47,802 nt of DNA from a virus, in the IMG/VR virus record IMGVR_UViG_3300015275_000001, positions 1 through 47,802 of that record; one strand, 5' to 3'. Numbering within the stretch: position 1 is the stretch's first letter; every line of letters starts with the position of its first letter. Shown in pieces: positions 1-47,802 of the stretch. The position numbers were made by a program, and so were the translations under genes. The notes beneath the pieces were generated by a model. It saw only the letters and a program-made list of their open reading frames with translations. It made no database searches and was not told the DNA's origin.

Positions 1-123
1 CCCATTGCCTCGCCTGAGCCATAGACGAGGAAGGCCGGGGACAGCGGCGCGTAAATCCAGAACGAGGCGAACAGCAGCCAGTTAATGCCGACCGCCGTCG
101 CCGCGAACCGCAATTCCCCGCGC
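1..123. repeat. Terminal direct repeat, copy 1 (identical to 47680-47802)
   Basis: Direct string comparison shows cccattgcctcgcctgagcc...caattccccgcgc at both ends. Confidence 0.95.
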
Positions 124-194
124 TCTTCACGCGCCAGGCAGGCGGCCGTGATGACCGCCGCGCAGGATGCACCAAAGAGCGCGAGGACCAGCAT
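1..194 (-). CDS. 5' part of the polytopic membrane protein gene that continues in 47331-47802 (junction-spanning; bases 1-123 are the duplicate)
   Basis: On the circular map the frame of ORF 47331..47792 stays open upstream to ATG at 194-192. This adds MLVLALFGASCAAVITAACLAREERGEL (an extra TM helix). The ATG overlaps the TAA of the upstream ORF by 1 nt. Confidence 0.6.
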   Translation of the reverse strand, partial: MLVLALFGASCAAVITAACLAREERGELRFAATAVGINWLLFASFWIYAPLSPAFLVYGSGEAM

Positions 195-373
195 TAGCCG
201 GGCTTGCCGGGCTGCGTCGGGTTGGTCGTCCCGCCGCCACCGCTTTCATCGCCGGGCACGGTGTCCGGCTCTTCACCGCCTTCGCGCGCCGCATCACCAC
301 GGATCAGCTCGTCCAGCTTCTCCGCGTCTTCCTGCGGGGCCTTACGCTCCGCCTGCACGGGTACTTCCTGCAT
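194..373 (-). CDS. Hypothetical acidic Gly/Pro-rich protein (59 aa)
   Basis: ATG at 373 forms a TGATG overlap with the upstream stop. Its stop overlaps the next start. No recognisable motif. Confidence 0.5.
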   Translation of the reverse strand: MQEVPVQAERKAPQEDAEKLDELIRGDAAREGGEEPDTVPGDESGGGGTTNPTQPGKPG

Positions 374-624
374 CACTTATTCTCCGCCGGGGTAGCGCCC
401 GACTGCGCATGGTAATCGCGGTCGAAGATCGCGGGGCTGACGACGGTCAGCACGCCGTTGGCGCGGACCAGCCAGTCACCCGGCGCCATCCACTGCTCGC
501 CATCGGCAGTCTTCACGACACCGACCGGACCCCATTTCTTCTGGACGATCGTCACGTCCGCCATCGGCTGGCCGGTCCACTGCTCGGCATCCACCAAGCC
601 GTTCGGTCCATTGTATTGCGCCAT
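373..624 (-). CDS. Hypothetical protein (83 aa) downstream of tail fibre
   Basis: TAATG coupling to the fibre gene stop at 624. Confidence 0.6.
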   Translation of the reverse strand: MAQYNGPNGLVDAEQWTGQPMADVTIVQKKWGPVGVVKTADGEQWMAPGDWLVRANGVLTVVSPAIFDRDYHAQSGATPAENK

Positions 625-2531
625 TAGAAGCTCCCCAGGGCGTTAAGGGTGAAGGCGCGGTCAGCTGCGTTGCCAGCCGCGTCCAAGGTCGTGATTTCGA
701 GATATTCGTTCGCGCGGCCCGAGATCGTTGCCATGCCGGTGCCGTTGAACACAGTGGGGTTGGCATTCACCCGCAGCGGCTGACGCGGCTGGGTTTTGTA
801 AAACGCGCGGTACACGCCCGTGCCGGTCTTACTCACCGATGCGATGTTGATCGTGAACAGCGGGTCGAGGTCGTACGTCCCGTCTGCGGCCACGGTAACC
901 GAGGCAACCGGATAGGTCGCGCCGCGTACAGCAAAGTTATTAGTTTCGGGGCGTTCCTCATCATATTGATAAAGGTTGACACCTTCATCGAGCAGAATGC
1001 CGGGCGTTTGCATACGCAGCACCTTGCGCAATGCAGACGGCGTATAGCCGTTGAAGCCTTTGTAGCCGTTTCCGTGATGTCCTAGAATAAACTTCGCCTG
1101 TTGACTTGCTGCCGCGCCGGTCACAGCCGCGTCGATATGATGCTGTACCCAGCGGGACGGGTCTGTCCCGCCCCTATGGAAAGTGTTCCATAAGACAGCA
1201 CAGAGCCCACTGTACGGGCTCGACCAACCAAAGTTTATATCCGCTGCTCCGTAATTGTTCTCGAAGTAATTACGCAAGGCGGATAGACCAACAGCGCCTT
1301 CGGGTGGCCCCCCCTCGTAGAGAATGGTGTTGCTCGTAGCGTACAAGCCATTGCCCTCGAACTTCATGTCTTCGATGGTCCACGACGCGCCGCGGATGAT
1401 GTGGACGCCTATTTCCGCGCAGCTAGAAACCAGACCCTCTTTAAGAGTGACGACGTTGGGGTTGGTAAAGTCTCCCAATTGGGCTCGCATGCCAACGGCG
1501 CAAGACAGCAAGTGCAACTGCCTGGCGTAAAAGCTGATGATATCCGTCGCAGAGATGCCAGTAGCAAATCCGTCGAATATGAAATCATCCATCGAAAAAT
1601 CGACGGCATGGCGGAGTCGAATGCCTGTGCCGGAACGGTCATTGAGCGGGAAGCGCCGCACCCTCATTCCCGAGAACTTTTGGCGCAGCTGAACGCCGTC
1701 ATGGAGATCAGGTGTGTTGTAGCCCGCCACGTCAATTGCAGGATCGGACGCAGGACCATTGTAAAAGATCGTGGTATTGCCAGACCCCTCGCCCTCCCAA
1801 TTCAGACGCTTAAGATTGCCGTCGTCAACAATCGCATTGTCGCGCCGGAACGTGAATGGAATGGAAGCAGACGTCCGCACACGACCGCCCCGCTGGTAGA
1901 CGGTGATACCACCGGAATCAGACGAACCACTTTCACCACCAAACCCAAAGTTGCAGATGGCTGAGAAGACGTCCTTGAGGTCCGTGCGGGAGTCGCTTGG
2001 GTCAATGTTGCCTGACCGAAATGCCGCGCGATTGTCGATCGTCATCGCATCGTAGAGATCTACGACCGTCAGGTTCTTCTCGTCCTGGCCCTGCGGTGCG
2101 CCGATTGCGACGGGGGAGGTGTAGGAGAGGCTCCGCGCACTCTGCCGCACCAGCGCCCCAGTCGTCAGCGGTACAGCATCCAGCTTGATGATGTTCACGC
2201 CGTCCGCCGTGTAAGGTGCGCCTGCCGTCTGATACAGGAACGTGCCCGCCGCTGCCCCGCCGTCGCTGCCACTCGGGGGCGCGAAGATGTAGCTGGCGTT
2301 CGATGCCGCTGCGGCCTTCAAGCCCGCCAGCGTCGTGTACGTGCTGTTGGCGGGGCCGGTGTCTCCAGTGTCTCCTTTAAAGCCCGGGTTCTGCTGGATT
2401 GCGGCATCGGCAAACTTATCAAGCGCCTGAGCATCACTGTCAGTTGGCAGGACTCCATAATTACCAGTCCGCCGCGCGAGTTCGGTCACGCCAGGGCCAC
2501 GTGCGCCCGTGACGACGAGTTTATCCGCCAT
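624..2531 (-). CDS. Tail fibre / tailspike-like protein (635 aa)
   Basis: Last large gene of the tail module. It has an N-terminal GDTGDTG collagen-like stretch. The body is beta-rich (Gly/Asn/Ser/Thr) and resembles beta-helix depolymerase-type spikes. Family not verified. Confidence 0.6.
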   Translation of the reverse strand: MADKLVVTGARGPGVTELARRTGNYGVLPTDSDAQALDKFADAAIQQNPGFKGDTGDTGPANSTYTTLAGLKAAAASNASYIFAPPSGSDGGAAAGTFLYQTAGAPYTADGVNIIKLDAVPLTTGALVRQSARSLSYTSPVAIGAPQGQDEKNLTVVDLYDAMTIDNRAAFRSGNIDPSDSRTDLKDVFSAICNFGFGGESGSSDSGGITVYQRGGRVRTSASIPFTFRRDNAIVDDGNLKRLNWEGEGSGNTTIFYNGPASDPAIDVAGYNTPDLHDGVQLRQKFSGMRVRRFPLNDRSGTGIRLRHAVDFSMDDFIFDGFATGISATDIISFYARQLHLLSCAVGMRAQLGDFTNPNVVTLKEGLVSSCAEIGVHIIRGASWTIEDMKFEGNGLYATSNTILYEGGPPEGAVGLSALRNYFENNYGAADINFGWSSPYSGLCAVLWNTFHRGGTDPSRWVQHHIDAAVTGAAASQQAKFILGHHGNGYKGFNGYTPSALRKVLRMQTPGILLDEGVNLYQYDEERPETNNFAVRGATYPVASVTVAADGTYDLDPLFTINIASVSKTGTGVYRAFYKTQPRQPLRVNANPTVFNGTGMATISGRANEYLEITTLDAAGNAADRAFTLNALGSF

Positions 2532-2877
2532 AGGTCACTCCAGGAACAAGGCTGATGATGCCGCGACGCTCGACGGTGATGAGGCCACCGCTGTCGACCC
2601 GACGTAGGTCGTAGGCGAGGCGCACGACTTCATACTGGCCAGACACACCAACCAGCGTCGCTCCCTTGATGGTCTCGGTGAAATAGCCTTGGTTGCCAGG
2701 CTCAATCTCAACGACAGCCGACGCAACGGGAGTGCCGCCATCGCCGGGCAAACGGCGGATATCCAGCGCCATGATATTGCTGGTCAGGTCGATCGGCAGC
2801 CCAGCATCATCAACAAGCTGCGAGGTGGCTGAGAAGTCGCCATTACGCGGCACCTCTAGATCAAGCATGACGGTCAT
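2521..2877 (-). CDS. Tail-associated hypothetical protein (118 aa)
   Basis: Internal ATG at 2877 gives an ATGA overlap with the upstream stop. The longer ORF-track start would overlap the neighbour by 70 nt. Confidence 0.55.
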   Translation of the reverse strand: MTVMLDLEVPRNGDFSATSQLVDDAGLPIDLTSNIMALDIRRLPGDGGTPVASAVVEIEPGNQGYFTETIKGATLVGVSGQYEVVRLAYDLRRVDSGGLITVERRGIISLVPGVTYGG

Positions 2878-3551
2878 TCCGACACCTCGACAAACTTGAT
2901 GGATGCATCGGCGTATTGGCCGAGTTCGATCATGGGGGTCCAATCCTCACCGGGGACAGCGAGGCACAGCGTAACGGGCCAATCAAAATTGGCGTCAGTG
3001 CCTGCGTTGACGGGGGCGCGAAGCGGTGGTTCGATTTGATAGGTGTCGGCTGCAATTCGACGCCGGATGCGATAGCCGCGATTTCCGAAGGATACGCGCT
3101 CACCACCCGTAATCGGAGCGCCGCGAACCATGGCGATCTTGACTGTCGTTGCGCGCAGCTGTGCGCTTTCAAGCACCGTTGCCACGATGTACGGTGCTTG
3201 GAACCGGGTTACGGTTGGGAATAGTGGGTCGTCTGTATAAAGGTCGCTTGGCGGCATCAGCCCGCGTGCGCCGTAAGCAGGCCGGGGCGCAGTTTCCAGC
3301 GACAACATCGGAACCAAAACAGGCGCCGTGCCTGCGTTTAGATATCCGTTCCAAGCCTCCCAGTCTTTTATTTCTGCCGGGGAGTTCAACGATATGTCGC
3401 TATATTCGATGCTCCAGCGCCCGCCGCCATCAATGATGACTTGATCCTCGACTCCCGACAGGCTGGTGCCGCCAGATAGTACCTTGCGTTCAATGTATGA
3501 GCGCACCCCGCTGGGGCAAAACAGATGCGCGGGGAAAATAGGCGTCGCCAT
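2874..3551 (-). CDS. Tail-associated hypothetical protein (225 aa)
   Basis: ATG at 3551 follows one copy of the conserved intergenic element. Lies between the J-like protein and the fibre. Confidence 0.65.
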   Translation of the reverse strand: MATPIFPAHLFCPSGVRSYIERKVLSGGTSLSGVEDQVIIDGGGRWSIEYSDISLNSPAEIKDWEAWNGYLNAGTAPVLVPMLSLETAPRPAYGARGLMPPSDLYTDDPLFPTVTRFQAPYIVATVLESAQLRATTVKIAMVRGAPITGGERVSFGNRGYRIRRRIAADTYQIEPPLRAPVNAGTDANFDWPVTLCLAVPGEDWTPMIELGQYADASIKFVEVSE

Positions 3552-3582
3552 GTTTCATGGCTACGTCTGTCCGCCTCCAGAA

Positions 3583-3592
3583 TTACCGCCGT
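3583..3592 (-). repeat. Late-operon junction element, copy E (minus strand CTGACGGCGGTAATT)
   Basis: ttaccgccgt overlaps the TGA of the J-like gene, 41 nt before the next ATG. Confidence 0.7.
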
Positions 3593-5799
3593 CAGACGTC
3601 CGGATTAACCTCTCCACCTCCGCCCCCGCCCACACCGCCGGGGCCTGAAGCGCCTCCGCCATTACTGGGAGGCGAGCCAATGGCTGGTGTGGTCACATAA
3701 CCGACATAATGGCGATACGGATGCGCTGCCGACAACGCCGCCTCATCAGTGCTTGTTGTGGCCTGATAGCCTACAGACCCGCCAGCCCGCGCGGCGTCAT
3801 CATAAAAGATTGAGTAATAGGTTTCAGCCGTCAACCCATCGACGCCACCGCCACTGACTGCGACAGTGCGATCACTATAGATACGATCATGGCTGCCGAT
3901 CGTAATAGATGAACCGCCGGTATCCGACTGTGCCGTAATCGTCAGCGCTTCGGACGGCTTGCTCGTCGCAATGATGGCGGACGCAATAGGCGCCGGATCG
4001 GCCGGGCTACCTACCGTCTCCACCGTCACCGTGTCGCTCCAGCCTGACAACTGCCCGCCCGCGCTCCGATACTCAACTTGCACCTGCACGTCCGCATTTA
4101 TTGGCACGAAGCTGGTCAACAGCGAGACAGAGGGGCCTGGGTCCTGATCGGGATAGGCCTGCTCGTTCCAGACGCCGGTTCCGACCCGCCAGCGCGCATA
4201 CCAAGTCAGGCCGGAGGTGCCGTCGCTCCCAACCGAGATCTGAATGCGCGCCCCCGTGCCCTCGACTGATCCATCCCCGGTAGCAGTCGCATACGATACC
4301 GCGGCGGAGGTAATGAGCGGCCTTGCTAACGGTTCAGGCGCATAGCGGTTGCCGACCGGCGCTCCTTCACCTTCTTCCGTAAACGGGTTCCAAGCATCAA
4401 TATTGGGATCGACCGCGACCCAATCGAACGTGAATCCGCCGCTCATTTCGTCCCGCTCAAGCGATATGATTTCAGCCCACCCCTTATAGAAGGTGGCGCC
4501 ACCCTCAGTCAGGTCGAGATTGATGTAGCGCTCGCCAAGCACGGTGCGACCGGAATAGTTCGTCGTGACCCGCCCACGGTCGGGTGCGTTATTTCGCGCC
4601 ATCTTGCGCTTCGCCAGTCGCCGGTTCTGTGTATGGCTGGGGGTGACGGCGCCAAGGTCTGCGGATCGGATCGCGCCGCGCTTGGCAATGTCTTCCTCGT
4701 CCCGCCATGCCTCCGCCTCAACCGAATTATAGTCATGCAGGCTGCTGACGTACGTGACGCCGATCTCGTTGACGAAATCCTCGTCTGCCACTCCGGATTG
4801 ATGGCTGAACGCGGTTATCTCATTGGGGCCGATGAATACGGTGGGCGTATAGACCCGGCCGGAATAGAGGATCAGGTGGCCCTCTTCGTTGAAGATGTAC
4901 CAGCCATCAAAGCACGCCAGCAGAGACCCGATCACGGACGCAGGCGCCTCAGTCGCTTTGTACGACAGGCAGGTCCGGTAGCGTATCTCCGAGCCTCCCG
5001 CCGCCAGGGGCTGCGCGGATCCCGCGTCATTGATTGCCGCGATGATGCGGGGTAGCTGCGGCACGAAGACCGCATTCCAGTCCTTGCCCCGCTCGACCAT
5101 CAGATACCAGATGAAGGCCAGCACCGCGTTCTCGCTGTGCTTCCACGTCGTCGGGTCATAGGCGTTCTGTGTAGGGTCGCGCGGGTCGAAGACCGGCGTC
5201 CACTGGCCTACCAGCGACATCGCCACCTGATCGCCTTGCGGGTAGGTTTCGAGGAAATATTTCTCCTTCTCCGGGGTTTTCAGGAGATAGCCCGTCACCA
5301 CGCCATCGCCGCGGTGCTGCGCGGTCCACTGCGGTAAGACGGCCTGTACGGCTCCGAATGCCGTTTCGCGCGGCAGGCCAAGGTTATAACCTGCCTTTAC
5401 ATGACCGCCCTGATAGCTCTTGTCGGGCAATGTCTGGACAACGCCGTTCGTGACTGTGACCTGCTCGTCGTTCAGATACACGCGCAGGATCGCAGCCGCT
5501 CGGCCATCATGGAACGCCCACACGTCGACCGTCGTGCCGTTCACCGTCTCAAAGCAGATGCTGGCACCGTAGAGGCGGGATATGCCGAATGCTCGAACGC
5601 GGGGAGGGCGGGGCGCGCGGATCGGTGTTTCAGTGGTTTGCGGCTTACCTGCACCAGCGTTGCCTAGGCTCGACACCAGTGATCCGACCGCTGCTGTGCC
5701 TAGCAGGATTGCCGCGCTGGCAAGCTGGCCAAGGCCGGGGATCACATTCACCGCGATCGCACCGGCTAATGTGATGATTTGCCCGAGTGCCCGGCTCAT
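3592..5799 (-). CDS. Host-specificity / central tail tip protein (lambda J-like, GTA orfg15-like), about 735 aa
   Basis: Large protein after the NlpC/P60-like gene. N-terminus is hydrophobic and Gly-rich, then GISRLYGASICFE...VYLND, typical of phage-tail_3-type host specificity proteins. ATG at 5799 makes an ATGA overlap (alternative ATG at 5811). Confidence 0.7.
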   Translation of the reverse strand: MSRALGQIITLAGAIAVNVIPGLGQLASAAILLGTAAVGSLVSSLGNAGAGKPQTTETPIRAPRPPRVRAFGISRLYGASICFETVNGTTVDVWAFHDGRAAAILRVYLNDEQVTVTNGVVQTLPDKSYQGGHVKAGYNLGLPRETAFGAVQAVLPQWTAQHRGDGVVTGYLLKTPEKEKYFLETYPQGDQVAMSLVGQWTPVFDPRDPTQNAYDPTTWKHSENAVLAFIWYLMVERGKDWNAVFVPQLPRIIAAINDAGSAQPLAAGGSEIRYRTCLSYKATEAPASVIGSLLACFDGWYIFNEEGHLILYSGRVYTPTVFIGPNEITAFSHQSGVADEDFVNEIGVTYVSSLHDYNSVEAEAWRDEEDIAKRGAIRSADLGAVTPSHTQNRRLAKRKMARNNAPDRGRVTTNYSGRTVLGERYINLDLTEGGATFYKGWAEIISLERDEMSGGFTFDWVAVDPNIDAWNPFTEEGEGAPVGNRYAPEPLARPLITSAAVSYATATGDGSVEGTGARIQISVGSDGTSGLTWYARWRVGTGVWNEQAYPDQDPGPSVSLLTSFVPINADVQVQVEYRSAGGQLSGWSDTVTVETVGSPADPAPIASAIIATSKPSEALTITAQSDTGGSSITIGSHDRIYSDRTVAVSGGGVDGLTAETYYSIFYDDAARAGGSVGYQATTSTDEAALSAAHPYRHYVGYVTTPAIGSPPSNGGGASGPGGVGGGGGGEVNPDV

Positions 5800-6194
5800 C
5801 TCGGCCCCCATACTGCAAGTGCAGTTGCCGGACCAAACGTCAGCCCGCGCTTAGCCGCCATAGCCCATTTTGAACTGGTCCAGATGGCACCCACCGGCTC
5901 CGGGCGCATCGCATCATTGACAGCTAGAACGATGCCCACATCGCCGGGACGCACCCCAACCACCCGACCTACGCCGATGGAAGAAAGGCCCCGGTCCCAT
6001 AGTTCAACCAGCCCGCCAGCCCGCTTGATGAAGCGCAGACCACCGCGGTCAGTCTGGTATCGGCCGCGCCATGTGGCCATCGGATCGCCGTGCCCCCACG
6101 ATACAGCCCATTCGCCAGGGAAAAAGCAGCAGTCGAAGGCGCCGGGCTCCCACGACCGGCTGACCGATGCCTTGAGGTAATCCGCCAGCGTCAT
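5796..6194 (-). CDS. NlpC/P60-like (papain-fold) tail-associated protein (132 aa)
   Basis: Motif W-x-PGAFDCC-FF..W plus GDVGIV and the position before the J-like gene match small phage tail K/P60-like proteins. ATGA coupling at 6191-6194. Confidence 0.5.
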   Translation of the reverse strand: MTLADYLKASVSRSWEPGAFDCCFFPGEWAVSWGHGDPMATWRGRYQTDRGGLRFIKRAGGLVELWDRGLSSIGVGRVVGVRPGDVGIVLAVNDAMRPEPVGAIWTSSKWAMAAKRGLTFGPATALAVWGPR

Positions 6195-6748
6195 TTCGCA
6201 CCAAAGCGGCGGGTCGAACCGGCCTGAAGGCTGGCAACGCGGGAAAAGATAGCGTCATCCGGCGATCGACGGCGCTGGTCAGCGTCCGTGAACCAGGCCA
6301 ATGAAGGATTGCTGCGGTCGGTATCGGTCGAGGCTACCGACAGGGTTATCGTCCGCTGACCACCCCGGTCGGCTGACTGCCTATCGGTCGTCAAGATATC
6401 GGCCTTGCCGCGCCAAGTCCAAACCGGCTTACCGGTGACCTGCCAATCAGGGTTGAGCATGACGTAACCGATGCGCAGGTCGGCGCCTTGCACGCTATCA
6501 CGATCATCAATGGCGAGGCGCACCGTTTCCGCCGTCACGCCGCTGACCTGAAAGTCAACGCGGTCCGCCAGCCCGTTCATCATCTGCTTCAGAACTGGCA
6601 CGCTTAGCAGCGCCCCCGCGCCACGGTAGATACCGCCCTGCGTGTCGACGTGATCGGCCGGGACCTGCATGTCCCCGAAGCCGGACCAGAGGCGCGCGAC
6701 AGGGTCGCAGGCAAGGCGCCAGAGGATGCAACGACGGTACACGGCCAT
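6191..6748 (-). CDS. Distal tail protein candidate (185 aa)
   Basis: First gene after the tape-measure block. Family not recognised by eye. Confidence 0.5.
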   Translation of the reverse strand: MAVYRRCILWRLACDPVARLWSGFGDMQVPADHVDTQGGIYRGAGALLSVPVLKQMMNGLADRVDFQVSGVTAETVRLAIDDRDSVQGADLRIGYVMLNPDWQVTGKPVWTWRGKADILTTDRQSADRGGQRTITLSVASTDTDRSNPSLAWFTDADQRRRSPDDAIFSRVASLQAGSTRRFGAK

Positions 6749-6780
6749 AGCGCCGTGATGTGGCGCTCAACGCGATGCAA

Positions 6781-6790
6781 TTACCGCCGT
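6781..6790 (-). repeat. Late-operon junction element, copy D (minus strand CTGTAACTCAACGGCGGTAATTGC)
   Basis: ttaccgccgt lies just downstream of the TAA (6795-6797) of the preceding ORF and before the ATG at 6748. Confidence 0.7.
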
Positions 6791-6794
6791 TGAG

Positions 6795-7112
6795 TTACAG
6801 GCCCGCGCAATCCGCAGCCCTTTCGCGTGGGTGCCATGCTTTGACATCTGTGCCTTGACCGCTCTGCCTAAGGTCGATGCGCCGGAGCGCACGAGCCTTG
6901 TCAATCCACAAGAGCTGGACCACGCCGGGCCGATCGGGTTGGGAATAGACGAATGGAGCACCGAGGTTGCCGCCCATGTCGATCAGGCAGCGCTCAATGT
7001 CGTAGATGTTACGGCTGGAAGACCCTTGAAATGTGGGCGTGTCATTGTCGAACTTACTAAACGGGCCCTCTGACGCAGCAGATAGGTGCAACAACATCGG
7101 AAACCAAACCAT
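6795..7112 (-). CDS. Exported small protein, moron-like (105 aa)
   Basis: The internal ATG gives MVWFPMLLHLSAASEG, a signal-peptide-like N-terminus. Locally lower GC. Inserted between the tape measure and distal tail genes. Confidence 0.5.
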   Translation of the reverse strand: MVWFPMLLHLSAASEGPFSKFDNDTPTFQGSSSRNIYDIERCLIDMGGNLGAPFVYSQPDRPGVVQLLWIDKARALRRIDLRQSGQGTDVKAWHPRERAADCAGL

Positions 7113-7199
7113 CGCGCTATTCCTGTTCAACAGCCTGTCCCGGCACACTGATCGGCTGACGCTACAATGTCACGCATCAATCTATTACCACACGGTAGC

Positions 7200-9308
7200 C
7201 TATATCGTGCGAGGCTGACCGAAGCGGTTAGAGGCTGCAACATAGCTAGGTGATTTGGCAAGCGTAGCTTTCCCCGCGTCGACATCCATCTGAGCTGCCT
7301 GGGTCAGGATATCTCGGCTGAGTTGATTTGCGAAGCCTTGCGGCGTCACACTATTCTGGGCGTTAACGGTGATGTTGAAGATGCGCTGCCCACTTGCGCC
7401 TCGAGGGCTAACAGCGCCCGGAGCGACGTTCAGCGTCTCACCCCGGCTAACCCGGGCGATCGGCTGTCCGTTCAAGCTGAGCAGGTTCTGGTCGACACCA
7501 GAGTTACCGCCTATCAACATGGAGCCGCCAGTCGCAAAGCCCGGAGTAGATGCCCCCACAGCCCCTTTTAGCGACTTTCCTAAATTTCCTAGCAGAGAAC
7601 CGAAGCCGCCACCGCCTTGGCTAAAGGACAGAATTGCTGCTCGCGCCGCCACGATTGCCAAGGTGCGTAAGCCATTACGCTGAAAATTTTCCCAGAAACG
7701 ATCGGATGATAAAGTGAACGCATCTTCCAACAGCCCAGCCAGCGAACGAACTCGATCTTCTCCAAGCTGACGCGCGCGCTCGTTAACTTCCCGCTCTGCC
7801 TCAAATTGCGCATCTCGTGAGGCATTTGCGGTCTTAACCATTTCGTCAAAATCGGTTGCTGGACCCAGAATGGTGGAACCGGCATCCATCTGAGCTTTAG
7901 AATACGCCTTTGCCCGATCCAGCACTGCCTGCACCCGCAGATCTGCTGCATTTGCGCGATTGAGCAAGCCAGCAGTCTGGGCCTTGTCGATCGTCTCAAT
8001 TTGCTCATTAAACTGCCGAACAGCTGCCTGCGTTGGGAAAAGCCGGTCTTCCAGCGCCTTCAGAGCTTCAGCCAGCTCCTTTTGCGCGGCTGCGGCTTCG
8101 CGCGCATCCTTGGCCTGTTCTCGAAGCGCCTGGGAATGCCCCTTCGCGGCATCCTTGGCGGCATTCACGCCACGTTCCGCCTCTGCGATCCGCGCGGTGT
8201 ATTCGGTCTGTGTGATCGTCCCGTTGCGCAGTTCTTCACGCGCCCGAGCGCGGACCTGCGCTAGATTGGCCTGAGCGCGCTGGAGGCCATTAGATGCTGA
8301 TGCCGCGAGAGCATCAGCATCAGCGAGCGCTGTGGACAACGAAGCGCCTGCCTGAGCCGCCTTTGTCGCTGCATCGCGTGTCTGGATCAGCTTACGTAAT
8401 TCAGCGCTATACGCAGCCTGACCGATGCGTCCTTGCTCAGCACGGCGGTTCAGGAGGTCGACGGCCCGTTCATAGCGGTTCGTGGCCTGCAAGACAGGAT
8501 CAAGGCTTTCCTGCACTGCCTGCTGTCGAATGCGGACGCTGGTGCGGCGGACATTGGCTTCTGCCGTCTGGACCAGCGTATCTTGCTCGGCAAGCTGGCG
8601 ACGAAGCGCAGAGGCATCAACGCCCGCTACCTGCTGGCGAATAAGAGCACCGCCGCCCTGGCCTGCCGTAGATGCGAAGCTCTCGGTGGTATTGATGCGT
8701 TCTTGAAGCTGGGCCTTGATCTGCTCGCGCTTGGCAGTCGCAGCGGCAAGGTATGCCGTTGCCTGAGCGTGGGCCACGAAGATTTCGCGCTGCCCGGTCT
8801 GAATAGCTTGGCGGCTGGCCTTTTCCATATCGCGAATGGCCTCAGCCAGGGTCTTGACCGCGCTCGCCTTTGTCTCGGCAGCGTCCGCGCCTTCCAGCAT
8901 TTTGGACGCAAAAGCGCCCGCGATCGAGATAACCGCGATGAAGCCAGGGAGCGCAATGCCGCGCAGCACCTGCCCGAGCGTGCCCCCCGCCGCGCTAATG
9001 TCTTGGAATGCCTGAACGAATTGAGGCGCCTGCTGCGCGAAGATGATGAATGGCGACTGCCCGCCACCAAGCTGCTGGCCAACATCACTGACTTGAAACC
9101 CGAGGTTACGAGTGGCGAAGCCAACCGCGTTGTGCGAGGCCACGATGCTGCGCGACGACGACTCAACCGTCCGCTCCGCTTGGGTAGCAGAGCGCTCGAT
9201 CTGGCTCATGCTGGAGTCGAAGGTGTTCGCAGAGCGAGTGACGCTGCTGTCTAGCTGACCAGTGCGGCCCTCAAGCGTGACGACGACAGTTTCAGCGTTG
9301 ACGGCCAT
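7200..9308 (-). CDS. Tail tape measure protein (702 aa)
   Basis: Long Ala/Gln/Glu-rich coiled-coil protein with a hydrophobic Gly-rich segment, directly after the tail chaperone genes. Confidence 0.85.
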   Translation of the reverse strand: MAVNAETVVVTLEGRTGQLDSSVTRSANTFDSSMSQIERSATQAERTVESSSRSIVASHNAVGFATRNLGFQVSDVGQQLGGGQSPFIIFAQQAPQFVQAFQDISAAGGTLGQVLRGIALPGFIAVISIAGAFASKMLEGADAAETKASAVKTLAEAIRDMEKASRQAIQTGQREIFVAHAQATAYLAAATAKREQIKAQLQERINTTESFASTAGQGGGALIRQQVAGVDASALRRQLAEQDTLVQTAEANVRRTSVRIRQQAVQESLDPVLQATNRYERAVDLLNRRAEQGRIGQAAYSAELRKLIQTRDAATKAAQAGASLSTALADADALAASASNGLQRAQANLAQVRARAREELRNGTITQTEYTARIAEAERGVNAAKDAAKGHSQALREQAKDAREAAAAQKELAEALKALEDRLFPTQAAVRQFNEQIETIDKAQTAGLLNRANAADLRVQAVLDRAKAYSKAQMDAGSTILGPATDFDEMVKTANASRDAQFEAEREVNERARQLGEDRVRSLAGLLEDAFTLSSDRFWENFQRNGLRTLAIVAARAAILSFSQGGGGFGSLLGNLGKSLKGAVGASTPGFATGGSMLIGGNSGVDQNLLSLNGQPIARVSRGETLNVAPGAVSPRGASGQRIFNITVNAQNSVTPQGFANQLSRDILTQAAQMDVDAGKATLAKSPSYVAASNRFGQPRTI

Positions 9309-9454
9309 CAGTGGATGCTCGCGTTATCGAACGCCTTGCGGGCGCGTTCCAGATCAACAGTTGGCTCATCATGATCGCCGTGGCGCTCGTTCCAGTGCCA
9401 CAGGCGCGTCGTATATTCCTGCCACGTCATCTCACGCCAATTAGCGCCATTCAT
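9308..9454 (-). CDS. Small tail-assembly-associated protein (48 aa; below ORF-track cutoff)
   Basis: Hand translation gives MNGANWREMTWQEYTTRLWHWNERHGDHDEPTVDLERARKAFDNASIH. Its TGA overlaps the tape-measure ATG (TGATG). Confidence 0.45.
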   Translation of the reverse strand: MNGANWREMTWQEYTTRLWHWNERHGDHDEPTVDLERARKAFDNASIH

Positions 9455-9471
9455 CAGCTGGCAGTTGGTGA

Positions 9472-9921
9472 TTACTGCTCCGATGTCGATCCAGTCTGAT
9501 CGGGGGCCGGGGCTTGCCCGGCGTCGGCTTCCCCCGGCGGGCTATACCCCATCACACGCGCACCGAGGATCGCGGCGGCAACAGCCCAACTTTCACGCAA
9601 GGGCGCATTATAGCTGTAGCGCTCAACGAGCTTGCGCGCCGTCGTGGCGTCGACTTTGATGTCTTCGCCATTGACGACGCCACCACCGCCGCCAATCAGG
9701 CCAAGGCGGATTGTCTCGAACAGATCCTCAACATAGGCTTCACCGCTTGCAGCATCTGCGATTGGCTGACCTTCAAGCAGATAGCGGCCTTTTAAGACAC
9801 GCCCATAGATAGCGAATATGCCCGCACCCGCCTTCTCCTGAAGCTCCGCCAGCTGGGGCAGCTTCAGGTCAAAGCGGTACTCGCCATCAGCATATTCCAG
9901 CTCAAGGGCGGTAAGGATCAT
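9472..9921 (-). CDS. Tail assembly chaperone, gene-transfer-agent-like family (149 aa)
   Basis: LELEYADGEYRFDLKLPQLAELQEK...IFAIY resembles GTA/phage tail tube chaperones. ATGA coupling to the major tail gene at 9918-9921. Confidence 0.65.
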   Translation of the reverse strand: MILTALELEYADGEYRFDLKLPQLAELQEKAGAGIFAIYGRVLKGRYLLEGQPIADAASGEAYVEDLFETIRLGLIGGGGGVVNGEDIKVDATTARKLVERYSYNAPLRESWAVAAAILGARVMGYSPPGEADAGQAPAPDQTGSTSEQ

Positions 9922-10370
9922 GCCGGAGCCGTGAACGCCCAAGTGCCATCGCTTTCGATTGTGATAGAAAGCGAGCCGTCTTGATTTTCTTCGCCGCCGA
10001 TATTCAGCGTCGTGCATACCCCCGGCCCTTGCCATTGACCGAGGGAGGTACCTGCCTCGTCATCCGGGTCGGAAAGGTCGAGCATCTGGAAGCGATAGTT
10101 GCGATGTTTGCCAGGCAAAACCTCAAGCAGCGCCTGCTGGTCAACGTTGTACACGCCGGAGCCAGTCAAAGTGCGACTCTCACTGTTCACGCGGATTTTG
10201 CGCTGGGCAACGCGACCAGGGAACGCGCAATCGCGAACTGACCGATTAGTCGTCTCAACGCTGCGATTGAAACCCGACGTTTGGACGCCGCATAGCTTGA
10301 GATAGGTGTTGGGGGTCGTCGGGTCCTCGACCCAGATAACCGCGAACTGGAACGTCTTCGGCTCCGACAT
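9918..10370 (-). CDS. Major tail (tube) protein (150 aa)
   Basis: Size and position. The ATG at 10370 is preceded by AAGGAGG. The longer ORF-track start lacks an RBS and runs into the intergenic element. Confidence 0.7.
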   Translation of the reverse strand: MSEPKTFQFAVIWVEDPTTPNTYLKLCGVQTSGFNRSVETTNRSVRDCAFPGRVAQRKIRVNSESRTLTGSGVYNVDQQALLEVLPGKHRNYRFQMLDLSDPDDEAGTSLGQWQGPGVCTTLNIGGEENQDGSLSITIESDGTWAFTAPA

Positions 10371-10417
10371 CAAGGCCTCCTTATTCGGCCTTGGTCTATG
10401 ACAGCGAGAAAGAGCAA

Positions 10418-10427
10418 TTACCGCCGT
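10418..10427 (-). repeat. Late-operon junction element, copy C (minus strand CTCTAACGGCGGTAATTGC)
   Basis: ttaccgccgt overlaps the TAA (10427-10429) of the preceding ORF, 56 nt before the major tail ATG. Confidence 0.7.
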
Positions 10428-10726
10428 TAGAGTTGCTTGCTCAGCCATTCGGTACGGCGCCGTGTCTGCTCCCGTTCGAACTGCGCACGGAACTCGACCT
10501 TTGAATTTACCATCGGTGCAGGCTCTACTGACATCAGCACAAGGCGCAGGCCTGATGCAGTATTATGGAGCGCGGCCTTGACGGTCTCGTCATCCTCCCA
10601 CGTCGCCCGGCGATCATGCTCATCAGCAAGCTGAATGACGTCGGCTTCGCTTATGACACCTGATCGAAGCATCAAGGTGATCGCCGCCAGCGCCATGCCT
10701 TCAGTCAAATTGTGGGGCGGGATCAT
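10427..10726 (-). CDS. Hypothetical protein (99 aa), moron-like
   Basis: ATG at 10726. Inserted between the tail terminator and the major tail gene. No motif recognised. Confidence 0.55.
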   Translation of the reverse strand: MIPPHNLTEGMALAAITLMLRSGVISEADVIQLADEHDRRATWEDDETVKAALHNTASGLRLVLMSVEPAPMVNSKVEFRAQFEREQTRRRTEWLSKQL

Positions 10727-10757
10727 TCTTCCGGTAGCGCACTATCAAAGCCTGCTG

Positions 10758-10982
10758 TCAACGGCCCTGCGCCGCCAAGCACTGAATATTGGCGGTTAGC
10801 TGCATATCCTTATACTTCGCATCGTTGCCGTCTTTGAGATAGGCTTGCTGGGCATCGCGAGCGGCTGTGCACTTCTCCTGATCCGATCCCGACTGAGCTA
10901 CCATCTGATATCGCCTCTCAGCGCTCGGTCCCTCCGAGCAGCTGACCGCAAAGACCGCGAGCCCGATCGCAAACCACCTCAT
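10758..10982 (-). CDS. Putative lipoprotein (74 aa), moron-like
   Basis: The internal ATG with a GGGAG RBS gives MRWFAIGLAVFAVSCSEG, a signal peptide plus a lipobox-like AVSC. Confidence 0.55.
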   Translation of the reverse strand: MRWFAIGLAVFAVSCSEGPSAERRYQMVAQSGSDQEKCTAARDAQQAYLKDGNDAKYKDMQLTANIQCLAAQGR

Positions 10983-10995
10983 GCAAATCTCCCGT

Positions 10996-11430
10996 TCAGT
11001 TCGTAATTGCCCTGATGCGAAAATTTTGCACGGAATGAAAGGCATCGTCACCATCGATTAGCAGCTGGGAACCCCGCCAAGCGAACGTCAACCGTCCGCC
11101 AGGCGCGTCAGCCTTGCGACGATCCAGTGTCTTGGCGATCAATGCGCCGATACGTGATGCGAAGTCTTCGGCAGTTTCGACCGTCGCGCCATTGTCAGTG
11201 CGCGATTTGGCGAAAGCGTGGACCGCCACTGTGATTTCCTGACCATCTAGGCAGGTCCCTACGACCGGAATGCTAGACGCACTACCCCACATTATGAATG
11301 GCCAAAGCGGGATCTTAGGCGGCGATTGCGGATGAATTTGCGCCTTAGGTACGAGTGCAGCCAACGGCGCTGACGCCCTTAGAATCGTAAGGCCTGCCTT
11401 GCGTGCCGCCATGGTGCTGTCAATCGCCAT
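10996..11430 (-). CDS. Tail completion / tail terminator protein (DUF3168-like)
   Basis: Position after the gp10-like gene. The N-terminal pattern (L..L.A..A...LV...I.P...P) is typical of the family. TGATG coupling. Confidence 0.6.
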   Translation of the reverse strand: MAIDSTMAARKAGLTILRASAPLAALVPKAQIHPQSPPKIPLWPFIMWGSASSIPVVGTCLDGQEITVAVHAFAKSRTDNGATVETAEDFASRIGALIAKTLDRRKADAPGGRLTFAWRGSQLLIDGDDAFHSVQNFRIRAITN

Positions 11431-11849
11431 CAGCGCACAGTTCCGCCCTTGAGGACGTGATTGACCGCCTGCGTCATCAGCGCCATGCCCGCTTCTTTTT
11501 CCCGAGCGAGCGCCGGGCGCATATAGGGTCGCTCAGCCATCTTGGATGTGCCGAACTCCTGAAAAACGGCGTAGGGAGCCTTCGATTGCACCTCGACGTG
11601 CAGAGGCCCTACTTCCAACGTTTCGATGTTATCCGCCAGCACGCCCGTATCTTGATTTGGCGGTTGCCCAGGAAGCGACGGCACATGGTTCTTACCGCTC
11701 ACCGCACCATCGGTGATGCTGGTCTGGGCTGCCACCTGAATGCGATTGCCGAAGACGAACAGCGCCTGCGTCACAGCCTGAACCATCGCAGGTCCTTTCG
11801 CACCTTCAAGCGCTTGGCGAAATTCTGGAACGCCCGTGATCTTGACCAT
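11430..11849 (-). CDS. Head-tail adaptor, HK97 gp10-like (139 aa)
   Basis: ...DTGVLADNIE...V.S.APYAVFQEFGTSKMAERPYMRPA matches the HK97 gp10 family signature. ATG at 11849 overlaps the upstream stop. Confidence 0.7.
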   Translation of the reverse strand: MVKITGVPEFRQALEGAKGPAMVQAVTQALFVFGNRIQVAAQTSITDGAVSGKNHVPSLPGQPPNQDTGVLADNIETLEVGPLHVEVQSKAPYAVFQEFGTSKMAERPYMRPALAREKEAGMALMTQAVNHVLKGGTVR

Positions 11850-12226
11850 CAAGCCCTCCGCCCCCGGCAAAGCCAGTGGGTCCCCATCGTGTCCTTGTCG
11901 GCTGACTGGACAGACCAGCGCCCGGCGTTCGGGCCCGCGGTCACGTTCACGGTCGCATCCGTGTCCAGCTCACCATCCAGCGTCGCACACAGGACCAGCA
12001 GCGCCACGTCCTTGTCGCGGTAGCCGTCAGCCTGTCGCATGGCCTCAGTGACGCGGTCCACCTGCACCTTGCATGAGCGGCTAACCGGCGTTCCCGGAGA
12101 TACGATAGACCCGCCGTCGTCCACCACAGGCTGACCCGGCCATTCCGCGAAGCTGTCGACGTACGGCCCCAGCCCCGCATTCGAGAACGCGACGGCAATC
12201 TTGGCAAAGGCGGCGGGGATCGTCAC
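11849..12226 (-). CDS. Head-tail joining protein candidate (125 aa)
   Basis: GTG at 12226 gives a GTGA overlap with the upstream stop. The ORF-track ATG (12334) would overlap the neighbour by 112 nt. Confidence 0.45.
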   Translation of the reverse strand: MTIPAAFAKIAVAFSNAGLGPYVDSFAEWPGQPVVDDGGSIVSPGTPVSRSCKVQVDRVTEAMRQADGYRDKDVALLVLCATLDGELDTDATVNVTAGPNAGRWSVQSADKDTMGTHWLCRGRRA

Positions 12227-12636
12227 CAGCAGGGCCACCCGCAAACCGGCTCGACGTAGCCAACCAGCATAGGCCCTCCCGTATTGCGGCGGAGCATGAC
12301 CGCAAACTCCTGACCATAGCTCGTCGCGTCCCACCCGCTCGAGAGCGATCGATTGGAAGCCGTCTCGCTGATCTGCACGTCCATGCTGGCGCTCTTGAAC
12401 TTCGTGACACCGGCTGGGATGCCCAACACAGCAAGATCGCTATCGTCCGAGATGCCCGGCGCCTTCGACAGCACCAGATGATGCGCCGCATAGGCTAGGC
12501 GGGCCGGATCAGCATCCGCGCCCCAGGCATCCGTCACGTATCTATCAGCGTCAGTCAGCCAATACTGAACACGATCGTCAGCCACGCCAGCGAATGCCGG
12601 GTAGCGCATCTTCAGGTCCGCGGGGGTGACGCTCAT
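12223..12636 (-). CDS. Head completion / connector protein (DUF4054-like)
   Basis: MSVTPADLKMRYPAFAGV.D..V..WL.DA resembles DUF4054 connector proteins. ATGA coupling at 12633-12636. Confidence 0.6.
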   Translation of the reverse strand: MSVTPADLKMRYPAFAGVADDRVQYWLTDADRYVTDAWGADADPARLAYAAHHLVLSKAPGISDDSDLAVLGIPAGVTKFKSASMDVQISETASNRSLSSGWDATSYGQEFAVMLRRNTGGPMLVGYVEPVCGWPCW

Positions 12637-14735
12637 ACCGGGATACTCGAGCCGCCATCTCGGGCGTAAATCTCGCTGATGGTGAGGTTGTCCGCGACGC
12701 CTGCCGCCACGTCAGCCGCCAGATAATCCATAAACTGCTGGAACCCGGCGGTCGTCATTCCGATGGCCGATGCGGTCGCGGCGATATCGTGGATGTAATA
12801 GATGATCGTTGCCTGGCGCAGTTTGGCCTTCTCGTACTGCGCGATTAGCTGGTTAACGGTGACCCCAGAGCCCATGCTGGTCGAGCACGCCGGAAGCGTC
12901 AGAGCTTGGTCTATGCCGAAGCGCGAATGGAAGTGGCCCTGAGACGGGCTGTAGAGCGTTGTGCGTCCGGTGAGGAAGCCCTGAGCCGCCAGCGCTGCCT
13001 GCATCTTGCCATTGTAGAACGCGCCGCGCTTGTCGATCAGGACAGCCGCCAGAGCCGCGCGTGTCGGCACGTTCTGGCTAACCTGATAGTGCGTGCTGTC
13101 CACGACAGCCGTGACCGTTGTACCGGTCGGGATAGCTGATCCTGCAAGCGTAAAGCCGATGTTCGCGCTATCGGTGGCAGGGACGGTGACGACATTGGAG
13201 CCGTCAGCCGTGCAACTGGCCAGATTGACCTTCGCCCCGAACGTGGCCCACGTCCCGTTGCTATAACAGCCGTGGTTCTTGCCGGGGTTGTCAAAACCGT
13301 TGTCTACCAACCACTGACGAACTCCTGCTGCTTCCGTCGCGGCGGTTGCGGGGTCTGAGCGGTTCGTGATCGGAGCGTCGTCGTTCGTGAAGTTGCAGGC
13401 AAGGTCCCAACCAGCCGCGCGCATTTGCCCCATCTGGGCCTTAGACAGGCGGTTGGCGTTCCCGACGTTCAGCGGCACGGTATAGCTGGTGCCACGCAGG
13501 CCGCGCGTCGTCATATACGGGAGCGCGATCGTTGCTGTCGTATCGAAGCAGTCATCAAACGACAGACACACGGTCGGGCGTCCGCCAGCGCGCGCCATGA
13601 GAGCATCATGACGGACCGTGGGCAACGAACGATACCGAGCCGATAGCGTGCCAGCCCCCGGCGTGTTCAGGCCCGAATGTTCCGACACATGGAAGGTATG
13701 CGGATGCCAGCCCAACGCCTGATCGGCGGGGTTGGGGTTGCTGTTGATGTTCTGAGTGTCGACGTCCTGAACCAAGCCGACGAACGATCCAGCGCGGCTG
13801 AACTGCGGATACGAGACCGGGTTTTGCTGCTCGGACTGCGGCTCCACGTAGGTCGCCAGATAGATAAGGCCAAGCGTCGAAGGGTCGATGCTAGTCGAGC
13901 CGTCAATCGTAAAGTTGGCGGTGCGCGTCGCCAGGACCGTGCCAGTTCCGGTACGATCAATCTTGAGCGAGCCCGAACCTTGCTTGGCGGACGGGTCGAT
14001 GGACAGCGTGACATTGGACGCCGTGTACGCGCTCAGCGTGTCAAAGCTGTCGAGCAGGATCGGCGCGGCATAGACAACCTGATACGCCACAGCATCAGTC
14101 AGAACGCCGGAGATATTGCCCTTGGCCACTAGGCGGAAACCAGCATCCCCGGCCGCTGCGATGTAGGTCGAAGCCGTCGCTCCGCTGATCGCCGTCTGGG
14201 TACGATCGCTGCTCAGCGCCTCGCGATACCACTGGATACCGGTCATCCCGGCGGGTGCGGTATAGGTCTGCCCGACCGAGCCGTCCTTGGTCGTGGTCAG
14301 CGCACCGAACGAACGGACCGCGGGCGCGCCGACCAGAACCTGCTGCGTGGAGCCAAGGTCGTCCTCGGCATACAGCCGATAGGTGATGGATCCATCCGGT
14401 TGTCGTTGCCCCGCGGCGCGGTACCGAACTAGCGTCCGGCCCGGCCCCATTAGCGCCAGCGCACTGGTCATCAGCTGATCGCGCGTAGTCGCGGTGATGT
14501 CGATCCGGCTGTCCCGGTAGCCCTGACCGACACCCGGCTCATATTCGCGCAGAGATACGGTCGAGACAGGGTAGGGGAGGCCACGCGACATCAACTGACC
14601 GTTAACCACTGAAAAGCCCGGAGATGCATCCCCCAGAACCTCCACCCGCCCGGTCGTCAGGCCCGAGATAGCCGCTTGGAAAGGGCGGCCCTGCACGCCC
14701 TGGGTGGTGGAGAGGGTGAGAGCATTGAGCGCCAT
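12633..14735 (-). CDS. Fibre-like structural protein with C-terminal polysaccharide deacetylase (CE4/NodB-like) domain (700 aa)
   Basis: RPTVCLSFDDCFD...(motif 1-like)...TIIYYIHDI (motif 5-like) at about aa 385-690. The N-terminal and central parts are beta-rich. The gene lies between the head genes and the connector genes. Confidence 0.6.
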   Translation of the reverse strand: MALNALTLSTTQGVQGRPFQAAISGLTTGRVEVLGDASPGFSVVNGQLMSRGLPYPVSTVSLREYEPGVGQGYRDSRIDITATTRDQLMTSALALMGPGRTLVRYRAAGQRQPDGSITYRLYAEDDLGSTQQVLVGAPAVRSFGALTTTKDGSVGQTYTAPAGMTGIQWYREALSSDRTQTAISGATASTYIAAAGDAGFRLVAKGNISGVLTDAVAYQVVYAAPILLDSFDTLSAYTASNVTLSIDPSAKQGSGSLKIDRTGTGTVLATRTANFTIDGSTSIDPSTLGLIYLATYVEPQSEQQNPVSYPQFSRAGSFVGLVQDVDTQNINSNPNPADQALGWHPHTFHVSEHSGLNTPGAGTLSARYRSLPTVRHDALMARAGGRPTVCLSFDDCFDTTATIALPYMTTRGLRGTSYTVPLNVGNANRLSKAQMGQMRAAGWDLACNFTNDDAPITNRSDPATAATEAAGVRQWLVDNGFDNPGKNHGCYSNGTWATFGAKVNLASCTADGSNVVTVPATDSANIGFTLAGSAIPTGTTVTAVVDSTHYQVSQNVPTRAALAAVLIDKRGAFYNGKMQAALAAQGFLTGRTTLYSPSQGHFHSRFGIDQALTLPACSTSMGSGVTVNQLIAQYEKAKLRQATIIYYIHDIAATASAIGMTTAGFQQFMDYLAADVAAGVADNLTISEIYARDGGSSIPV

Positions 14736-14767
14736 ACTGCCTCCATGCGGCTATGGGGTGGCGGGCT

Positions 14768-14777
14768 GTACCGCCGT
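14768..14777 (-). repeat. Late-operon junction element, copy B (minus strand CTGTAACGGCGGTACAG)
   Basis: gtaccgccgt overlaps the TAA (14777-14779), 41 nt before the ATG at 14735. The downstream box CCCCATAGCC and GCAGTATGGCG are shared with copy A. Confidence 0.75.
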
Positions 14778-14992
14778 TACAGACGGATGACCGCGCCGCC
14801 CGCGATTGCCGCGATCAACCCGAGCAGAGCGGGAGTGCCAGCTTCCTCAATGGTCGCAACGGGTGGGTCTAGATGCACGACAAGCGGGCTATCGGCGATG
14901 TAGACATTCTGGAACGCGACAGTAGCGTAATAGCCATAGCCGTTGACCTTCAGCTTGGCGGGAAGGCCTGCAACGCTGATTTCGGGATCCAT
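14777..14992 (-). CDS. Small protein with C-terminal membrane anchor (71 aa)
   Basis: The C-terminus PALLGLIAAIAGGAVIRL is hydrophobic. Confidence 0.5.
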   Translation of the reverse strand: MDPEISVAGLPAKLKVNGYGYYATVAFQNVYIADSPLVVHLDPPVATIEEAGTPALLGLIAAIAGGAVIRL

Positions 14993-15001
14993 ATCGGCTT
15001 C

Positions 15002-15511
15002 CTACTGCCGTGCCACGACGCGGACGTTCAGCCCGGCCGCAGCGTTGGCAAAAGGGGAGATGGCTAGGCCTAGAAGTGACGTCGAGACGGTCGGCAGAGT
15101 AGTTGCGACAAGCTGGAAACACTTGCCACTTGCACCCGTAGCGGACCAAGTGGCCACCGTGCAGAGATAGGGCTGATTCACGCCCGTTACACGCGCATCG
15201 ACATAGATCGGAGTGGTAGAAAAGGGCGCGTCAAAGGTGACGCTATAGGTCGCATCGGCTGCCGTCGTCGTGGTCTTGGCCTGGATGACCGTCGGCCGGG
15301 TGGCATCAGGCCGCGTCGTACAGGGCGTGCCAGCGCCAACCGTGCCCGTGAGGGTGTCCTGCATGGGCACCGTGTTGCACGGGGCCGGGACTGCCGCCTG
15401 CGCCGCTTGTGCGGCCTGCTGAACGCTCTGCACCTCGGTCTTAGTGGCGAAGGTCGACGTGTCCGCAGGAGGGGGCGTGACGACCTGCAACGCGAGCATG
15501 AGCGCGATCAT
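15002..15511 (-). CDS. Exported/anchored Thr/Ala-rich protein (169 aa)
   Basis: N-terminal hydrophobic MIALMLALQVV. ATGA coupling with the upstream gene. Confidence 0.55.
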   Translation of the reverse strand: MIALMLALQVVTPPPADTSTFATKTEVQSVQQAAQAAQAAVPAPCNTVPMQDTLTGTVGAGTPCTTRPDATRPTVIQAKTTTTAADATYSVTFDAPFSTTPIYVDARVTGVNQPYLCTVATWSATGASGKCFQLVATTLPTVSTSLLGLAISPFANAAAGLNVRVVARQ

Positions 15512-15948
15512 TGCGACACCACGACGAAAGTCGCGCCAGCCGTTGCCGACGTGATGCTGACCTGATCAGTCAGGACGATGCCTTGGAAACCGCCGCAGTT
15601 GAAGGAGCCGCCCGCCGGGAGAGGGATGGCGTTCGCAGCGGTGGCGCTACCCGGCGCCCCAAGGTAGATCAGTTCAGCAGCGGTCGAATTGTTGTAGATC
15701 GCGCAACCGCGACGGGTTGAGTTGGCAGCCAAAGCCGATTGGAAGGTATTGGCAGTCGCCACCGAACCATTCGTCGTCGTGCTGGTTGTGCGGAGGGGGA
15801 GTGAGCCGTTCGACCCATCCGTGTTGAGCAGGATGACTCCTTGGGCACCCTGGATCTGCCCAGCCGTATCGCGATAGGTCGGGGCTGAAATCTGGGCTGC
15901 TACGGGCTGGGCTACCAGCAATGCTATTGCGGCAATCATGAAACGCAT
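15508..15948 (-). CDS. Secreted protein (146 aa)
   Basis: ATG at 15948 gives MRFMIAAIALLVAQPVAAQ, a classic signal peptide. The ORF-track start at 15963 lies inside the terminator T-tract. Confidence 0.6.
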   Translation of the reverse strand: MRFMIAAIALLVAQPVAAQISAPTYRDTAGQIQGAQGVILLNTDGSNGSLPLRTTSTTTNGSVATANTFQSALAANSTRRGCAIYNNSTAAELIYLGAPGSATAANAIPLPAGGSFNCGGFQGIVLTDQVSITSATAGATFVVVSQ

Positions 15949-15961
15949 GTGATGCTCCAAC

Positions 15962-15992
15962 AAAAAGGGCCGCCACTCGAAAGCAGCGGCCC
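15962..15992 (-). terminator. Rho-independent terminator after the capsid gene block
   Basis: The minus strand reads GGGCCGCTGCTTTCGAGTGGCGGCCC (about a 10-bp stem) followed by TTTTT, 25 nt after the stop at 16018. Confidence 0.7.
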
Positions 15993-16017
15993 GAGGCTGG
16001 GAGAAACCCGGCAGGGG

Positions 16018-16386
16018 TTAACCTTCGCGGTGAAGCTCGATCGCCGCGACGATATCGTTGTTGGTCGCGCCATCTTCGATATCGACGCCTTCCGCCTTGG
16101 CGATGTCCAGCAATTCAGCCTTGCTCTTGCCGGTCAGGCCGGGGAGCTTCGAGCCGCTGTCCTTGCCCGCAAGCTGCGCTTCCAGTTCCGCAACGCGCGC
16201 ACGCAGAGCCTCGACGTCGTTGGCGTCGCGTTCTGCCTGATCGGCGGGCTTGCCGAAGTCCGGCAGCGGCTCCTTGACCTTCATATCGGAGATATCGAGC
16301 GTCTGCCCGCTCTCGACCCAGACGGTCGAGCCGTTCTCGAGATTGATGCCGCGGGGGCCGGGCTGGTAATTGGTGACGGTGGTCAT
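16018..16386 (-). CDS. Hypothetical head-module protein with C-terminal HeH/Rho-N-like motif (122 aa)
   Basis: LTGKSKAELLDIAKAEGVDI resembles the SAP/HeH (Rho N-terminal-like) motif. Follows the major capsid gene. Confidence 0.6.
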   Translation of the reverse strand: MTTVTNYQPGPRGINLENGSTVWVESGQTLDISDMKVKEPLPDFGKPADQAERDANDVEALRARVAELEAQLAGKDSGSKLPGLTGKSKAELLDIAKAEGVDIEDGATNNDIVAAIELHREG

Positions 16387-16398
16387 AATCCGGCTCCC

Positions 16399-17409
16399 TT
16401 AAATGTTGTCGCGGTAGCTCATCGTCTTCGGACGATAGAGCTCGAACTGACCGACGTTCATCACGCCGTCGACACGCCAGGTCATGGACGAGGTGGGGAA
16501 CAGCGGCATGAACTCGAACATGCCCGGCAGGAAAAACTCCATGTTGTCGGGGTTCTTCTCGTAGGCGACGATGCGGCCGGTGCCACCAGCGCCAGCCGTC
16601 TCCAGTTCGCGGCTGGGTCGGATATCGAGCGGCTGCTTGGTAATCGCGGTATAGGCGTTGTTCTCGGTGATATACTTCAGGATCGACTGATCCGTGTTCG
16701 GCATCCGAGTGCGGTTGGCGATAAGGAACTTGCTGGTGGGGATCAGGAGCGAATTGGCGGTTGCCGTCTCACGGGTGTTCACGAACACGTCCGTCAGCGC
16801 AGCGTCCACGTCAGCCGACATCTGATCGGCGCTCGCGGTTGCCCAGTTGCCGGTCGGGGCGTTCGCGGTGGGCACGACCGTCTGGTTGATCATGCCAAGA
16901 AAGTTCTTCTCGCCAGTATCGCCGCGGATGACGCGATCGTAGATGAACTTCTCAGCCACCATGCGCGCGGCTGATGCTTTGCGCTCAGCGAGGTTCGAGC
17001 CGCCTTCGGTGACGCCAGGGTTCTGTGCGACCATGCGAGCGAAGCGCTCGACCTCACGGCGCGACAGCTCATAGCCGACGCCAGCGAGGTGGAACTGCGT
17101 CACGCCCTGGCTGAAGTTGATCGATGCGTTCGGAACGTCGAAGGCCTTGCCCCCGAGATATTCCGCCTTGCCCGCGACATCGCCGGAATAGACCAGCGTG
17201 CCGACGTCCCACATGTCGCCATCGGTGTTGACCGGAACCAGCCCGGCATAGTCGAAGCTGGGATACTTCTGACCGATGAACTTGTGCGTGCGGTACAGAG
17301 CGGGCTGCGCGAAGCCGACCGTCTGCTGGGCATCGTGAAGGTCGAGCGTCGGGGGCACGCCAAAGGAGCGGGCCGCGTCGCCAAGATGAATGATGTTCGG
17401 TGCGTACAT
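16399..17409 (-). CDS. Major capsid protein (336 aa, DUF2184-like, HK97 fold expected)
   Basis: Size and position after the decoration and scaffold genes. Co-occurs with a DUF1073-type portal and a DUF2213-type scaffold. Confidence 0.8.
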   Translation of the reverse strand: MYAPNIIHLGDAARSFGVPPTLDLHDAQQTVGFAQPALYRTHKFIGQKYPSFDYAGLVPVNTDGDMWDVGTLVYSGDVAGKAEYLGGKAFDVPNASINFSQGVTQFHLAGVGYELSRREVERFARMVAQNPGVTEGGSNLAERKASAARMVAEKFIYDRVIRGDTGEKNFLGMINQTVVPTANAPTGNWATASADQMSADVDAALTDVFVNTRETATANSLLIPTSKFLIANRTRMPNTDQSILKYITENNAYTAITKQPLDIRPSRELETAGAGGTGRIVAYEKNPDNMEFFLPGMFEFMPLFPTSSMTWRVDGVMNVGQFELYRPKTMSYRDNI

Positions 17410-17424
17410 TGGTTCAGCCCCCTC

Positions 17425-17880
17425 TTACTGCTGCACGACGCGAAGACGAACAGGCGCGCCGCTCGAAACTGCGTCCATGAAGGTCGCAGGGATCGCCGTG
17501 TTGCCGCTCGACGTGGCGGTGAAGGCGCCCGCGCTGGTCACATAGGCCGCGGCGTCCTTCGTCGTATTGCTGCCCGCCAGCACCCAGATATCGCCCATAT
17601 CGAGCAGCGACATGGTGCCGTACTGCGGATGGACGTCCGCGGTGGCGGTGAGGCCGGGCACGATGCCGATATCGGCGATCACGATGCCTTTGAACTTGGT
17701 GCCGGGGGTCGCAGTGACCTGCTTGCCGACGCCGGTCGAGAAGACCGCCTTGCCGAAAGCGATACCGGCTGCATCAGCGCAAATGCCAGTCGGGCGCGAC
17801 TGCGTGTTGCCGTCTGCCAGCATGCCGGGGAAGCCCTGCGCATAACCGGTGAGATACGTGTCCTGAACGGTGATAGGCAT
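17425..17880 (-). CDS. Head decoration / cement protein (151 aa)
   Basis: Gly/Ala/Thr-rich beta protein immediately upstream of the capsid gene, as in Gp24-type cement proteins. Confidence 0.6.
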   Translation of the reverse strand: MPITVQDTYLTGYAQGFPGMLADGNTQSRPTGICADAAGIAFGKAVFSTGVGKQVTATPGTKFKGIVIADIGIVPGLTATADVHPQYGTMSLLDMGDIWVLAGSNTTKDAAAYVTSAGAFTATSSGNTAIPATFMDAVSSGAPVRLRVVQQ

Positions 17881-17892
17881 CTCTCTTCCCCC

Positions 17893-19026
17893 TTATGCCG
17901 CTTCGGTGTTGTGGAACGGTTTCTTCCAAGCCGACGACAGGTTCGCCTTCTGCTTGGCGCGATCGTTCAGATACTCGGTGTGCGCGTCGGTGACCTGCGC
18001 AGGCGAGCCCAGCGGCTGGATCTTCTGTTCCGCAACCTTCGCGTCCTTGGTCGCGACAGCGAAGGAGGCGGCGATTTGCGCGTCGTTCCAGCCTTCAGCA
18101 GCATCGCCCATGACCTTGGTCACCGCCGCCTTCATGATGGCGGCCTCGTCCATCGCATCCGTCACCTCGACGCCGATTGCCTTGGCCTTGCCGACGACCT
18201 GGGCATATGCCTTAGCGGCATCACGCAGTTGGGCCGGAGTGGGCTTCGCGTCTTCCAGCGCCTTCTTTTCAGTCTTGAGCGTCGCGATTTCCGTGTCGCG
18301 CGCCGCGATGGTGGCGGCATGCTCGCCAACCGTCTTGGTCGCAGCGTCACGCGCGGCGATAAGAGTCTGAACGGTGGCGATTGCCGTATCGGCGTTCGCC
18401 ATGTCGACGGTCAGCCCGTCGATAACCATGGTCTTCACGGGCTTCTCCGTCTTCAGGGTGTCGAAAAGGTTGGAGGGGAGGGCGTCACAAATGGCGCAGT
18501 CGGAGCCAGCGCGGCCCCGGTCGACCAGCGCGACATGGTTCCCGATGATAGAACCGGGCTTCTGGCGGGCCTGGCACTTGGTGCCGTCCGCCGCGGTAAA
18601 ATCACCCACTTCGACGTCGCAGGCGTAGCCGTTGGACAACTCGCGCTTGCCGCCGTTGACCTTGGCCACGGTGGTGGCGTCGGTCAGCATCAGGTCGAAG
18701 GTGAGGTATTCGCCATCACGCATCGCACCCATGATTGTCCCGCGCGCGTGGGTCCGCCAATTGTCAGCGGTGACGGGCTGGGAGGGGTGATCGTCGGTGA
18801 TCGGCTTGCCGATGAAACTGCGAACGGCGCGTTCGTCAAAGACCGCGTTCTCGTCACGCAGAACATTGACGACGGCCGTGTCTCGCAGCCCATGCGTATT
18901 GTCGGGGTCTATCTCGCGACCGGCATACTGATACACGCCGGTTCGGGCGGCTCGTGCTCGAACAGCCAAAGCACCGCCTTGCAGCGGGCGGGGGGCGTCG
19001 AGCGTCAGGGCATCCGAGAATAGCAC
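17893..19026 (-). CDS. Head scaffolding/maturation protein (DUF2213-like, 377 aa)
   Basis: The N-terminal part ...VYQYAGREI...VLRDENAVFDE..V.SF.GKPITDDHP... is DUF2213-like. The C-terminal part is an Ala/Lys/Asp-rich coiled coil. GTG start. Confidence 0.65.
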   Translation of the reverse strand: MLFSDALTLDAPRPLQGGALAVRARAARTGVYQYAGREIDPDNTHGLRDTAVVNVLRDENAVFDERAVRSFIGKPITDDHPSQPVTADNWRTHARGTIMGAMRDGEYLTFDLMLTDATTVAKVNGGKRELSNGYACDVEVGDFTAADGTKCQARQKPGSIIGNHVALVDRGRAGSDCAICDALPSNLFDTLKTEKPVKTMVIDGLTVDMANADTAIATVQTLIAARDAATKTVGEHAATIAARDTEIATLKTEKKALEDAKPTPAQLRDAAKAYAQVVGKAKAIGVEVTDAMDEAAIMKAAVTKVMGDAAEGWNDAQIAASFAVATKDAKVAEQKIQPLGSPAQVTDAHTEYLNDRAKQKANLSSAWKKPFHNTEAA

Positions 19027-19058
19027 CCTGCCCGAATATTCGGGCTAGACGGGGCGAT

Positions 19059-19068
19059 TTACCGCCGT
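19059..19068 (-). repeat. Late-operon junction element, copy F (minus strand CTGACGGCGGTAAAT)
   Basis: ttaccgccgt lies 5 nt after the TGA (19073-19075). It is followed by CCCCGTCTAGCCC and the 16-nt palindrome GCCCGAATATTCGGGC, before the GTG at 19026. Confidence 0.7.
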
Positions 19069-19072
19069 CAGG

Positions 19073-19345
19073 TCAGAGATTGTCGATTGGCATCCCGTTT
19101 TGGTCGTATGCTATCCAGCCGGTTTCCGCATCAGTCACCGTCTCGATCACGATGCCGTTATAGACCAACTCGCTCCACATCGCGGCAGGATAGGCCAGCG
19201 ATCCGGCCATTTCTGGAGCAAGGTTGTCCGCGAACGGCTTGGCGGCTCGGATGCGGACGACCTTGCGCCCGTCTTGCGCCGCCCTCTCAGTCAGTCGGTC
19301 GATCTGCCACCTGATGGGCTGGTCGCCATGAATGCCGTCTGTCAT
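19073..19345 (-). CDS. Hypothetical protein (90 aa)
   Basis: ATGA-type coupling to the upstream ORF. Confidence 0.55.
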   Translation of the reverse strand: MTDGIHGDQPIRWQIDRLTERAAQDGRKVVRIRAAKPFADNLAPEMAGSLAYPAAMWSELVYNGIVIETVTDAETGWIAYDQNGMPIDNL

Positions 19346-19599
19346 TTACCTTCCTCCAGCAGCGCGTCGATCATGGCGCGCCACGCACGCGTTATCTCAA
19401 CATCCGGAGTGTCGGCATCTTCTCGGCTCAGATTAAGGTCGCGATAAGCGGCCTCCAGCATCCCTTCACTCGGCTCGCGGATAGCCACGATGACGGCGCG
19501 GGCTACCGGCAGCACCTCCTGCCAAGCCAGAGGACTTTCACCACCATCAAGCGGGTAGTTGTCGACTAGCGCCCTCGCGGCTCGCTCCAGCGGGGTCAT
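19342..19599 (-). CDS. Hypothetical protein (85 aa), member of a 3-copy small-protein family
   Basis: ...VIVAIREPSEGMLEAA...TRAWRAMIDALLEE is shared with 19596..19904 and 45041..45385. Confidence 0.55.
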   Translation of the reverse strand: MTPLERAARALVDNYPLDGGESPLAWQEVLPVARAVIVAIREPSEGMLEAAYRDLNLSREDADTPDVEITRAWRAMIDALLEEGK

Positions 19600-19904
19600 G
19601 CTACCGGTTCCATCGCAGCCGCTTTAATCATGGCTTGATACCCACGTTGCGCGTCCCATGCCGCGACTTTTGGGTCGAAGTCCGTTGGTCCGCTTAATTC
19701 CCGCAAAAGGGCTTGTCGCATATCTGGCGTCGGATCGCGCATTGCTATGATCGCAGCACGGAGCATCTTGTCGAGAGCGCCGGGGGCAACTGTGCCTCTC
19801 TCGTCACCTCTCAGCAGCAATTCTTGCACGTCGGTGGTGATACCATGCTCAGCCAGCGCCACTAGCGCGGCGGTCTTTGCTCGGGTTATGATGCTATCAG
19901 CCAT
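19596..19904 (-). CDS. Hypothetical protein (102 aa), same small-protein family
   Basis: ...AIIAMRDPTPDMRQAL...YQAMIKAAA. A GAGGTG RBS precedes the ATG at 19904. Confidence 0.55.
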   Translation of the reverse strand: MADSIITRAKTAALVALAEHGITTDVQELLLRGDERGTVAPGALDKMLRAAIIAMRDPTPDMRQALLRELSGPTDFDPKVAAWDAQRGYQAMIKAAAMEPVA

Positions 19905-19975
19905 ATCGCACCTCAGTTGCGTTGTGGTCAGACCTACCCGCGATGTTGACGCATCCGGGTGGGTCGCTGCTGATC

Positions 19976-20074
19976 TGGGCCTGGGGAGTCGAACCCCAAT
20001 CGTGGCATCCTCAACAGGCCGTATGCATCCGGTGGCTGCCTACTCTACCGCGCTCCAAAACCCTGTTCAGGCCC
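19976..20074 (-). ncRNA. tRNA-like element (canonical T-arm; no clean cloverleaf)
   Basis: The minus strand has TGGGG-TTCGACT-CCCCA (19983-19997 on +). The following 3' strand CAGGCCC has a perfect 7-nt complement GGGCCTG 85 nt upstream (20068-20074). Lies in a 218-nt non-coding gap. Confidence 0.3.
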
Positions 20075-20122
20075 CGATAATCAGCCCACAAATACTACCA
20101 CGCTCCAGACTCGCGACCAAGC

Positions 20123-20971
20123 CTAATCGAAGATCAAAACGGCTTGTTCGCGGCAGCCGCAGAAGGGAGGGCGTCCTGGCCTATCATCTGAGGCCACCTC
20201 CTGCGCGACGGTCTTGCCCTCCACAACGCGCCCGATCATGTCGGGATTGCTGGTGTAGAGGTTCCCGTCGCGTTCCTCGTGTCGGACGCGGGGATGGAGC
20301 TTGCGACTATGCTTCCACTCGTAGACCGATAGCCCGGCCTGAGTGCGGCGCTCAGCGTTCAAGGCGGCGGTTAGCTTGCTAAGCTGGTCGCTGGCGATCC
20401 TAGTCGACCGATCGCGCGCCAAGCCAGTGGCTTCCCGGATCTTAGCCGCCACTTCGCGCGCCGGGGTGCGATTGCGCAGGCCGTCGAATACTGCAGTACC
20501 GATCCGCTGGCGGGCCTGCGCGCTGACATCCTTAACCAGCGAGACGTTCCACTCGATCGCGGCCTCTAGCGGCTGCTGAACGTCATTCACCGACAGCATC
20601 GTGGTCAGGTCGACGTCAGACGCAGCAAGTGCGGCGCCGATCCACTTTCCTCGCTGCCAACGCTCTACCCGCAGAGCCCAATCACCCATCGCTGCGCGCA
20701 ACGACAGGACCAGCCGCAGAAATTCGTTCTCAGCCTGGTCGAGCTGCCCGTTGATGTCGCTGGCAGCGTCCGTCGTCAGCGCAGACAGGCTGCGCTGGTA
20801 CTCCGCTAGGATGGCGTCAGTGCGGCGCGTCCAGATGGCTACGGCTGGTGCGTAGACCCGCTGATAGAGGTTCGTCGCGAACGTGGCAGGGGGCTTGATG
20901 TCGCGGAACGTCACCGACTTGCGGCGTCGGTTTCGGCCGTTTCTGGCGAGGGCGGCTAGGTCGAAGCGCAC
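20123..20971 (-). CDS. Head morphogenesis protein (SPP1 gp7 / Mu F-like, 282 aa)
   Basis: ...VYEWKHSRKLHPRVRHEERDGNLY... matches the conserved C-terminal motif of the family. Follows the portal gene. GTG start. Confidence 0.75.
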   Translation of the reverse strand: MRFDLAALARNGRNRRRKSVTFRDIKPPATFATNLYQRVYAPAVAIWTRRTDAILAEYQRSLSALTTDAASDINGQLDQAENEFLRLVLSLRAAMGDWALRVERWQRGKWIGAALAASDVDLTTMLSVNDVQQPLEAAIEWNVSLVKDVSAQARQRIGTAVFDGLRNRTPAREVAAKIREATGLARDRSTRIASDQLSKLTAALNAERRTQAGLSVYEWKHSRKLHPRVRHEERDGNLYTSNPDMIGRVVEGKTVAQEVASDDRPGRPPFCGCREQAVLIFD

Positions 20972-20974
20972 GGA

Positions 20975-21154
20975 TCACCTCGACGACGGCGCGACAGTCA
21001 CCTGCACTTTGACGAAGCTCATTGCGATCGCTGTGGCCCGGTCAACGCTGATCATACGCAGCGCGACCAAGGGATACAGCATCCGGATGACCACCGCAGC
21101 CACCTTGGCCTTTACGGACAGGTCCAAGGTTATGGCGCCCTCAGTCTTGGCCAT
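20975..21154 (-). CDS. Small hypothetical protein (59 aa)
   Basis: ATG at 21154 has a GAGGAG RBS and overlaps the portal stop by 14 nt. Confidence 0.4.
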   Translation of the reverse strand: MAKTEGAITLDLSVKAKVAAVVIRMLYPLVALRMISVDRATAIAMSFVKVQVTVAPSSR

Positions 21155-23033
21155 TGCTGATCTCCTCAAAGATTTCCGGCCCCAGCTCGATAGGGCCGCG
21201 ATACGGCTCGACATTGGTCAGGTCGACTGGATCGCCGGTCAGGGAGATATGCGGCTGATAGTCGGGTAAGTCCCACGACGCGCCAGCTTCACGCATCTCG
21301 CGGTTCCGCCAGCCGAGATCCGACGACGCGAACATGAGGACGGCAGTGCGATCCCCCAGCGGCTCGACCACGCGCGGCCCACCCGCCGTGATCAACATAT
21401 CGCCGCTACCCTTGCCGCTATAGTCCACCCACGACGACCCCATCTTGATCCAGTCGACCGGGGTCGTGCTGTAGGCGATGGTGACGTGCAGATCGTCTTG
21501 CAGATCGGGCAATCCCTGCGATTTAGCCCACGCTTTCAGATCGCCCACGTTCTTGACCTTGCGGCTGACGTAGAGCGAGCGCGGCGCGGCATCATTCGCG
21601 GCACGACGCCGACCGGCGCTTCCATCACCGGTCGGATCGTCGGCAGATGCAGGATCACCTCCTTCCACTCCGTTGCCGGATTGCGTGAGGGCAGATGGGT
21701 CGGAACCGTCGTCTTCGGGAATGAGGCCGAAGCGCTCTTGTTCGGGAATTTCCGCCAAAGCCGCGTCGATGCCGACCAGCCAGCTTTCGCGATCGGAAAG
21801 GGTGTTCTGCACCGCCTTGGTCAGTGCCTGATCTGGGACAGTGCCGGTGCCTTGCAGCTTCTCGACGGCCTGAGTGAAGACGTAGAAAGTGTCCGCGTCT
21901 TCCTTCTCGGTCGGAGCCCACAGCGGCGCCCACTTCCACGACACCGTGCCCGGATCGGTGATGCCAGCGGACCGCAGCAGGACGGGGTCGATCTGGTCGA
22001 GGCACGGCCGCGTCTCAAGCTGCTGGCCAGCCGATACCGTCTTTGCCCAGTTCTGATCGTCATAGGCGCCGGTCGCATTCATGCCAGCCGGTGATCGGCC
22101 GGTGAGGCGGGTGAACGGGATGTCCGCAACGGTCGCCACCATCTGGAGGAAAGCGTCCATCATGGCCGGGATGCCGTTCCATGACACCTGATAGTCATCG
22201 ATTTTCTCGGCAGGAAGATCGCCCCCATTGCCAAGGTCATAGACGCTGGCGTTCAGAGAGTTTTCACCCTCCGCCAGCAGCCCGACGCGCGCGGCAATCT
22301 TGGAGTACCCATCCGGCGTGGCGACACGATCGGAGAGGTTGCCGATGCCGACGCGGGTCAGCTTGGCCTTCTTGATGAGCGCCGCGAACCATGCCTGCGC
22401 ATTGTCGCTGTTCTCCGCCTCTCGCAGCACGGTCAGCAGGCGGCTATCGCCCCAGAACGCTTCCTCATCGGTAAGCAGCGAGCCGACCGGCAGGGCGGGC
22501 CCACGGAAGCACACGACGCGGCTGGGGTGGATTGGGACCGATCGTCCGTCCGTATCCATGAGGAAGCGGGTCGGCTCTCCATAACGGGGGTCGGTAATCT
22601 CGCGGATCCAGCCATCGCCCCGGATTTGCCACCGGCTGACGACGTTGACCGCGACCAGCCCGCCTGCGTTGATCGTCGCTGGGTCGAGGGGCTGCGAATG
22701 GTCCCCGGCCGTGATGAGGATGAGCGCACCGCCCCCGATGCCGCGAAGGACTTCCGCCTGGCGCACCTTGGCGATCAGTCCGAGCCGCTTTTCCTCAGCC
22801 TCGATCTTGCCCGCCAGATCGCCATCCGCCTGCCAGTCGCGCCATTCACGGACGCGATCATTGGCGGGGATCGCGATGACCTTACGCAGCAGGCCACTCG
22901 ACTGGTAGGCGGCGATGGCCAGCTGATAATTAAAGACCCCGTAGGTCCCGAACGTGGATCGGTTGCCGAAACGGGAGAGTGGCGAGGCTACCGCTGCGAT
23001 CGCACGGGTCAAGCTGTCGGTGATCCACGCCAT
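21141..23033 (-). CDS. Portal protein (DUF1073-like) fused to a C-terminal 2H-phosphoesterase (Acb1/LigT-like) domain (630 aa)
   Basis: Directly downstream of the large terminase. Aa 1-440 are portal-like and aa 440-485 form an acidic/Gly linker. Aa 486-630 carry two H-x-T/S motifs 79 aa apart (DLHVTIAYS and QPHISLTGD). Confidence 0.8.
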   Translation of the reverse strand: MAWITDSLTRAIAAVASPLSRFGNRSTFGTYGVFNYQLAIAAYQSSGLLRKVIAIPANDRVREWRDWQADGDLAGKIEAEEKRLGLIAKVRQAEVLRGIGGGALILITAGDHSQPLDPATINAGGLVAVNVVSRWQIRGDGWIREITDPRYGEPTRFLMDTDGRSVPIHPSRVVCFRGPALPVGSLLTDEEAFWGDSRLLTVLREAENSDNAQAWFAALIKKAKLTRVGIGNLSDRVATPDGYSKIAARVGLLAEGENSLNASVYDLGNGGDLPAEKIDDYQVSWNGIPAMMDAFLQMVATVADIPFTRLTGRSPAGMNATGAYDDQNWAKTVSAGQQLETRPCLDQIDPVLLRSAGITDPGTVSWKWAPLWAPTEKEDADTFYVFTQAVEKLQGTGTVPDQALTKAVQNTLSDRESWLVGIDAALAEIPEQERFGLIPEDDGSDPSALTQSGNGVEGGDPASADDPTGDGSAGRRRAANDAAPRSLYVSRKVKNVGDLKAWAKSQGLPDLQDDLHVTIAYSTTPVDWIKMGSSWVDYSGKGSGDMLITAGGPRVVEPLGDRTAVLMFASSDLGWRNREMREAGASWDLPDYQPHISLTGDPVDLTNVEPYRGPIELGPEIFEEISNGQD

Positions 23034-23066
23034 ACTGCTTGGGCTATGGCGGGGAGGACGAGGGAG

Positions 23067-23076
23067 TTACCGCCGT
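23067..23076 (-). repeat. Late-operon junction element, copy A (minus strand CTGTAACGGCGGTAACT)
   Basis: ttaccgccgt overlaps the terminase TAA (23076-23078), 42 nt before the portal ATG. Confidence 0.75.
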
Positions 23077-24581
23077 TACAGTAGGGCGTCGAGGTTGTAG
23101 CCCCCACCACTTCCCAACATATCGGCGATCGCGTCCATCAACGGGTCGACCTGATCGTCCCAGCCGGTGCCAAGGCCATCAAACATCTGAAGCTCGGCAC
23201 GCAGCGCCACCTTGCATTCGTGATTCTCGGGCAGGTGAACCATCCCTGTCGCGATCCAGGGCGCGGCGTCTAGGCCCCGCGTGTACTTGTCCTTGTCGCG
23301 GGGGATGCCAATCACTGGGATTTGCTGGTTGCGCCGCAATGACTGGATCAGCCCCGTGCCAGACGCCTTGTCCTCGACCTTAAAACCGCGTGGCGTCAGC
23401 GCCTTATGCTTCTCCCAGAATGCCTTGGCTGCCTTCTCAAGCTCCGGGGCCTCCCATTTGCCTCGCACTTGGTCGATCAGGTATATCCCGCTGGCAGCCT
23501 TCCCCCATAGCTGGATCACGCTGAAGTCGTTACGCTCCCCTGTTTTCTGCGCGGTATCGGCGTAGATCGAATAATACTCGATCGCGGGCAGATCTTTCCA
23601 CCACTTGAAACCATCCATGTTGAACAGCGCGCCTTCTATCGACACCGGCCGTTGCATGTACTGGCTGGCGAAGGTGTAGGCGTCCGCCTTGAGCACCTCG
23701 ATCTCCGTCGCGTCATGCTTCTCGCGCCAGAGCGGGCCATTCGGGAGGTTGTGCTGAATGGGCAGGCCGTGGGTCCACTCGACTGGGTAGGGCTCGCTGT
23801 TGTCGATCAAGACCGGCAGGTTGAGGTGGTGCCACTTCTCACCAGTGCCGCCCGTCAGCAGGTGCCCCACGAAGTCGTCCGAGTGCAGCCGCTGCATGAT
23901 GACGATGATAGGCACGTCATCATGCGCCAGGCGCGACCGAAAAGTGTTGGTAGCACGCTGGTTGACCGTCTTGCGCTTGGTCGGGCTGAACGCGTCGTCC
24001 GGCTTCAGCGGGTCGTCAATGACCAGCGCCCCGGTGAACATCGTGCGGTCCATGTACCCGGCGCGGAAGCCCGTGATAGGGCCACCAGCAGCCTTTGCCA
24101 GCATACCACCACCCGCAGTCGTCTTCCACCTGTCCTTGGCCTTGCTGTCGACCCTGACAGCCACCTCCTGCACCGCTTGATAGCCGTCGAGCGCCACCAA
24201 CCCCAGCACCTTGTCGCTATTCTCCCGCGCTAGATCGTCGGAAAACGTCGCATGGATGAACCGAGACTTCGGGTTGCGGTGGAAGCCCTTGGCGATGAAA
24301 TTGACGACCGCCGCCTCGGTCTTGGTATAGCCAGGGGGCAGGGTGATGATTAGGCGGGTAATCTCGCCATTCAGCACACGGTCCAGCGTGTCACCGATCG
24401 CGCGATGATGCGGCCCCTCAATGAACTCCATCCCCTCGCGCTCGGGGAAGTACCAGCGCGCGAAGTCCAGCAGCTTGCCTTCCGGCTTTAGCGCCTCAGC
24501 CTTGCGCTTGGCGACGACAGCCGTCAGCAGCGCTACGCGGGCAGCGCGGTCAGAGTCCGAGAGTGGCAGGGTCGATGCCAA
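23076..24581 (-). CDS. terL: Terminase large subunit (501 aa)
   Basis: Typical phage TerL layout with an N-terminal ATPase and a C-terminal nuclease (...VIDDP...; ...DDQVDPLMDAI...). Position between TerS and portal. The start is uncertain: TTG at 24581, and the next ATG removes 50 aa. Confidence 0.85.
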   Translation of the reverse strand: MASTLPLSDSDRAARVALLTAVVAKRKAEALKPEGKLLDFARWYFPEREGMEFIEGPHHRAIGDTLDRVLNGEITRLIITLPPGYTKTEAAVVNFIAKGFHRNPKSRFIHATFSDDLARENSDKVLGLVALDGYQAVQEVAVRVDSKAKDRWKTTAGGGMLAKAAGGPITGFRAGYMDRTMFTGALVIDDPLKPDDAFSPTKRKTVNQRATNTFRSRLAHDDVPIIVIMQRLHSDDFVGHLLTGGTGEKWHHLNLPVLIDNSEPYPVEWTHGLPIQHNLPNGPLWREKHDATEIEVLKADAYTFASQYMQRPVSIEGALFNMDGFKWWKDLPAIEYYSIYADTAQKTGERNDFSVIQLWGKAASGIYLIDQVRGKWEAPELEKAAKAFWEKHKALTPRGFKVEDKASGTGLIQSLRRNQQIPVIGIPRDKDKYTRGLDAAPWIATGMVHLPENHECKVALRAELQMFDGLGTGWDDQVDPLMDAIADMLGSGGGYNLDALL

Positions 24582-24984
24582 GACGGCGGGCCTCTTCGAT
24601 CAGATTTTCAGTGCTGGCGTCCACGTGCTTGATCGGGCCACCATCCTTGCCAGTGTGCTCAAGGTGGGCCTTCTCAAGCCAATCATCCGGCGCCGCATTC
24701 TTCAACGCAAAAATGGACGAGGTGACGATAGGGCCGTCAGCAGCCTTCAGCAGCCGGCGCTCAAGGAACGCTTGCCGTTTTACCCGACCCAACCGGACCA
24801 GCTCCGCAAATTCGGGGTGCGCCGCCTCCCACTCATAGACCCTCTGACGATGAACGTCGCATTCCGCAGCAGCGGCAGAAAGGGACAGCCCTTCTTCCAT
24901 AATTGCAACGATTTTCTCGCCAAGGGCGGGGTCGTAGGTAGTCGGACGGCCGGGTCCCTTTTGTACTGTCCGGTTATCGCCCAT
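24550..24984 (-). CDS. terS: Terminase small subunit (144 aa)
   Basis: The internal ATG gives MGDNRTVQKGPGRPTTYDPALGEKIVAIMEEGLSLSAAAAECDV.RQRVYEW...PEF, the characteristic HTH N-terminus of small terminases. Confidence 0.65.
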   Translation of the reverse strand: MGDNRTVQKGPGRPTTYDPALGEKIVAIMEEGLSLSAAAAECDVHRQRVYEWEAAHPEFAELVRLGRVKRQAFLERRLLKAADGPIVTSSIFALKNAAPDDWLEKAHLEHTGKDGGPIKHVDASTENLIEEARRLGIDPATLGL

Positions 24985-25213
24985 GGACCACCTCCGGCAA
25001 TTCCACCTTGCCCGTCCGCATAAACGCCTTACGAGCCTCATCCAGCGCCGATCCGCCTGCGAGGTGCATCCATGCCACCAGCCGGTCGGTTCGCGCTCCG
25101 TAGACCCTCTCCAGCCTCCTCCAGCCGCCTTCGATGAAGCAGCGCGCAAATTCACCGGGTTCGCCAGGCAGTGGCAGCGGCGCCTTGGTCGATTGTCCGA
25201 GCATCAACGTCAT
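24974..25213 (-). CDS. Hypothetical protein (79 aa)
   Basis: ATG at 25213 is preceded by GGGAGGG. Confidence 0.5.
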   Translation of the reverse strand: MTLMLGQSTKAPLPLPGEPGEFARCFIEGGWRRLERVYGARTDRLVAWMHLAGGSALDEARKAFMRTGKVELPEVVHGR

Positions 25214-25224
25214 ATCACCCTCCC

Positions 25225-25755
25225 TTAGGCGTCGATGAGGCCGCCATTGGCCTCCGTTGCGAGTTCCAGAAATTCGAGGCGGACCGAACGGGTCGCGCGG
25301 TTCCAGGCGTGCTGGATCGTGGTCAGCTGCCGGTGCGCTGGATCGTCGTCTTCCATCGGCAGGCGCTGCTCAATCGCAGCCTTGTGCTCGATCGCGGCGA
25401 TGCGGGTTTCGCGCGGGTCCAGATGACCGGCCTTCGCGTCCTTCAGGACACGCAGCGCCTCGTCTGCCGGTAGCGTGGCGACGGCTTCGTGGTGCTGGAA
25501 TGTCAGCGCCGTATCCCGCATGTGTGGGGGGAACGCTGCCGCCACCTTAGCAGCGGACTTCAGCGCCTTCGGTGCGATACCCAGCTCGTCCGCCAGGAAG
25601 TCAAAGTCGCACTGGAATTGCTCGGAGCCGGTCGCGATCCAGTCCGCAAGCTTCCAGTCCAGATCCGCGCGTTGTTCGAGCAGGCTGCGGCCGGTCTGCA
25701 TCCAGTCCGTGAATGCGGTCGGCAGATGCGCGTCCATCGTCGTGATTGCGTTCAC
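25225..25755 (-). CDS. Hypothetical protein (about 176 aa)
   Basis: GTG at 25755 has GGGAGGGG 6 nt upstream. The ORF-track start is a TTG at 25782. No family recognised. Confidence 0.5.
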   Translation of the reverse strand: MNAITTMDAHLPTAFTDWMQTGRSLLEQRADLDWKLADWIATGSEQFQCDFDFLADELGIAPKALKSAAKVAAAFPPHMRDTALTFQHHEAVATLPADEALRVLKDAKAGHLDPRETRIAAIEHKAAIEQRLPMEDDDPAHRQLTTIQHAWNRATRSVRLEFLELATEANGGLIDA

Positions 25756-25756
25756 C

Positions 25757-26104
25757 TCACCCCTCCCTACTGTCGCGCTCAAGGACGCGGGTGCGAAGAC
25801 GGTGCGCGAGGTCTACTATCCGCTTGACCGAGCCTGCGTCGTCCATCTTACCTTCTTCGACCAAGCGGGCGTTGTCGTCGCTTTCATCACCGCTGTAGTC
25901 GCGGAATGCGTCTGCAATGATGGACCGCGCCTCGACCAAATCAGCATCCACCGGCTCGGGCAGCAGGGCGCGGCCGCGTTCGACCTGATCGACCGCAAAT
26001 TTCACGATCGCGTCGAAGCGGTCTTTGTCATACCAGATTTCAGCAAGCAGCTTCTCGACACGCTCGCGTTCAGCTTGCATCACATTGCTCAGGTCGCCGC
26101 TCAT
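25757..26104 (-). CDS. Hypothetical acidic protein (115 aa)
   Basis: ATGA coupling at 26101-26104. Confidence 0.55.
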   Translation of the reverse strand: MSGDLSNVMQAERERVEKLLAEIWYDKDRFDAIVKFAVDQVERGRALLPEPVDADLVEARSIIADAFRDYSGDESDDNARLVEEGKMDDAGSVKRIVDLAHRLRTRVLERDSREG

Positions 26105-26283
26105 GCTGCGTCTCCTTTGTCGCGAGGCACGAAGACAGCACCCATCCGAGCAGCGAGCCTCTGCGCTGTCTCGATGGCGATCTGGGTGATACGTTCCCGC
26201 TGTTCCTTGGCTCGGTCTTCCCGGCAGGTGCAGCGCTCGGGCCCGTCATCGTAGAGCAGGCCGCAGTCAATATGATGCTTCAT
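26101..26283 (-). CDS. Hypothetical protein (60 aa)
   Basis: ATGA coupling on both sides. Confidence 0.5.
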   Translation of the reverse strand: MKHHIDCGLLYDDGPERCTCREDRAKEQRERITQIAIETAQRLAARMGAVFVPRDKGDAA

Positions 26284-26534
26284 GCTGCCTTCCCCTTATC
26301 GCGGCGGGAAAACCCGTCGATGTACCAGTTGTGATCTTTGATGTTGCGGCAGGCCTCAAAGCGACCGATTGCGCTGTTGCCATCAAGAGTAATCGCCATG
26401 GCGCAGATCGCACTGTAAGCACCGCGCTCGAAGCCACGTTGATCGCGCCAATGACCGTAAAGCGCCATGGAGGCACCCCAGATCATCCCAAAGACGACCC
26501 ACTTCGCTAAGCCGCGCTTCTGTCCTCGCGTCAC
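26280..26534 (-). CDS. Small membrane protein (84 aa)
   Basis: GTGA coupling. Hydrophobic WVVFGMIWGASMALYG segment. Confidence 0.5.
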   Translation of the reverse strand: MTRGQKRGLAKWVVFGMIWGASMALYGHWRDQRGFERGAYSAICAMAITLDGNSAIGRFEACRNIKDHNWYIDGFSRRDKGKAA

Positions 26535-26845
26535 GCCCCCGCCTCCTCGCTGGTGGGGAGGGCCTTGGCGTTACGTCTCCGTTCGACAATAAGCTGTTCG
26601 AGCATCAGCCGCTGATCGGCAACCGATAGACCTTTCCCCGGATCCAGCTGAATTTTTGTCTTCGCAATAACCTCGTCAACCATCAGGCTGGCGAAGTCTT
26701 GCAGGTCGGCACCTGCTGCATGCAGCACCCATTCCTGCTTCGCGAGATCGCGGCCATCGTAATATGGATTGCTTTGCCATCCGCATGAGCAGTTGGCGTA
26801 GTCAATCAGTCCCTCGCTGCGGGGCTGAATTTCATGTTCGATCAC
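26531..26845 (-). CDS. Hypothetical protein (104 aa)
   Basis: GTG start with a GGAGAAGG RBS. Confidence 0.55.
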   Translation of the reverse strand: MIEHEIQPRSEGLIDYANCSCGWQSNPYYDGRDLAKQEWVLHAAGADLQDFASLMVDEVIAKTKIQLDPGKGLSVADQRLMLEQLIVERRRNAKALPTSEEAGA

Positions 26846-26872
26846 TGACCTTCTCCCATCATCTTGAGGTAA

Positions 26873-27214
26873 TCAGAGATTGCGAAGGCAGCGGCTCAGC
26901 CGAGCGTTGGTGTCGCCAGCAATCCGCAACAAGGTCCGCGTCATGCCAGCAAGGTTGGCCGGCTCGTTTTCCGCGCAATCAGGACCGCACTCGGGGTCGC
27001 TTGCCCCACCAATGCGCTCAGCCAGTTCGAGCGATCGCTTGTTGATTTCGCTCAGTTCGTTGATGAGGCGGCCCAGGTTGTCCATGACGCCAGGCGTTCC
27101 ACCGAGCGAGGCTGCAGCACCAACCATGTTGCCAAGACCGTATCCCTCCTGGTTCAGATGCGAGCTGTACGGGGAATCAACACGGTCAGTTGCGCTATAC
27201 AGATTATGCTTCAT
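26873..27214 (-). CDS. Hypothetical protein (113 aa)
   Basis: ATG at 27214, 1 nt after the upstream stop. Confidence 0.55.
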   Translation of the reverse strand: MKHNLYSATDRVDSPYSSHLNQEGYGLGNMVGAAASLGGTPGVMDNLGRLINELSEINKRSLELAERIGGASDPECGPDCAENEPANLAGMTRTLLRIAGDTNARLSRCLRNL

Positions 27215-27215
27215 G

Positions 27216-27362
27216 TCAGTTCTCCGGGATAAATTTGAGGTAATCCGCGAGCCGGTGCTCGGGGATGCGGTAGTGCTGTGCCGCAGCGGCCGGTCGTGCG
27301 CGGGCTCTGCGGCGCAGGTCGGGGTCCTTGAGGGCGTCGAGGATGAGGCGCTGGAGGGACAT
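27216..27362 (-). CDS. Possible small ORF (48 aa)
   Basis: Internal ATG of ORF 27216..27440. The upstream part of that ORF overlaps the GGCACT repeat cluster. Confidence 0.3.
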   Translation of the reverse strand: MSLQRLILDALKDPDLRRRARARPAAAAQHYRIPEHRLADYLKFIPEN

Positions 27363-27385
27363 CAGAAGCCCTCCGAAACAGCAAC

Positions 27386-27491
27386 AGTGCCGCTTAGTGC
27401 CACTTTCAACGGCACTGCCTGTTTCCCCACACCCGCGCACACGCGTAAGGGGTAATGAGAGAATGCGGCACTACCCGTCACTATCGGCACT
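27386..27491. repeat. Iteron-like cluster of GGCACT/AGTGCC hexamers (5 copies)
   Basis: AGTGCC at 27386 and 27396. GGCACT at 27411, 27467 and 27486. AGTGCC(27396)/GGCACT(27411) form a 6-bp inverted repeat. Confidence 0.5.
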
Positions 27492-28847
27492 CCCGGTCCG
27501 AACGCTGATCCCAGTGTGCTTGCGAATGCCGTTCGATCGGCTCCACGGAAAACCGCGCTTTTCCAATAGGCTACGGAAGGTTTTTGCCGTTCCCGCCTCT
27601 TCACCGGACTGACGGGTGAAGTCGGCCCAGCTTTTGAACAGAGTGCCGGGTTGATCCCACTGACCGGCGCTGACGACGCAGCGCTCATCCATCCATTGGC
27701 CCAAGAGGTCCTGATTTGCGAAATAGTCGTTCGTCGCCTCAGTCACGCTTTCCGGGCGCGCCAAACCATGTTGCTGCCAGTCGAGACACCCCTGCAAAGC
27801 CCAATTCAGGATGCGCCCGGCTTCCTCCTTCAGCTTCTCTTCCAGCATGTGGTCGGGCTGCTTGGGCTTGTGGACGAAGGGCATCATGTTGAAGCGGCGC
27901 TGCATGGCCGCGTCGACACTGGATAAGCTGGGCTGGTGGTTGCCCGCGAACAGCAGCTTGAAGTGCGGCTGATAGGTGAAGAAGTCTTGGCGCATGAAGC
28001 GTGCCGTGATGGGGTCGCCACCGGTCAGGGCCTTGATGCGTGCCTCCGCCCATGACCGGCCTTCCTCGGTCTCGCTGGCGGTCACCAGACGGGCGCCCTT
28101 GAGCATTGCCAGCTCTGTCGGGTGGCTATTAAACTTGGACGAGGTGAACGTGTCCATGGGGGCTGACATCGCGTAATCGCCAAGAATATGGACGAGGATG
28201 TTCAGGAAGACCGACTTGCCGTTGCCACCCGGCCCGTAGATGAAAAACAGGGCATGCTCGGTCGTCAAGCCCGTCAGGCAATAGCCCGCGATCCGCTGAA
28301 GGTAGACCTGCATCGCCTTGTCGCCATTCGTGGCGTCATCAAGGAATTTCAGCCAGCGCTCGGGCGCTTTGCTGTCCGGCTTGCAGCCGGTGACTTTCGT
28401 GATGAATTCATCGCGCCGCGGTGCGTGCATCTTACCGTTGCGCAGGTCCAGCGTCCCGCCGGGCGTGCCCAGCAACCATGGATCATTGTCCCAGACATCA
28501 GACGTGACGGCGTGTGCAGGATCAGCACGAGCGAAGCGCTCAGCCCCACCAGCCACCGAGGCCTTGCACGTCGACTTCTTGCCTGAACCAAGCCTGCGGC
28601 CGATCTCACGAGCGAAGTGGAACGCGACCGGCACATCTGTCGACGTCCAATGCGTGAACTGCCACTGATACCACTTGCCAGCATTATGGTCGAAGCGCAG
28701 CGTGTCCCGGTGCTGCCGCGTGAACTCTAGCGCGATCGCGTCTTCCGATACCTCAATCGGCTGAGCACCGGGGAACGTGACGATGTTATCGTCGGCATAG
28801 GCCTCGACAGGGGCGATGTGATCGTCGGGGATCATTTCATCGTCCAT
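27471..28847 (-). CDS. Primase-helicase, P4/D5 family (SF3 helicase, 458 aa)
   Basis: Walker A FIYGPGGNGKSVF, a D5_N-like region and the P4-family C-terminal pattern (..GDPITARFMRQDFFTY.P.FKL....N..P). Confidence 0.85.
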   Translation of the reverse strand: MDDEMIPDDHIAPVEAYADDNIVTFPGAQPIEVSEDAIALEFTRQHRDTLRFDHNAGKWYQWQFTHWTSTDVPVAFHFAREIGRRLGSGKKSTCKASVAGGAERFARADPAHAVTSDVWDNDPWLLGTPGGTLDLRNGKMHAPRRDEFITKVTGCKPDSKAPERWLKFLDDATNGDKAMQVYLQRIAGYCLTGLTTEHALFFIYGPGGNGKSVFLNILVHILGDYAMSAPMDTFTSSKFNSHPTELAMLKGARLVTASETEEGRSWAEARIKALTGGDPITARFMRQDFFTYQPHFKLLFAGNHQPSLSSVDAAMQRRFNMMPFVHKPKQPDHMLEEKLKEEAGRILNWALQGCLDWQQHGLARPESVTEATNDYFANQDLLGQWMDERCVVSAGQWDQPGTLFKSWADFTRQSGEEAGTAKTFRSLLEKRGFPWSRSNGIRKHTGISVRTGSADSDG

Positions 28848-29286
28848 CCCGCACCTGCCTCACAGGCGCACCGATGGACGCCAGCCACGCGATTGCACCC
28901 TCAGCGGTCCGACAGACCGCTACGGGGTGCCCGCGCAGGTGATACCAATTGAGCGTCTTAATCTGGTCCTCGGACGGCATCTTCTGACCGTTCTTGAACT
29001 CGATGCGAGCGGTTGGTGCGTCTGCCCAGCTGATCCCCGTGTCAGGCTCACCCGGCGCCATACCTTCGCGCTTGGCCTTGGCAGCTTCCCAGTGCGACCG
29101 CTTCGCGCCGTTCGGCACCGCCATTACCCGGCATGCTTTTGCAGTACGGCGCATGGTGGCCACGAACGTGGCCTGGCGGCTGTCCTCGCTCTCCAGGCTG
29201 CGGTCCTTCGGCTCGACGTAGATAGCCGGGTGCAACACTTCCTTGGCAGGCGCTTCCATAGCGTCGATCATGGCGAACGCGTTCAT
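28837..29286 (-). CDS. VRR-NUC domain nuclease (149 aa)
   Basis: ...AVPNGAKRS...GMAPGEPD....EFK...G..S.DQ...L has the PD-(D/E)xK pattern of VRR-NUC proteins. Confidence 0.7.
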   Translation of the reverse strand: MNAFAMIDAMEAPAKEVLHPAIYVEPKDRSLESEDSRQATFVATMRRTAKACRVMAVPNGAKRSHWEAAKAKREGMAPGEPDTGISWADAPTARIEFKNGQKMPSEDQIKTLNWYHLRGHPVAVCRTAEGAIAWLASIGAPVRQVRDGR

Positions 29287-29480
29287 ACAAGCCTCCCGAA
29301 CTTTTGGAGGGCTTCGCGCGCGACCTCGATCTTGACCTGGTATGCAGCGGCAAGACTTTCGGGTGTGTGCGCAGCAACCTTGTCAGGTCGAGCGAAGCCC
29401 AGAAAATGATACATCGCAAATTTGCGATCAGCGGCAGTAGGAGCCTTGGTAGGCATGACGCGACGTGCAAACCGGCTCAC
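29283..29480 (-). CDS. Hypothetical protein (65 aa)
   Basis: GTGA coupling upstream and ATGA coupling downstream. Confidence 0.45.
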   Translation of the reverse strand: MSRFARRVMPTKAPTAADRKFAMYHFLGFARPDKVAAHTPESLAAAYQVKIEVAREALQKFGRLV

Positions 29481-30412
29481 AGCGCCACCTCGTGACGATG
29501 GTGGACCAGCATATCAGCCCAATCGGCGCCGACGCGCGACGGGATCCTGACATCGGCCGTCATGCCCTTCTGGCAAGCGATCCGGTGAGCGACGGCATAT
29601 GCTGCAGCGTGGCCACCAAACTTGGCGTCGTTATCGCCAAACACGACGACTTTTGTGACACCTTCGGGTGCTTTCCACTTCGCCAGCATTGTCGCGTTGA
29701 TTGCAGCCCATACCGGCATGTCGTGGAGGACCGACGCCGCCAGTGCAGTTTCGACACCCTCGGCAATGCCAAGCCGGTGACCGTGAACGGCCGACAGCCG
29801 AACCGCGCAGCCGTCAGGAATGGTGCCGGGCATGAGTGCGCGTGGCATATCCATATCGGCTTTACCCTCAGGGCCTAGAAAGGTGCGATGGAGACTGGCG
29901 GCCATACCGTCGGGCCCGGTCACCATCGCAACCATTGCCGGGCGATCGGTGCCGTCCGTGGCCCGCGTCGTGGGCACGAAGCGTAGCGCGGCGCGATTGG
30001 CGGGCAGCGGCAGGCTGCGAGACGCAAGATAGGCACCGGCCTGGTCGTTACGCGAGATGACGCGGCCGGACTGCCACAGGTCGTTGAGCAGCCGCTTTCG
30101 CTTGGCATCGTCCATGGCGGGCTTCGACGGCTGGAATTCGCAGTTGCCCACGATGCGGTCAATCTCAGCGGCAGCGGTCTTGAAGTCCCAGCCCTTCAGC
30201 TTCTGGACCAAATCCATGCCGTTGCCCGCGCCGCAGTTCGAGCAGAAAAAGGTGCCGCGCCCTTCCTTGTTGTCATAGCGGAAGCGATCGGTCCCGCCGC
30301 ACATGGGGCAGGGGCCGTGCTTGCCGGACAGGAACGACCGCTCCATGCCGAACAGTGATAGGATGTTGGTCCACTTGCCCTGAGCAGCGTCCATCGTGCG
30401 GGGGCGATTCAT
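29477..30412 (-). CDS. DNA primase, zinc-ribbon + TOPRIM type (311 aa)
   Basis: HGPCPMCGGTDRFRYDNKEGRGTFFCSNCG is a primase Zn-binding motif. The C-terminal part is TOPRIM-like (IAEGVETALA...VFGDND). Confidence 0.8.
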   Translation of the reverse strand: MNRPRTMDAAQGKWTNILSLFGMERSFLSGKHGPCPMCGGTDRFRYDNKEGRGTFFCSNCGAGNGMDLVQKLKGWDFKTAAAEIDRIVGNCEFQPSKPAMDDAKRKRLLNDLWQSGRVISRNDQAGAYLASRSLPLPANRAALRFVPTTRATDGTDRPAMVAMVTGPDGMAASLHRTFLGPEGKADMDMPRALMPGTIPDGCAVRLSAVHGHRLGIAEGVETALAASVLHDMPVWAAINATMLAKWKAPEGVTKVVVFGDNDAKFGGHAAAYAVAHRIACQKGMTADVRIPSRVGADWADMLVHHRHEVAL

Positions 30413-30738
30413 GCCGCCACCCCGTCTTTACGCATCTGGTCACGGACCATGGCGATCCGCTCCTGACGGTTTCCATATTCCCGAAGCGATAGGTAGAGCG
30501 GCCGATACTCGGCCGGTACAGCGCTCAACAGGCTTGCAGTGCGCTTGGCGATAGAGTCCGGCGTATGCAGCCTTATACGCGCGGCTTCCCGCATTTCTGG
30601 CCGCAGTTTCGTGGCTTGAATTTTTGCTGCGTATTCCGGGTTCTGATGGATGCGCTTTGAGGCGCAAGACCGGCAAGGCTGACCAGCATAGCGAGGGCGG
30701 ACAATATGCTTGCCGCAGTCAGGACAGGATCCGCTCAT
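30409..30738 (-). CDS. Zinc-ribbon protein (109 aa)
   Basis: The internal ATG gives an ATGA overlap. CPDCG...CRSC. Confidence 0.5.
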   Translation of the reverse strand: MSGSCPDCGKHIVRPRYAGQPCRSCASKRIHQNPEYAAKIQATKLRPEMREAARIRLHTPDSIAKRTASLLSAVPAEYRPLYLSLREYGNRQERIAMVRDQMRKDGVAA

Positions 30739-31325
30739 GCCGCCCACCGCACGGCCCGGAAGCCCTTGGAGCGAGCACGCTCGATCAGCTCCGCATCCGT
30801 CATCCAGACGATGCCGCACATCCAGTATTTGCCCTTGGCGTTCTGGTTGCCGTTCAGGTCGCACCGGAACACCCGGCGATCGCGGCGCATGAAGTCAGCG
30901 GCTTGGCCAGCTTCCGACATGTCGCGCTGATAGCCTTCGGGCCGCACAGGTATGACGAAACTTTGCTTGTCGACCGTGCGGGGGAGGCGACGTGGAGGTG
31001 TGCGACGCTCTGCAATCTGCTCACCCCGCTTGCGACCGAGCCCAAGCGAATGCGCCCAGCGGCTGATCTTTGACGGACGGCACCGGTAATGCGCCGCCAA
31101 TTCGCGGTGCGTGTGATGCTTCCACATCTCCGCAAAGTCGTCTGGCGCTTCCTCAGTGACGCGGCCGGGCTTTGTCTGCCAGGTGCCGAAACCGATCCGT
31201 GAGGCCGCCAGTAGCGTGGCGCGGCGGGTCAGGCCTAGAGCGTCCGCTACTTGCTGCGCTGATGCGCCAGCCGCGACCAGATCGCGGGCCTTGGTAACGT
31301 TTTCGTCTGTCCAAGTGCGCTTCAT
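30735..31325 (-). CDS. GcrA-like HTH regulator (196 aa)
   Basis: The N-terminus WTDENVTKARDLVAAGASAQQVADALGLTRRATLLAASRIG parallels the GcrA N-terminal DNA-binding domain. The C-terminal part is not GcrA-like. Confidence 0.45.
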   Translation of the reverse strand: MKRTWTDENVTKARDLVAAGASAQQVADALGLTRRATLLAASRIGFGTWQTKPGRVTEEAPDDFAEMWKHHTHRELAAHYRCRPSKISRWAHSLGLGRKRGEQIAERRTPPRRLPRTVDKQSFVIPVRPEGYQRDMSEAGQAADFMRRDRRVFRCDLNGNQNAKGKYWMCGIVWMTDAELIERARSKGFRAVRWAA

Positions 31326-31615
31326 GCCGACGCCTCCAGGCGCTTTTCGACCAGCCGAGCATAGCCTTGGATATCATGCCAGTTGTCGATGTAGGCCGGG
31401 TCGCCATTGAGAATGCGTGCGATCTTGTCAGCGATCGTCGTCAGTGCCTGGCGCATGTCTGCGTCAAGGTTGTCCCAGCGCGTTTTGATTATCTCGCCAT
31501 GATGCGCCGCGCTGCCGTGCATAATCATCTGCAACGCCTGCGCGATCTTGGCGTGCTCGATGAATTCGCCGTAGCGTGAGCCGCGTTCGGCAAGCGTGTC
31601 CGATAGATCAGCCAT
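31322..31615 (-). CDS. All-alpha NTP-pyrophosphohydrolase-like protein (DUF6378/MazG-like, 97 aa)
   Basis: LAERGSRYGEF...A......M......K..R......H.DNWHDIQGYARL is the pattern typical of this phage family. Confidence 0.55.
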   Translation of the reverse strand: MADLSDTLAERGSRYGEFIEHAKIAQALQMIMHGSAAHHGEIIKTRWDNLDADMRQALTTIADKIARILNGDPAYIDNWHDIQGYARLVEKRLEASA

Positions 31616-32024
31616 GAGAAACCCTCCGAGCGACGCCACCAATGCGTCGTGCAATGTCCTGAAGATTGGCGATTTGCTGAGGCGTGCGCGGCTTATCGGC
31701 GCTCAGATACTCAGCGGTGTAGCGCGAACAGTCGCGGACCAAGGCGTCGATATCGCCGTCGTCTTCCGCCCCGTCGCTGCCGATGTGCTTGCCGACCGGC
31801 TCATACATGAGCGAGGTCAACTCATCGGGAATGATGGCCGACAGCAACACCAGCGCGTAGGCTGGCATCGCCGTGTCCTTCTTCCACATCAGCATCGTGT
31901 TCTTGCTGATGCCTGTCTCAGCGCTCAGCATGGCGATGGTCAGGCCGTAGTCGCGCTCCGCAAGCCGGAACATGTGTTCCTGACGCGAAATGATATTCTG
32001 TACACGATCGGTGCTGCGAGGCAT
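31608..32024 (-). CDS. HTH DNA-binding protein, CII-position regulator (138 aa)
   Basis: GLTIAMLSAETGISKNTMLMWKK is an HTH motif. Third gene of the Cro-side operon. Confidence 0.55.
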   Translation of the reverse strand: MPRSTDRVQNIISRQEHMFRLAERDYGLTIAMLSAETGISKNTMLMWKKDTAMPAYALVLLSAIIPDELTSLMYEPVGKHIGSDGAEDDGDIDALVRDCSRYTAEYLSADKPRTPQQIANLQDIARRIGGVARRVSHG

Positions 32025-32028
32025 GATC

Positions 32029-32223
32029 TCATTGCCCCCGTTCGGCTAGAGGCTGCCCATTATGGACAGACCGAGCAGCCCATTGAGTATCCGTGCAACC
32101 GCAGAGGCGATCACCACAGGTGGCGCAGGCGGTGTCCGTCGCTTGCGGCCCGCAGCCGCGTGCGATGGCGCGCTCCCAGCTGCCCGGCTCGCTGTCCGTG
32201 TCGACGGTGAGGGTCGGGCTCAT
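32029..32223 (-). CDS. Small Cys-rich protein (64 aa)
   Basis: ATGA overlap with the Cro-like stop. CATCGDRLCGC. Confidence 0.45.
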   Translation of the reverse strand: MSPTLTVDTDSEPGSWERAIARGCGPQATDTACATCGDRLCGCTDTQWAARSVHNGQPLAERGQ

Positions 32224-32432
32224 GCTGCGCGGCCTTTGCGTCCGTCAGACAAATGATCAGCGGTGATGCTCTTGCCTTGGCGCTTGGCGAGCTCGACCAA
32301 CGCAGCAACCCGCCAGGCGGGCACCGACCCAGTCCGCTTCCAGCCATGAACGGTGGTTGTGGGAGCGCCGATCTCTCGACCGATCGCCGTAGCGCCTCCA
32401 AGGGCGTCGATGATTTCAGCAGCCGTCATCAT
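32220..32432 (-). CDS. Cro-like HTH regulator (YdaS/Cro type, 70 aa), probably leaderless
   Basis: MMTAAEIIDALGGATAIGREIGAPTTTVHGWKRTGSVPAWRVAALVELA. The ATG lies 7-8 nt after a TATAGT -10 and has no SD. The ORF-track N-terminal extension would cross the operators. Confidence 0.7.
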   Translation of the reverse strand: MMTAAEIIDALGGATAIGREIGAPTTTVHGWKRTGSVPAWRVAALVELAKRQGKSITADHLSDGRKGRAA

Positions 32433-32439
32433 ACGGCAA

Positions 32440-32468
32440 ACTATACGTATTCCGCATGACCCATGCAA
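32440..32468 (-). promoter_or_regulatory. PR-like promoter TTGCAT-N17-TATAGT
   Basis: On the minus strand the -35 is at 32468-32463 and the -10 at 32445-32440. The spacer contains the operator TCATGCGGAATACGTAT. Confidence 0.6.
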
Positions 32469-32484
32469 TAGGAAATACGTATAG
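32441..32484. promoter_or_regulatory. OR-like operator pair (inverted CTATACGTATTCC ... GGAAATACGTATAG)
   Basis: Two ATACGTAT palindromic cores at 32443-32450 and 32475-32482. The 17-mer at 32443-32459 is identical (reverse complement) to 33152-33168. Confidence 0.65.
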
Positions 32485-32524
32485 CGTATTTGCGCCCTGC
32501 TCACCTTTGAGCGAGTGCGAATGC

Positions 32525-32944
32525 ATGCTTACGGCAACCGAAATTCTTCGTGTTCTTGACCAGCGGGGCGTCACACGCACCGAACTGGGAAAGGTGCTGG
32601 GCATCAGCCAGCCGAATGCCACCCGGCTATATAGCCCGGATCCGCGATCGCAAAAGCTGCGCGACCTGACCTATGAGGAAGGCCGCAAGCTTATCGAGCA
32701 TTACAAGCTTGAGGATAAGGCGGCACCGATGGCGCAGCCGGTATACCTTAATGAAGAACTGCTGGCGCCGATTGTGCAGGAAATAGCGAGACTTGCGCGG
32801 TCTGAGCGGGGGGAGTTGCCTGCTCGACCTCTCGCGTCAGCCTTGTCACGATACCTTCGGCAGATTGCAGAGCGTCCCGCCATTCATGCCAGCCAGGATG
32901 CGCTAGAGGCGGTCGCTCAAGCCGCAGTACCTCCACTTCACTAA
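32525..32944 (+). CDS. CI-like HTH repressor candidate (139 aa)
   Basis: MLTATEILRVLDQRGVTRTELGKVLGISQPNATRLY is an HTH motif. Divergent from the Cro-like gene and lower in GC. No peptidase S24-like C-terminal module is recognisable. Confidence 0.65.
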   Translation: MLTATEILRVLDQRGVTRTELGKVLGISQPNATRLYSPDPRSQKLRDLTYEEGRKLIEHYKLEDKAAPMAQPVYLNEELLAPIVQEIARLARSERGELPARPLASALSRYLRQIAERPAIHASQDALEAVAQAAVPPLH

Positions 32945-33053
32945 GCCACGCCGCGAGCATCAAGCGCTTAGCCGCGCAGACCGCAGAACAGGGGTCGCAG
33001 CCAGTCACGCAGGCGGGTTGGGGCAAAGCTGCGACTCGTCTTGTGTTCTCCAT
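32748..33053 (-). CDS. Candidate SOS-controlled leaderless ORF (101 aa), antisense to the 3' end of the repressor gene; may instead be a non-coding antisense RNA
   Basis: The ATG is exactly 7 nt after a CATATT -10. The first 36 codons are intergenic and carry CVTGCDPCSAVC. The remaining 65 codons overlap the CI-like gene. Confidence 0.3.
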   Translation of the reverse strand: MENTRRVAALPQPACVTGCDPCSAVCAAKRLMLAAWLSEVEVLRLERPPLAHPGWHEWRDALQSAEGIVTRLTREVEQATPPAQTAQVSLFPAQSAPAVLH

Positions 33054-33068
33054 GTTCTCAATATGTTC
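33054..33068. promoter_or_regulatory. LexA (SOS) box of alphaproteobacterial type, GTTC-N7-GTTC
   Basis: GTTCtcaatatGTTC. A third GTTC lies at 33045-33048. Confidence 0.6.
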
Positions 33069-33088
33069 TCATTGACGCAGATTATCAA
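33060..33088 (-). promoter_or_regulatory. Promoter TTGATA-N17-CATATT overlapped by the LexA box
   Basis: On the minus strand the -35 is at 33088-33083 and the -10 at 33065-33060. The predicted +1 is the ATG at 33053. Confidence 0.5.
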
Positions 33089-33111
33089 TCGAGGATTTTT
33101 CCTAGATTGAT

Positions 33112-33147
33112 CCGACTTAGGCCGGATCCGGGTCGATAATTTTTTTG
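33112..33147 (+). terminator. Possible terminator after the CI-like gene
   Basis: A CGAC..CCGGATCCGG..GTCG stem structure is followed by ATAATTTTTTT. Confidence 0.3.
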
Positions 33148-33151
33148 TCAT

Positions 33152-33196
33152 TCATGCGGAATACGTATTGACTATGCCATACGGTTTCCGCATTAT
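33152..33196 (+). promoter_or_regulatory. OL/PL-like region: operator inverted pair overlapping promoter TTGACT-N17-CATTAT
   Basis: ATGCGGAATACGTAT (33154-33168) and its imperfect inverse ATACGGTTTCCGCAT (33179-33193). The -35 is at 33168-33173 and the -10 at 33191-33196. Confidence 0.55.
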
Positions 33197-33219
33197 CACC
33201 TCCATCAACGGAGGTGGAC

Positions 33220-33435
33220 ATGCCCCAGGAAAATCAGACGGACTGGATCGAACATGACGGAGGACCGATGCCGGTCCCTGCCGACACGCTTGTTCTGACG
33301 CGCCGTCCGCACGCTACGGATAGGTTCCCTAAATTCGCTGGATGGTGGAACGGGGATGGCTCCGAGGATGACAGCAATTGGCTGCTGTCGGCCGGTGAAC
33401 ACCGCATCATCGCCTACCGCGTGGTGCAGGCATGA
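33220..33435 (+). CDS. Hypothetical protein (71 aa), first gene of rightward operon
   Basis: ATG has GGAGG 5 nt upstream. The ORF-track start is a GTG 6 nt earlier. Confidence 0.6.
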   Translation: MPQENQTDWIEHDGGPMPVPADTLVLTRRPHATDRFPKFAGWWNGDGSEDDSNWLLSAGEHRIIAYRVVQA

Positions 33436-33632
33436 CCGCCCACACCGCAATCACCGCGCAGGACGTGGTGGGTCAGAAGCGGGCGGCAAACCGTAACCGC
33501 ACGCTGACCGAGTGCCGGGCGATCGTTGGCGACAAGCCGATCGTATCGCCTTTCTACCACTACAGCCCCGAAGCCATGACGGACGCTCTGTTCGCCATTG
33601 CTGGTGGGCGCGTGACGAAGGTGGGGCTGTGA
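33432..33632 (+). CDS. Hypothetical protein (66 aa)
   Basis: ATGA coupling. Confidence 0.55.
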   Translation: MTAHTAITAQDVVGQKRAANRNRTLTECRAIVGDKPIVSPFYHYSPEAMTDALFAIAGGRVTKVGL

Positions 33633-33832
33633 TGGACGGCTTTCATGGCGCCGCTCAGATGGAGCGTGACGGCATCAAAAAGCTTCGCGTCTGGGCTCAG
33701 CCCGTGCGCGGTATCCAGCGTCGCATTGAACGGCCCAAGTGCGGCCACCCAGGCTGCAAAGTCATTGCCAAGTACGACACGCCCGCTGGCGTCCGCTGCT
33801 TCTCTCATGCCTTGCCGCAGGAGGATATGTGA
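33632..33832 (+). CDS. Hypothetical Cys/His-containing protein (66 aa)
   Basis: TGATG coupling at the internal ATG. CGHPGC...C.SH. Confidence 0.5.
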   Translation: MDGFHGAAQMERDGIKKLRVWAQPVRGIQRRIERPKCGHPGCKVIAKYDTPAGVRCFSHALPQEDM

Positions 33833-34074
33833 TGGCAACCGCAGTCTTCACCCTGACGCGCTCGCTGCCCGCGCTGGTCATGGATCTGGCCACCACCAAG
33901 CAGCGCCGGGCGTCGCTGGATGCCGACATGTACGGCACCGACCCGACCAACGCGCAACTGTCGCTGGCTGACGAACTGGACGCCCGTGTCGAGGCACTGG
34001 AGCGCGAGTTCGACGCCGCTTTCTACAACATCGCCGGGGTGTCCTGGCACCTCGCAGAAGGAGCGCGGTCGTGA
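33832..34074 (+). CDS. Hypothetical protein (80 aa)
   Basis: TGATG coupling at the internal ATG. Confidence 0.5.
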   Translation: MATAVFTLTRSLPALVMDLATTKQRRASLDADMYGTDPTNAQLSLADELDARVEALEREFDAAFYNIAGVSWHLAEGARS

Positions 34075-34427
34075 TGGCTGAGCATGGTTTCACGCCGGGG
34101 AAGTGGGAGCAGACCAACGATAGCAGCTGGTCGGCTGAGAACCCCCAAGAAGAAGACGGCATTTGTTGGACGGTCATACGTGCAGAGAGCGGAGAAGATG
34201 TCGCCATCGTCATGGAGGCGACCCCTGACTGGCGCCACGCTCACATGCTCGACGCCAACGCCCGCCTGATCGCAGCCAGCCCGACGCTGCTGGAGGCGCT
34301 GATCCAAGCGGTCGAAGAGATCGAAGACCTGCGCAAGCACGCCAACAACCATGGCGCCATGATCGACAACGAGCGCTGCGATTACGCCCGCGCAGCCATC
34401 ACCCTCGCCACCGGAAAGGACGCATGA
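34074..34427 (+). CDS. Hypothetical protein (117 aa) with the common phage motif ANARLIAASPTLLEAL
   Basis: This motif is widespread in phage early proteins of unknown function. Start is ATG 34074 or GTG 34071. Confidence 0.6.
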   Translation: MAEHGFTPGKWEQTNDSSWSAENPQEEDGICWTVIRAESGEDVAIVMEATPDWRHAHMLDANARLIAASPTLLEALIQAVEEIEDLRKHANNHGAMIDNERCDYARAAITLATGKDA

Positions 34428-34720
34428 TGTTCATTCGTAAGTCCACGCACGACCGCGCAATGGATGCGCATATGCTGACTGAGGTTGGTCTGTTGGAGCG
34501 GATCACGCGGTTGGAAGTCCAGCTTAAGGCTGCCAACGAACGGGATGCACAGAAGGCAAGGATGATCCTCGCGTTGGAGGACGACCTTTCCGAGAAGTCG
34601 ATCAAGATCACGACGCTGAGCAATCTGAACACGGCTCTTAAGCGCAAGTATGAGCCGGTGCGAGGACCCAATGGTCAGTTCCAGTCGCGCCTTCTCAAGC
34701 AGGTGGGGGCGGGAGCATGA
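34424..34720 (+). CDS. Coiled-coil protein (98 aa)
   Basis: ATGA coupling. Confidence 0.55.
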   Translation: MMFIRKSTHDRAMDAHMLTEVGLLERITRLEVQLKAANERDAQKARMILALEDDLSEKSIKITTLSNLNTALKRKYEPVRGPNGQFQSRLLKQVGAGA

Positions 34721-35034
34721 TCACCCTGAGCCAGGAAGACCGCGACACCCTGAACGCGGCTGAGCAAATCCTTATCAAGGCTGTCGCTGATGGCGGCGTT
34801 ATCATGACCAGCCTGCACAGTGGATGGGATAGCTCGTCGGTCAGCTATTTTACGCCCCGCGGTGTCCAGCACACCTCGCTTTGGGTTCCTGAAGACCGGA
34901 CGCTGGCTGGCAAGGTCGAGAAGGCGCTGGCGATCAAGGCTGACGAAGCCGGTCGCGCAGACGAGATCAAGGTCAAGCGGATTGCCGACCTGAAGGCAGA
35001 GCTTGCTGCGCTGACTGAGGAGCAGGCGGCATGA
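34717..35034 (+). CDS. Hypothetical protein (105 aa)
   Basis: ATGA coupling on both sides. Confidence 0.55.
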   Translation: MITLSQEDRDTLNAAEQILIKAVADGGVIMTSLHSGWDSSSVSYFTPRGVQHTSLWVPEDRTLAGKVEKALAIKADEAGRADEIKVKRIADLKAELAALTEEQAA

Positions 35035-35249
35035 CCCCGCGCAGCATCACCCTGATCGGCCGCAACCACACGGTGCAGTCGCATATGACCGATGCGCAGC
35101 GGGAGCGGGCGGAGGGACGGTTCGTGGATGAGCACGGCGTCGTCTGGGAAGTGACCCGGTTCACGGTCGCCAACCTGCTTGGCGTGCTGGCTGGGTTCAT
35201 CGCGATCGGTGCCATGGCCTGGTTCGCGCTGGGGTTGGCGGCGTCGTGA
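35031..35249 (+). CDS. Small protein with C-terminal TM helix (72 aa)
   Basis: LLGVLAGFIAIGAMAWFALGLAA. Confidence 0.5.
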   Translation: MTPRSITLIGRNHTVQSHMTDAQRERAEGRFVDEHGVVWEVTRFTVANLLGVLAGFIAIGAMAWFALGLAAS

Positions 35250-35965
35250 TCCCGTTCGGCACCCATAGCCCCGAAGACAAGCCGCACATCGTCATTCATG
35301 CGAATTTCGATCAGGGCTCCGAGGAATGGCTGAAAGCGCGCTGCGGTCTGCTGACTGCCAGTGAAATGAAGCTGATCATCAGCCCCAAGACGCTCAAGCC
35401 TGCCGACAATGACAAAACCCGTGCGCATGTGTGGGAATTAGCGGCGCAGCGGGTCAATGGCTACGTCGAGCCGCATTACATCGGTGACGACATGCTGCGC
35501 GGCCATGAGGACGAGGTTCGGGCGCGCCTGGCCTATTCCGAGATGGTCGAAGGCGTTGAAACATGCGGCTTCGTCACGAACAACCGCCACGGCTTCACGC
35601 TGGGCTATTCGCCTGATGCGCTAGTTCGCGCTGACTGGCTGATGGAAGCGAAGTCGCGCCGTCAGAAGCTGCAATTGCAGACGATCGTGCAGGGCATCCC
35701 TGACGAGCACATCCTGCAGTTGGACAGCGGCCTGATCGCTACCGAGCGCGATGGCATTGATTACGTCTCGTACTCGGGCGGAATGCCGATGGTCATCCTG
35801 CCGTACGAAAGCAGCACCGAGCGCCAGGAGGCGATCATCGCCGCTGCGCAGGACTTCGAACGCCGGGTCACCGAAGCCGTCGAAGAATATCATCATCGCC
35901 TCCAGTCCGGTGCCTTTCGCTGGTGCCCGACCGAGCGCGTCATTGAACAGGAGATGCATCTGTGA
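35246..35965 (+). CDS. YqaJ-type viral recombinase exonuclease (lambda Exo-like PD-(D/E)xK, 239 aa)
   Basis: QGSEEWLKARCGLLTASEM...SPDALV...EAKS.. matches the family signature. GTGA coupling. Confidence 0.8.
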   Translation: MIPFGTHSPEDKPHIVIHANFDQGSEEWLKARCGLLTASEMKLIISPKTLKPADNDKTRAHVWELAAQRVNGYVEPHYIGDDMLRGHEDEVRARLAYSEMVEGVETCGFVTNNRHGFTLGYSPDALVRADWLMEAKSRRQKLQLQTIVQGIPDEHILQLDSGLIATERDGIDYVSYSGGMPMVILPYESSTERQEAIIAAAQDFERRVTEAVEEYHHRLQSGAFRWCPTERVIEQEMHL

Positions 35966-36618
35966 ACGACATGAGCGCCGTCATCGTCGCCAAGAGCGAC
36001 CAGTGGAACGCGGATGACTTCGTGGAAGGCCCGCGCACCTTCACCATCGAGGACGTGCAGATCCGTCCCGGCACCGAGCAGCCCGTGCAGATCAAGCTGG
36101 CGGGCAGCAACAAGTATTTCCGGCCGTGCAAGACCGTCAGCCGCATCCTTGTGGCAGCGTGGGGTGCCGACGCCAATGTGTATCGGGGCCGCTCGGTCAC
36201 GCTTTACACTGATCCCGGCGTCACCTGGGGCGGCATGAAGGTGGGCGGCATCCGCATCAGCCATATGTCGCACATCACCGCGCCCATTGTGATCGCTCTT
36301 CAAGACAAGAAGGGTAGCCGCAAGATGACGACCATTCAGCCGCTGAAGGTCGAAGCAAGCGCGATCGACCAAGCACGAAACGCCATCGCCAACGCGCCCG
36401 ATCTGGACGCGTTGAAGAACGTCTGGGTGTCGAAGGCCATGGCACCGTTCCGTGAGCAGCTTCAGGCTGACCTCGATGCGCGCAAGGCTGTCCTCGCGTT
36501 CGACCCCACCCCCGACAACCCCAACGCTGGTGAGAAGCGCGTTGCCGCTGGATCGCAATCTCTGAGCAGCCAGCACGGCGGGGTTGAGGACATGGGGGAG
36601 AACCACAATGACGCGTGA
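35962..36618 (+). CDS. Hypothetical protein (218 aa) coupled to the exonuclease; candidate recombination partner
   Basis: GTGA overlap with the exo stop. No RecT, Redbeta or ERF motif recognised by eye. Confidence 0.55.
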   Translation: MNDMSAVIVAKSDQWNADDFVEGPRTFTIEDVQIRPGTEQPVQIKLAGSNKYFRPCKTVSRILVAAWGADANVYRGRSVTLYTDPGVTWGGMKVGGIRISHMSHITAPIVIALQDKKGSRKMTTIQPLKVEASAIDQARNAIANAPDLDALKNVWVSKAMAPFREQLQADLDARKAVLAFDPTPDNPNAGEKRVAAGSQSLSSQHGGVEDMGENHNDA

Positions 36619-36880
36619 TCAGATCAACGCGATCGGCGTGCATCTGGCGGCCCTGCGCGAGGCTGGAGACGGCGCTGTAGTCGTCTCGGTCGGCACCCAC
36701 GGCCCCGACACCGACATGAGCGACGGCTGCCTCTGCGCTACCGTCACCATGGGTGGGCAAGAAGGCTTTGCCCGCGCCAAGTATCTCTCCGACGCCATCA
36801 GTCTCGCGCGTGGTGATGCACGCCGGAAGATCGAAGCCAAGGCCGCCAAAGCCAAGAAGGAACGGGAGCAGGCCGCATGA
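36608..36880 (+). CDS. Hypothetical protein (90 aa)
   Basis: The internal ATG at 36608 overlaps the upstream stop by 11 nt. Confidence 0.5.
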   Translation: MTRDQINAIGVHLAALREAGDGAVVVSVGTHGPDTDMSDGCLCATVTMGGQEGFARAKYLSDAISLARGDARRKIEAKAAKAKKEREQAA

Positions 36881-36970
36881 CCCACCTCTGCGAAACCCCG
36901 TCGTCCGTTACCCCGCAAGACTGTGCTCGCTGCATCGCCATCGTCGCGCGTGCCGAGCAGAAATGGAGTG

Positions 36971-38164
36971 ATGCCCGTGGCTGATGTGAACGAAAGTGCG
37001 AACTTGGCACCCGTGACCGATGAAGACCGCGCCGTCGCTGAAGCGATTATCTCCGGTGCCCGCGGTTACGCTGTGAAGTTGCCGAACGATGGGCACACCG
37101 CCATTCAGCTTGTCGCACAACATCGCATTGCCGCCCGCGCCGCCCCGCCCGCGATGGATCGGGAGGCGCTACAGAAGGGGCTAGAATTCGCGGTGCTGAC
37201 GCTTGCCTTCCATGGGCGGGATCGCGGCACGGATCGGGAAGCCAAGATGCTGGACGATCTGGAGCAACTGGCTCGGGAGCTCGACCCGTTGATGCGGCAA
37301 GCCATCGCCTCTCTTGAAAGCCGTTTGGGTCATCCTGATGATGAGGCGGTCAACCGGTTCGCGACGCAGATGAAAGCAAAGCTTTCTGCGGCCCGTGCGA
37401 AAGGCCGGGGCGGCTGGGATGATCCTGCCCAGTGCAGCACAGACTACCTGCGCACATTGCTTCATGAGCATGTCGCCAAAGGTGATCCTGTCGATGTGGC
37501 AAACTTCTGCATGATGCTCGCGCATTACGGTGCGTCAACGACCCTCTCCGCAGACGCGATCCGCCAGGGGGAGGGGTGCGAGGTCGAGCGGTTACGCAAG
37601 GCTCTGGAGCGTGCCCGCAGCGACCTGCACTTGGTTACCCTGCATGGTAGCGTCAGGTCGATGTGGGAGGAGGCAAAAGCCGCCCGCGATAGGGTGCATG
37701 AGGCGCTGATGGCCGACCCTGAAAAGCAGGCTCTTGAACCGGACACTGACGATGTCCGCCGAGCCATCCATAGGCTTACCGAATTGGCTCAGGAAGAAAA
37801 TGACCCGCCAGCAATCACCAAAGCTATGATCTGGTCATACTTGCATGGCAAACATGATCGTGGCGGTTCGGAAGCGGCTTTCCGTCACCGGTCCCCAACC
37901 GGGGATAAGGGACCGGTCGCGGTCGGAAAGGCGACACAGGCCGTCCAGATTGGCGACGCCGACGCTGGCAAGGTGACCGAGCGCCCATCGATGCAGCGGG
38001 AAGCCGAAGGGATTGTCGCGGACCATCAGTTCAAGCCTCACGTCTGCGAATGCGGAGAGCGGTTCTGTACTGGATCGGAGCTGACTTGGCATCAAGTCCA
38101 GCATCATGACTTAGCCCCGATCGCCATCCCCGCCTCTCACGCCAGCGATGGGGGAGAGGCATGA
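36971..38164 (+). CDS. Large early protein (397 aa) with a MazG/DUF550-like helical segment and a C-terminal Cys/His zinc-finger-like motif
   Basis: KGRGGWDD....YL..LL.EHV.KGDPVDVANFCMML resembles the all-alpha NTP-PPase family. The C-terminus has HVCECGERFCTGSELTWHQVQHH. ATG has a GGAG RBS. Confidence 0.55.
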   Translation: MPVADVNESANLAPVTDEDRAVAEAIISGARGYAVKLPNDGHTAIQLVAQHRIAARAAPPAMDREALQKGLEFAVLTLAFHGRDRGTDREAKMLDDLEQLARELDPLMRQAIASLESRLGHPDDEAVNRFATQMKAKLSAARAKGRGGWDDPAQCSTDYLRTLLHEHVAKGDPVDVANFCMMLAHYGASTTLSADAIRQGEGCEVERLRKALERARSDLHLVTLHGSVRSMWEEAKAARDRVHEALMADPEKQALEPDTDDVRRAIHRLTELAQEENDPPAITKAMIWSYLHGKHDRGGSEAAFRHRSPTGDKGPVAVGKATQAVQIGDADAGKVTERPSMQREAEGIVADHQFKPHVCECGERFCTGSELTWHQVQHHDLAPIAIPASHASDGGEA

Positions 38165-38469
38165 GCTACACCGGAAAGCCGCTGTGCGAGGGAGCGATTG
38201 GACTTCGCCTGATCCGGTATGATCGGCGGGACCAAGCGCACTATTCCGAGCCCGTCATCTTCACCCGCGGACGCCCCGCAGTCGACACGACGCTGCGCCG
38301 CGCCGCGCTGTCTGGCCGGGTCGAAGTCGAGGGTGCCATTGGCGATTATCAGGCTGACGTTCTGATCAGCGCTGATGGTGAGTGGGAGCAGACCATCGCC
38401 CTCGACGCCAAATCCTACAAGTCGCTCAAGCATCACTGGATGCGTTGCAAGTCGGAGCCAGTCCAATGA
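38161..38469 (+). CDS. Hypothetical protein (102 aa)
   Basis: ATGA coupling. Confidence 0.55.
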   Translation: MSYTGKPLCEGAIGLRLIRYDRRDQAHYSEPVIFTRGRPAVDTTLRRAALSGRVEVEGAIGDYQADVLISADGEWEQTIALDAKSYKSLKHHWMRCKSEPVQ

Positions 38470-38960
38470 GCATGACCACCCGACAGACGCCGGATGCTGT
38501 GCGCGAGGCGGCGATAGAGTTCCTTGCCAAGGCGGCGGAATCGGCTGGATGCGTCGAGGTGCCGAAAGGGCTTCGAGGCGGCGACATTGCTCTGGTAAGC
38601 AGCGAAATCGCGATCAGCGCCATCCTCGCCGCCCTCGATAGCCGCGCGGGCGATGCGTTTGCTATGCCGGAATATGCGCCCGACGACATAAGCCACCTTG
38701 AGGGGTTGGCATCCTATATCGACGGCGTGGCGCGTGACAAAGGACGCGCCGGTTTGCCTGCCAGCAAATCGCTATTCGAGGAAATCGCCAAGCGGCTTCG
38801 CGAATACGACCTGATCCGGTCCGCCACCCCCGCGCCCGCTGTTGATGCGGAATGCCCGTCTTCGCCGGACGGCAAGCATCAGGTCGACACCAGCATGGAG
38901 AGCGGGCCGAACAACTGTTTCCATTGTGAAGCCCCGATGGGAGGCCGTCATGCTCGATAA
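38466..38960 (+). CDS. Hypothetical protein (164 aa)
   Basis: ATGA coupling at the internal ATG. Confidence 0.55.
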   Translation: MSMTTRQTPDAVREAAIEFLAKAAESAGCVEVPKGLRGGDIALVSSEIAISAILAALDSRAGDAFAMPEYAPDDISHLEGLASYIDGVARDKGRAGLPASKSLFEEIAKRLREYDLIRSATPAPAVDAECPSSPDGKHQVDTSMESGPNNCFHCEAPMGGRHAR

Positions 38961-39288
38961 GCTACGCGACGCCGTCATTGCGTCTGTCCGCCTTCGCGCC
39001 TCACAGGGCGATTGTCCGACCGAGCCAGCGCATTCCGTCGAGACGCTGGAAAATGTCATCCTTGACCTTGCGCCCGCTGTCGATGCGGTCCCGGCGGGGG
39101 AGGTGGAGCGGTTGGCCTGTATCCGTACCAGCATGGCCCTGTTGCAGCAGAACAGCGAGGGATGCGCGCTGAATCACTACGGTGATGATGCAACCCTTCA
39201 CGGGATGCCGGGCTGGCTGATCGACACGAAAGCTGATCTCGATGCCTTCACCGACATTCTCGCTCGACGGGAGGCTGACCATGGCTGA
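38950..39288 (+). CDS. Hypothetical protein (112 aa)
   Basis: The internal ATG overlaps the upstream gene by 11 nt. Confidence 0.5.
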   Translation: MLDKLRDAVIASVRLRASQGDCPTEPAHSVETLENVILDLAPAVDAVPAGEVERLACIRTSMALLQQNSEGCALNHYGDDATLHGMPGWLIDTKADLDAFTDILARREADHG

Positions 39289-39463
39289 GCCAAATTATGC
39301 TGCCGAGCGGAAATTGCCCGCCGGCACGACCTGTGCCGATTGTCGGCACGGCAAGCGCTGCGACGGCCTGTTCGGAGCCGTCCGCAAGGCCTTCACGTCG
39401 TGCGACTTCTGGCCGTCGAAGTTCGATCCGGCCGCCCTCTCGCACGGGGAGGGGCGGAAGTGA
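39281..39463 (+). CDS. Small Cys-rich protein (60 aa)
   Basis: CADCRHGKRCDG...C. 8-nt overlap upstream. Confidence 0.5.
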   Translation: MAEPNYAAERKLPAGTTCADCRHGKRCDGLFGAVRKAFTSCDFWPSKFDPAALSHGEGRK

Positions 39464-40065
39464 TGCAGTACGATCTGTTCACCGCCACGCCGCCGCCACT
39501 CGTGGTCGCTCCGCCGCGTGCGATGCGCAAAATTCGCGAGGTGCTGACCCGCGCCGCCTGCGGTCGAGCAATCCGCGTCTATGATGGCGACCCCGACCCA
39601 TTCGAGATCGAGGTTCGCGGCGTCCCCAGCGTCATCGCCGGTGGTTTCTGCACCCATGCGATCGGCGGACCTGGGTCAGCGTACTGGTCCGAGACAGGCT
39701 TTCGCAGCTTCGGCATCCCGACATGCGATCCTGACGAGGTGCGGATCTGCATCGAGCGGTACATCGACAAGGACTGCGGCGGGAAGCTGACGCGCTGGTG
39801 GCCGGGCTATGTCACGCAATGGCGGCAGTCGCTGGCGTTCGAACTTGAGATGACCAAGCAGGAGGGCCGCGAGGCCATCTGGGCTCAGTGGGGACCGGAG
39901 AAGTGGGAAGATTGCTGGCATCGGCATGACATGCGGCTTGCCGACGCGGTCGAGCAGATGATCGAGGAAGGTATCGACCCCGATGATGTCGGTCCGCCGC
40001 CGGGATTCCGGGGCAAATGGCCGAAAATCATCATCGACCCTGCCTGCGAGAGGGCCGCCGCATGA
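39463..40065 (+). CDS. Hypothetical protein (200 aa)
   Basis: TGATG coupling at the internal ATG. Confidence 0.6.
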   Translation: MQYDLFTATPPPLVVAPPRAMRKIREVLTRAACGRAIRVYDGDPDPFEIEVRGVPSVIAGGFCTHAIGGPGSAYWSETGFRSFGIPTCDPDEVRICIERYIDKDCGGKLTRWWPGYVTQWRQSLAFELEMTKQEGREAIWAQWGPEKWEDCWHRHDMRLADAVEQMIEEGIDPDDVGPPPGFRGKWPKIIIDPACERAAA

Positions 40066-40250
40066 CCGCCTCCGGTTTCGCGATGAGCGAGAAGCGGGCG
40101 GTTCGGTACGACGACGCCGGGTTCAGGGTCATTCGAGGAGGCACGCCGCTTGCTGCCACCGAATACCGCGACCCTGTGACGGGTCGCACCTGGCAACTCG
40201 GTGGCGATACGCCTGAGGTTCGGGAACGGTTGAGGGGAGGGAGGGAATGA
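40062..40250 (+). CDS. Hypothetical protein (62 aa)
   Basis: ATGA coupling. Confidence 0.5.
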   Translation: MTASGFAMSEKRAVRYDDAGFRVIRGGTPLAATEYRDPVTGRTWQLGGDTPEVRERLRGGRE

Positions 40251-40426
40251 CCGCACCAGCACGCATACGGCAGGCCGATGTCGCCCGCGTCCTCAAAGGT
40301 ATGGAAGCCGCTGGCATCCGTGTCGGAGCGGTCAAGATCGATGCGCTAGGCAATGTGCTAATCCAGCGAGAGGGCGGCGCACCTGCCACGAATGAAAACC
40401 CCTGGGATAGCTTGTTGAAGCAGTGA
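40247..40426 (+). CDS. Small protein (59 aa; below ORF-track cutoff) coupled to the integrase; excision/directionality factor candidate
   Basis: Hand translation gives MTAPARIRQADVARVLKGMEAAGIRVGAVKIDALGNVLIQREGGAPATNENPWDSLLKQ. ATGA coupling upstream. Its TGA overlaps the integrase GTG. Confidence 0.45.
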   Translation: MTAPARIRQADVARVLKGMEAAGIRVGAVKIDALGNVLIQREGGAPATNENPWDSLLKQ

Positions 40427-41538
40427 GAAAAAAGCGATCATACCTCCCCGACTATGTGACGGTATTCAAGGACCGTCATGGTAAGCAGCGCTATCGGTTC
40501 CGCCGTGTGGGCTACCCAAGCCGTTATTTACCGGGAGAGCTTGGCTCTGAGGAATTCCTGCGCGCGTACGCGGAAGCGAAGGCCGCAGCGCCTAAGCATG
40601 GCATACTGCAGCGTGAGGATTATCCGGCTGGCTCGATCGGTGAGCTGACGACACGGTATATGGCCGTGCCCGCTCGCTTGGGGCCGACACTGACAACGCA
40701 AGCCAAGATCCGGGCAATTATCTGCAAATTCCGTGAGGGACGCGAGACATGGCCCGTCGCAGGCGTCCGTTTCGAGCATATCGACACGATCATTGCTGAG
40801 AAGCGGATTAAAAAACAGGTTGGCAAGCGCATCGAAGGCGGCGTCGAGGCTGCACGCCGGTTGCGCAAGGAGCTTATCCGACTATTCGACTTCGCCAAGA
40901 AGATCCGGATGATTAGCGACAATCCGGCGCGCGACGCCGATCGGGTCAAGACCTCGAAAGAGGAGCGATCAGAGGGCTTCTACACTTGGACTGAGACTGA
41001 CATTGAGCAGTATCGGCGATATCATCATCTGGGCACCAAGCCGCGTCTAGCAATGGAGTTGATGCTCTGGACCGGTCAGCGCCGGATTGACGCCATTCAC
41101 CTCGGGCGGAGCAACATCGTCAACGGCTATATCCACTTCACGCAGACTAAGACAGACAAGGTACTTGGCATCCCACTGGCGCCCCAGCTGCTGGAAGCTA
41201 TCACGGCAATGCCGCCGCACAACCATGAGTATTTTTTGCTGAGCGGCTGGAACCGGCCCTTTACCAATGCCGGGTTCGGCAACTGGTTTCGGGAACAGTG
41301 TGACGCGGCCGGGTTGCCTAAGTGCACTGCCCACGGCCTGCGCAAAGCCACGATGCGGCGCATGGCTGAGCTTGGTGTGACGAATCAACACATGAAGGCG
41401 GTTTCGGGCCATAGCAAGGACGATGAGGTCGCGCGCTACACAGCCGCCGCGAATCAGCGTCGCATGGCGGACGCCGCTATCCGGGCTTTGTCAGAGTGGG
41501 AGGCTCAAACGTCTAACCCACAAATCACAAAAGTCTAA
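40423..41538 (+). CDS. int: Tyrosine integrase (371 aa)
   Basis: C-terminal catalytic pattern ...TAHGLRKATMRRMAE...VSGHSKDDEVARYT (R...HxxR...Y). N-terminal arm-binding-type region. Confidence 0.9.
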   Translation: MRKKRSYLPDYVTVFKDRHGKQRYRFRRVGYPSRYLPGELGSEEFLRAYAEAKAAAPKHGILQREDYPAGSIGELTTRYMAVPARLGPTLTTQAKIRAIICKFREGRETWPVAGVRFEHIDTIIAEKRIKKQVGKRIEGGVEAARRLRKELIRLFDFAKKIRMISDNPARDADRVKTSKEERSEGFYTWTETDIEQYRRYHHLGTKPRLAMELMLWTGQRRIDAIHLGRSNIVNGYIHFTQTKTDKVLGIPLAPQLLEAITAMPPHNHEYFLLSGWNRPFTNAGFGNWFREQCDAAGLPKCTAHGLRKATMRRMAELGVTNQHMKAVSGHSKDDEVARYTAAANQRRMADAAIRALSEWEAQTSNPQITKV

Positions 41539-41696
41539 CCAATCCCTTAAATGCCTGAAAACAGGAGGAAGAATTGACTTGTATGGAGGCGCGACCGGGT
41601 GCACAACAAAGTCCTGGAATCAGCGCGTTAGACATAGCTGGCAGCCCTTTTTGCGGTGATAGCCTGCCTCGTGTCCCAGCACTGGTGTCTAACCAA
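41511..41696. promoter_or_regulatory. Candidate attP region with four GTCTAAC repeats
   Basis: GTCTAACC at 41511, 41533 and 41687. Inverted GTTAGAC at 41627. A 170-nt non-coding gap lies right after int. Confidence 0.4.
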
Positions 41697-41708
41697 AACG
41701 AGGTCGCC

Positions 41709-42137
41709 ATGCCGGTGATTTATGAAGAAAAAGACCCGAAGCGAATTGAGGGTTGGGCAGGCCATATCCGGCGGGAACGCGGACCGAACGCATCGTATGG
41801 GGTCGTCTACTTTGTCGGACCGGCAAGCGGCCCCATCAAGATCGGCTTTACCCGCGACTTCTCATCCCGAATGGCAAAGCTGCAATCCATGTGCCCATTC
41901 CCCTTGGTGGTCTGGGCCGCGATCGAAGGTACGACGCTATGCGAGGCGGATCTGCACAAGGCGCACGCTGAGGATCGCCTGCATGGTGAGTGGTTCTCGC
42001 TGACACCGGCAATCGCGCACCTCATCAAGAGCCGCCGCGAACTGACTGGCCTGCGTGAACTCCAGTCGTATGCCGAGCCGATCCGCAAGGCGATCCGGCT
42101 TCTGACTACTCCTGAGCGCATGAGGAAAGTGGCATGA
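41709..42137 (+). CDS. T5orf172 / GIY-YIG-like domain protein (142 aa)
   Basis: YGVVYFVGPASGPIKIGFTRDFSSRMAKLQ...EADLHKAHAEDRLHGEWFSL matches the T5orf172/MUG113 pattern. ATG has a GAGG RBS. Confidence 0.7.
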   Translation: MPVIYEEKDPKRIEGWAGHIRRERGPNASYGVVYFVGPASGPIKIGFTRDFSSRMAKLQSMCPFPLVVWAAIEGTTLCEADLHKAHAEDRLHGEWFSLTPAIAHLIKSRRELTGLRELQSYAEPIRKAIRLLTTPERMRKVA

Positions 42138-42541
42138 AAAACCACGGAATAGTCCCGGAGCGGGTTGGCGATGGCCTTCCCGAGTCGGTGAGCATCACGC
42201 CCGGAAGTATCGTCGTCATCCGCGAAGGCACGTCGTATAGCTGGGGCCACTTTTGGTCGGCTGAGGCGTCGGCAGTGACCGCCAAGCTTGTGAAGCTTAA
42301 GCAGGCGCCTGGTATCTGGGCTGGAAAGCAAATCCGACGCGAACAGGTCCTGCTCGTCGCGGCCTCAAAGGAGGAAGCGGACCAAATCTGCCAAGCGCTC
42401 ACCGGCATTCGAGGCGAGAATGACCGCCGTCGCAAGGTTGCGGATCAAGCGCGTGTTGCCGCCATCGTTGCAGCTGACGCCGCCAGCGACAAACAGATGA
42501 CCGCGCTGCTCTCCCGCCTCAACAAGGGGCAGACAGTATGA
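42134..42541 (+). CDS. Hypothetical protein (135 aa) coupled between two nuclease-like genes
   Basis: ATGA overlaps on both sides. No motif recognised. Confidence 0.6.
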   Translation: MKNHGIVPERVGDGLPESVSITPGSIVVIREGTSYSWGHFWSAEASAVTAKLVKLKQAPGIWAGKQIRREQVLLVAASKEEADQICQALTGIRGENDRRRKVADQARVAAIVAADAASDKQMTALLSRLNKGQTV

Positions 42542-43071
42542 GCGACGACGTGCTCCCTCTCGCGCAGCAAATCACTGAGGCGCTGATCAAATCGCTTGGC
42601 GATGCGATCTGGGCTACCGAGCTTGCATTCTGCCAGGGCGCGCGTCGTTGCGACCTGTGGACCATCAGCGCCAATTCGTCGGCAGGGTTCAAGGCGCGCG
42701 CATATGAGGTGAAGATCAGCCGCGCGGACTTCCGCCGTGACAATGCGGTCAAGCAGCGCGAGGCCCGACTGTTCAGCGACCAGTTCTATTACGTCACCCC
42801 GGCCGGTCTCCTAAAAAAGGATGAGGTGCCGGACTGGGCTGGTCTGATCGAATATCATGACGGCACTTTTTCGACAGTCATCCAGGCGCCTTACCGCGAT
42901 AAGGACGGCCCGACATGGGAGCTGGTTGTCTCGCTGATCCGCAACAGCGGCAACGTTAACCGCGACACTGACCTGCTGAAACTGCGCGTCCGTAACGCTG
43001 AACAGAAAATCGCGCGTGCCAGCAAGGCAGTCGAACTGCGCGGTATCAAAGCATGGGAGATTGGGCTGTGA
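42538..43071 (+). CDS. MmcB-like PD-(D/E)xK nuclease family protein (177 aa)
   Basis: CDLWTIS...AYEVKISRADFRRD...QFYYVTPAGL matches the MmcB/DUF1052 core (D...E-x-K). Confidence 0.65.
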   Translation: MSDDVLPLAQQITEALIKSLGDAIWATELAFCQGARRCDLWTISANSSAGFKARAYEVKISRADFRRDNAVKQREARLFSDQFYYVTPAGLLKKDEVPDWAGLIEYHDGTFSTVIQAPYRDKDGPTWELVVSLIRNSGNVNRDTDLLKLRVRNAEQKIARASKAVELRGIKAWEIGL

Positions 43072-43076
43072 GCAGC

Positions 43077-43619
43077 ATGACCGACCTGACCGAGCGGCTG
43101 CGGGAAGAGCGCCGGGATCTGAACGATCACGAACAGATGTTGGATGCGCAGAGCCAATGCTTGCCATGCAAGCTGTGCGGTGGGAGCGCCGTCATCAGTG
43201 ACGCTGGCCTTGGCGCAGGATATTACATCCGGTGCCGCAACAGCCTGTCCATGCGGGACTCCAAGGGCTGTATGCTGGACGAGCGCAGGCTTGGCGGCTG
43301 GGCCTACAACGTCATGGACTGGTGGAACCGTCTGCACGCCGCCACCACCCTCGAAACCCTCACGGAGGAAAGCGCGCGGCTGGAACGGGATCGGGATTTG
43401 GCTATCAAATGGGCGAACCAGTCCGTGACGATGCTCCAAGAGACGTTCTTCCCGGTGGCTGATGCTCTTCGTGATCTGGAGGCGTACCTAGCCAACACGC
43501 CGCACCACAACGCGCCTGAAGCGGCAGCGGCCCGCAAAGTCCTGCGCGCCTTTGACGCGTGTGAGATGCCGCCAGCCCCCGCCCGCAAAGCCCTCGGAGG
43601 CGGCGATGAGCAGCAGTAA
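43077..43619 (+). CDS. Lar-family restriction-alleviation-like zinc-ribbon protein with coiled-coil C-terminal extension (180 aa)
   Basis: LPCKLCGGSAVI...YYIRC...GC....VMDWWNRL follows the Lar-family pattern CxxCGG...C...C...WNR. Confidence 0.55.
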   Translation: MTDLTERLREERRDLNDHEQMLDAQSQCLPCKLCGGSAVISDAGLGAGYYIRCRNSLSMRDSKGCMLDERRLGGWAYNVMDWWNRLHAATTLETLTEESARLERDRDLAIKWANQSVTMLQETFFPVADALRDLEAYLANTPHHNAPEAAAARKVLRAFDACEMPPAPARKALGGGDEQQ

Positions 43620-43646
43620 TTTCTAATCAACACCGACGCGAAGACC

Positions 43647-44024
43647 ATGGTTGCCGCTGGACCGCAATCTCTGAGGACCGACAAACTGGTCACCGCCGCC
43701 ACAGCAATCAATCACCGCGATGCATGGAGCCACCTCATGACCGACCCCACCGAAATCGCGCGCGTCGCGGCTGGGCTGACGAGGGCAAGCCGTAGAGCGT
43801 TGGTGAAAATTCACCCCACTGAATGGACCGACGAGGGCGCACCTGGGCCAGCGAGGGTTGATGCGTATTCGCTTTGGTGGGGAAGGGATCATGGCAAAGG
43901 GCTGGTCGAAAAGCCGAAGCAGTTTTCGTGGGGTAATTCAATGATCCCCGGCTGGCGCTGGAGACTTACTCCGGCCGGACGAAAGGTCCGCGACCACATC
44001 CTGCGGGAGAAGAGCGGTGGGTGA
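43647..44024 (+). CDS. Hypothetical protein (125 aa; start uncertain, alternative ATG 43737)
   Basis: ORF with the ending ...WRWRLTPAGRKVRDHIL (possible wHTH). Confidence 0.5.
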   Translation: MVAAGPQSLRTDKLVTAATAINHRDAWSHLMTDPTEIARVAAGLTRASRRALVKIHPTEWTDEGAPGPARVDAYSLWWGRDHGKGLVEKPKQFSWGNSMIPGWRWRLTPAGRKVRDHILREKSGG

Positions 44025-44211
44025 GAAGATCAAGTACGACGAGTTCGTCAAGCGGTTCACCGATGTCGTGATAAAGCACGCATCACAGCCGGTGGATCCT
44101 GACCTCTACGCTTATGCGGCCCATGAGGCGACGTTCTATATGAACTACCGCTCGAGCAGCACGCCAGAAGATTTGGCTTGGGAATTTCTCTCCATTGGGG
44201 ACGAAAACTGA
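44017..44211 (+). CDS. Hypothetical protein (64 aa)
   Basis: GTG start with an 8-nt overlap. Confidence 0.45.
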   Translation: MGEKIKYDEFVKRFTDVVIKHASQPVDPDLYAYAAHEATFYMNYRSSSTPEDLAWEFLSIGDEN

Positions 44212-44549
44212 TGACTGACGTGAAGGTCGAGCAGTGCGATCGGGATGCTGCTGCCGGGACTATTCCTGACGACGGATCGCACACTTCGCACATGATGTTT
44301 GATGGCATCATAAACGGTCGCGCTGATGGCTGGCCCCTCGTCCAAGCCTTCGCCCGCCACCGCCAAGTAGCCGAGAAGGCGCAACAGGAGCGGGAGATGG
44401 ATCTAGCCGAGGCGGCACGCATCATGTTCGAGGCGACAAGGGATCGCTTCATGCGGCCTGAGCAATGCTACCCTGCAATCACCGCACTCCATGAGGCAGG
44501 CTTCCTCCGCGACCCTGCCACCGCCATCAGGAGCCAGGGCCATGAATAA
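44211..44549 (+). CDS. Hypothetical protein (112 aa) with the motif CDRDAAA...VQAFARHR
   Basis: TGATG coupling. This motif recurs in alphaproteobacterial prophage proteins of unknown function. Confidence 0.55.
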   Translation: MTDVKVEQCDRDAAAGTIPDDGSHTSHMMFDGIINGRADGWPLVQAFARHRQVAEKAQQEREMDLAEAARIMFEATRDRFMRPEQCYPAITALHEAGFLRDPATAIRSQGHE

Positions 44550-44760
44550 GCTGGACGAAGACCAAGCCAGAACGGTTCGCTTCATAACGGTGTTGGAGCG
44601 GCTTCTTATTATGTGGGCGGTGATGACGGTCGTGTGCATGATCGTCGGAAATCTGTGCGCCATTCACGTAATGCAAGAGATCGGCGTTGTAGGCTTCTGG
44701 GGCGGCATCGCCCTGGTGTTAGCATATGGTCGCATTTGCGAGAGGTCGGCCCATGAATAA
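44542..44760 (+). CDS. Small membrane protein (72 aa)
   Basis: Two hydrophobic helices. The junction string CATGAATAAGCT is repeated at 44751. Confidence 0.5.
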   Translation: MNKLDEDQARTVRFITVLERLLIMWAVMTVVCMIVGNLCAIHVMQEIGVVGFWGGIALVLAYGRICERSAHE

Positions 44761-44896
44761 GCTACTTGCGCTCGCGGATCGCACATATGCCAAGCGGCCG
44801 CCAATCCTCGAGAATGACAGAACCCTTGTCCCGCGACCTTTACGGATTATCGGCAAACGCCTTCGCGCCCGCGCGCATGGGGGAGGGGAGGGGTGA
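44753..44896 (+). CDS. Possible small basic ORF (47 aa)
   Basis: Hand translation gives MNKLLALADRTYAKRPPILENDRTLVPRPLRIIGKRLRARAHGGGEG. Fills the gap between coupled genes. Confidence 0.25.
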   Translation: MNKLLALADRTYAKRPPILENDRTLVPRPLRIIGKRLRARAHGGGEG

Positions 44897-45051
44897 TGAA
44901 GCGTAAAGCCTGCATCGTGCCGAAGTATCAGCCGGTCAAATGCTACGCCTGTAACGGTAGCGGCTGGTACGACGCATTGGACAAGAAGGGTCGCCCCATC
45001 CCTTGCGGAACTTGCGAAGGGACTGGAAAGGAACACGCCCATGACCGATAA
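44896..45051 (+). CDS. Mini-protein with two DnaJ-type CxxCxGxG zinc-finger repeats (51 aa; below ORF-track cutoff)
   Basis: Hand translation gives MKRKACIVPKYQPVKCYACNGSGWYDALDKKGRPIPCGTCEGTGKEHAHDR. Confidence 0.45.
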   Translation: MKRKACIVPKYQPVKCYACNGSGWYDALDKKGRPIPCGTCEGTGKEHAHDR

Positions 45052-45385
45052 CCCGCTGGTCGAGGCTGTGGCGAAAGGCATGGCTCCGGCAAACTGGCAG
45101 CCGTTCGACCCAAAAATTCACGGATCGCCGGTCAATCAAAAAGCCGCACAGGTTATGTGGCTTTCGCAGGCCACCACCGCCCTCCGCGCGATCGAGGACG
45201 CGGGGTGGAAGGTGGTGCCGGTTGAGCTGACACAGGATATGGAAAACGCAGCCTATGAAGCCCAAGTGAAAGGTGCAGATCTGCACGACTTCCAAGCGTT
45301 CGACTGTGCGAAGGAAATTTGGTGCGCCATGCTCGACGCCGCGCCTAATCCCACTGTCGCTCCCAATCATGCAGATCAGCCTTAG
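45041..45385 (+). CDS. Hypothetical protein (114 aa), third member of the small-protein family
   Basis: ...LRAIEDAGWKVVPVELTQDMENAA...AKEIWCAMLDAAP. Confidence 0.55.
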   Translation: MTDNPLVEAVAKGMAPANWQPFDPKIHGSPVNQKAAQVMWLSQATTALRAIEDAGWKVVPVELTQDMENAAYEAQVKGADLHDFQAFDCAKEIWCAMLDAAPNPTVAPNHADQP

Positions 45386-45512
45386 CGGCCATGTCCAGCG
45401 CCTCTCGCAAGTCAACCATATGCTCGTCGGTGTAGATGCGCTTCTTCGGCTTACCCATCGACCGCATGAGGTGGAAGGCTGCAACGACTAGCTGTTCCGA
45501 TTCGCTCGACAT
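45345..45512 (-). CDS. Possible small ORF (55 aa)
   Basis: Hand translation gives MSSESEQLVVAAFHLMRSMGKPKKRIYTDEHMVDLREALDMAAKADLHDWERQWD. Convergently overlaps 45041..45385 by 41 nt. Confidence 0.2.
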   Translation of the reverse strand: MSSESEQLVVAAFHLMRSMGKPKKRIYTDEHMVDLREALDMAAKADLHDWERQWD

Positions 45513-45796
45513 GGCGGCATGTGAGCGCAGTCAGGGGCTGTAGGAAAGGGGTTGAGGGTGACACCGTAGCGCCACCCTCTGCAAAGCCCGATGCCGAAGC
45601 AGAGCGGGGACATCGCTGCGCCTTCGCTTATCTCATGCCTCTGGTCAGCGAACGTTATCGGCACGAAACAGCACTTTACACGACTCGACCAGAAATGCTA
45701 GCGGTGATGCGTCGCTGAAGAGCGCGGTTTATGACCAAGGGCTGCCCGGCTCTCCACCACCTAGGGTCTGGAATATGGTCCAGACAGTCGGGCAGT

Positions 45797-45952
45797 TCAC
45801 TCCACCGGCTTAGTCGTAGCCGCCACGATGATCGGCGCGATCTTGCGCGTCAGGCCCGGCGCCAGCACCGTCCCCACAATGATCGCCGCCTGCGGGTTCT
45901 CCTTCACCACGCGCACGATGGATTTCAGGGCTTTGCCGAGGTTGATTTTCAT
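45797..45952 (-). CDS. Small hydrophobic protein (51 aa; below ORF-track cutoff), last gene of the lysis cassette
   Basis: Hand translation gives MKINLGKALKSIVRVVKENPQAAIIVGTVLAPGLTRKIAPIIVAATTKPVE. ATGA overlap with the upstream stop. Confidence 0.4.
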   Translation of the reverse strand: MKINLGKALKSIVRVVKENPQAAIIVGTVLAPGLTRKIAPIIVAATTKPVE

Positions 45953-46140
45953 TTCGGTTGCTCCGTGTCGGTGGGCTTGTCGGTTGGCGGGTTCTTCGGG
46001 CGGAAGGTGCCCAGCACGCCGATAAGGCCGGTCATGATGGCGAGGTCTGCAGGCTTGCCGGTGAAGGCTCCCAGCGCGGACAGGATCACCAGCGCCACGA
46101 TGATGGCGAGGAAGGCGATCAGGTTCTCACGGTCGGTCAT
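45949..46140 (-). CDS. Small two-TM membrane protein (63 aa), spanin/holin-accessory candidate
   Basis: ATGA overlap with the endolysin stop. LIAFLAIIVALVILSALGAF and LAIMTGLIGVLG. Confidence 0.55.
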   Translation of the reverse strand: MTDRENLIAFLAIIVALVILSALGAFTGKPADLAIMTGLIGVLGTFRPKNPPTDKPTDTEQPK

Positions 46141-46706
46141 GCTTTCCCCCCATACATCGCAGCCTCAGCGGCCCGGCGCCGGGTCAGGCCAGGCATAACC
46201 TTGCCAGCCGCCTTGTTCCATTTGGCAAATTCGGCCTGCGCCCCGGCATAGTCGCCAGCGTTGTGTTTCTTGAGCAACGTCGATCTGGTCAGATTACCGA
46301 GCCCCACATTAAACGAGAACGACACCAGCGCGTCGAACTGTGCCTGTGTGGTCTCCGAAGCCAACTTGTTCACACCAGCCTCAAATCGCGCCAGATCATC
46401 GCTCAGCAGTTTGTCGGAATGCTCTCGGGTGATCGTCAGGCCCTTGTGCACGTCGGGCCCGGTGTGGCCCACGCCGATGGTCCAGGGATCGCCGTTCGTG
46501 GCCGGATCGGGATAGGCGGTCAGTCGCTCACCCTCGAAATCGCGGATCAGGTTGCGCCCTGCGGTCGAGGTCTTGCGAGCATCCATTCTCTGCATCCCAA
46601 AGCTGTCTGCCAGTGCGTCGATGACCTGCACATGGCTGGGGAGGAAACGGCGTTCAGGCGCGAACTCGCGGATCGCGTCGAACAGGGCTGAGCGGCGGTC
46701 GGTCAT
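46137..46706 (-). CDS. Endolysin, GH24 lysozyme (189 aa)
   Basis: LIRDFEGERLTAYPDPATNGDPWTIGVGHT...FDALVSFSFNVG is the T4/lambda-type lysozyme E-D-T signature. The internal ATG at 46706 gives an ATGA overlap. Confidence 0.85.
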   Translation of the reverse strand: MTDRRSALFDAIREFAPERRFLPSHVQVIDALADSFGMQRMDARKTSTAGRNLIRDFEGERLTAYPDPATNGDPWTIGVGHTGPDVHKGLTITREHSDKLLSDDLARFEAGVNKLASETTQAQFDALVSFSFNVGLGNLTRSTLLKKHNAGDYAGAQAEFAKWNKAAGKVMPGLTRRRAAEAAMYGGKA

Positions 46707-47023
46707 GGCTTGCCCCTGCTTTTGAGATAGTCGCGCGACTGCCGGTACTGCTCGGTATTGCGGCGCCAGTGACGCAGGCGACGATGACCGTAACCCAGCA
46801 GGAACAGCGCAATCCCGTAGGTCATGATTGAGGTAGCCCATCCGTCGAACGGGCTGTCATGACCTTCCCAGATGATGCCGATCGTGAGAAATGACCCCGA
46901 CCCCATGAGCCCGAGGCCGATCCGCTCCGACTCGTTCAGCTCGTCGCGCAGGACGGTCACAATGATTGTGGCGACGACCGTGACGATCAGCCGTCCCAGC
47001 GAGTTGAAAATGTCCCAGATCAT
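46703..47023 (-). CDS. Membrane protein (106 aa), holin/antiholin candidate
   Basis: The internal ATG at 47023 gives an ATGA overlap. Three hydrophobic segments and a basic C-terminus. Confidence 0.55.
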   Translation of the reverse strand: MIWDIFNSLGRLIVTVVATIIVTVLRDELNESERIGLGLMGSGSFLTIGIIWEGHDSPFDGWATSIMTYGIALFLLGYGHRRLRHWRRNTEQYRQSRDYLKSRGKP

Positions 47024-47334
47024 GCCTCGTCCTCCTTCTTGAGGCGCAGCAGGCTTTCGACTTTGCGCTGGATCATTGGCATGAGTGGGATGCCGAATGC
47101 GGCCCCAAGGAACGTCGTGCCGCACGCCACTCGCAGCGGGCCGGTGTCGACATTCATGATATCTGCCACCACCCATGGCACCACGAAGATGGCGAAGCTG
47201 AAACCGACGACGAACGCGAAAAGAATGTCGATCCAAGGCATCGTCTTCCACGGACGAAACCAGATCGACGCAAGCGATCCCGCTGCGGCTGACATGACGA
47301 TCATGAGCATCCGCCGCTCGTTCTCATCCATCAC
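47020..47334 (-). CDS. Holin-like membrane protein (104 aa)
   Basis: Three predicted TM segments and a charged C-terminus LLRLKKEDEA. Lies two genes upstream of the endolysin. Confidence 0.6.
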   Translation of the reverse strand: MMDENERRMLMIVMSAAAGSLASIWFRPWKTMPWIDILFAFVVGFSFAIFVVPWVVADIMNVDTGPLRVACGTTFLGAAFGIPLMPMIQRKVESLLRLKKEDEA

Positions 47335-47802
47335 GCCTCTTTCTCCAGAAAGGCAGCGGCTTTGGGGCCCAAGCCCACATTACGTAGGCGAAAGCGCCGC
47401 CACAGATTAAGCAGACGATCGGCACAGCCATTTCCTCCAAGCGTCGATAATGCGAGCAGTGCCAGCAGCTGTATGACGAGGGAGGCGTCCAGCATCGGCT
47501 TGTAATCCAGATATTCGAGGCCATTAGTCCACGCGACCGACAGCATGGTCAGCTGCGCAAACCACAGACCCCAGATCAGCGGTGCCCACCACATGAGGCG
47601 GCAGCGCAAGCCGACCACGATCATGCAGAGCAGGTCAGCCAGCGCCCACATGTCCTCGTGGCGGACCGGGATGGTCCAACCCATTGCCTCGCCTGAGCCA
47701 TAGACGAGGAAGGCCGGGGACAGCGGCGCGTAAATCCAGAACGAGGCGAACAGCAGCCAGTTAATGCCGACCGCCGTCGCCGCGAACCGCAATTCCCCGC
47801 GC
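47331..47802 (-). CDS. Polytopic membrane protein, 3' part (full gene is 47331-47802 joined to 124-194 on the circular map; 180 aa)
   Basis: Five to six hydrophobic segments. The ORF-track start at 47792 is only a TTG. The true ATG lies across the junction at 194. Confidence 0.6.
   Translation of the reverse strand, partial: RGELRFAATAVGINWLLFASFWIYAPLSPAFLVYGSGEAMGWTIPVRHEDMWALADLLCMIVVGLRCRLMWWAPLIWGLWFAQLTMLSVAWTNGLEYLDYKPMLDASLVIQLLALLALSTLGGNGCADRLLNLWRRFRLRNVGLGPKAAAFLEKEA
47680..47802. repeat. Terminal direct repeat, copy 2 (identical to 1-123)
   Basis: Same 123-nt string as the window start. Confidence 0.95.

Follow-up and report, generated by a model that had tools for sequence, protein, structure and literature searches.

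What is the role of a short motif that recurs six times, always in the same orientation, between the structural genes of one phage operon? In the window analysed here (the whole 47,802-nt virus record IMGVR_UViG_3300015275_000001), we consider it likely that each of the six copies serves as the upstream recognition element of an internal late promoter in a temperate Sphingomonas siphovirus (prophage). Among the roles proposed in the first-pass annotation, binding sites for a phage late regulator came close to what the evidence supports.

Repeated motif at the junctions of the late operon

Six copies of the 9-mer TACCGCCGT were found in the window, all on the + strand (3584, 6782, 10419, 14769, 19060 and 23068), compared with a mean of 0.23 and a maximum of 2 in dinucleotide shuffles (Poisson P ~2e-7). 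The six-fold occurrence in a single orientation described in the first-pass annotation was therefore borne out; every copy it listed is present, at coordinates given one base too low because a flanking base had been included. A PWM scan of the window returned no other good score except a one-mismatch intragenic site at 6535. Reading of the individual junctions confirmed that all six copies lie in short gaps of the minus-strand late operon (Table 1).

The first-pass annotation also had the element begin invariably at the stop codon of the upstream gene. In copies A, B, C and E, the stop of the upstream ORF is indeed the T(A/G)A of the motif at -2 to 0, and in copies D and F it lies 5 nt further upstream. 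In relatives, however, the T(G/A)A of the motif is the true stop at only ~32 of 70 sites, and at the remaining sites the upstream stop is located as far as 90 nt upstream. The motif is thus not tied to stop codons, and the overlap is a by-product of tight gene packing. Leu precedes the stop in five of the six upstream ORFs, as previously noted (for B, the ORF is a small one). TGA and TAA both occur within the box, in one frame.

Table 1 Predicted late promoters and candidate reader genes in the window
Feature	Coordinates	Strand	Box	-10-like element	Start codon (offset)	Basis or remark
Late promoter A (terL to portal)	23033..23079	-	cTGTAACGGCGGTAAc, 23066-23079	CATAGCC, 23042-23048	portal ATG, 23033 (+43)	predicted from box, -10 and start geometry
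Late promoter F (to prohead protease/scaffold gene)	19026..19071	-	19058-19071	TA, 19038/19037 (+30/+31)	GTG, 19026 (+42)	predicted
Late promoter B (to 700-aa gene)	14735..14780	-	14767-14780, then C in place of A	CATAG, 14751-14755	ATG, 14735 (+42)	predicted; atypical copy
Late promoter C (to major tail gene)	10370..10430	-	10417-10430	CATAGAC, 10394-10400	ATG, 10370 (+57)	predicted
Late promoter D (to 185-aa distal-tail-type gene)	6748..6793	-	6780-6793	CA, not TA; A at 6759 (+31) after C	ATG, 6748 (+42)	predicted
Late promoter E (739-aa tail hub/fibre gene to 225-aa gene)	3551..3595	-	3582-3595	CGTAGCC, 3559-3565	ATG, 3551 (+41)	predicted
Possible weak seventh promoter, after tape-measure gene	7148..7197	-	degenerate copy, 7194-7183; GGTAAT core, 7184-7189	TA, 7164/7163 (+30/+31)	GTG, 7148 (+46)	possible
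79-aa gene directly upstream of terS	24974..25213	-				positional candidate
176-aa gene, ParB/Noc/KorB-like helix-turn-helix domain	25225..25755	-				AF2 and Foldseek

Spacing of the box, the -10-like element and the start codon

Offsets were counted from the first A of ACGGCGGTA, and sites were pooled from the window and its relatives. A TA was found at +30/+31 in 86 of 141 ACGGCGGTA-type sites, with no other offset exceeding 11/141. The second box noticed earlier downstream of some copies (CCATAGCC) is therefore real, and more regular than had been stated. The next start codon is located at +42 or +43 in 68 of the 141 sites, and in 46/56 it follows the TA by 12-13 nt. GGTAAC is separated from the C(A/G)TAG box by 17-19 bp, and the TA of the upstream box from the TA of the -10 by exactly 23 bp. 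In the window itself, five of the six copies have the start codon at +41 to +43.

Relative to a predicted transcription start at about +42, mostly right at the next gene's start codon, cTGACGGCGGTAAc is most likely the box at about -45 to -32 of a two-part promoter, where it would stand in for a normal TTGAC-type -35. The conserved TA, within a -10-like consensus c(C/G)(A/C)TAGcc, would occupy -12/-11 of a -10 element that is recognised by region 2 of a sigma belonging to the sigma70 family. Judged by its distances (17-19 bp, 23 bp and 12-13 nt), this geometry is that of a promoter of the sigma70 family whose -35 region is non-canonical, and the earlier rejection of a sigma70 promoter on grounds of spacing was wrong. 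Sigma70-consensus promoters were not above chance in the late region; the early region contains TTGACT-17-CATTAT and TTGATA-17-CATATT sites.

The start codons fall into two classes. An SD core was present in 6 of 78 genes starting at +40 to +46 and in 36 of 39 starting at +55 to +85, a split that is expected if transcription begins near +42. Leaderless mRNAs are accordingly predicted for the window genes that start at +41 to +43 without a Shine-Dalgarno sequence. Such mRNAs are common in Alphaproteobacteria, with 375 in Caulobacter (PMC4117421) and 171 in S. meliloti, where all mapped leaderless starts were AUG (PMC3616915). The protease gene, by contrast, would be leaderless with a GTG start. 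Its orthologues in relatives have an ATG at +42/+43, and the start called at 18936 probably truncates the gene by 30 codons. Copy C, before the major tail gene, is the sole window copy with a leader bearing AAGGAGG; this promoter would produce a short leader (predicted at ~15 nt) with a strong SD, and the major-tail junctions in relatives also belong to the leadered, SD-bearing class.

At the orthologous portal junctions of relatives, the box is found at the same distance as in copy A. Copy B, with the lowest PWM score, has its CATAG box 5 nt closer than usual and an SD-like GGAGG before the ATG, and its orthologue in the relative L001 has an identical layout. Copy D has a divergent 5' edge, with CAA where TGA is usual. 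The displaced -10-like box and GGAGG of B, the CA of D and the GTG start of the protease gene count against the promoter reading. The degenerate seventh copy proposed after the tape-measure gene resembles the motif in GGTAA alone; its TA nevertheless falls exactly at +30/+31 with a GTG at +46, and looser xxGCGGTAA boxes were found in relatives.

Box variety in relatives and alternative explanations

The element recurs at the same junctions in relatives: the same geometry was found at ~140 non-redundant sites on >50 related Sphingomonadaceae phage and prophage contigs. In ~2 Mb of relatives oriented by protein match, 108 copies were forward and 13 reverse. At these positions, relatives can also have different boxes that are specific to the phage (for example, CCGTCCGTAG, CCGCCGTAAT, ACGACGGTAA, TGAGGGGTATAAA and CGAACCTACAG). 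When seven different boxes at the same junctions were aligned on the shared TA, the peak was exactly at +30 and the starts at +42/43. Specifically, TA was at +30 in 11/11 ACGACGGTAA, 10/10 AACCTACAG, 13/15 GGG(G/T)TATAA and 16/27 GCCGTAAT sites; in the CCGTCCGTAG-box family the peak was weak (8/46), which speaks against the promoter reading. Box type differs even between close relatives whose MCPs are 81-84% identical. Moreover, one-base variants such as ACGACGGTAA and ACGGAGGTAA are common to all copies read within a genome, which looks like the signature of co-evolution with a DNA-binding reader. The Caulobacterales relatives have no boxes, and their junctions are SD-coupled instead. Rhizobium phage RHph_N28_2, the closest relative to have been isolated, lacks the box and encodes a NusG-like antiterminator. 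Box variety at a fixed TA(+30)/start geometry, together with the absence of boxes in Caulobacterales, points to promoters read by a phage-specific factor.

That the promoters are read instead by an ECF-type alternative sigma of the host, with box type reflecting the sigma exploited, is unlikely. ECF promoters have AAC in the -35 and CGT in the -10 with a spacer of 16-17, as in TGTAAC-N17-CGAC and TGAAAC-N16-CGTA of B. subtilis, and the GGTAAC-N17-C(G/A)TA of the ACGGCGGTA, ACGACGGTAA and ACGGAGGTAA boxes resembles this layout. No ECF or other sigma gene was detected in the phage, nor any phage gene co-varying with box type, as a host factor would allow. However, the ACGGCGGTA box spans Sphingomonas and Novosphingobium prophages, while other Sphingomonas/Sphingobium prophages carry different boxes, and the differences in box type between close relatives also argue against a host reader. 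Other box families keep the geometry without AAC, the TGAGGGGTATAAA and CGAACCTACAG boxes having none at the right place, and the conserved block reaches 8-10 nt further upstream than an ECF -35. Late genes hanging on a stress-gated host sigma would also be unusual. We regard as very unlikely a role as stoperator-like sites, by which an immunity repressor would silence the late operon in the lysogen and box variety would mark immunity groups, even though asymmetric sites of 12-14 bp in many copies, one orientation and short gaps often overlapping stops, differing between otherwise close relatives, are what it would lead one to expect. In phage L5, the stoperator sequence is also the early-promoter operator, whereas here no copy, even with one mismatch, occurs in the immunity/early-promoter region (32.0-33.3 kb). 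The SD dichotomy would also be left unexplained. Cluster A mycobacteriophage stoperators (PMC9283540) are likewise asymmetric, repeated sites of ~13 bp in one orientation and in short gaps, multi-copy and phage-specific, but they number dozens; here there are six to eight sites, all in the late operon and none at early promoters, at a fixed distance from a -10-like TA and a start codon. Cro/C1-type HTH proteins are encoded in the window at 32525-32944 (+ strand) and 31608-31973 (- strand).

Action of the motif in RNA, as a processing site, stability element, translational enhancer or reinitiation signal, is less probable still. The constant strand and the fixed start-codon distance would suit it, and local hairpins are possible at D, E and F (z about -1.4 to -2.1), but the six copies have no fold in common and no Rfam family was matched, so that the RNA processing or stability role suggested earlier found no support. 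The motif is G+C-rich, unlike RNase E sites, and the conserved TA at +30/+31 is a DNA-type -10 signal. Near genes lacking an SD and far genes having one are predicted by a transcription start, not by an RNA enhancer; a fixed gap of ~42 nt without SD, with SDs at the longer gaps, is the opposite of the coupling that translational reinitiation would need. The inverted repeats pointed out around D, E and B are present in the sequence; since they share no common fold (z -2.1 to +0.5) and no hairpin conservation is visible in the related sites read, they were treated as incidental. The least probable reading is that the boxes are primarily module-boundary sequences promoting homologous recombination between phages. 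In the comparison of mosaic breakpoints, 62 of 447 blastn HSP ends lay near the six boxes (~2% expected), and in several relatives similarity ends exactly at 19071-19073, 14785-14791 and 6791. However, 42 of the 62 ends pile up at one junction, that of the protease gene, the remaining five boxes being no richer in breakpoints than box-less junctions, and neither the -10 box nor the start-codon distance nor the strict orientation is explained. Recombination at the boxes is most readily understood as a by-product of promoters that the phages share.

The putative reader and comparable phage systems

For the promoters favoured here, the putative reader, whose existence we infer from sequence, is presumably phage-specific; it may be an activator that occupies the -35 region or may act as a sigma-like subunit. 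Counting against this, Pfam and PHROGs searches of ~55 ORFs detected no sigma factor and no Ogr, Mor/C, Q, RinA or ArpU. Two conserved genes upstream of terS are the only ones in its vicinity common to box-bearing phages, and neither co-varies with box type, which also speaks against a phage reader. The 79-aa gene, a candidate late-transcription component by position, occurs with every box type in the box-bearing loci and is missing from the Caulobacterales relatives, which have no boxes. Its family has >350 members, all unnamed, and its AF2 model comprises four helices without a convincing fold match. The 176-aa protein (AF2 pLDDT 83.5) gave Noc and ParB DNA-binding domains as top Foldseek matches (E 6e-3, probability 1.0). 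It is a second positional candidate for a reader component and could equally serve DNA packaging. Its gene is absent from two box-bearing phages (L012 and L045), and phage L044, which has the TGAGGGGTATAAA box, carries an HTH type otherwise seen with CCGTCCGTAG boxes.

The arrangement resembles the activator-dependent late promoters of temperate phages, such as the Ogr/B-dependent PP, PO, PV and PF of P2/186 and the C- and Mor-dependent promoters of Mu, in that several promoters share one conserved upstream box, have a recognisable -10 without a TTGACA-type -35, and precede morphogenetic gene blocks. In those systems, the gene for the regulator is usually found immediately ahead of the late region. 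Unlike Ogr sites, which are centred near -55, the box here is asymmetric and predicted at -45 to -32; no Ogr/Delta, Mor/C or other known activator domain was detected, and most transcripts are predicted to be leaderless. The MotA-dependent middle promoters of T4 also have a phage box in place of the -35 and keep a sigma70-type -10 (sigma appropriation). The MotA box, which requires AsiA, has its centre at -30, whereas the present phage, a temperate alphaproteobacterial siphovirus, has no MotA/AsiA relatives. Cluster K mycobacteriophage SAS are likewise conserved, asymmetric junction repeats in one orientation that sometimes include the upstream stop, but SAS are positioned 3-7 bp away from the start codon, carry the SD and are found in the half of the genome that does not encode structural proteins (PMC3203893); the boxes here are 42 nt upstream of genes without SD, in the structural operon. 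Lambda Q and GafYZ of the Caulobacter GTA (PMC11150451), the latter in an alphaproteobacterial phage-like element, serve the same task of expressing a 14-25 kb morphogenesis cluster by the opposite solution, processive antitermination with one promoter and terminator read-through in place of many internal promoters.

The motif thus adds a new member to a well-known class of phage control elements. Presumably active late in infection, the six promoters would boost and balance the portal, protease/scaffold, head-completion, major tail, distal tail and tail-tip modules along the 25-kb operon.

The repeated motif and its setting

The 9-mer TACCGCCGT occurs six times in the window, on the + strand only (starts at 3584, 6782, 10419, 14769, 19060 and 23068), against a mean of 0.23 and a maximum of 2 copies in dinucleotide shuffles of the window (Poisson P ~2e-7). 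The motif is real and highly non-random. Read on the minus strand, all six copies are ACGGCGGTA and lie in the short gaps of the minus-strand structural operon. A position weight matrix trained on relatives found a sole further good match in the window, a one-mismatch intragenic site at 6535. As noted in the first-pass annotation, the upstream ORF ends in Leu at five of the six copies, a second, CCATAGCC-like box is present downstream of the motif, and a degenerate copy is present in the sequence behind the tape-measure gene.

That annotation also placed the motif always at the upstream stop codon, which holds only in part. Counting from the first A of ACGGCGGTA, T(A/G)A at -2 to 0 is the upstream stop in four copies of the window, and in two the stop lies 5 nt further upstream; in the broader sample T(G/A)A is a real stop in only ~32 of 70 sites. 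The trinucleotide itself is nearly invariant, also at sites such as copy F whose upstream stop lies elsewhere, and one frame of the box (TGA CGG CGG TAA) holds both TGA and TAA. In our reading, the overlap with stop codons means that a tightly packed genome uses the box opportunistically.

The window corresponds to a metagenome contig, ENA ERZ27250470 k141_205869 of 47,820 bp, and is a circularly permuted temperate phage genome. A tRNA scan of the window found nothing, and the gene directly following the integrase codes for a T5orf172/MUG113 (GIY-YIG-like) protein. The capsid protein shares 99% identity with its counterpart in a contig of Sphingomonas sp. NPDC019816. Related prophages occur in S. 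metalli (for example, strain CGMCC 1.15330), Novosphingobium, S. phyllosphaerae and Sphingobium, and Caulobacterales contain more distant relatives. A near-identity search of GenBank phages with the late region gave no match; among isolates, Rhizobium phage RHph_N28_2 comes nearest, at a capsid identity of 44%. About 110 related loci were gathered via the capsid and portal proteins, and IMG/VR was also scanned for the 14-mer CTGACGGCGGTAAC. Many of these loci hold several copies of the 9-mer, with 108 forward and 13 reverse occurrences when the loci are oriented by protein match.

Features of the window and start codons behind the box copies (start positions counted from the first A of ACGGCGGTA)
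Feature	Coordinates	Strand	Box copy in front	Start codon
Tail hub/fibre	3592-5811	-		
Tape measure	7200-9308	-		
Major tail	9918-10370	-	C	+57, with AAGGAGG
700-aa protein	12633-14735	-	B	+42
Major capsid	16399-17409	-		
Prohead protease/scaffold	17893-19026	-	F	+42, GTG
Portal	21141-23033	-	A	+43
Large terminase	23076-24581	-		
185-aa distal-tail-type gene			D	+42
225-aa gene			E	+41
79-aa protein	24974-25213	-		
176-aa protein	25225-25755	-		
GcrA-like 196-aa protein	30735-31325	-		
Cro/C1-type HTH protein	31608-31973	-		
Early control region	32029-33220			
Cro/C1-type HTH protein	32525-32944	+		
Integrase	40423-41538			
T5orf172/MUG113 protein	41574-42137	+		
Lysozyme	46137-46841	late strand		

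The C-terminal ~140 aa of the portal (21141-21650, -) form a 2H-phosphodiesterase domain, annotated as Acb1 (PF23474) in precomputed hits; aa 488-602 match phrog_755 'RNA ligase', and the HxT/S motifs HVTIAY and HISLTG are visible. Many portals of relatives are long (~625 aa) and others short (~480 aa). A portal-fused anti-CBASS-like nuclease would sit in the virion or be delivered with it.

Promoter-like geometry of the boxes

Alignment of 44 non-redundant sites revealed a conserved block, C-T-G-ACGGCGGTA-A-c, at -3 to +10, followed by a variable stretch and then T(+30)A(+31). In a larger sample of 141-145 sites, TA occupied +30/+31 in 86 of 141 ACGGCGGTA-type sites, and no more than 11 of 141 had it at any other offset. 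In 78 sites a long ORF had its first start codon at +40 to +46, and in 39 at +55 to +85. A Shine-Dalgarno (SD) core (GGAG, GAGG or AGGA) preceded only 6 of the 78 near starts versus 36 of the 39 far starts, and the start codon followed the -10 T by 12-13 nt in 46 of 56 cases.

This layout is that of a promoter, in which +30/+31 would be the -10 T/A and transcription should start at about +42. With this start, the box would cover approximately -45 to -32, its own TA falling at -35/-34. The TA at +30/+31 would correspond to the T-12/A-11 of a sigma70-family -10 element, which lies 6-8 nt upstream of the transcription start. Canonical sigma70 promoters have a TTGACA-like hexamer 16-19 bp upstream of the -10; at the -35 position the sites here carry TAACnn or GGTAAC instead. 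As in activator-dependent phage late promoters, one box is repeated at a fixed distance from the -10 element, here in six copies. Genes outside the near-start class are predicted to have a short leader carrying the SD. Leaderless mRNAs are frequent in Alphaproteobacteria, with 375 reported in Caulobacter (PMC4117421) and 171 in S. meliloti (PMC3616915). Judged from sequence geometry and the comparison with relatives, the copies probably mark internal late promoters, six or perhaps seven in number, whose -35 region holds a phage-specific box and whose transcripts would mostly be leaderless. Orthologue alignment and promoter geometry also indicate that the protease/scaffold gene probably starts at GTG 19026 (377 aa), the public call at 18936 (347 aa) being 30 codons too short.

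A scan of the late region with the sigma70 consensus gave four sites versus 5.2 expected, none above chance, whereas the early region contains the divergent pair TTGACT-17-CATTAT and TTGATA-17-CATATT at 33.06-33.20 kb; hence, the boxes of the late region differ from ordinary host promoters. These sigma70-like matches (33168-33196, +; 33088-33060, -) belong to the early control region, which also holds the genes of the two Cro/C1-type HTH proteins. The one strong intrinsic terminator (15992-15967, -), with an 11-bp G+C-rich stem followed by TTTTTG, lies right behind the capsid/decoration module. It is inside the late operon, and the next genes (15508-15963 and 15002-15511) have no box in front. 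No terminator-like site, defined as a G+C-rich hairpin plus T run, coincides with a box.

Box types among relatives and alternative readings

In relatives without ACGGCGGTA, a different repeated box takes its place at the same junctions, namely those of the portal, protease, head-completion, major-tail and tail genes. The variants include CCGTCCGTAG, CC(C/A)GCCGTAAT, ACGACGGTAAAC, ACGGAGGTAAC, TGAGGG(G/T)TATAAA, CGAACCTACAGC and looser xxGCGGTAA forms, and the form ACGACGGTAA corresponds to a G3 to A change in the box. Since two automatic box callers were too noisy, box types were assigned by eye from junction sequences and with fixed patterns. The -10 TA peak of the ACGGCGGTA sites recurs in six other box families. 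When the families were aligned on the TA shared with the window's box, the peak lay at exactly +30 and starts at +42/+43 in every family, so that 23 bp separate the box TA from the -10 TA in seven families. TA at +30 was found in 11/11, 10/10, 13/15 and 16/27 sites of four families, and the peak was weaker in the CCGTCCGTAG family (8/46).

Within a genome, one-base box variants are common to all copies read. Box type can differ between the window and phages with 81-84% identical capsid proteins, and the same box is also found in phages that share only ~41% capsid identity, as well as in prophages from different genera. Such a pattern would be expected if promoter specificities co-evolve with a cognate reader encoded by the phage. 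The Caulobacterales relatives have no box and show tight SD-coupled junctions. RHph_N28_2 has no repeated box; at the head of its late region (1-690 of the fetched locus) lies a gene for a NusG-like antiterminator, suggestive of another strategy of late expression within the same broad lineage.

Several other roles could be imagined for a short asymmetric repeat between genes. In phage L5, the stoperator sequence presumably doubles as an early-promoter operator; here, no match with up to one mismatch occurs in the immunity region (32.0-33.3 kb). A repressor site would also leave the -10 and start-codon geometry unexplained, so this reading is disfavoured, even though the asymmetry, single orientation and phage specificity of the boxes fit the stoperators of Cluster A mycobacteriophages (PMC9283540). 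The boxes might instead be recombination linkers, as the first-pass annotation proposed for module boundaries, and HSP ends are indeed enriched near boxes (62 of 447). However, 42 of these 62 lie at the protease junction alone; the other five junctions show no excess, being no richer than box-less junctions, and recombination is at most a side effect. An RNA element is disfavoured, the whole window having no Rfam match at the gathering score and the six sites folding differently (z -2.1 to +0.5); the inverted repeats around some copies that the annotation had described show no visible conservation in those related sites that were read. Translational reinitiation is likewise disfavoured: a fixed ~42-nt gap without SD is the reverse of what coupling requires, and an SD is present where the gap is longer.

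Within the promoter reading, ACGGCGGTA-type boxes look like ECF promoters (GGTAAC-N17-CGTA). ECF promoters have AAC in the -35 and CGT in the -10, 16-17 bp apart; here, GGTAAC has the last base of its AAC at +10 and C(G/A)TA begins at +28, leaving a 17-bp gap. Against a plain ECF layout, CATA and CGTA are equally frequent in the -10, and AAC is missing at that place from the TGAGGGGTATAAA and CGAACCTACAG boxes. In their proposed workings the boxes are akin to the activator- or sigma-dependent late promoters of P2 Ogr and Mu C and to the replacement of the -35 by T4 MotA. They differ from the start-associated sequences of Cluster K phages, which lie 3-7 bp upstream of the start and contain an SD core (PMC3203893), in lying 42 nt upstream, with no SD at 72 of the 78 near starts. 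They also contrast with the single promoter plus antitermination of lambda and the Caulobacter GTA (PMC11150451). A literature search with the string ACGGCGGTAA returned primers and unrelated sequences only, and keyword searches on late promoters in Sphingomonas or alphaproteobacterial phages returned nothing relevant.

Candidate readers of the box

Pfam and PHROGs scans of ~55 ORFs of the window found no sigma factor and no Ogr, Mor/C, Q, RinA or ArpU-type regulator; the only matches were weak ones of the Cro/C1 and GcrA-like HTH types. The GcrA-like protein has a weak N-terminal HTH below the Pfam cut-off and is an unlikely reader, as only one other box-bearing locus has a GcrA-like protein. 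In the 6-10 kb upstream of the portal, only two non-packaging families, both encoded immediately upstream of terS, are widely common to box-bearing phages.

One of them, the 79-aa protein, accompanies every box type and is present in none of the box-less relatives sampled. Its family has more than 350 public members, all unnamed; no Pfam, PHROG or PDB relatives were found, and the structural model shows four helices with no convincing fold match. As a specificity determinant it was rejected, its sequence groups cutting across box types. The family had no stretch conserved enough for an alignment-based locus search. For the 176-aa protein, the model (pLDDT 83.5) gives a match to the HTH domain with which Noc, ParB and KorB bind DNA. 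The protein is a stand-alone HTH domain without the N-terminal CTPase domain and adjoins the terminase genes; one homologue is named a DUF222 protein in UniRef. It, too, was rejected as a specificity determinant: two related loci (L012 and L045) have boxes without a ParB-like gene, and a third with a TGAGGGGTATAAA box (L044) has the HTH type otherwise paired with CCGTCCGTAG boxes. It might mark the packaging site instead. In another relative, 160 bp upstream of the ParB-like gene (L040, positions 1310-1470) hold a cluster of GTTACCACC, eight copies facing both ways in an iteron- or operator-like arrangement.

An unsupervised search over 92 box-labelled loci found no protein family whose similarity follows box type, its top hits being a tape-measure-like protein and spurious antisense ORFs. 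The reader may be encoded outside the stretches fetched, may be a host factor, or may be the 79-aa protein seeing only the common (C/G)(C/G)GTA(A/G) core. We offer as a tentative and rather doubtful proposal that a new class of phage late-transcription factor, with the 79-aa family as the leading candidate, alone or with a partner, redirects the RNA polymerase of the host towards promoters whose -35 is of the (C/G)(C/G)GTA(A/G) type, and that its specificity has diversified into at least seven phage-specific 'dialects' among Sphingomonadaceae phages, like the promoter/RNA-polymerase specificities of T7-like phages.

The main interest lies in which phage gene reads the box and in how the box dialects diversified. 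One-base variants and box switches between near-identical structural modules provide natural experiments on promoter-reader co-evolution. In practice, late gene starts in this phage lineage can be recognised simply and specifically by the box plus TA at +30, and the geometry of the box corrects gene starts such as, probably, that of the protease. If the promoter reading is true, a 25-kb morphogenesis operon would be driven by many internal promoters launching leaderless mRNAs, in contrast to the classical single late promoter with antitermination, and the dialects would constitute a set of orthogonal, phage-specific promoter types for the Sphingomonadaceae, for which genetic tools are few and hardly any phages have been characterised.

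Follow-up and report, generated by a model that had tools for sequence, protein, structure and literature searches.

The portal protein of an uncultivated temperate phage carries, on the same polypeptide, a C-terminal module whose membership in the Acb1 family of 2H phosphoesterases is strongly supported by Pfam, by phmmer matches to the crystallised Acb1 (7t26), by tblastn matches to 57B genes and by structural matches to 7t26 and 7t27. The gene lies in a 47,802-nucleotide stretch of viral DNA (IMG/VR record IMGVR_UViG_3300015275_000001, positions 1 to 47,802), which is referred to as the window. According to the list of open reading frames (ORFs) and its translation, the ORF runs over 21141..23033 of the minus strand, begins with ATG and is uninterrupted over 630 aa. 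Its parts are as follows.

21141..23033, minus strand: portal-Acb1 fusion ORF, complete, 630 aa; stop codon at 21141-21143; PF06381 and PF23474 matched on one polypeptide.
21702..23033, minus strand: portal body, aa 1-444; Phage_portal_3 match at aa 40-392 (21858-22916).
21594..21701, minus strand: putative flexible acidic/Gly-rich linker, aa 445-480; pLDDT below 50; ends with the clade-conserved motif RRRAAND.
21144..21593, minus strand: predicted Acb1-family 2H phosphoesterase module, aa 481-630; PF23474 match at aa 486-626 (21156-21578).
21570..21572, minus strand: Tyr488, equivalent of the base-stacking Tyr12; its LYV strand aligns with GLYV of FBB1 Acb1.
21480..21488, minus strand: first catalytic motif, H516-V-T518; aligns with HTT of FBB1 Acb1.
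21243..21251, minus strand: second catalytic motif, H595-I-S597; aligns with HIT of FBB1 Acb1.
21144..21167, minus strand: short C-terminal tail EEISNGQD, without a Trp-bearing lid in alignments with FBB1 and Pam3.

The initial annotation described a portal-like body, an acidic and Gly-rich linker, and a module at 21144-21578, a span that corresponds to aa 486-630 of the ORF. The body is borne out by a match to PF06381 (Phage_portal_3) in a Pfam profile search (aa 40-392, E=4.1e-90) and by the portal fold of the AlphaFold model, and it also matches the portal family phrog_146 (E=8.5e-95). The model of the whole 630-aa protein is confident at about aa 35-434 and has a good fold at 485-625; its best structural match is the Pam3 portal 8hds_A (E=7e-23), followed by the portals of E217, T1, Pa193 and XM1. 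The linker is likewise upheld by its composition, with 10 Asp/Glu and 8 Gly among the 46 residues of aa 440-485, and by a pLDDT below 50 at aa 445-480 in the full-length model, which fits a flexible linker.

The fusion is not peculiar to this one sequence. Both JGI and ENA contain an entry identical to the 630-aa protein, and a PF06381 portal is combined with an Acb1 domain in one ORF in more than 100 listed homologues (52-90% identity). Thus, the fusion is not a sequencing artefact. A continuous fused ORF also occurs in the cultured phages Pam3, phiPSA1 and RHEph04-06, in Synechococcus phages, and in a PDB entry, and in a search with the full-length protein, fusion was the norm. The domain forms the C-terminal end of portals from three families (PF06381, PF04860 and PF06074), stands N-terminal to a DUF2213 scaffold in two relatives (P0287 and P0307), and some portal-Acb1 relatives extend further into ADP-ribosyltransferase (Alt/VIP2-type) or Zeta-toxin domains. 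Four close relatives of about 480 aa (P0062, P0065, P0159 and P0165; 60-78% identity) lack the domain and end just past RRRAAND, which marks a clean module boundary.

Two kinds of candidates from the homologue searches were set aside. Apparently free-standing Acb1 genes (95-254 aa), found with the domain alone, proved to be fragments cut off by a contig end, the remains of a decayed locus, or a portal gene with a single in-frame stop in its crown. A 3377-aa protein (P0261) with 20 matched stretches is repetitive and adhesin-like, contains no HxT/S motif, and was a false positive from summed weak matches. As to an internal start that might yield a free Acb1 from the present gene, four in-frame GTG/TTG codons occur at aa 400-500, none with a Shine-Dalgarno-like sequence upstream.

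The fusion gene is embedded in a head module in the order TerS, TerL, portal, MuF-like protein, scaffold, cement protein and capsid, all on the minus strand and syntenic with Pam3. The neighbors that could be assigned are listed below.

23076..24581, minus strand: terminase large subunit, directly upstream of the portal gene; phrog_38, E=6.8e-105.
20123..20971, minus strand: MuF-like minor head protein, directly downstream of the portal gene; PF04233, 31.5 bits; phrog_324, head morphogenesis.
17893..19026, minus strand: DUF2213 (Pa193 gp24-like) putative internal scaffolding protein; PF09979, E=2.6e-52.
16399..17409, minus strand: major capsid protein, the last gene of the head module, with a cement protein at 17425-17880; phrog_264, E=1.6e-59, and phrog_563.

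The MuF-like gene is syntenic with the minor capsid gene of Pam3. The DUF2213 protein is labeled "head maturation protease" in PHROGs but is classed as a scaffold by Pfam and in the Pa193 paper (PMC11456595); in Pa193, a protein of this type lies at the five-fold vertices, on the inside of the mature capsid (PMC11456595). No sequence relative of the DUF2213 protein was found in the PDB, no cultured phage matched the head module by megablast, and PADLOC returned nothing convincing on ten other ORFs of the window.

The assignment of the C-terminal module, which the initial annotation called Acb1/LigT-like, draws on several independent comparisons. The Acb1 model of Pfam, PF23474 (cut-off, 27 bits), was matched at 103.3 bits in the full protein and at 107.4 bits by the 145-aa module alone (E=6.6e-31); for comparison, the characterised FBB1 Acb1 reaches 196.7 bits with that model. 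The LigT_PEase model, on the other hand, gave the 630-aa protein 11.9 bits, under its cut-off of 23.3. [quoted passage not shown] No NCBIfam model matches the domain, and PHROG 755 labels its family "RNA ligase". The domain modeled alone reached a pLDDT of 92.6, and a Foldseek search of the PDB ranked 7t26 first (E=4.7e-8, TM 0.70/0.74), with 7t27 next and further 2H enzymes, LigT among them, behind. Among viral structures, the best matches were UniProt entries named "Anti-CBASS protein Acb1", with TM up to 0.85. Thus, profile and model alike place the module inside the 2H fold and nearest to Acb1.

Two tetrapeptide motifs had first drawn attention to the module: DLHVTIAYS and QPHISLTGD, 79 residues apart, with His516 at about 21488 and His595 at about 21251. 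Translation confirms both, with the two His codons at 21486-21488 and 21249-21251, and no other H-x-T/S motif occurs in the C-terminal third of the ORF. Judged from sequence, the motif pair together with the PF23474 match is far beyond chance. Moreover, H516 is conserved in 147/147 related domains, T518 in 145/147, H595 in 146/147 and Y488 in 146/147. Such a near-invariant catalytic tetrad, over 147 diverged copies, argues for enzymatic selection in the fused context.

The explanation that we regard as probable, from sequence comparisons and structure models, is a portal with a catalytically competent Acb1-family arm that serves as head-interior cargo. The last 145 residues would form an Acb1-family 2H phosphodiesterase tethered to the inner end of the portal barrel by an acidic, disordered linker some 40 residues long. 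As in the Acb1 family, the domain would cleave 3'-5' cyclic di- and trinucleotide immune signals of the CBASS type by a metal-independent, acid-base reaction through a 2',3'-cyclic phosphate intermediate; that it has an enzymatic anti-signal activity is, by analogy, quite likely. It would be made late and 1:1 with the portal, with up to twelve copies per procapsid facing inward, as the architecture suggests. Because the C-terminus of portals of this type follows the barrel, inside the capsid, it is plausible that the domain would face the interior, and its incorporation into the head interior appears probable. The twelve copies per virion that the initial annotation envisaged, perhaps active as soon as infection begins, are likewise plausible. 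Interior-facing copies on the portal would in turn make the portal C-terminus a cargo arm for counter-defence enzymes.

Least certain is what may happen afterwards, namely proteolytic release, exit with the DNA, and pre-emption of signalling in the next host. Since the domain is covalently tied to the portal, the next cell is out of its reach unless it is cut off. Pfam and PHROG profiles recognised no prohead protease family in the head module, apart from the conflicting labels of the DUF2213 protein, and no cleavage motif at the junction is common to the fusion contexts, which share only the domain start PR-x-LYV. Release and injection of the domain are therefore doubtful. Only tentatively might the portal C-terminus be viewed as a general delivery arm, from which up to twelve Acb1 domains are freed with the DNA to disarm signalling before any expression.

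The portal of phage Pam3, the only virion of this architecture to have been solved, offers a view of such a protein. Pam3 gp3 forms a dodecameric portal ring at one vertex of the capsid (PMC9942802). The virion portal model (8hds) was built for 442/621 residues, and the enzyme domain, although present in the sequence, is invisible in it. Likewise, the enzyme domain of Pam3 was absent from the Foldseek matches of the domain alone, and an Acb1-like domain is not mentioned in the structure paper (PMC9942802). The missing domain may be flexible, averaged out or removed.

A rival account, which seems possible but rather unlikely, confines the enzyme to the producing cell. Fusion would couple its synthesis to that of the late head genes, whose products help trigger CBASS, and free portals and open procapsids would act as a cytoplasmic sink for the signal, while the copies in the virion would be passengers that are never delivered. 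Such an account is consistent with the failure to find a release mechanism (neither a recognised protease nor a shared cleavage motif) and with the lack of ordered density for the domain in the Pam3 virion. What the report [quoted passage not shown] conveys in outline also appears to fit late, head-linked triggering. However, covalent fusion is not needed for mere co-expression. Nor does this account explain why the domain was repeatedly joined to capsid-internal proteins (three portal families and a scaffold), or why it is chained with ADP-ribosyltransferase and Zeta-toxin domains, enzymes of the kind that is packaged and injected, such as T4 Alt. The proposed role as head-interior cargo would accommodate these joinings.

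One feature of the characterised enzyme is missing from the window protein, and its absence was overlooked in the initial annotation: family, fold and catalytic motifs all stand, but the Trp lid does not. In Acb1, ligand is contacted by base-stacking Y12, W74, F107 and W147 and by adenine-contacting E141 (PMC9117128), and a C-terminal lid (residues 145-152, with a Trp) closes over 3'3'-cGAMP (PMC9117128). In the present domain, the Glu pair E623-E624 aligns with EE of FBB1, near the adenine-contacting Glu, and the positions corresponding to W74 and F107 lie in loops that align poorly. FBB1 ends EELDLEWSDKD and Pam3 ends EEGDWREKVKTD, so that the lid motif reads DLEW in the former and GDW in the latter; the window protein has neither, and ends 8 residues past GPEIF with no aromatic residue. 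No lid remnant was found past the stop codon in any of the three frames. Among the collected homologues, a Trp follows GPExF within 20 residues in 138, and 72 lack one and stop within 12 residues. The lid Trp is kept in about half of the related fused domains, Pam3 included, and the nearest homologues examined are all short-tailed and lack it. With no lid, affinity or substrate range may differ from those of characterised Acb1; in this sphingomonad clade, absence of the lid may leave the pocket open and so allow a broader or different range of substrates than T4 Acb1 has.

In its extreme form, this argument would give the domain a substrate other than those of canonical Acb1, for instance RNA ends with 2',3'-cyclic phosphates, 2'-5' oligoadenylate-like molecules, or the larger cyclic oligoadenylates of type III CRISPR, a view that we consider improbable. 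A missing lid, here and in the closest clade, would open a pocket that in Acb1 restricts substrates to di- and trinucleotides, with the lid closing over the ligand (PMC9117128); some homologues also give weak matches to LigT_PEase and 2_5_RNA_ligase2, and the "RNA ligase" label of PHROG 755 points the same way. Nevertheless, the LigT_PEase score falls short of its cut-off while Acb1 is matched at 103 bits, the nearest structures are Acb1 rather than LigT, and neither the base-stacking Tyr nor the EE pair close to the adenine-contacting Glu has been lost. Moreover, with the lid Trp present in about half of the related fused domains, the family overall looks like canonical Acb1.

A structural appendage without a catalytic role (in assembly or DNA retention), or an assembly or frameshift artefact, is effectively refuted. 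Close relatives do without the domain, which is hence unneeded for portal function, and an in-frame stop interrupts the gene of a single metagenomic relative (L002). That stop, however, lies within the portal crown and not between the domains, the catalytic tetrad is essentially invariant, and a continuous ORF occurs in over 100 independent sequences, in cultured phages and in a PDB entry.

The novelty that the initial annotation implied for the fusion does not hold, since NCBI and UniRef names, Pfam-based annotation and a 2022 paper precede it. Fused homologues are named "anti-CBASS protein Acb1 family protein" in NCBI and UniRef. Fusions of 2H domains with portal and MuF proteins were described by Iyer et al. 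(2022), who suggested packaging in the head followed by injection as a counter to oligonucleotide immune signalling (PMC9503650). Elsewhere, Hobbs et al. (2022) make no mention of portals, no literature joining "DUF1073" and "Acb1" was found, no paper was found for the phosphodiesterase structures of Burkholderia phage BCSR5, and several papers that name both Acb1 and portals do so in unrelated passages. The present finding is thus the correct identification of a catalogued architecture in one more uncultivated temperate phage, another example and not a discovery. What this analysis adds, as read from domain matches, is the fusion to three portal families and a scaffold, sometimes together with ADP-ribosyltransferase or Zeta-toxin domains; further additions are the gap in the Pam3 virion model, which leaves the domain out of sight, and the missing Trp lid of the window copy.

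Even so, the architecture has consequences for annotation and for the timing of counter-defence. Under the name "anti-CBASS protein Acb1 family protein", proteins of about 600 aa are not recognisable as portals, and published portal structures such as that of Pam3 leave out a 150-residue enzyme without comment. Were the enzyme indeed to travel in the virion and come free upon infection, CBASS signalling could be neutralised before the phage expresses any of its genes; models of arms-race timing would then change, and portals would gain a second role as carriers of counter-defence enzymes.

Several known systems resemble the fusion in different respects. With Acb1 itself (T4 57B; FBB1, 7t26/7t27), the domain shares the Pfam family, the 2H fold, the HxT/HxS tetrad and the base-stacking Tyr, at about 30% identity to FBB1; however, Acb1 proper is a free-standing protein of 152 aa from T4-like lytic phages, whereas here the domain forms the end of a 630-aa portal protein encoded by a temperate phage. 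Pam3 gp3 (8hds), like the window protein, combines PF06381 with PF23474 in 621 aa, with 34% identity overall and about 50% in the enzyme domain, and its head module has the same gene order (TerS, TerL, portal, MuF-like, scaffold, cement, capsid), but its domain keeps the lid Trp that the window copy lacks.

The ADP-ribosyltransferase Alt of T4 is packaged and injected; a targeting sequence directs it into the capsid, and the prohead protease cleaves it. Unlike Alt, the portal-Acb1 protein has no identified targeting peptide, cleavage site or protease. Nonetheless, Alt, MuF-fused polymorphic toxins and polyvalent proteins are likewise enzymes joined or targeted to the head interior (PMC9503650). 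A precedent for virion-borne counter-defence is Gp15 of ICP3, an ejectosome protein that is carried in the virion and counteracts CBASS (bioRxiv 10.1101/2025.07.23.666291), although it acts by stoichiometric inhibition of the effector CapV, leaves the signal undegraded, and is unrelated to Acb1 in sequence and fold. The class of Iyer et al. (Iyer, Burroughs, Anantharaman and Aravind, Viruses 2022, PMC9503650) is exactly the portal/MuF-2H kind seen here; their survey-level, computational treatment contains no per-family residue analysis, structure or experiment.

The portal-Acb1 ORF of the window is intact, and its translation places two H-x-T/S motifs, and no others, in the C-terminal third of the protein, with a spacing of 79 residues from His516 to His595; the initial annotation had located and described both motifs accurately.

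21141..23033, minus strand: portal-Acb1 ORF, intact, 630 aa
21486-21488, minus strand: His516 codon, motif DLHVTIAYS (translation of the ORF)
21249-21251, minus strand: His595 codon, motif QPHISLTGD (translation of the ORF)

The three-part layout proposed earlier, with a portal body, an acidic/Gly linker and a C-terminal module, is upheld by a profile match, the pLDDT profile and composition. Residues 40-392 match Pfam Phage_portal_3 (PF06381, E=4.1e-90), and a full-length AlphaFold model, whose input alignment held 97 sequences, has a confident portal body, a linker with pLDDT < 50 at aa 445-480, and a compact domain regained at aa 485-625. Acidic residues make up 10 of the 46 positions at aa 440-485, and Gly 8.

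The C-terminal module belongs to the Acb1 family and is more than a generic 2H enzyme. The Pfam model PF23474 (Acb1) scores 103 bits on the whole protein and 107 bits on the domain alone, over its cut-off of 27, while LigT_PEase reaches 11.9 bits on the window protein, under its Pfam cut-off. The crystallised FBB1 Acb1 itself reaches 197 bits with PF23474, so this model does represent the characterised enzyme. A phmmer search of PDB sequences matched Acb1 7t26 (E=2e-8), the two His motifs of each protein lining up, tblastn directly reached T4-type 57B genes, and a domain-family profile was aligned with FBB1 Acb1 at 99.2% probability. The best PDB matches of an AlphaFold model of the domain alone (pLDDT 92.6, pTM 0.86) were 7t26 and 7t27 (TM 0.70-0.74), followed by the phage phosphodiesterase 9q2y, E. 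coli LigT and other 2H enzymes; among predicted viral structures, the best were UniProt 'Anti-CBASS protein Acb1' entries (TM <=0.85). Thus, the profile and structure searches, both suggested beforehand as checks, support the 2H/Acb1 assignment, and the original observation of the fused module is confirmed.

The PF06381-PF23474 fusion is very common. A full-length search listed >100 proteins of ~600-650 aa with both domains, at 52-90% identity, and the names of several of them, 'anti-CBASS protein Acb1 family protein' at NCBI or 'Anti-CBASS protein Acb1' in UniRef, show that the architecture is already catalogued, a point the initial annotation had left to a database check. The query is covered to 80% or more by 32 cultured-phage records, among them Pam3 and Pseudomonas phiPSA1-like, Rhizobium RHEph04-06-like and Synechococcus phages, and the PHROG portal profile phrog_146 itself spans the Acb1 domain. 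When 1.84 billion cluster representatives were scanned exhaustively with HMMER, 1,262 proteins matched at E≤1e-10; in the best 146 of these, at least 350 residues precede the domain in 96, and the window-type portal body was matched in 105. In one metagenomic relative (L002:4768-6588), a portal-Acb1 ORF that is continuous in all other respects is interrupted by a single in-frame stop in the portal crown (PLWQPTS*ERSEN); sequencing error, nonsense mutation and read-through codon are possible explanations.

Positions 1-123 and 47680-47802 of the window form an exact 123-bp direct repeat, the signature of a circular assembly of ~47.7 kb, probably a complete phage genome. Integrase, lysozyme, primase, helicase and YqaJ-type exonuclease genes together mark it as a temperate phage, an uncultivated one; a DNA-level search found no cultured phage close to it, and its nearest proteins are encoded in genomes of Sphingomonas, Novosphingobium and Sphingobium. 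The head module lies entirely on the minus strand, in the order TerS, TerL, portal-Acb1, MuF-like, three small ORFs, DUF2213 scaffold, cement and major capsid, as in cyanophage Pam3.

40423-41538 (plus), 41574-42137 (plus), 46137-46841 (minus): ORFs that include the tyrosine integrase and phage lysozyme, temperate markers
within 19073-19904, minus strand: three small ORFs (90, 85, 102 aa) between the MuF-like and scaffold genes
17893-19026, minus strand: DUF2213 protein, annotations conflict

The DUF2213 family (phrog_530 and others) is labelled 'head maturation protease' in PHROGs and scaffolding protein by Pfam, the Pam3 record and the Pa193 cryo-EM study. The small ORFs, without a match in a PHROGs scan (19073-19345 and 19342-19599, minus) or a Pfam scan (19596-19904, minus), may be accessory (moron-type) genes within the head module. 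PADLOC weakly matches the ORF that directly follows the integrase to PDC-S57, a candidate defence family (E=3e-5). For two large tail-region ORFs of 700 aa (12633-14735) and 635 aa (624-2531), both on the minus strand, Pfam, PHROG and PADLOC all gave no match.

The domain is not confined to one kind of carrier. Pfam scans of outlying relatives placed it on PF04860 portals (P0225, P0257, P0268) and PF06074 (Mu-type) portals (P0179, P0283), and it forms the N-terminus of a DUF2213 scaffold in P0287 and, with a Nudix domain ahead of it, in P0307. In P0256 a ChaB domain is N-terminal to it. An ADP-ribosyltransferase (PF03496/PF01129) follows portal-Acb1 in P0132 (locus L007:5001-7415), P0240 and P0282, and a Zeta toxin in P0286, making these predicted multi-effector proteins. 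A motif resembling (D/N)PSQPRDxxG...GGQW occurs after the Acb1 domain in several of these and in other extended relatives, and may mark module boundaries. [quoted passage not shown] The feature common to all these Acb1 fusion partners is a position within the head. Those close relatives that lack the domain (~480 aa, 60-78% identical) stop directly past the linker motif RRRAAND, which shows that the module was cleanly gained or lost. At one such locus (L006:5001-7323; portal of 481 aa, 76% identity), a separate, unrelated 240-aa ORF with no Pfam match lies between the portal and MuF-like genes, which suggests a variable accessory slot there.

Most likely, the protein is a functional portal to which an active Acb1-type phosphodiesterase is flexibly tethered at the end that faces the capsid interior. 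The architecture moderately favours synthesis of the domain along with the head proteins and its assembly into procapsids, at up to 12 copies per particle; that it is then released and injected into the next host is more doubtful. The only structural evidence on its presence in the virion is negative but ambiguous. The Pam3 portal 8hds was deposited with 621 residues, including the Acb1 domain, of which 442 are modelled (Foldseek), and it was absent among Foldseek matches of the window domain model, though the two domains are ~50% identical; in the Pam3 virion the domain may be flexible, averaged out by twelve-fold symmetry, or removed, and the structure paper does not mention it. The Pa193 portal gp19 (PDB 9b41) has 765 aa deposited and only 94-528 modelled, its long C-terminal region being unseen. 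Searches for a release step gave no support. No cleavage motif is common to the fusion contexts at the portal/Acb1 junction beyond the domain's own first strand PR-x-LYV, no internal translation start yielding free enzyme was found in the window ORF, and, the PHROGs label on DUF2213 aside, the window phage has no recognisable prohead protease. The chief alternative would have the enzyme act only late and in the cytoplasm, coupled to head-gene expression; repeated fusion to internal head proteins and chaining with toxin-like enzymes are best explained by release and injection, and virion delivery is plausible.

By homology, the domain probably hydrolyses 3'-5' cyclic di-/trinucleotide signals, metal-free, via a His-Thr/His-Ser tetrad. 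All 147 domain copies taken from 50%-identity cluster representatives retain H516; T518 is retained in 145, and H595 and the Tyr that corresponds to base-stacking Y12 in Acb1 are retained in 146 each, a near-invariance that indicates, as a sequence pattern, selection for catalysis in the fused domains. The last eight residues of FBB1 and T4 Acb1 form a lid whose Trp closes over 3'3'-cGAMP (PMC9117128), whereas the window protein ends eight residues past the conserved GPEIF strand with EEISNGQD, without an aromatic residue; the Pam3 portal and many other fused copies carry a D-W motif aligned to the FBB1 lid. In the collected homologues, a Trp occurs at most 20 residues after GPExF in 138, and 72 end early without one. 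Because the closest sphingomonad relatives examined are all lid-less and no lid remnant lies in any frame downstream of the window ORF stop, the lid-less form is a stable variant whose catalytic residues are intact. It may differ from characterised Acb1 in substrate affinity or range, and action on a different substrate is a smaller possibility than the late cytoplasmic role. The >100 two-domain homologues and the residue conservation in the 147 copies effectively rule out that the fusion is non-catalytic or an artefact.

The novelty implied in the initial annotation does not hold for either the fusion or the hypothesis, both of which are already in database names and the literature. Iyer et al. 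2022 (PMC9503650) described 2H domains fused to portal/MuF proteins and proposed head packaging and injection to counter oligonucleotide immune signalling, with parallel statements for ADP-ribosyltransferases and Nudix domains. Novelty is therefore low: this is one more example, from an uncultivated, temperate sphingomonad phage, of an architecture already annotated and discussed in print. What keeps the case of interest is the hypothesis of delivery, the variant without a lid, and the several effectors on the portal arms of relatives. No experimental test of a portal-fused Acb1/2H domain was found in the literature, and portals do not come up in Hobbs et al. 2022. The ejection protein Gp15 of ICP3, which inhibits the CBASS effector CapV (bioRxiv 10.1101/2025.07.23.666291), is a different protein from the window protein, but provides a precedent for virion-borne anti-CBASS activity.

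Follow-up and report, generated by a model that had tools for sequence, protein, structure and literature searches.

A conserved small gene behind a predicted LexA operator, antisense to a phage repressor gene, is a candidate trigger for prophage induction

A small gene within the immunity region

The DNA that we analysed (the window, all 47,802 nucleotides of the viral record IMGVR_UViG_3300015275_000001) is the genome of a temperate siphophage with a lambda-like immunity region, and its relatives suggest a host belonging to the Sphingomonadales. The immunity region contains the following features.

32220-32432, minus strand: Cro-like gene (carph-isopro/YdaS-type; NCBIfam NF046037, E=2.6e-16; PHROG 8008), first of the lytic operon
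32443-32487, no strand: OR-like operator region between the Cro-like and CI-like genes, with an exact GCGGAATACGTAT at 32443-32455 and degenerate copies
32525-32944, plus strand: CI-like repressor gene, 139 aa, with an N-terminal helix-turn-helix (HTH), a linker and a three-helix C-terminal domain
32748-33053, minus strand: conserved small gene, 'anti', 101 aa plus stop
32844-32944, minus strand: part of the overlap that appears to be under purifying selection in the antisense frame (residues ~37-70; dNN/dNS)
32976-33011, minus strand: Cys4 codons, C15-x3-C19-x2-C22-x3-C26, in the part not overlapping the repressor gene
33045-33048, minus strand: third GTTC/GAAC, inside codons 2-3 of the small gene (direct reading)
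33054-33068, minus strand: alphaproteobacterial-type LexA (SOS) box, minus-strand letters GAACATATTGAGAAC, adjoining the ATG of the small gene (direct reading)
33060-33088, minus strand: predicted sigma-70-type promoter TTGATA-N17-CATATT (consensus scan)
33092-33103, no strand: conserved palindrome AGGAAAAATCCT, centred about 44.5 nt upstream of the predicted start
33156-33196, plus strand: OL/PL-like region, with an exact operator at 33156-33168 and a copy with two mismatches at 33179-33191

The repressor gene diverges from the Cro-like gene, with which it shares operators. On its other side lies the PL-like promoter of the recombination/integrase operon (TTGACT-N17-CATTAT, plus strand, 33168-33196), which is flanked by operator half-sites and followed by exonuclease and integrase genes. 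The small gene sits on the minus strand between the repressor gene and this promoter. It is thus on the same strand as the Cro-like gene, which lies 316 nt downstream of its stop codon, and a scan of 32200-33400 detected no terminator-like site on either strand, hence none between these two genes. An earlier note on this DNA had described a 101-aa ORF here that begins with 36 intergenic codons and in its last 197 nt (32748-32944) runs antisense to the 139-aa HTH gene at 32525-32944; direct reading gives the same values, and the 36 codons include CVTGCDPCSAVC. Searches of GenBank phages with the immunity-region DNA found no similarity, and a scan of genome contigs for the repressor gave no match.

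A predicted LexA operator, conserved across lineages

The plus strand at 33054-33068 reads GTTCTCAATATGTTC, i.e. GTTCtcaatatGTTC, which is an exact GTTC-N7-GTTC, and a third GTTC is present at 33045-33048, both as proposed earlier. GTTC-N7-GTTC is the published SOS box of Caulobacter (PMC9578287). We infer binding by LexA from this class-wide alphaproteobacterial consensus; a literature search on SOS boxes of Sphingomonadales gave nothing relevant. The number of such boxes in the window is not significant (three observed against 1.17 expected, with at least three in 9 of 100 shuffles), so the significance of the box rests on its conservation in relatives. The other two matches, at 20261 and 41775, lie in coding DNA, have GC-rich spacers and are without the TGTTC extension, and are therefore probably due to chance.

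We compared 14 diverged lineages, comprising Sphingomonas, Sphingopyxis and Caenibius elements and metagenomes, of which 13 were tabulated and Caenibius p1 is the 14th. The loss of box and ORF among relatives, which the earlier note had named as the observation that would count against its reading, is not what we found: an exact GAAC-N7-GAAC stands before the same conserved minus-strand ORF in 13 of the 14, with varying spacers and flanks. Among these boxes (Caenibius p1 and 12 of the 13 tabulated lineages) the tetramers are constant and twelve different spacers occur. The exact box is separated from the ATG downstream of it by 0-35 nt in the 12 tabulated lineages and by about 28 nt in Caenibius p1; of the 16 boxes found in 224 kb of strand sequence, 12 fall at this one site. 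In the remaining lineage (L003/L004/L005) the proximal half-site has been lost, with GGCT instead of GAAC. The additional GAAC is not general among relatives: L014 has one at the same +5 spacing, and L003 has one at N6. A peptide E(H/Q)xxNM in over-extended gene calls elsewhere is the translation of GAAC-N7-GAAC-ATG.

Promoter, start codon and upstream palindrome

On the minus strand, TTGATA (33088-33083) is followed by a 17-nt spacer, CATATT (33065-33060), GAGAAC and the ATG (33053-33051), the A of which is the 7th base after the -10. This promoter and start geometry, already described in the earlier note, was recovered both by direct reading and by a consensus scan, which detected only two promoter-like sites in 32200-33400: this one, at the box, and the plus-strand site at 33168-33196. 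The predicted -10 lies inside the spacer of the LexA box, the A of the ATG being the predicted +1; the box would cover positions -10 to -1 of the predicted promoter. A -10-like hexamer occurs at the same position in L017 (CATAAT), L012 (CAGAAT) and L010 (CAAAAT), although promoter quality is not uniform: some relatives have poor -35 and -10 elements, and the box of L013 may sit downstream of the transcription start.

There is no GGAG-like element between CATATT and the ATG, and we infer a leaderless mRNA for the small gene. The Cro-like gene has the leaderless geometry that had been claimed for it (TTGCAT-N17-TATAGT, 7 nt, then the ATG at 32432, with no Shine-Dalgarno (SD) sequence). The geometry of the small gene also recurs in relatives. 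Six of the 13 tabulated lineages, namely the window's own and L002, L006, L008, L014 and L016, have an in-frame ATG directly next to the box and lack an SD, and the ATG is displaced exactly where a leader with a canonical SD takes the place of this geometry. The leaders of 13-23 nt found in five lineages all carry GGAG, GGGAG or GGAGG; one of these elements stands 5-12 nt before the ATG in L010, L011, L012, L013, L017 and L018, and Caenibius p1, whose leader is longer, has GGAG 6 nt before its ATG. These leaderless and SD-bearing homologues amount to a natural experiment on translation initiation.

Upstream of the box, always once per locus, we found the palindrome AGGA-W4-TCCT in the window's lineage (L001) and in L008, L010, L011, L015, L016 and L018. 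It may be a site for a dimeric factor or an UP-like element, and, judging by its conservation, the promoter is probably a target of further factors. We also considered a fixed -35 element as the conserved upstream motif. This fits T(A/C)GACA in only three lineages (L006 and L008 at -35/-36, L015 at -34), and it does not explain the palindrome, since the distance between palindrome and box ranges from 17 to 67 nt. A search for operator sites found no CI operator at the promoter of the small gene, so that its control is apparently separate from immunity.

The small gene encodes a conserved protein

Among the 13 tabulated lineages the ORF ranges from 93 to 146 aa and is mostly 98-105 aa long. Queried with the 101-aa ORF, a word-indexed protein search returned no match; its homologues were found with exhaustive phmmer, which gave 23 representative homologues at E<=1e-3 (best E=2.8e-13) and about 30 homologue clusters. 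The four cysteines are invariant in an alignment of 18 sequences of the small protein. In the region that encodes them, substitutions are most frequent at the third codon position, followed by the first and then the second, and conserved codons change synonymously, which is the pattern of coding DNA. Judged by this conservation, the ORF is a real protein-coding gene.

The Cys4 cluster is probably metal-binding. An AlphaFold2 (AF2) model made from the single sequence, with a moderate pLDDT of 66.8, has helices at residues 24-45 and 55-79, and the protein is predicted to be a soluble helical hairpin with no membrane segment. The x3/x2 spacing of the cysteines, placed before a helical module, presumably resembles the H-x3-C-x2-C of zinc-binding anti-sigma (ZAS) proteins, a likeness that we take as a lead only. 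The first ligand here is a Cys, however, a fourth Cys follows at x3, the context is phage immunity, and neither Pfam nor a PDB profile search detected homology to ZAS. More broadly, the small protein has no match in Pfam, PHROGs, NCBIfam or PADLOC, a PDB profile search produced no hit with E under 0.39, and a PDB fold search with the model returned generic helical hairpins alone (E>2). No similarity to known antirepressors appeared in any of these sequence and fold searches, so the small protein is not a member of a described antirepressor family and could be a functional analogue at best.

Both strands of the overlap appear to be under selection

A convergent HTH repressor ORF overlaps the 3′ part of the small gene in all 14 lineages, none of which has the small gene without the repressor gene, and this linkage persists where the N-terminal domain of the repressor differs. 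In the 13 tabulated lineages the overlap measures about 150-300 nt, keeps one fixed frame relation and covers the C-terminal domain of the repressor. The openness of the antisense frame is by itself weak evidence, because shuffling synonymous codons gives, for the repressor amino acids of each lineage, a probability of 0.22-0.52 that the frame is open by chance.

We therefore attach more weight to selection within the overlap, which was assessed by raw codon-position counts (four lineages) and then by a site-class test with a control region. The latter is our own simplified implementation, which uses p-distances and non-independent pairs. With 6 lineages, dNN/dNS in the antisense frame was 0.67 (0.52-0.87) overall and 0.46 (0.29-0.68) for the first half, and with 11 lineages it was 0.69 (0.54-0.88) up to residue 70; the non-overlapped control region gave 1.10. 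For residues 71-101 the values of 0.95-1.06 indicate no selection in the antisense frame. Purifying selection thus appears to act on both frames as far as about residue 70 of the small protein, beyond which the remaining ~30 codons have the look of unconstrained read-through, so that the view of the ORF as a protein gene holds for its larger part and not for its tail. The small gene and the repressor gene form a clean, conserved sense/antisense pair in which selection is measurable on both frames. We rejected a hydropathic complementarity between the two proteins as sense and antisense peptides, since the frames are offset (a1-c1, a2-c3, a3-c2) and not codon-on-codon.

The repressor lacks a recognisable self-cleavage module

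The repressor has weak HTH matches in Pfam and none to Peptidase_S24, and the precomputed Pfam entries of its relatives, which are 50-96% identical, show HTH_3/HTH_31 alone. Its 139 residues contain no AG dipeptide that could serve as an Ala-Gly cleavage site, and its AF2 model is all-helical, including the C-terminal domain of 65 aa. The absence of an S24 module had been noted before and is borne out by Pfam and by the helical model. From the missing S24 match, the missing Ala-Gly and the short, all-helical C-terminal domain, we conclude that the repressor is predicted to be incapable of autocleavage.

A model for induction and its alternatives

Prophage induction in Alphaproteobacteria is poorly understood. 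With a predicted host LexA operator in front of it and an antisense run into the repressor gene, the small gene probably serves to induce the prophage upon DNA damage. We propose, with a probability of roughly 0.6, that it encodes a small antirepressor derepressed by the SOS response. In a lysogen, host LexA bound to the box over the core promoter would keep the gene silent. After DNA damage, RecA-stimulated cleavage of LexA would free the promoter, and a leaderless mRNA starting at the ATG at 33053 would yield a protein of about 100 aa, whose working part (residues ~15-70) would consist of the Cys4 knuckle and the helical hairpin. This protein, most likely an antirepressor, would inactivate the non-cleavable repressor, the C-terminal domain of which is encoded opposite the small gene, and so allow lytic growth. 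The same transcript would continue antisense through the repressor gene and, as no terminator was detected, on into the Cro-like lytic operon, and transcriptional interference and read-through may reinforce the switch. The model predicts that LexA binds the box, that transcription starts at the A of the ATG, that the small protein binds metal and targets the repressor, and that induction follows; within it, only the position of their genes links the small protein to the repressor. The earlier note had offered an antirepressor or an antisense transcript as its two readings. The parts of this idea that can be examined in silico held up, and read-through into the Cro-like operon adds a third output that it had not considered.

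It is conceivable that the RNA is the effector and the ORF is secondary. The transcript would then collide or pair with repressor transcripts, leading to less repressor synthesis, or read through into the Cro-like operon, giving lytic transcription independent of the repressor. This would agree with the convergence of the two genes and the strand shared with the Cro-like operon, both conserved in every lineage examined, with the lack of terminator-like sites on either strand in 32200-33400, and with the unconstrained tail of the ORF. However, the 5′ part is conserved as protein rather than as nucleotides, the invariant Cys codons varying synonymously and third positions changing more than first and second ones. 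Purifying selection acts on the antisense frame within the overlap, and relatives with a leader keep an SD at the right distance. These observations imply that the small protein matters, and make RNA as the main effector decidedly unlikely; RNA effects may be additive to those of the protein and need not exclude it. Alternatively, the protein could be an SOS-controlled cargo or host-directed product, such as a division inhibitor, a toxin, a modulator of exclusion or repair, or a redox or metal sensor. It has no homology to antirepressors, its Cys4 motif could fit many roles, and SOS regulons of alphaproteobacterial hosts include small proteins of other function (PMC4211646). We consider this rather unlikely in view of the constant company of the repressor gene in 14 lineages, with an overlap on its C-terminal domain, of a repressor with no other visible route to inactivation by SOS, and of a predicted soluble helical hairpin with no membrane segment.

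The remaining doubts concern the box itself. A phage regulator such as a CII-like activator might bind the repeats instead of host LexA. Direct repeats are the sites of lambda-type CII proteins, the related phage VSN-002 is annotated with a CII gene, and the conserved palindrome makes other factors at this promoter probable. Yet the repeats are an exact SOS box of the host's class, even in phages that differ in their regulators and operators, and they lie over the -10 and +1, where a repressor would bind, rather than flanking the -35 as expected for CII, so that we hold this to be very improbable. A fortuitous box beside a long antisense ORF, such as is common in GC-rich DNA, would fit the lack of enrichment of the bare motif in the window (3 vs 1.17 expected) and the chance probability of 0.2-0.5 per lineage for an open antisense frame. 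It would not explain why the box, ATG and Cys motif, the length of the ORF and the frame are conserved across 14 lineages, nor would it account for the coding-type substitution patterns and the ~30 homologue clusters. Chance is thus effectively refuted by the comparative data.

The antirepressor model can be extended to a self-contained, dual-coded cassette, in which an SOS-gated Cys4 metalloprotein antirepressor is encoded antisense to its target domain, one promoter has three outputs and the palindrome provides a second input. We regard this extension as doubtful in its entirety. If it were true, recombination could never part immunity specificity from its antidote, and the promoter would deliver three blows: the antirepressor, antisense interference with repressor synthesis, and read-through to the lytic operon. 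With AGGA-W4-TCCT at about -40 as a second input, the promoter would act as an AND gate.

Relation to known induction systems

The proposed circuit is a variation on a known theme, since LexA-controlled small antirepressors are an established answer to non-cleavable repressors (PMC3121763; PMC9437464). As in coliphage 186, where LexA controls tum (and as for its Fels-2/PSP3 homologues), a LexA operator, here a predicted one, covers the promoter of a small phage gene. In both cases CI is not cleavable by RecA and induction by SOS is indirect, which for our phage is deduced from sequence. The gene tum is far from cI in coliphage 186, whereas here the small gene and the repressor gene are convergent and overlapping, and the operator at tum is the E. 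coli palindrome, in contrast to the alphaproteobacterial direct repeat. The small protein has a Cys4 cluster, whereas a DinI-like part is fused or linked to Tum (PMC3121763); we found no sequence similarity between the two proteins.

In the Salmonella phages Gifsy-1, -2 and -3 and Fels-1, the LexA-controlled small proteins GfoA, GftA, GfhA and FsoA inactivate short, uncleaved repressors (PMC3121763). They resemble the proposed antirepressor in their small size, LexA-controlled promoter and short, non-cleaved repressor; we found no homology between them and the small protein. Their operon, dinI-antirepressor-irsA in Gifsy, also differs in location, lying 1.3 kb downstream of the replication genes and neither beside the repressor gene nor overlapping it (PMC3121763). 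In GIL01 (P1) and CTXphi (PrstA), where lytic or lysogenic promoters are controlled by LexA directly, host LexA binds within the phage switch region, as predicted here. A transcript that reads into the Cro-like operon would place lytic transcription in our phage under the direct control of LexA. In those phages LexA acts at the main early promoter, with gp7 as co-factor in GIL01 (PMC4551915) and next to RstR in CTXphi (PMC3121763). Unlike these, the promoter described here is a separate one, downstream of and convergent with the repressor gene, and stands before a conserved protein gene. The Qtip/TF-smORF modules of linear plasmid-like Vibrio phages similarly combine a small, fast-evolving inactivator of cI with a dedicated sensory promoter; their input is reported to be quorum sensing or another transcription factor, independent of SOS and not controlled by LexA, and they are not reported to overlap cI (PMC10432266).

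In the searchable literature we found no LexA-antirepressor circuit described for alphaproteobacterial phages. The module offers a concrete, testable switch for phages of Sphingomonadales. The small-protein family has been missed by annotation and is a new entry beyond Pfam, PHROGs, NCBIfam and PADLOC; neither GenBank MZ127829 nor the PLSDB gene table of RefSeq NZ_CP081845 annotates the gene. The module is present in two systems that are tractable, an isolated phage, Sphingopyxis phage VSN-002, and a prophage of Sphingomonas oligophenolica JCM 12082.

Organization of the immunity region

The window appears to hold the entire genome of a temperate siphophage. Leftwards from 32432, the minus strand encodes a Cro-like protein (carph-isopro/YdaS type), a GcrA-like protein, primase, primase/helicase and terminase, followed further leftwards by portal, protease, major capsid protein, tape measure and tail fibre. 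The plus strand carries the HTH gene of the CI-like repressor, followed by small genes and those for an exonuclease and an integrase. Close to the right end of the window is a lysozyme gene; neither tRNAs nor an evident host flank were found in the window. In the early lytic operon, the protein encoded at 30735-31325 (minus strand) resembles GcrA in its N-terminal region (Pfam PF07750, E=6e-5, a match that falls short of the curated cut-off), which hints at a connection with this alphaproteobacterial cell-cycle regulator.

An exact 13-mer occurs on both sides of the repressor gene, and on this basis we distinguish an OR-like and an OL-like region. The layout resembles that of lambda: OR is followed by PRM-cI and by OL/PL, which drives the genes for recombination and integration. 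A LexA-type box and a small ORF, directed back into cI, lie in the interval from the cI stop to OL/PL.

Features of the immunity region
32433-32524: OR-like region
32443-32455: GCGGAATACGTAT, between the divergent Cro-like and CI-like genes
33053 to 32748, minus: small ORF, 101 aa, its first 36 codons in the gap past the HTH-gene stop
33045-33048, plus: additional GTTC
33054-33068, plus: GTTCTCAATATGTTC, box of the form GTTC-N7-GTTC
33088 to 33053, minus: predicted small-gene promoter, TTGATA (33088-33083), N17, CATATT (33065-33060), GAGAAC, ATG (33053)
33092-33103: AGGAAAAATCCT, palindrome
33156-33196: OL-like region
33156-33168: second exact copy of GCGGAATACGTAT
33179-33191: inverted partner of GCGGAATACGTAT with two mismatches, the pair flanking the -35 of the next site
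33168-33196, plus: promoter-like TTGACT-N17-CATTAT

Direct reading bore out the elements described in the earlier note, namely the box, the third GTTC, the promoter spacing, the 101-aa ORF and the geometry of its predicted leaderless start: the A of the ATG is base 7 past the -10 hexamer, and a Shine-Dalgarno (SD) sequence is absent. The simplest reading is that the candidate transcription start coincides with the downstream box edge, so that LexA would cover -12 to -1. The Cro-like gene (TTGCAT-N17-TATAGT, 7 nt, ATG) is probably leaderless too. In a consensus scan of 32200-33400, the small-gene site and the plus-strand site at OL were the only promoter-like sites, and no terminator-like site was detected on either strand. 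No CI operator was found at the small-gene promoter. The bare motif is unremarkable by itself, with three occurrences in the window against 1.17 expected; the other two (20261-20275, plus; 41775-41789, minus) lie within coding regions, have GC-rich spacers, lack the TGTTC extension and are probably due to chance.

The small gene and its box are conserved in Sphingomonadales elements

The repressor family is rare, with six clusters among 5.8 billion proteins. Its contigs (L001, 98% identical; L002, 70%; L003-L005, 63%; L006, 50%) all contain a minus-strand ORF of 100-102 aa whose stop is at the identical aligned position. A scan with the small-protein alignment added four loci: L008 and L009 (IMG/VR; L009 is the same contig as L004), L010 (a Sphingomonas MAG) and L011 (Sphingomonas oligophenolica JCM 12082). 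Exhaustive phmmer against 1.84 billion representatives yielded 23 homologues at E<=1e-3 (best 2.8e-13), and profile-search members with retrievable contigs became L012-L016. By tblastn, the gene was also found in the isolated Sphingopyxis phage VSN-002 (MZ127829.1; L017 2513-2794; announced in PMC9302152) and in a 38-kb circular replicon, Caenibius sp. WL p1 (NZ_CP081845.1; L018 ~1491-1790), a RefSeq 'plasmid' that looks like a phage or phage-plasmid. The listed annotations of both records (the PLSDB gene table being incomplete) lack the small ORF and list only the opposite-strand HTH gene, which in VSN-002 (gene_11) is annotated merely as 'hypothetical protein'. All named hosts are Sphingomonadales.

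Twelve of 13 tabulated lineages have an exact GAAC-N7-GAAC at 0-35 nt upstream of the small-gene ATG, and Caenibius p1 is a thirteenth box-positive lineage; the box and the ORF to which the earlier note drew attention are thus both kept in relatives. Of 16 such boxes in 224 kb of strand sequence from the tabulated loci, 12 are at this site. All 12 spacers differ, as do the flanks, and the half-sites are mostly GAACA in both copies. The exception is the lineage L003/L004/L005 (L003 4560-4630), which keeps the small ORF (102 aa) and has GGCT as proximal half-site, with the distal GAAC retained 17 nt upstream and another GAAC just past the ATG; SOS control may have been lost or rewired there.

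The box adjoins an in-frame ATG, with no SD, in six lineages (window, L002, L006, L008, L014, L016); GAAC-ATG is present in L015 too, yet out of frame with the small ORF. A leader of 13-23 nt is found in L010, L011, L012, L013 and L017, and a longer one in L018, and in all six the ATG is preceded, at a distance of 5-12 nt, by GGAG, GGGAG or GGAGG. In the protein library, the peptide E(H/Q)xxNM stands just ahead of the true Met in several gene calls that start too early; it is GAAC-N7-GAAC-ATG translated. The final C of the first GAAC and five spacer bases form a recurring -10-like hexamer (CATATT, CATAAT, CAGAAT, CAAAAT). By our own reading, L006 and L008 have T(A/C)GACA at -35/-36 relative to the ATG, and L015 has TAGACA at -34 relative to the box-adjacent ATG.

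A four-cysteine protein encoded partly opposite the repressor C-terminal domain

The first 36 codons include those for C-VTG-C-DP-C-SAV-C, and the other 197 nt are antisense to the HTH gene (32525-32944). In the Cys region, which lies outside the overlap, sequences compared pairwise differ most at codon position 3 of the minus frame, then at 1, then at 2 (83, 53 and 40 of 138), and codons for conserved Cys, Lys, Arg and Ala residues differ synonymously between lineages. C15, C19, C22 and C26 (window numbering) are invariant in 18 family members, the fourth being missing in L002 alone. Single-sequence AF2 (pLDDT 66.8) predicts helices at 24-45 and 55-79, linked by a conserved (Q/R)PP..HPGW loop, with the N-terminus and residues 80-101 disordered. 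No family match was found in Pfam, PHROGs, PADLOC or NCBIfam, and none in the PDB by sequence or fold search.

The earlier note had recognised no S24 autocleavage module in the 139-aa repressor, and our analysis agrees: Pfam gives weak HTH matches only and no Peptidase_S24 match, the AF2 model (7-sequence alignment) has an N-terminal HTH (1-60), a disordered linker (61-76), a three-helix C-terminal domain (77-134) and no beta structure, and the sequence lacks Ala-Gly. Judging from sequence and model, autocleavage is impossible for this protein. Gene callers make its homologues 162-176 aa long via an upstream ATG (window 32456) inside the operator region 32456-32524; the start at 32525 agrees better with the alignment.

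The stretch of the repressor gene that the small ORF overlaps is exactly the one coding for the C-terminal domain. A convergent HTH ORF overlaps the small gene by ~150-300 nt in 13 of 13 tabulated lineages (entries for L016 and L017 hand-corrected), always in one frame relation (codon position 1 opposite 1, 2 opposite 3, 3 opposite 2), and Caenibius p1 likewise has the convergent overlap. When synonymous repressor codons are resampled, the antisense frame stays open with P=0.22-0.52 per lineage. Openness is thus weak evidence alone, and sites were therefore grouped by the consequence of a change in each of the two frames.

Small-gene-frame dNN/dNS in the overlap (OLGenie manner; own simplified estimator, p-distances, non-independent pairs; bootstrap intervals in brackets)
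Whole overlap, 6 lineages: 0.67 (0.52-0.87)
First overlap half, residues ~37-68: 0.46 (0.29-0.68)
Overlap tail: 0.95, not significant
Up to residue 70, 11 lineages: 0.69 (0.54-0.88)
Past residue 70, 11 lineages: 1.06
Control, non-overlapped N-terminal half of the repressor gene, imaginary antisense frame in the same register: 1.10 (0.92-1.38)

The repressor frame is constrained too (dNN/dSN 0.63). Between the window and L011, PPLAHPGW of the small protein is identical at 8 of 8 residues, and the opposite repressor residues change Q to P, E to K and A to V, all synonymously in the small gene. Taken as sequence evidence, these patterns indicate that the small ORF is a real gene.

The last two residues before the stop of the small ORF (window 32748-32750 and homologous positions) are nearly always LH or LQ. 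This stop sits opposite the start of the repressor C-terminal domain, (L/P)(N/S)xE(E/T)L, and its position is constant despite no small-frame selection on residues 71-101.

Proposed role in induction

A conserved gene for a Cys4 helical protein is thus fronted by an SOS box and permanently joined to a repressor gene whose product is non-cleavable. The earlier note envisaged induction through host LexA, by an antirepressor or an antisense transcript; this interpretation held wherever it was testable, and its functional part stands as a proposal. LexA would repress the small gene until DNA damage derepresses it, and the small protein would then inactivate the repressor, following the Tum/Gifsy logic (PMC3121763). 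We give a probability of roughly 60% to the small protein being the main effector of induction; that the gene instead serves an unrelated SOS cargo function seems unlikely. Its transcription would also converge on PRM-type transcripts and be antisense to the final 197 nt of the repressor mRNA, and a purely RNA-based switch we consider somewhat more doubtful still. Along with the small protein, read-through could contribute: the small gene lies 316 nt upstream of the Cro-like lytic operon, and since both are on the same strand and no terminator was detected, lytic transcripts could arise independently of the repressor-controlled promoter.

LexA-controlled antirepressors are known from 186, Gifsy/Fels phages and others (PMC3121763, PMC9437464), and the proposed function shares this theme. 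Because homology tests failed, the small protein is not placed in those antirepressor families. The present system further differs in its operator, an alphaproteobacterial direct repeat, in its host clade, in the Cys4 cluster, in a promoter alternating between leaderless and SD-bearing forms, and in the conserved antisense overlap with the repressor C-terminal domain, whereas in Gifsy phages the operon is placed 1.3 kb past the replication genes (PMC3121763). In the literature, incompletely covered, no circuit of this kind was found described for phages of Alphaproteobacteria, Sphingomonadales included; this is absence of evidence only.

A conserved palindrome upstream of the box

A palindrome, AGGA-W4-TCCT, is present in exactly one copy per carrying locus, always upstream of the box, at 17-24 nt (67 nt in Caenibius p1). 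Its centre is at about -38 to -45 relative to the predicted start, and it is often followed by TAGACATGT(A/T)GGAT.

Palindrome positions in relatives
L008: 2436-2447
L010: 1048-1059
L011: 2412-2423
L015: 1441-1452
L016: 2591-2602
L018: 1388-1399

Its retention in phages with differing operators suggests that a second regulator acts at the small-gene promoter. Separately, the Sphingomonas oligophenolica element (L011 2180-2290) has an array of GAACAGCG repeats, some with GAAC-N7-GAAC spacing, ~200 nt upstream of the small gene; these could be iterons, arm-type sites or extra LexA sites.
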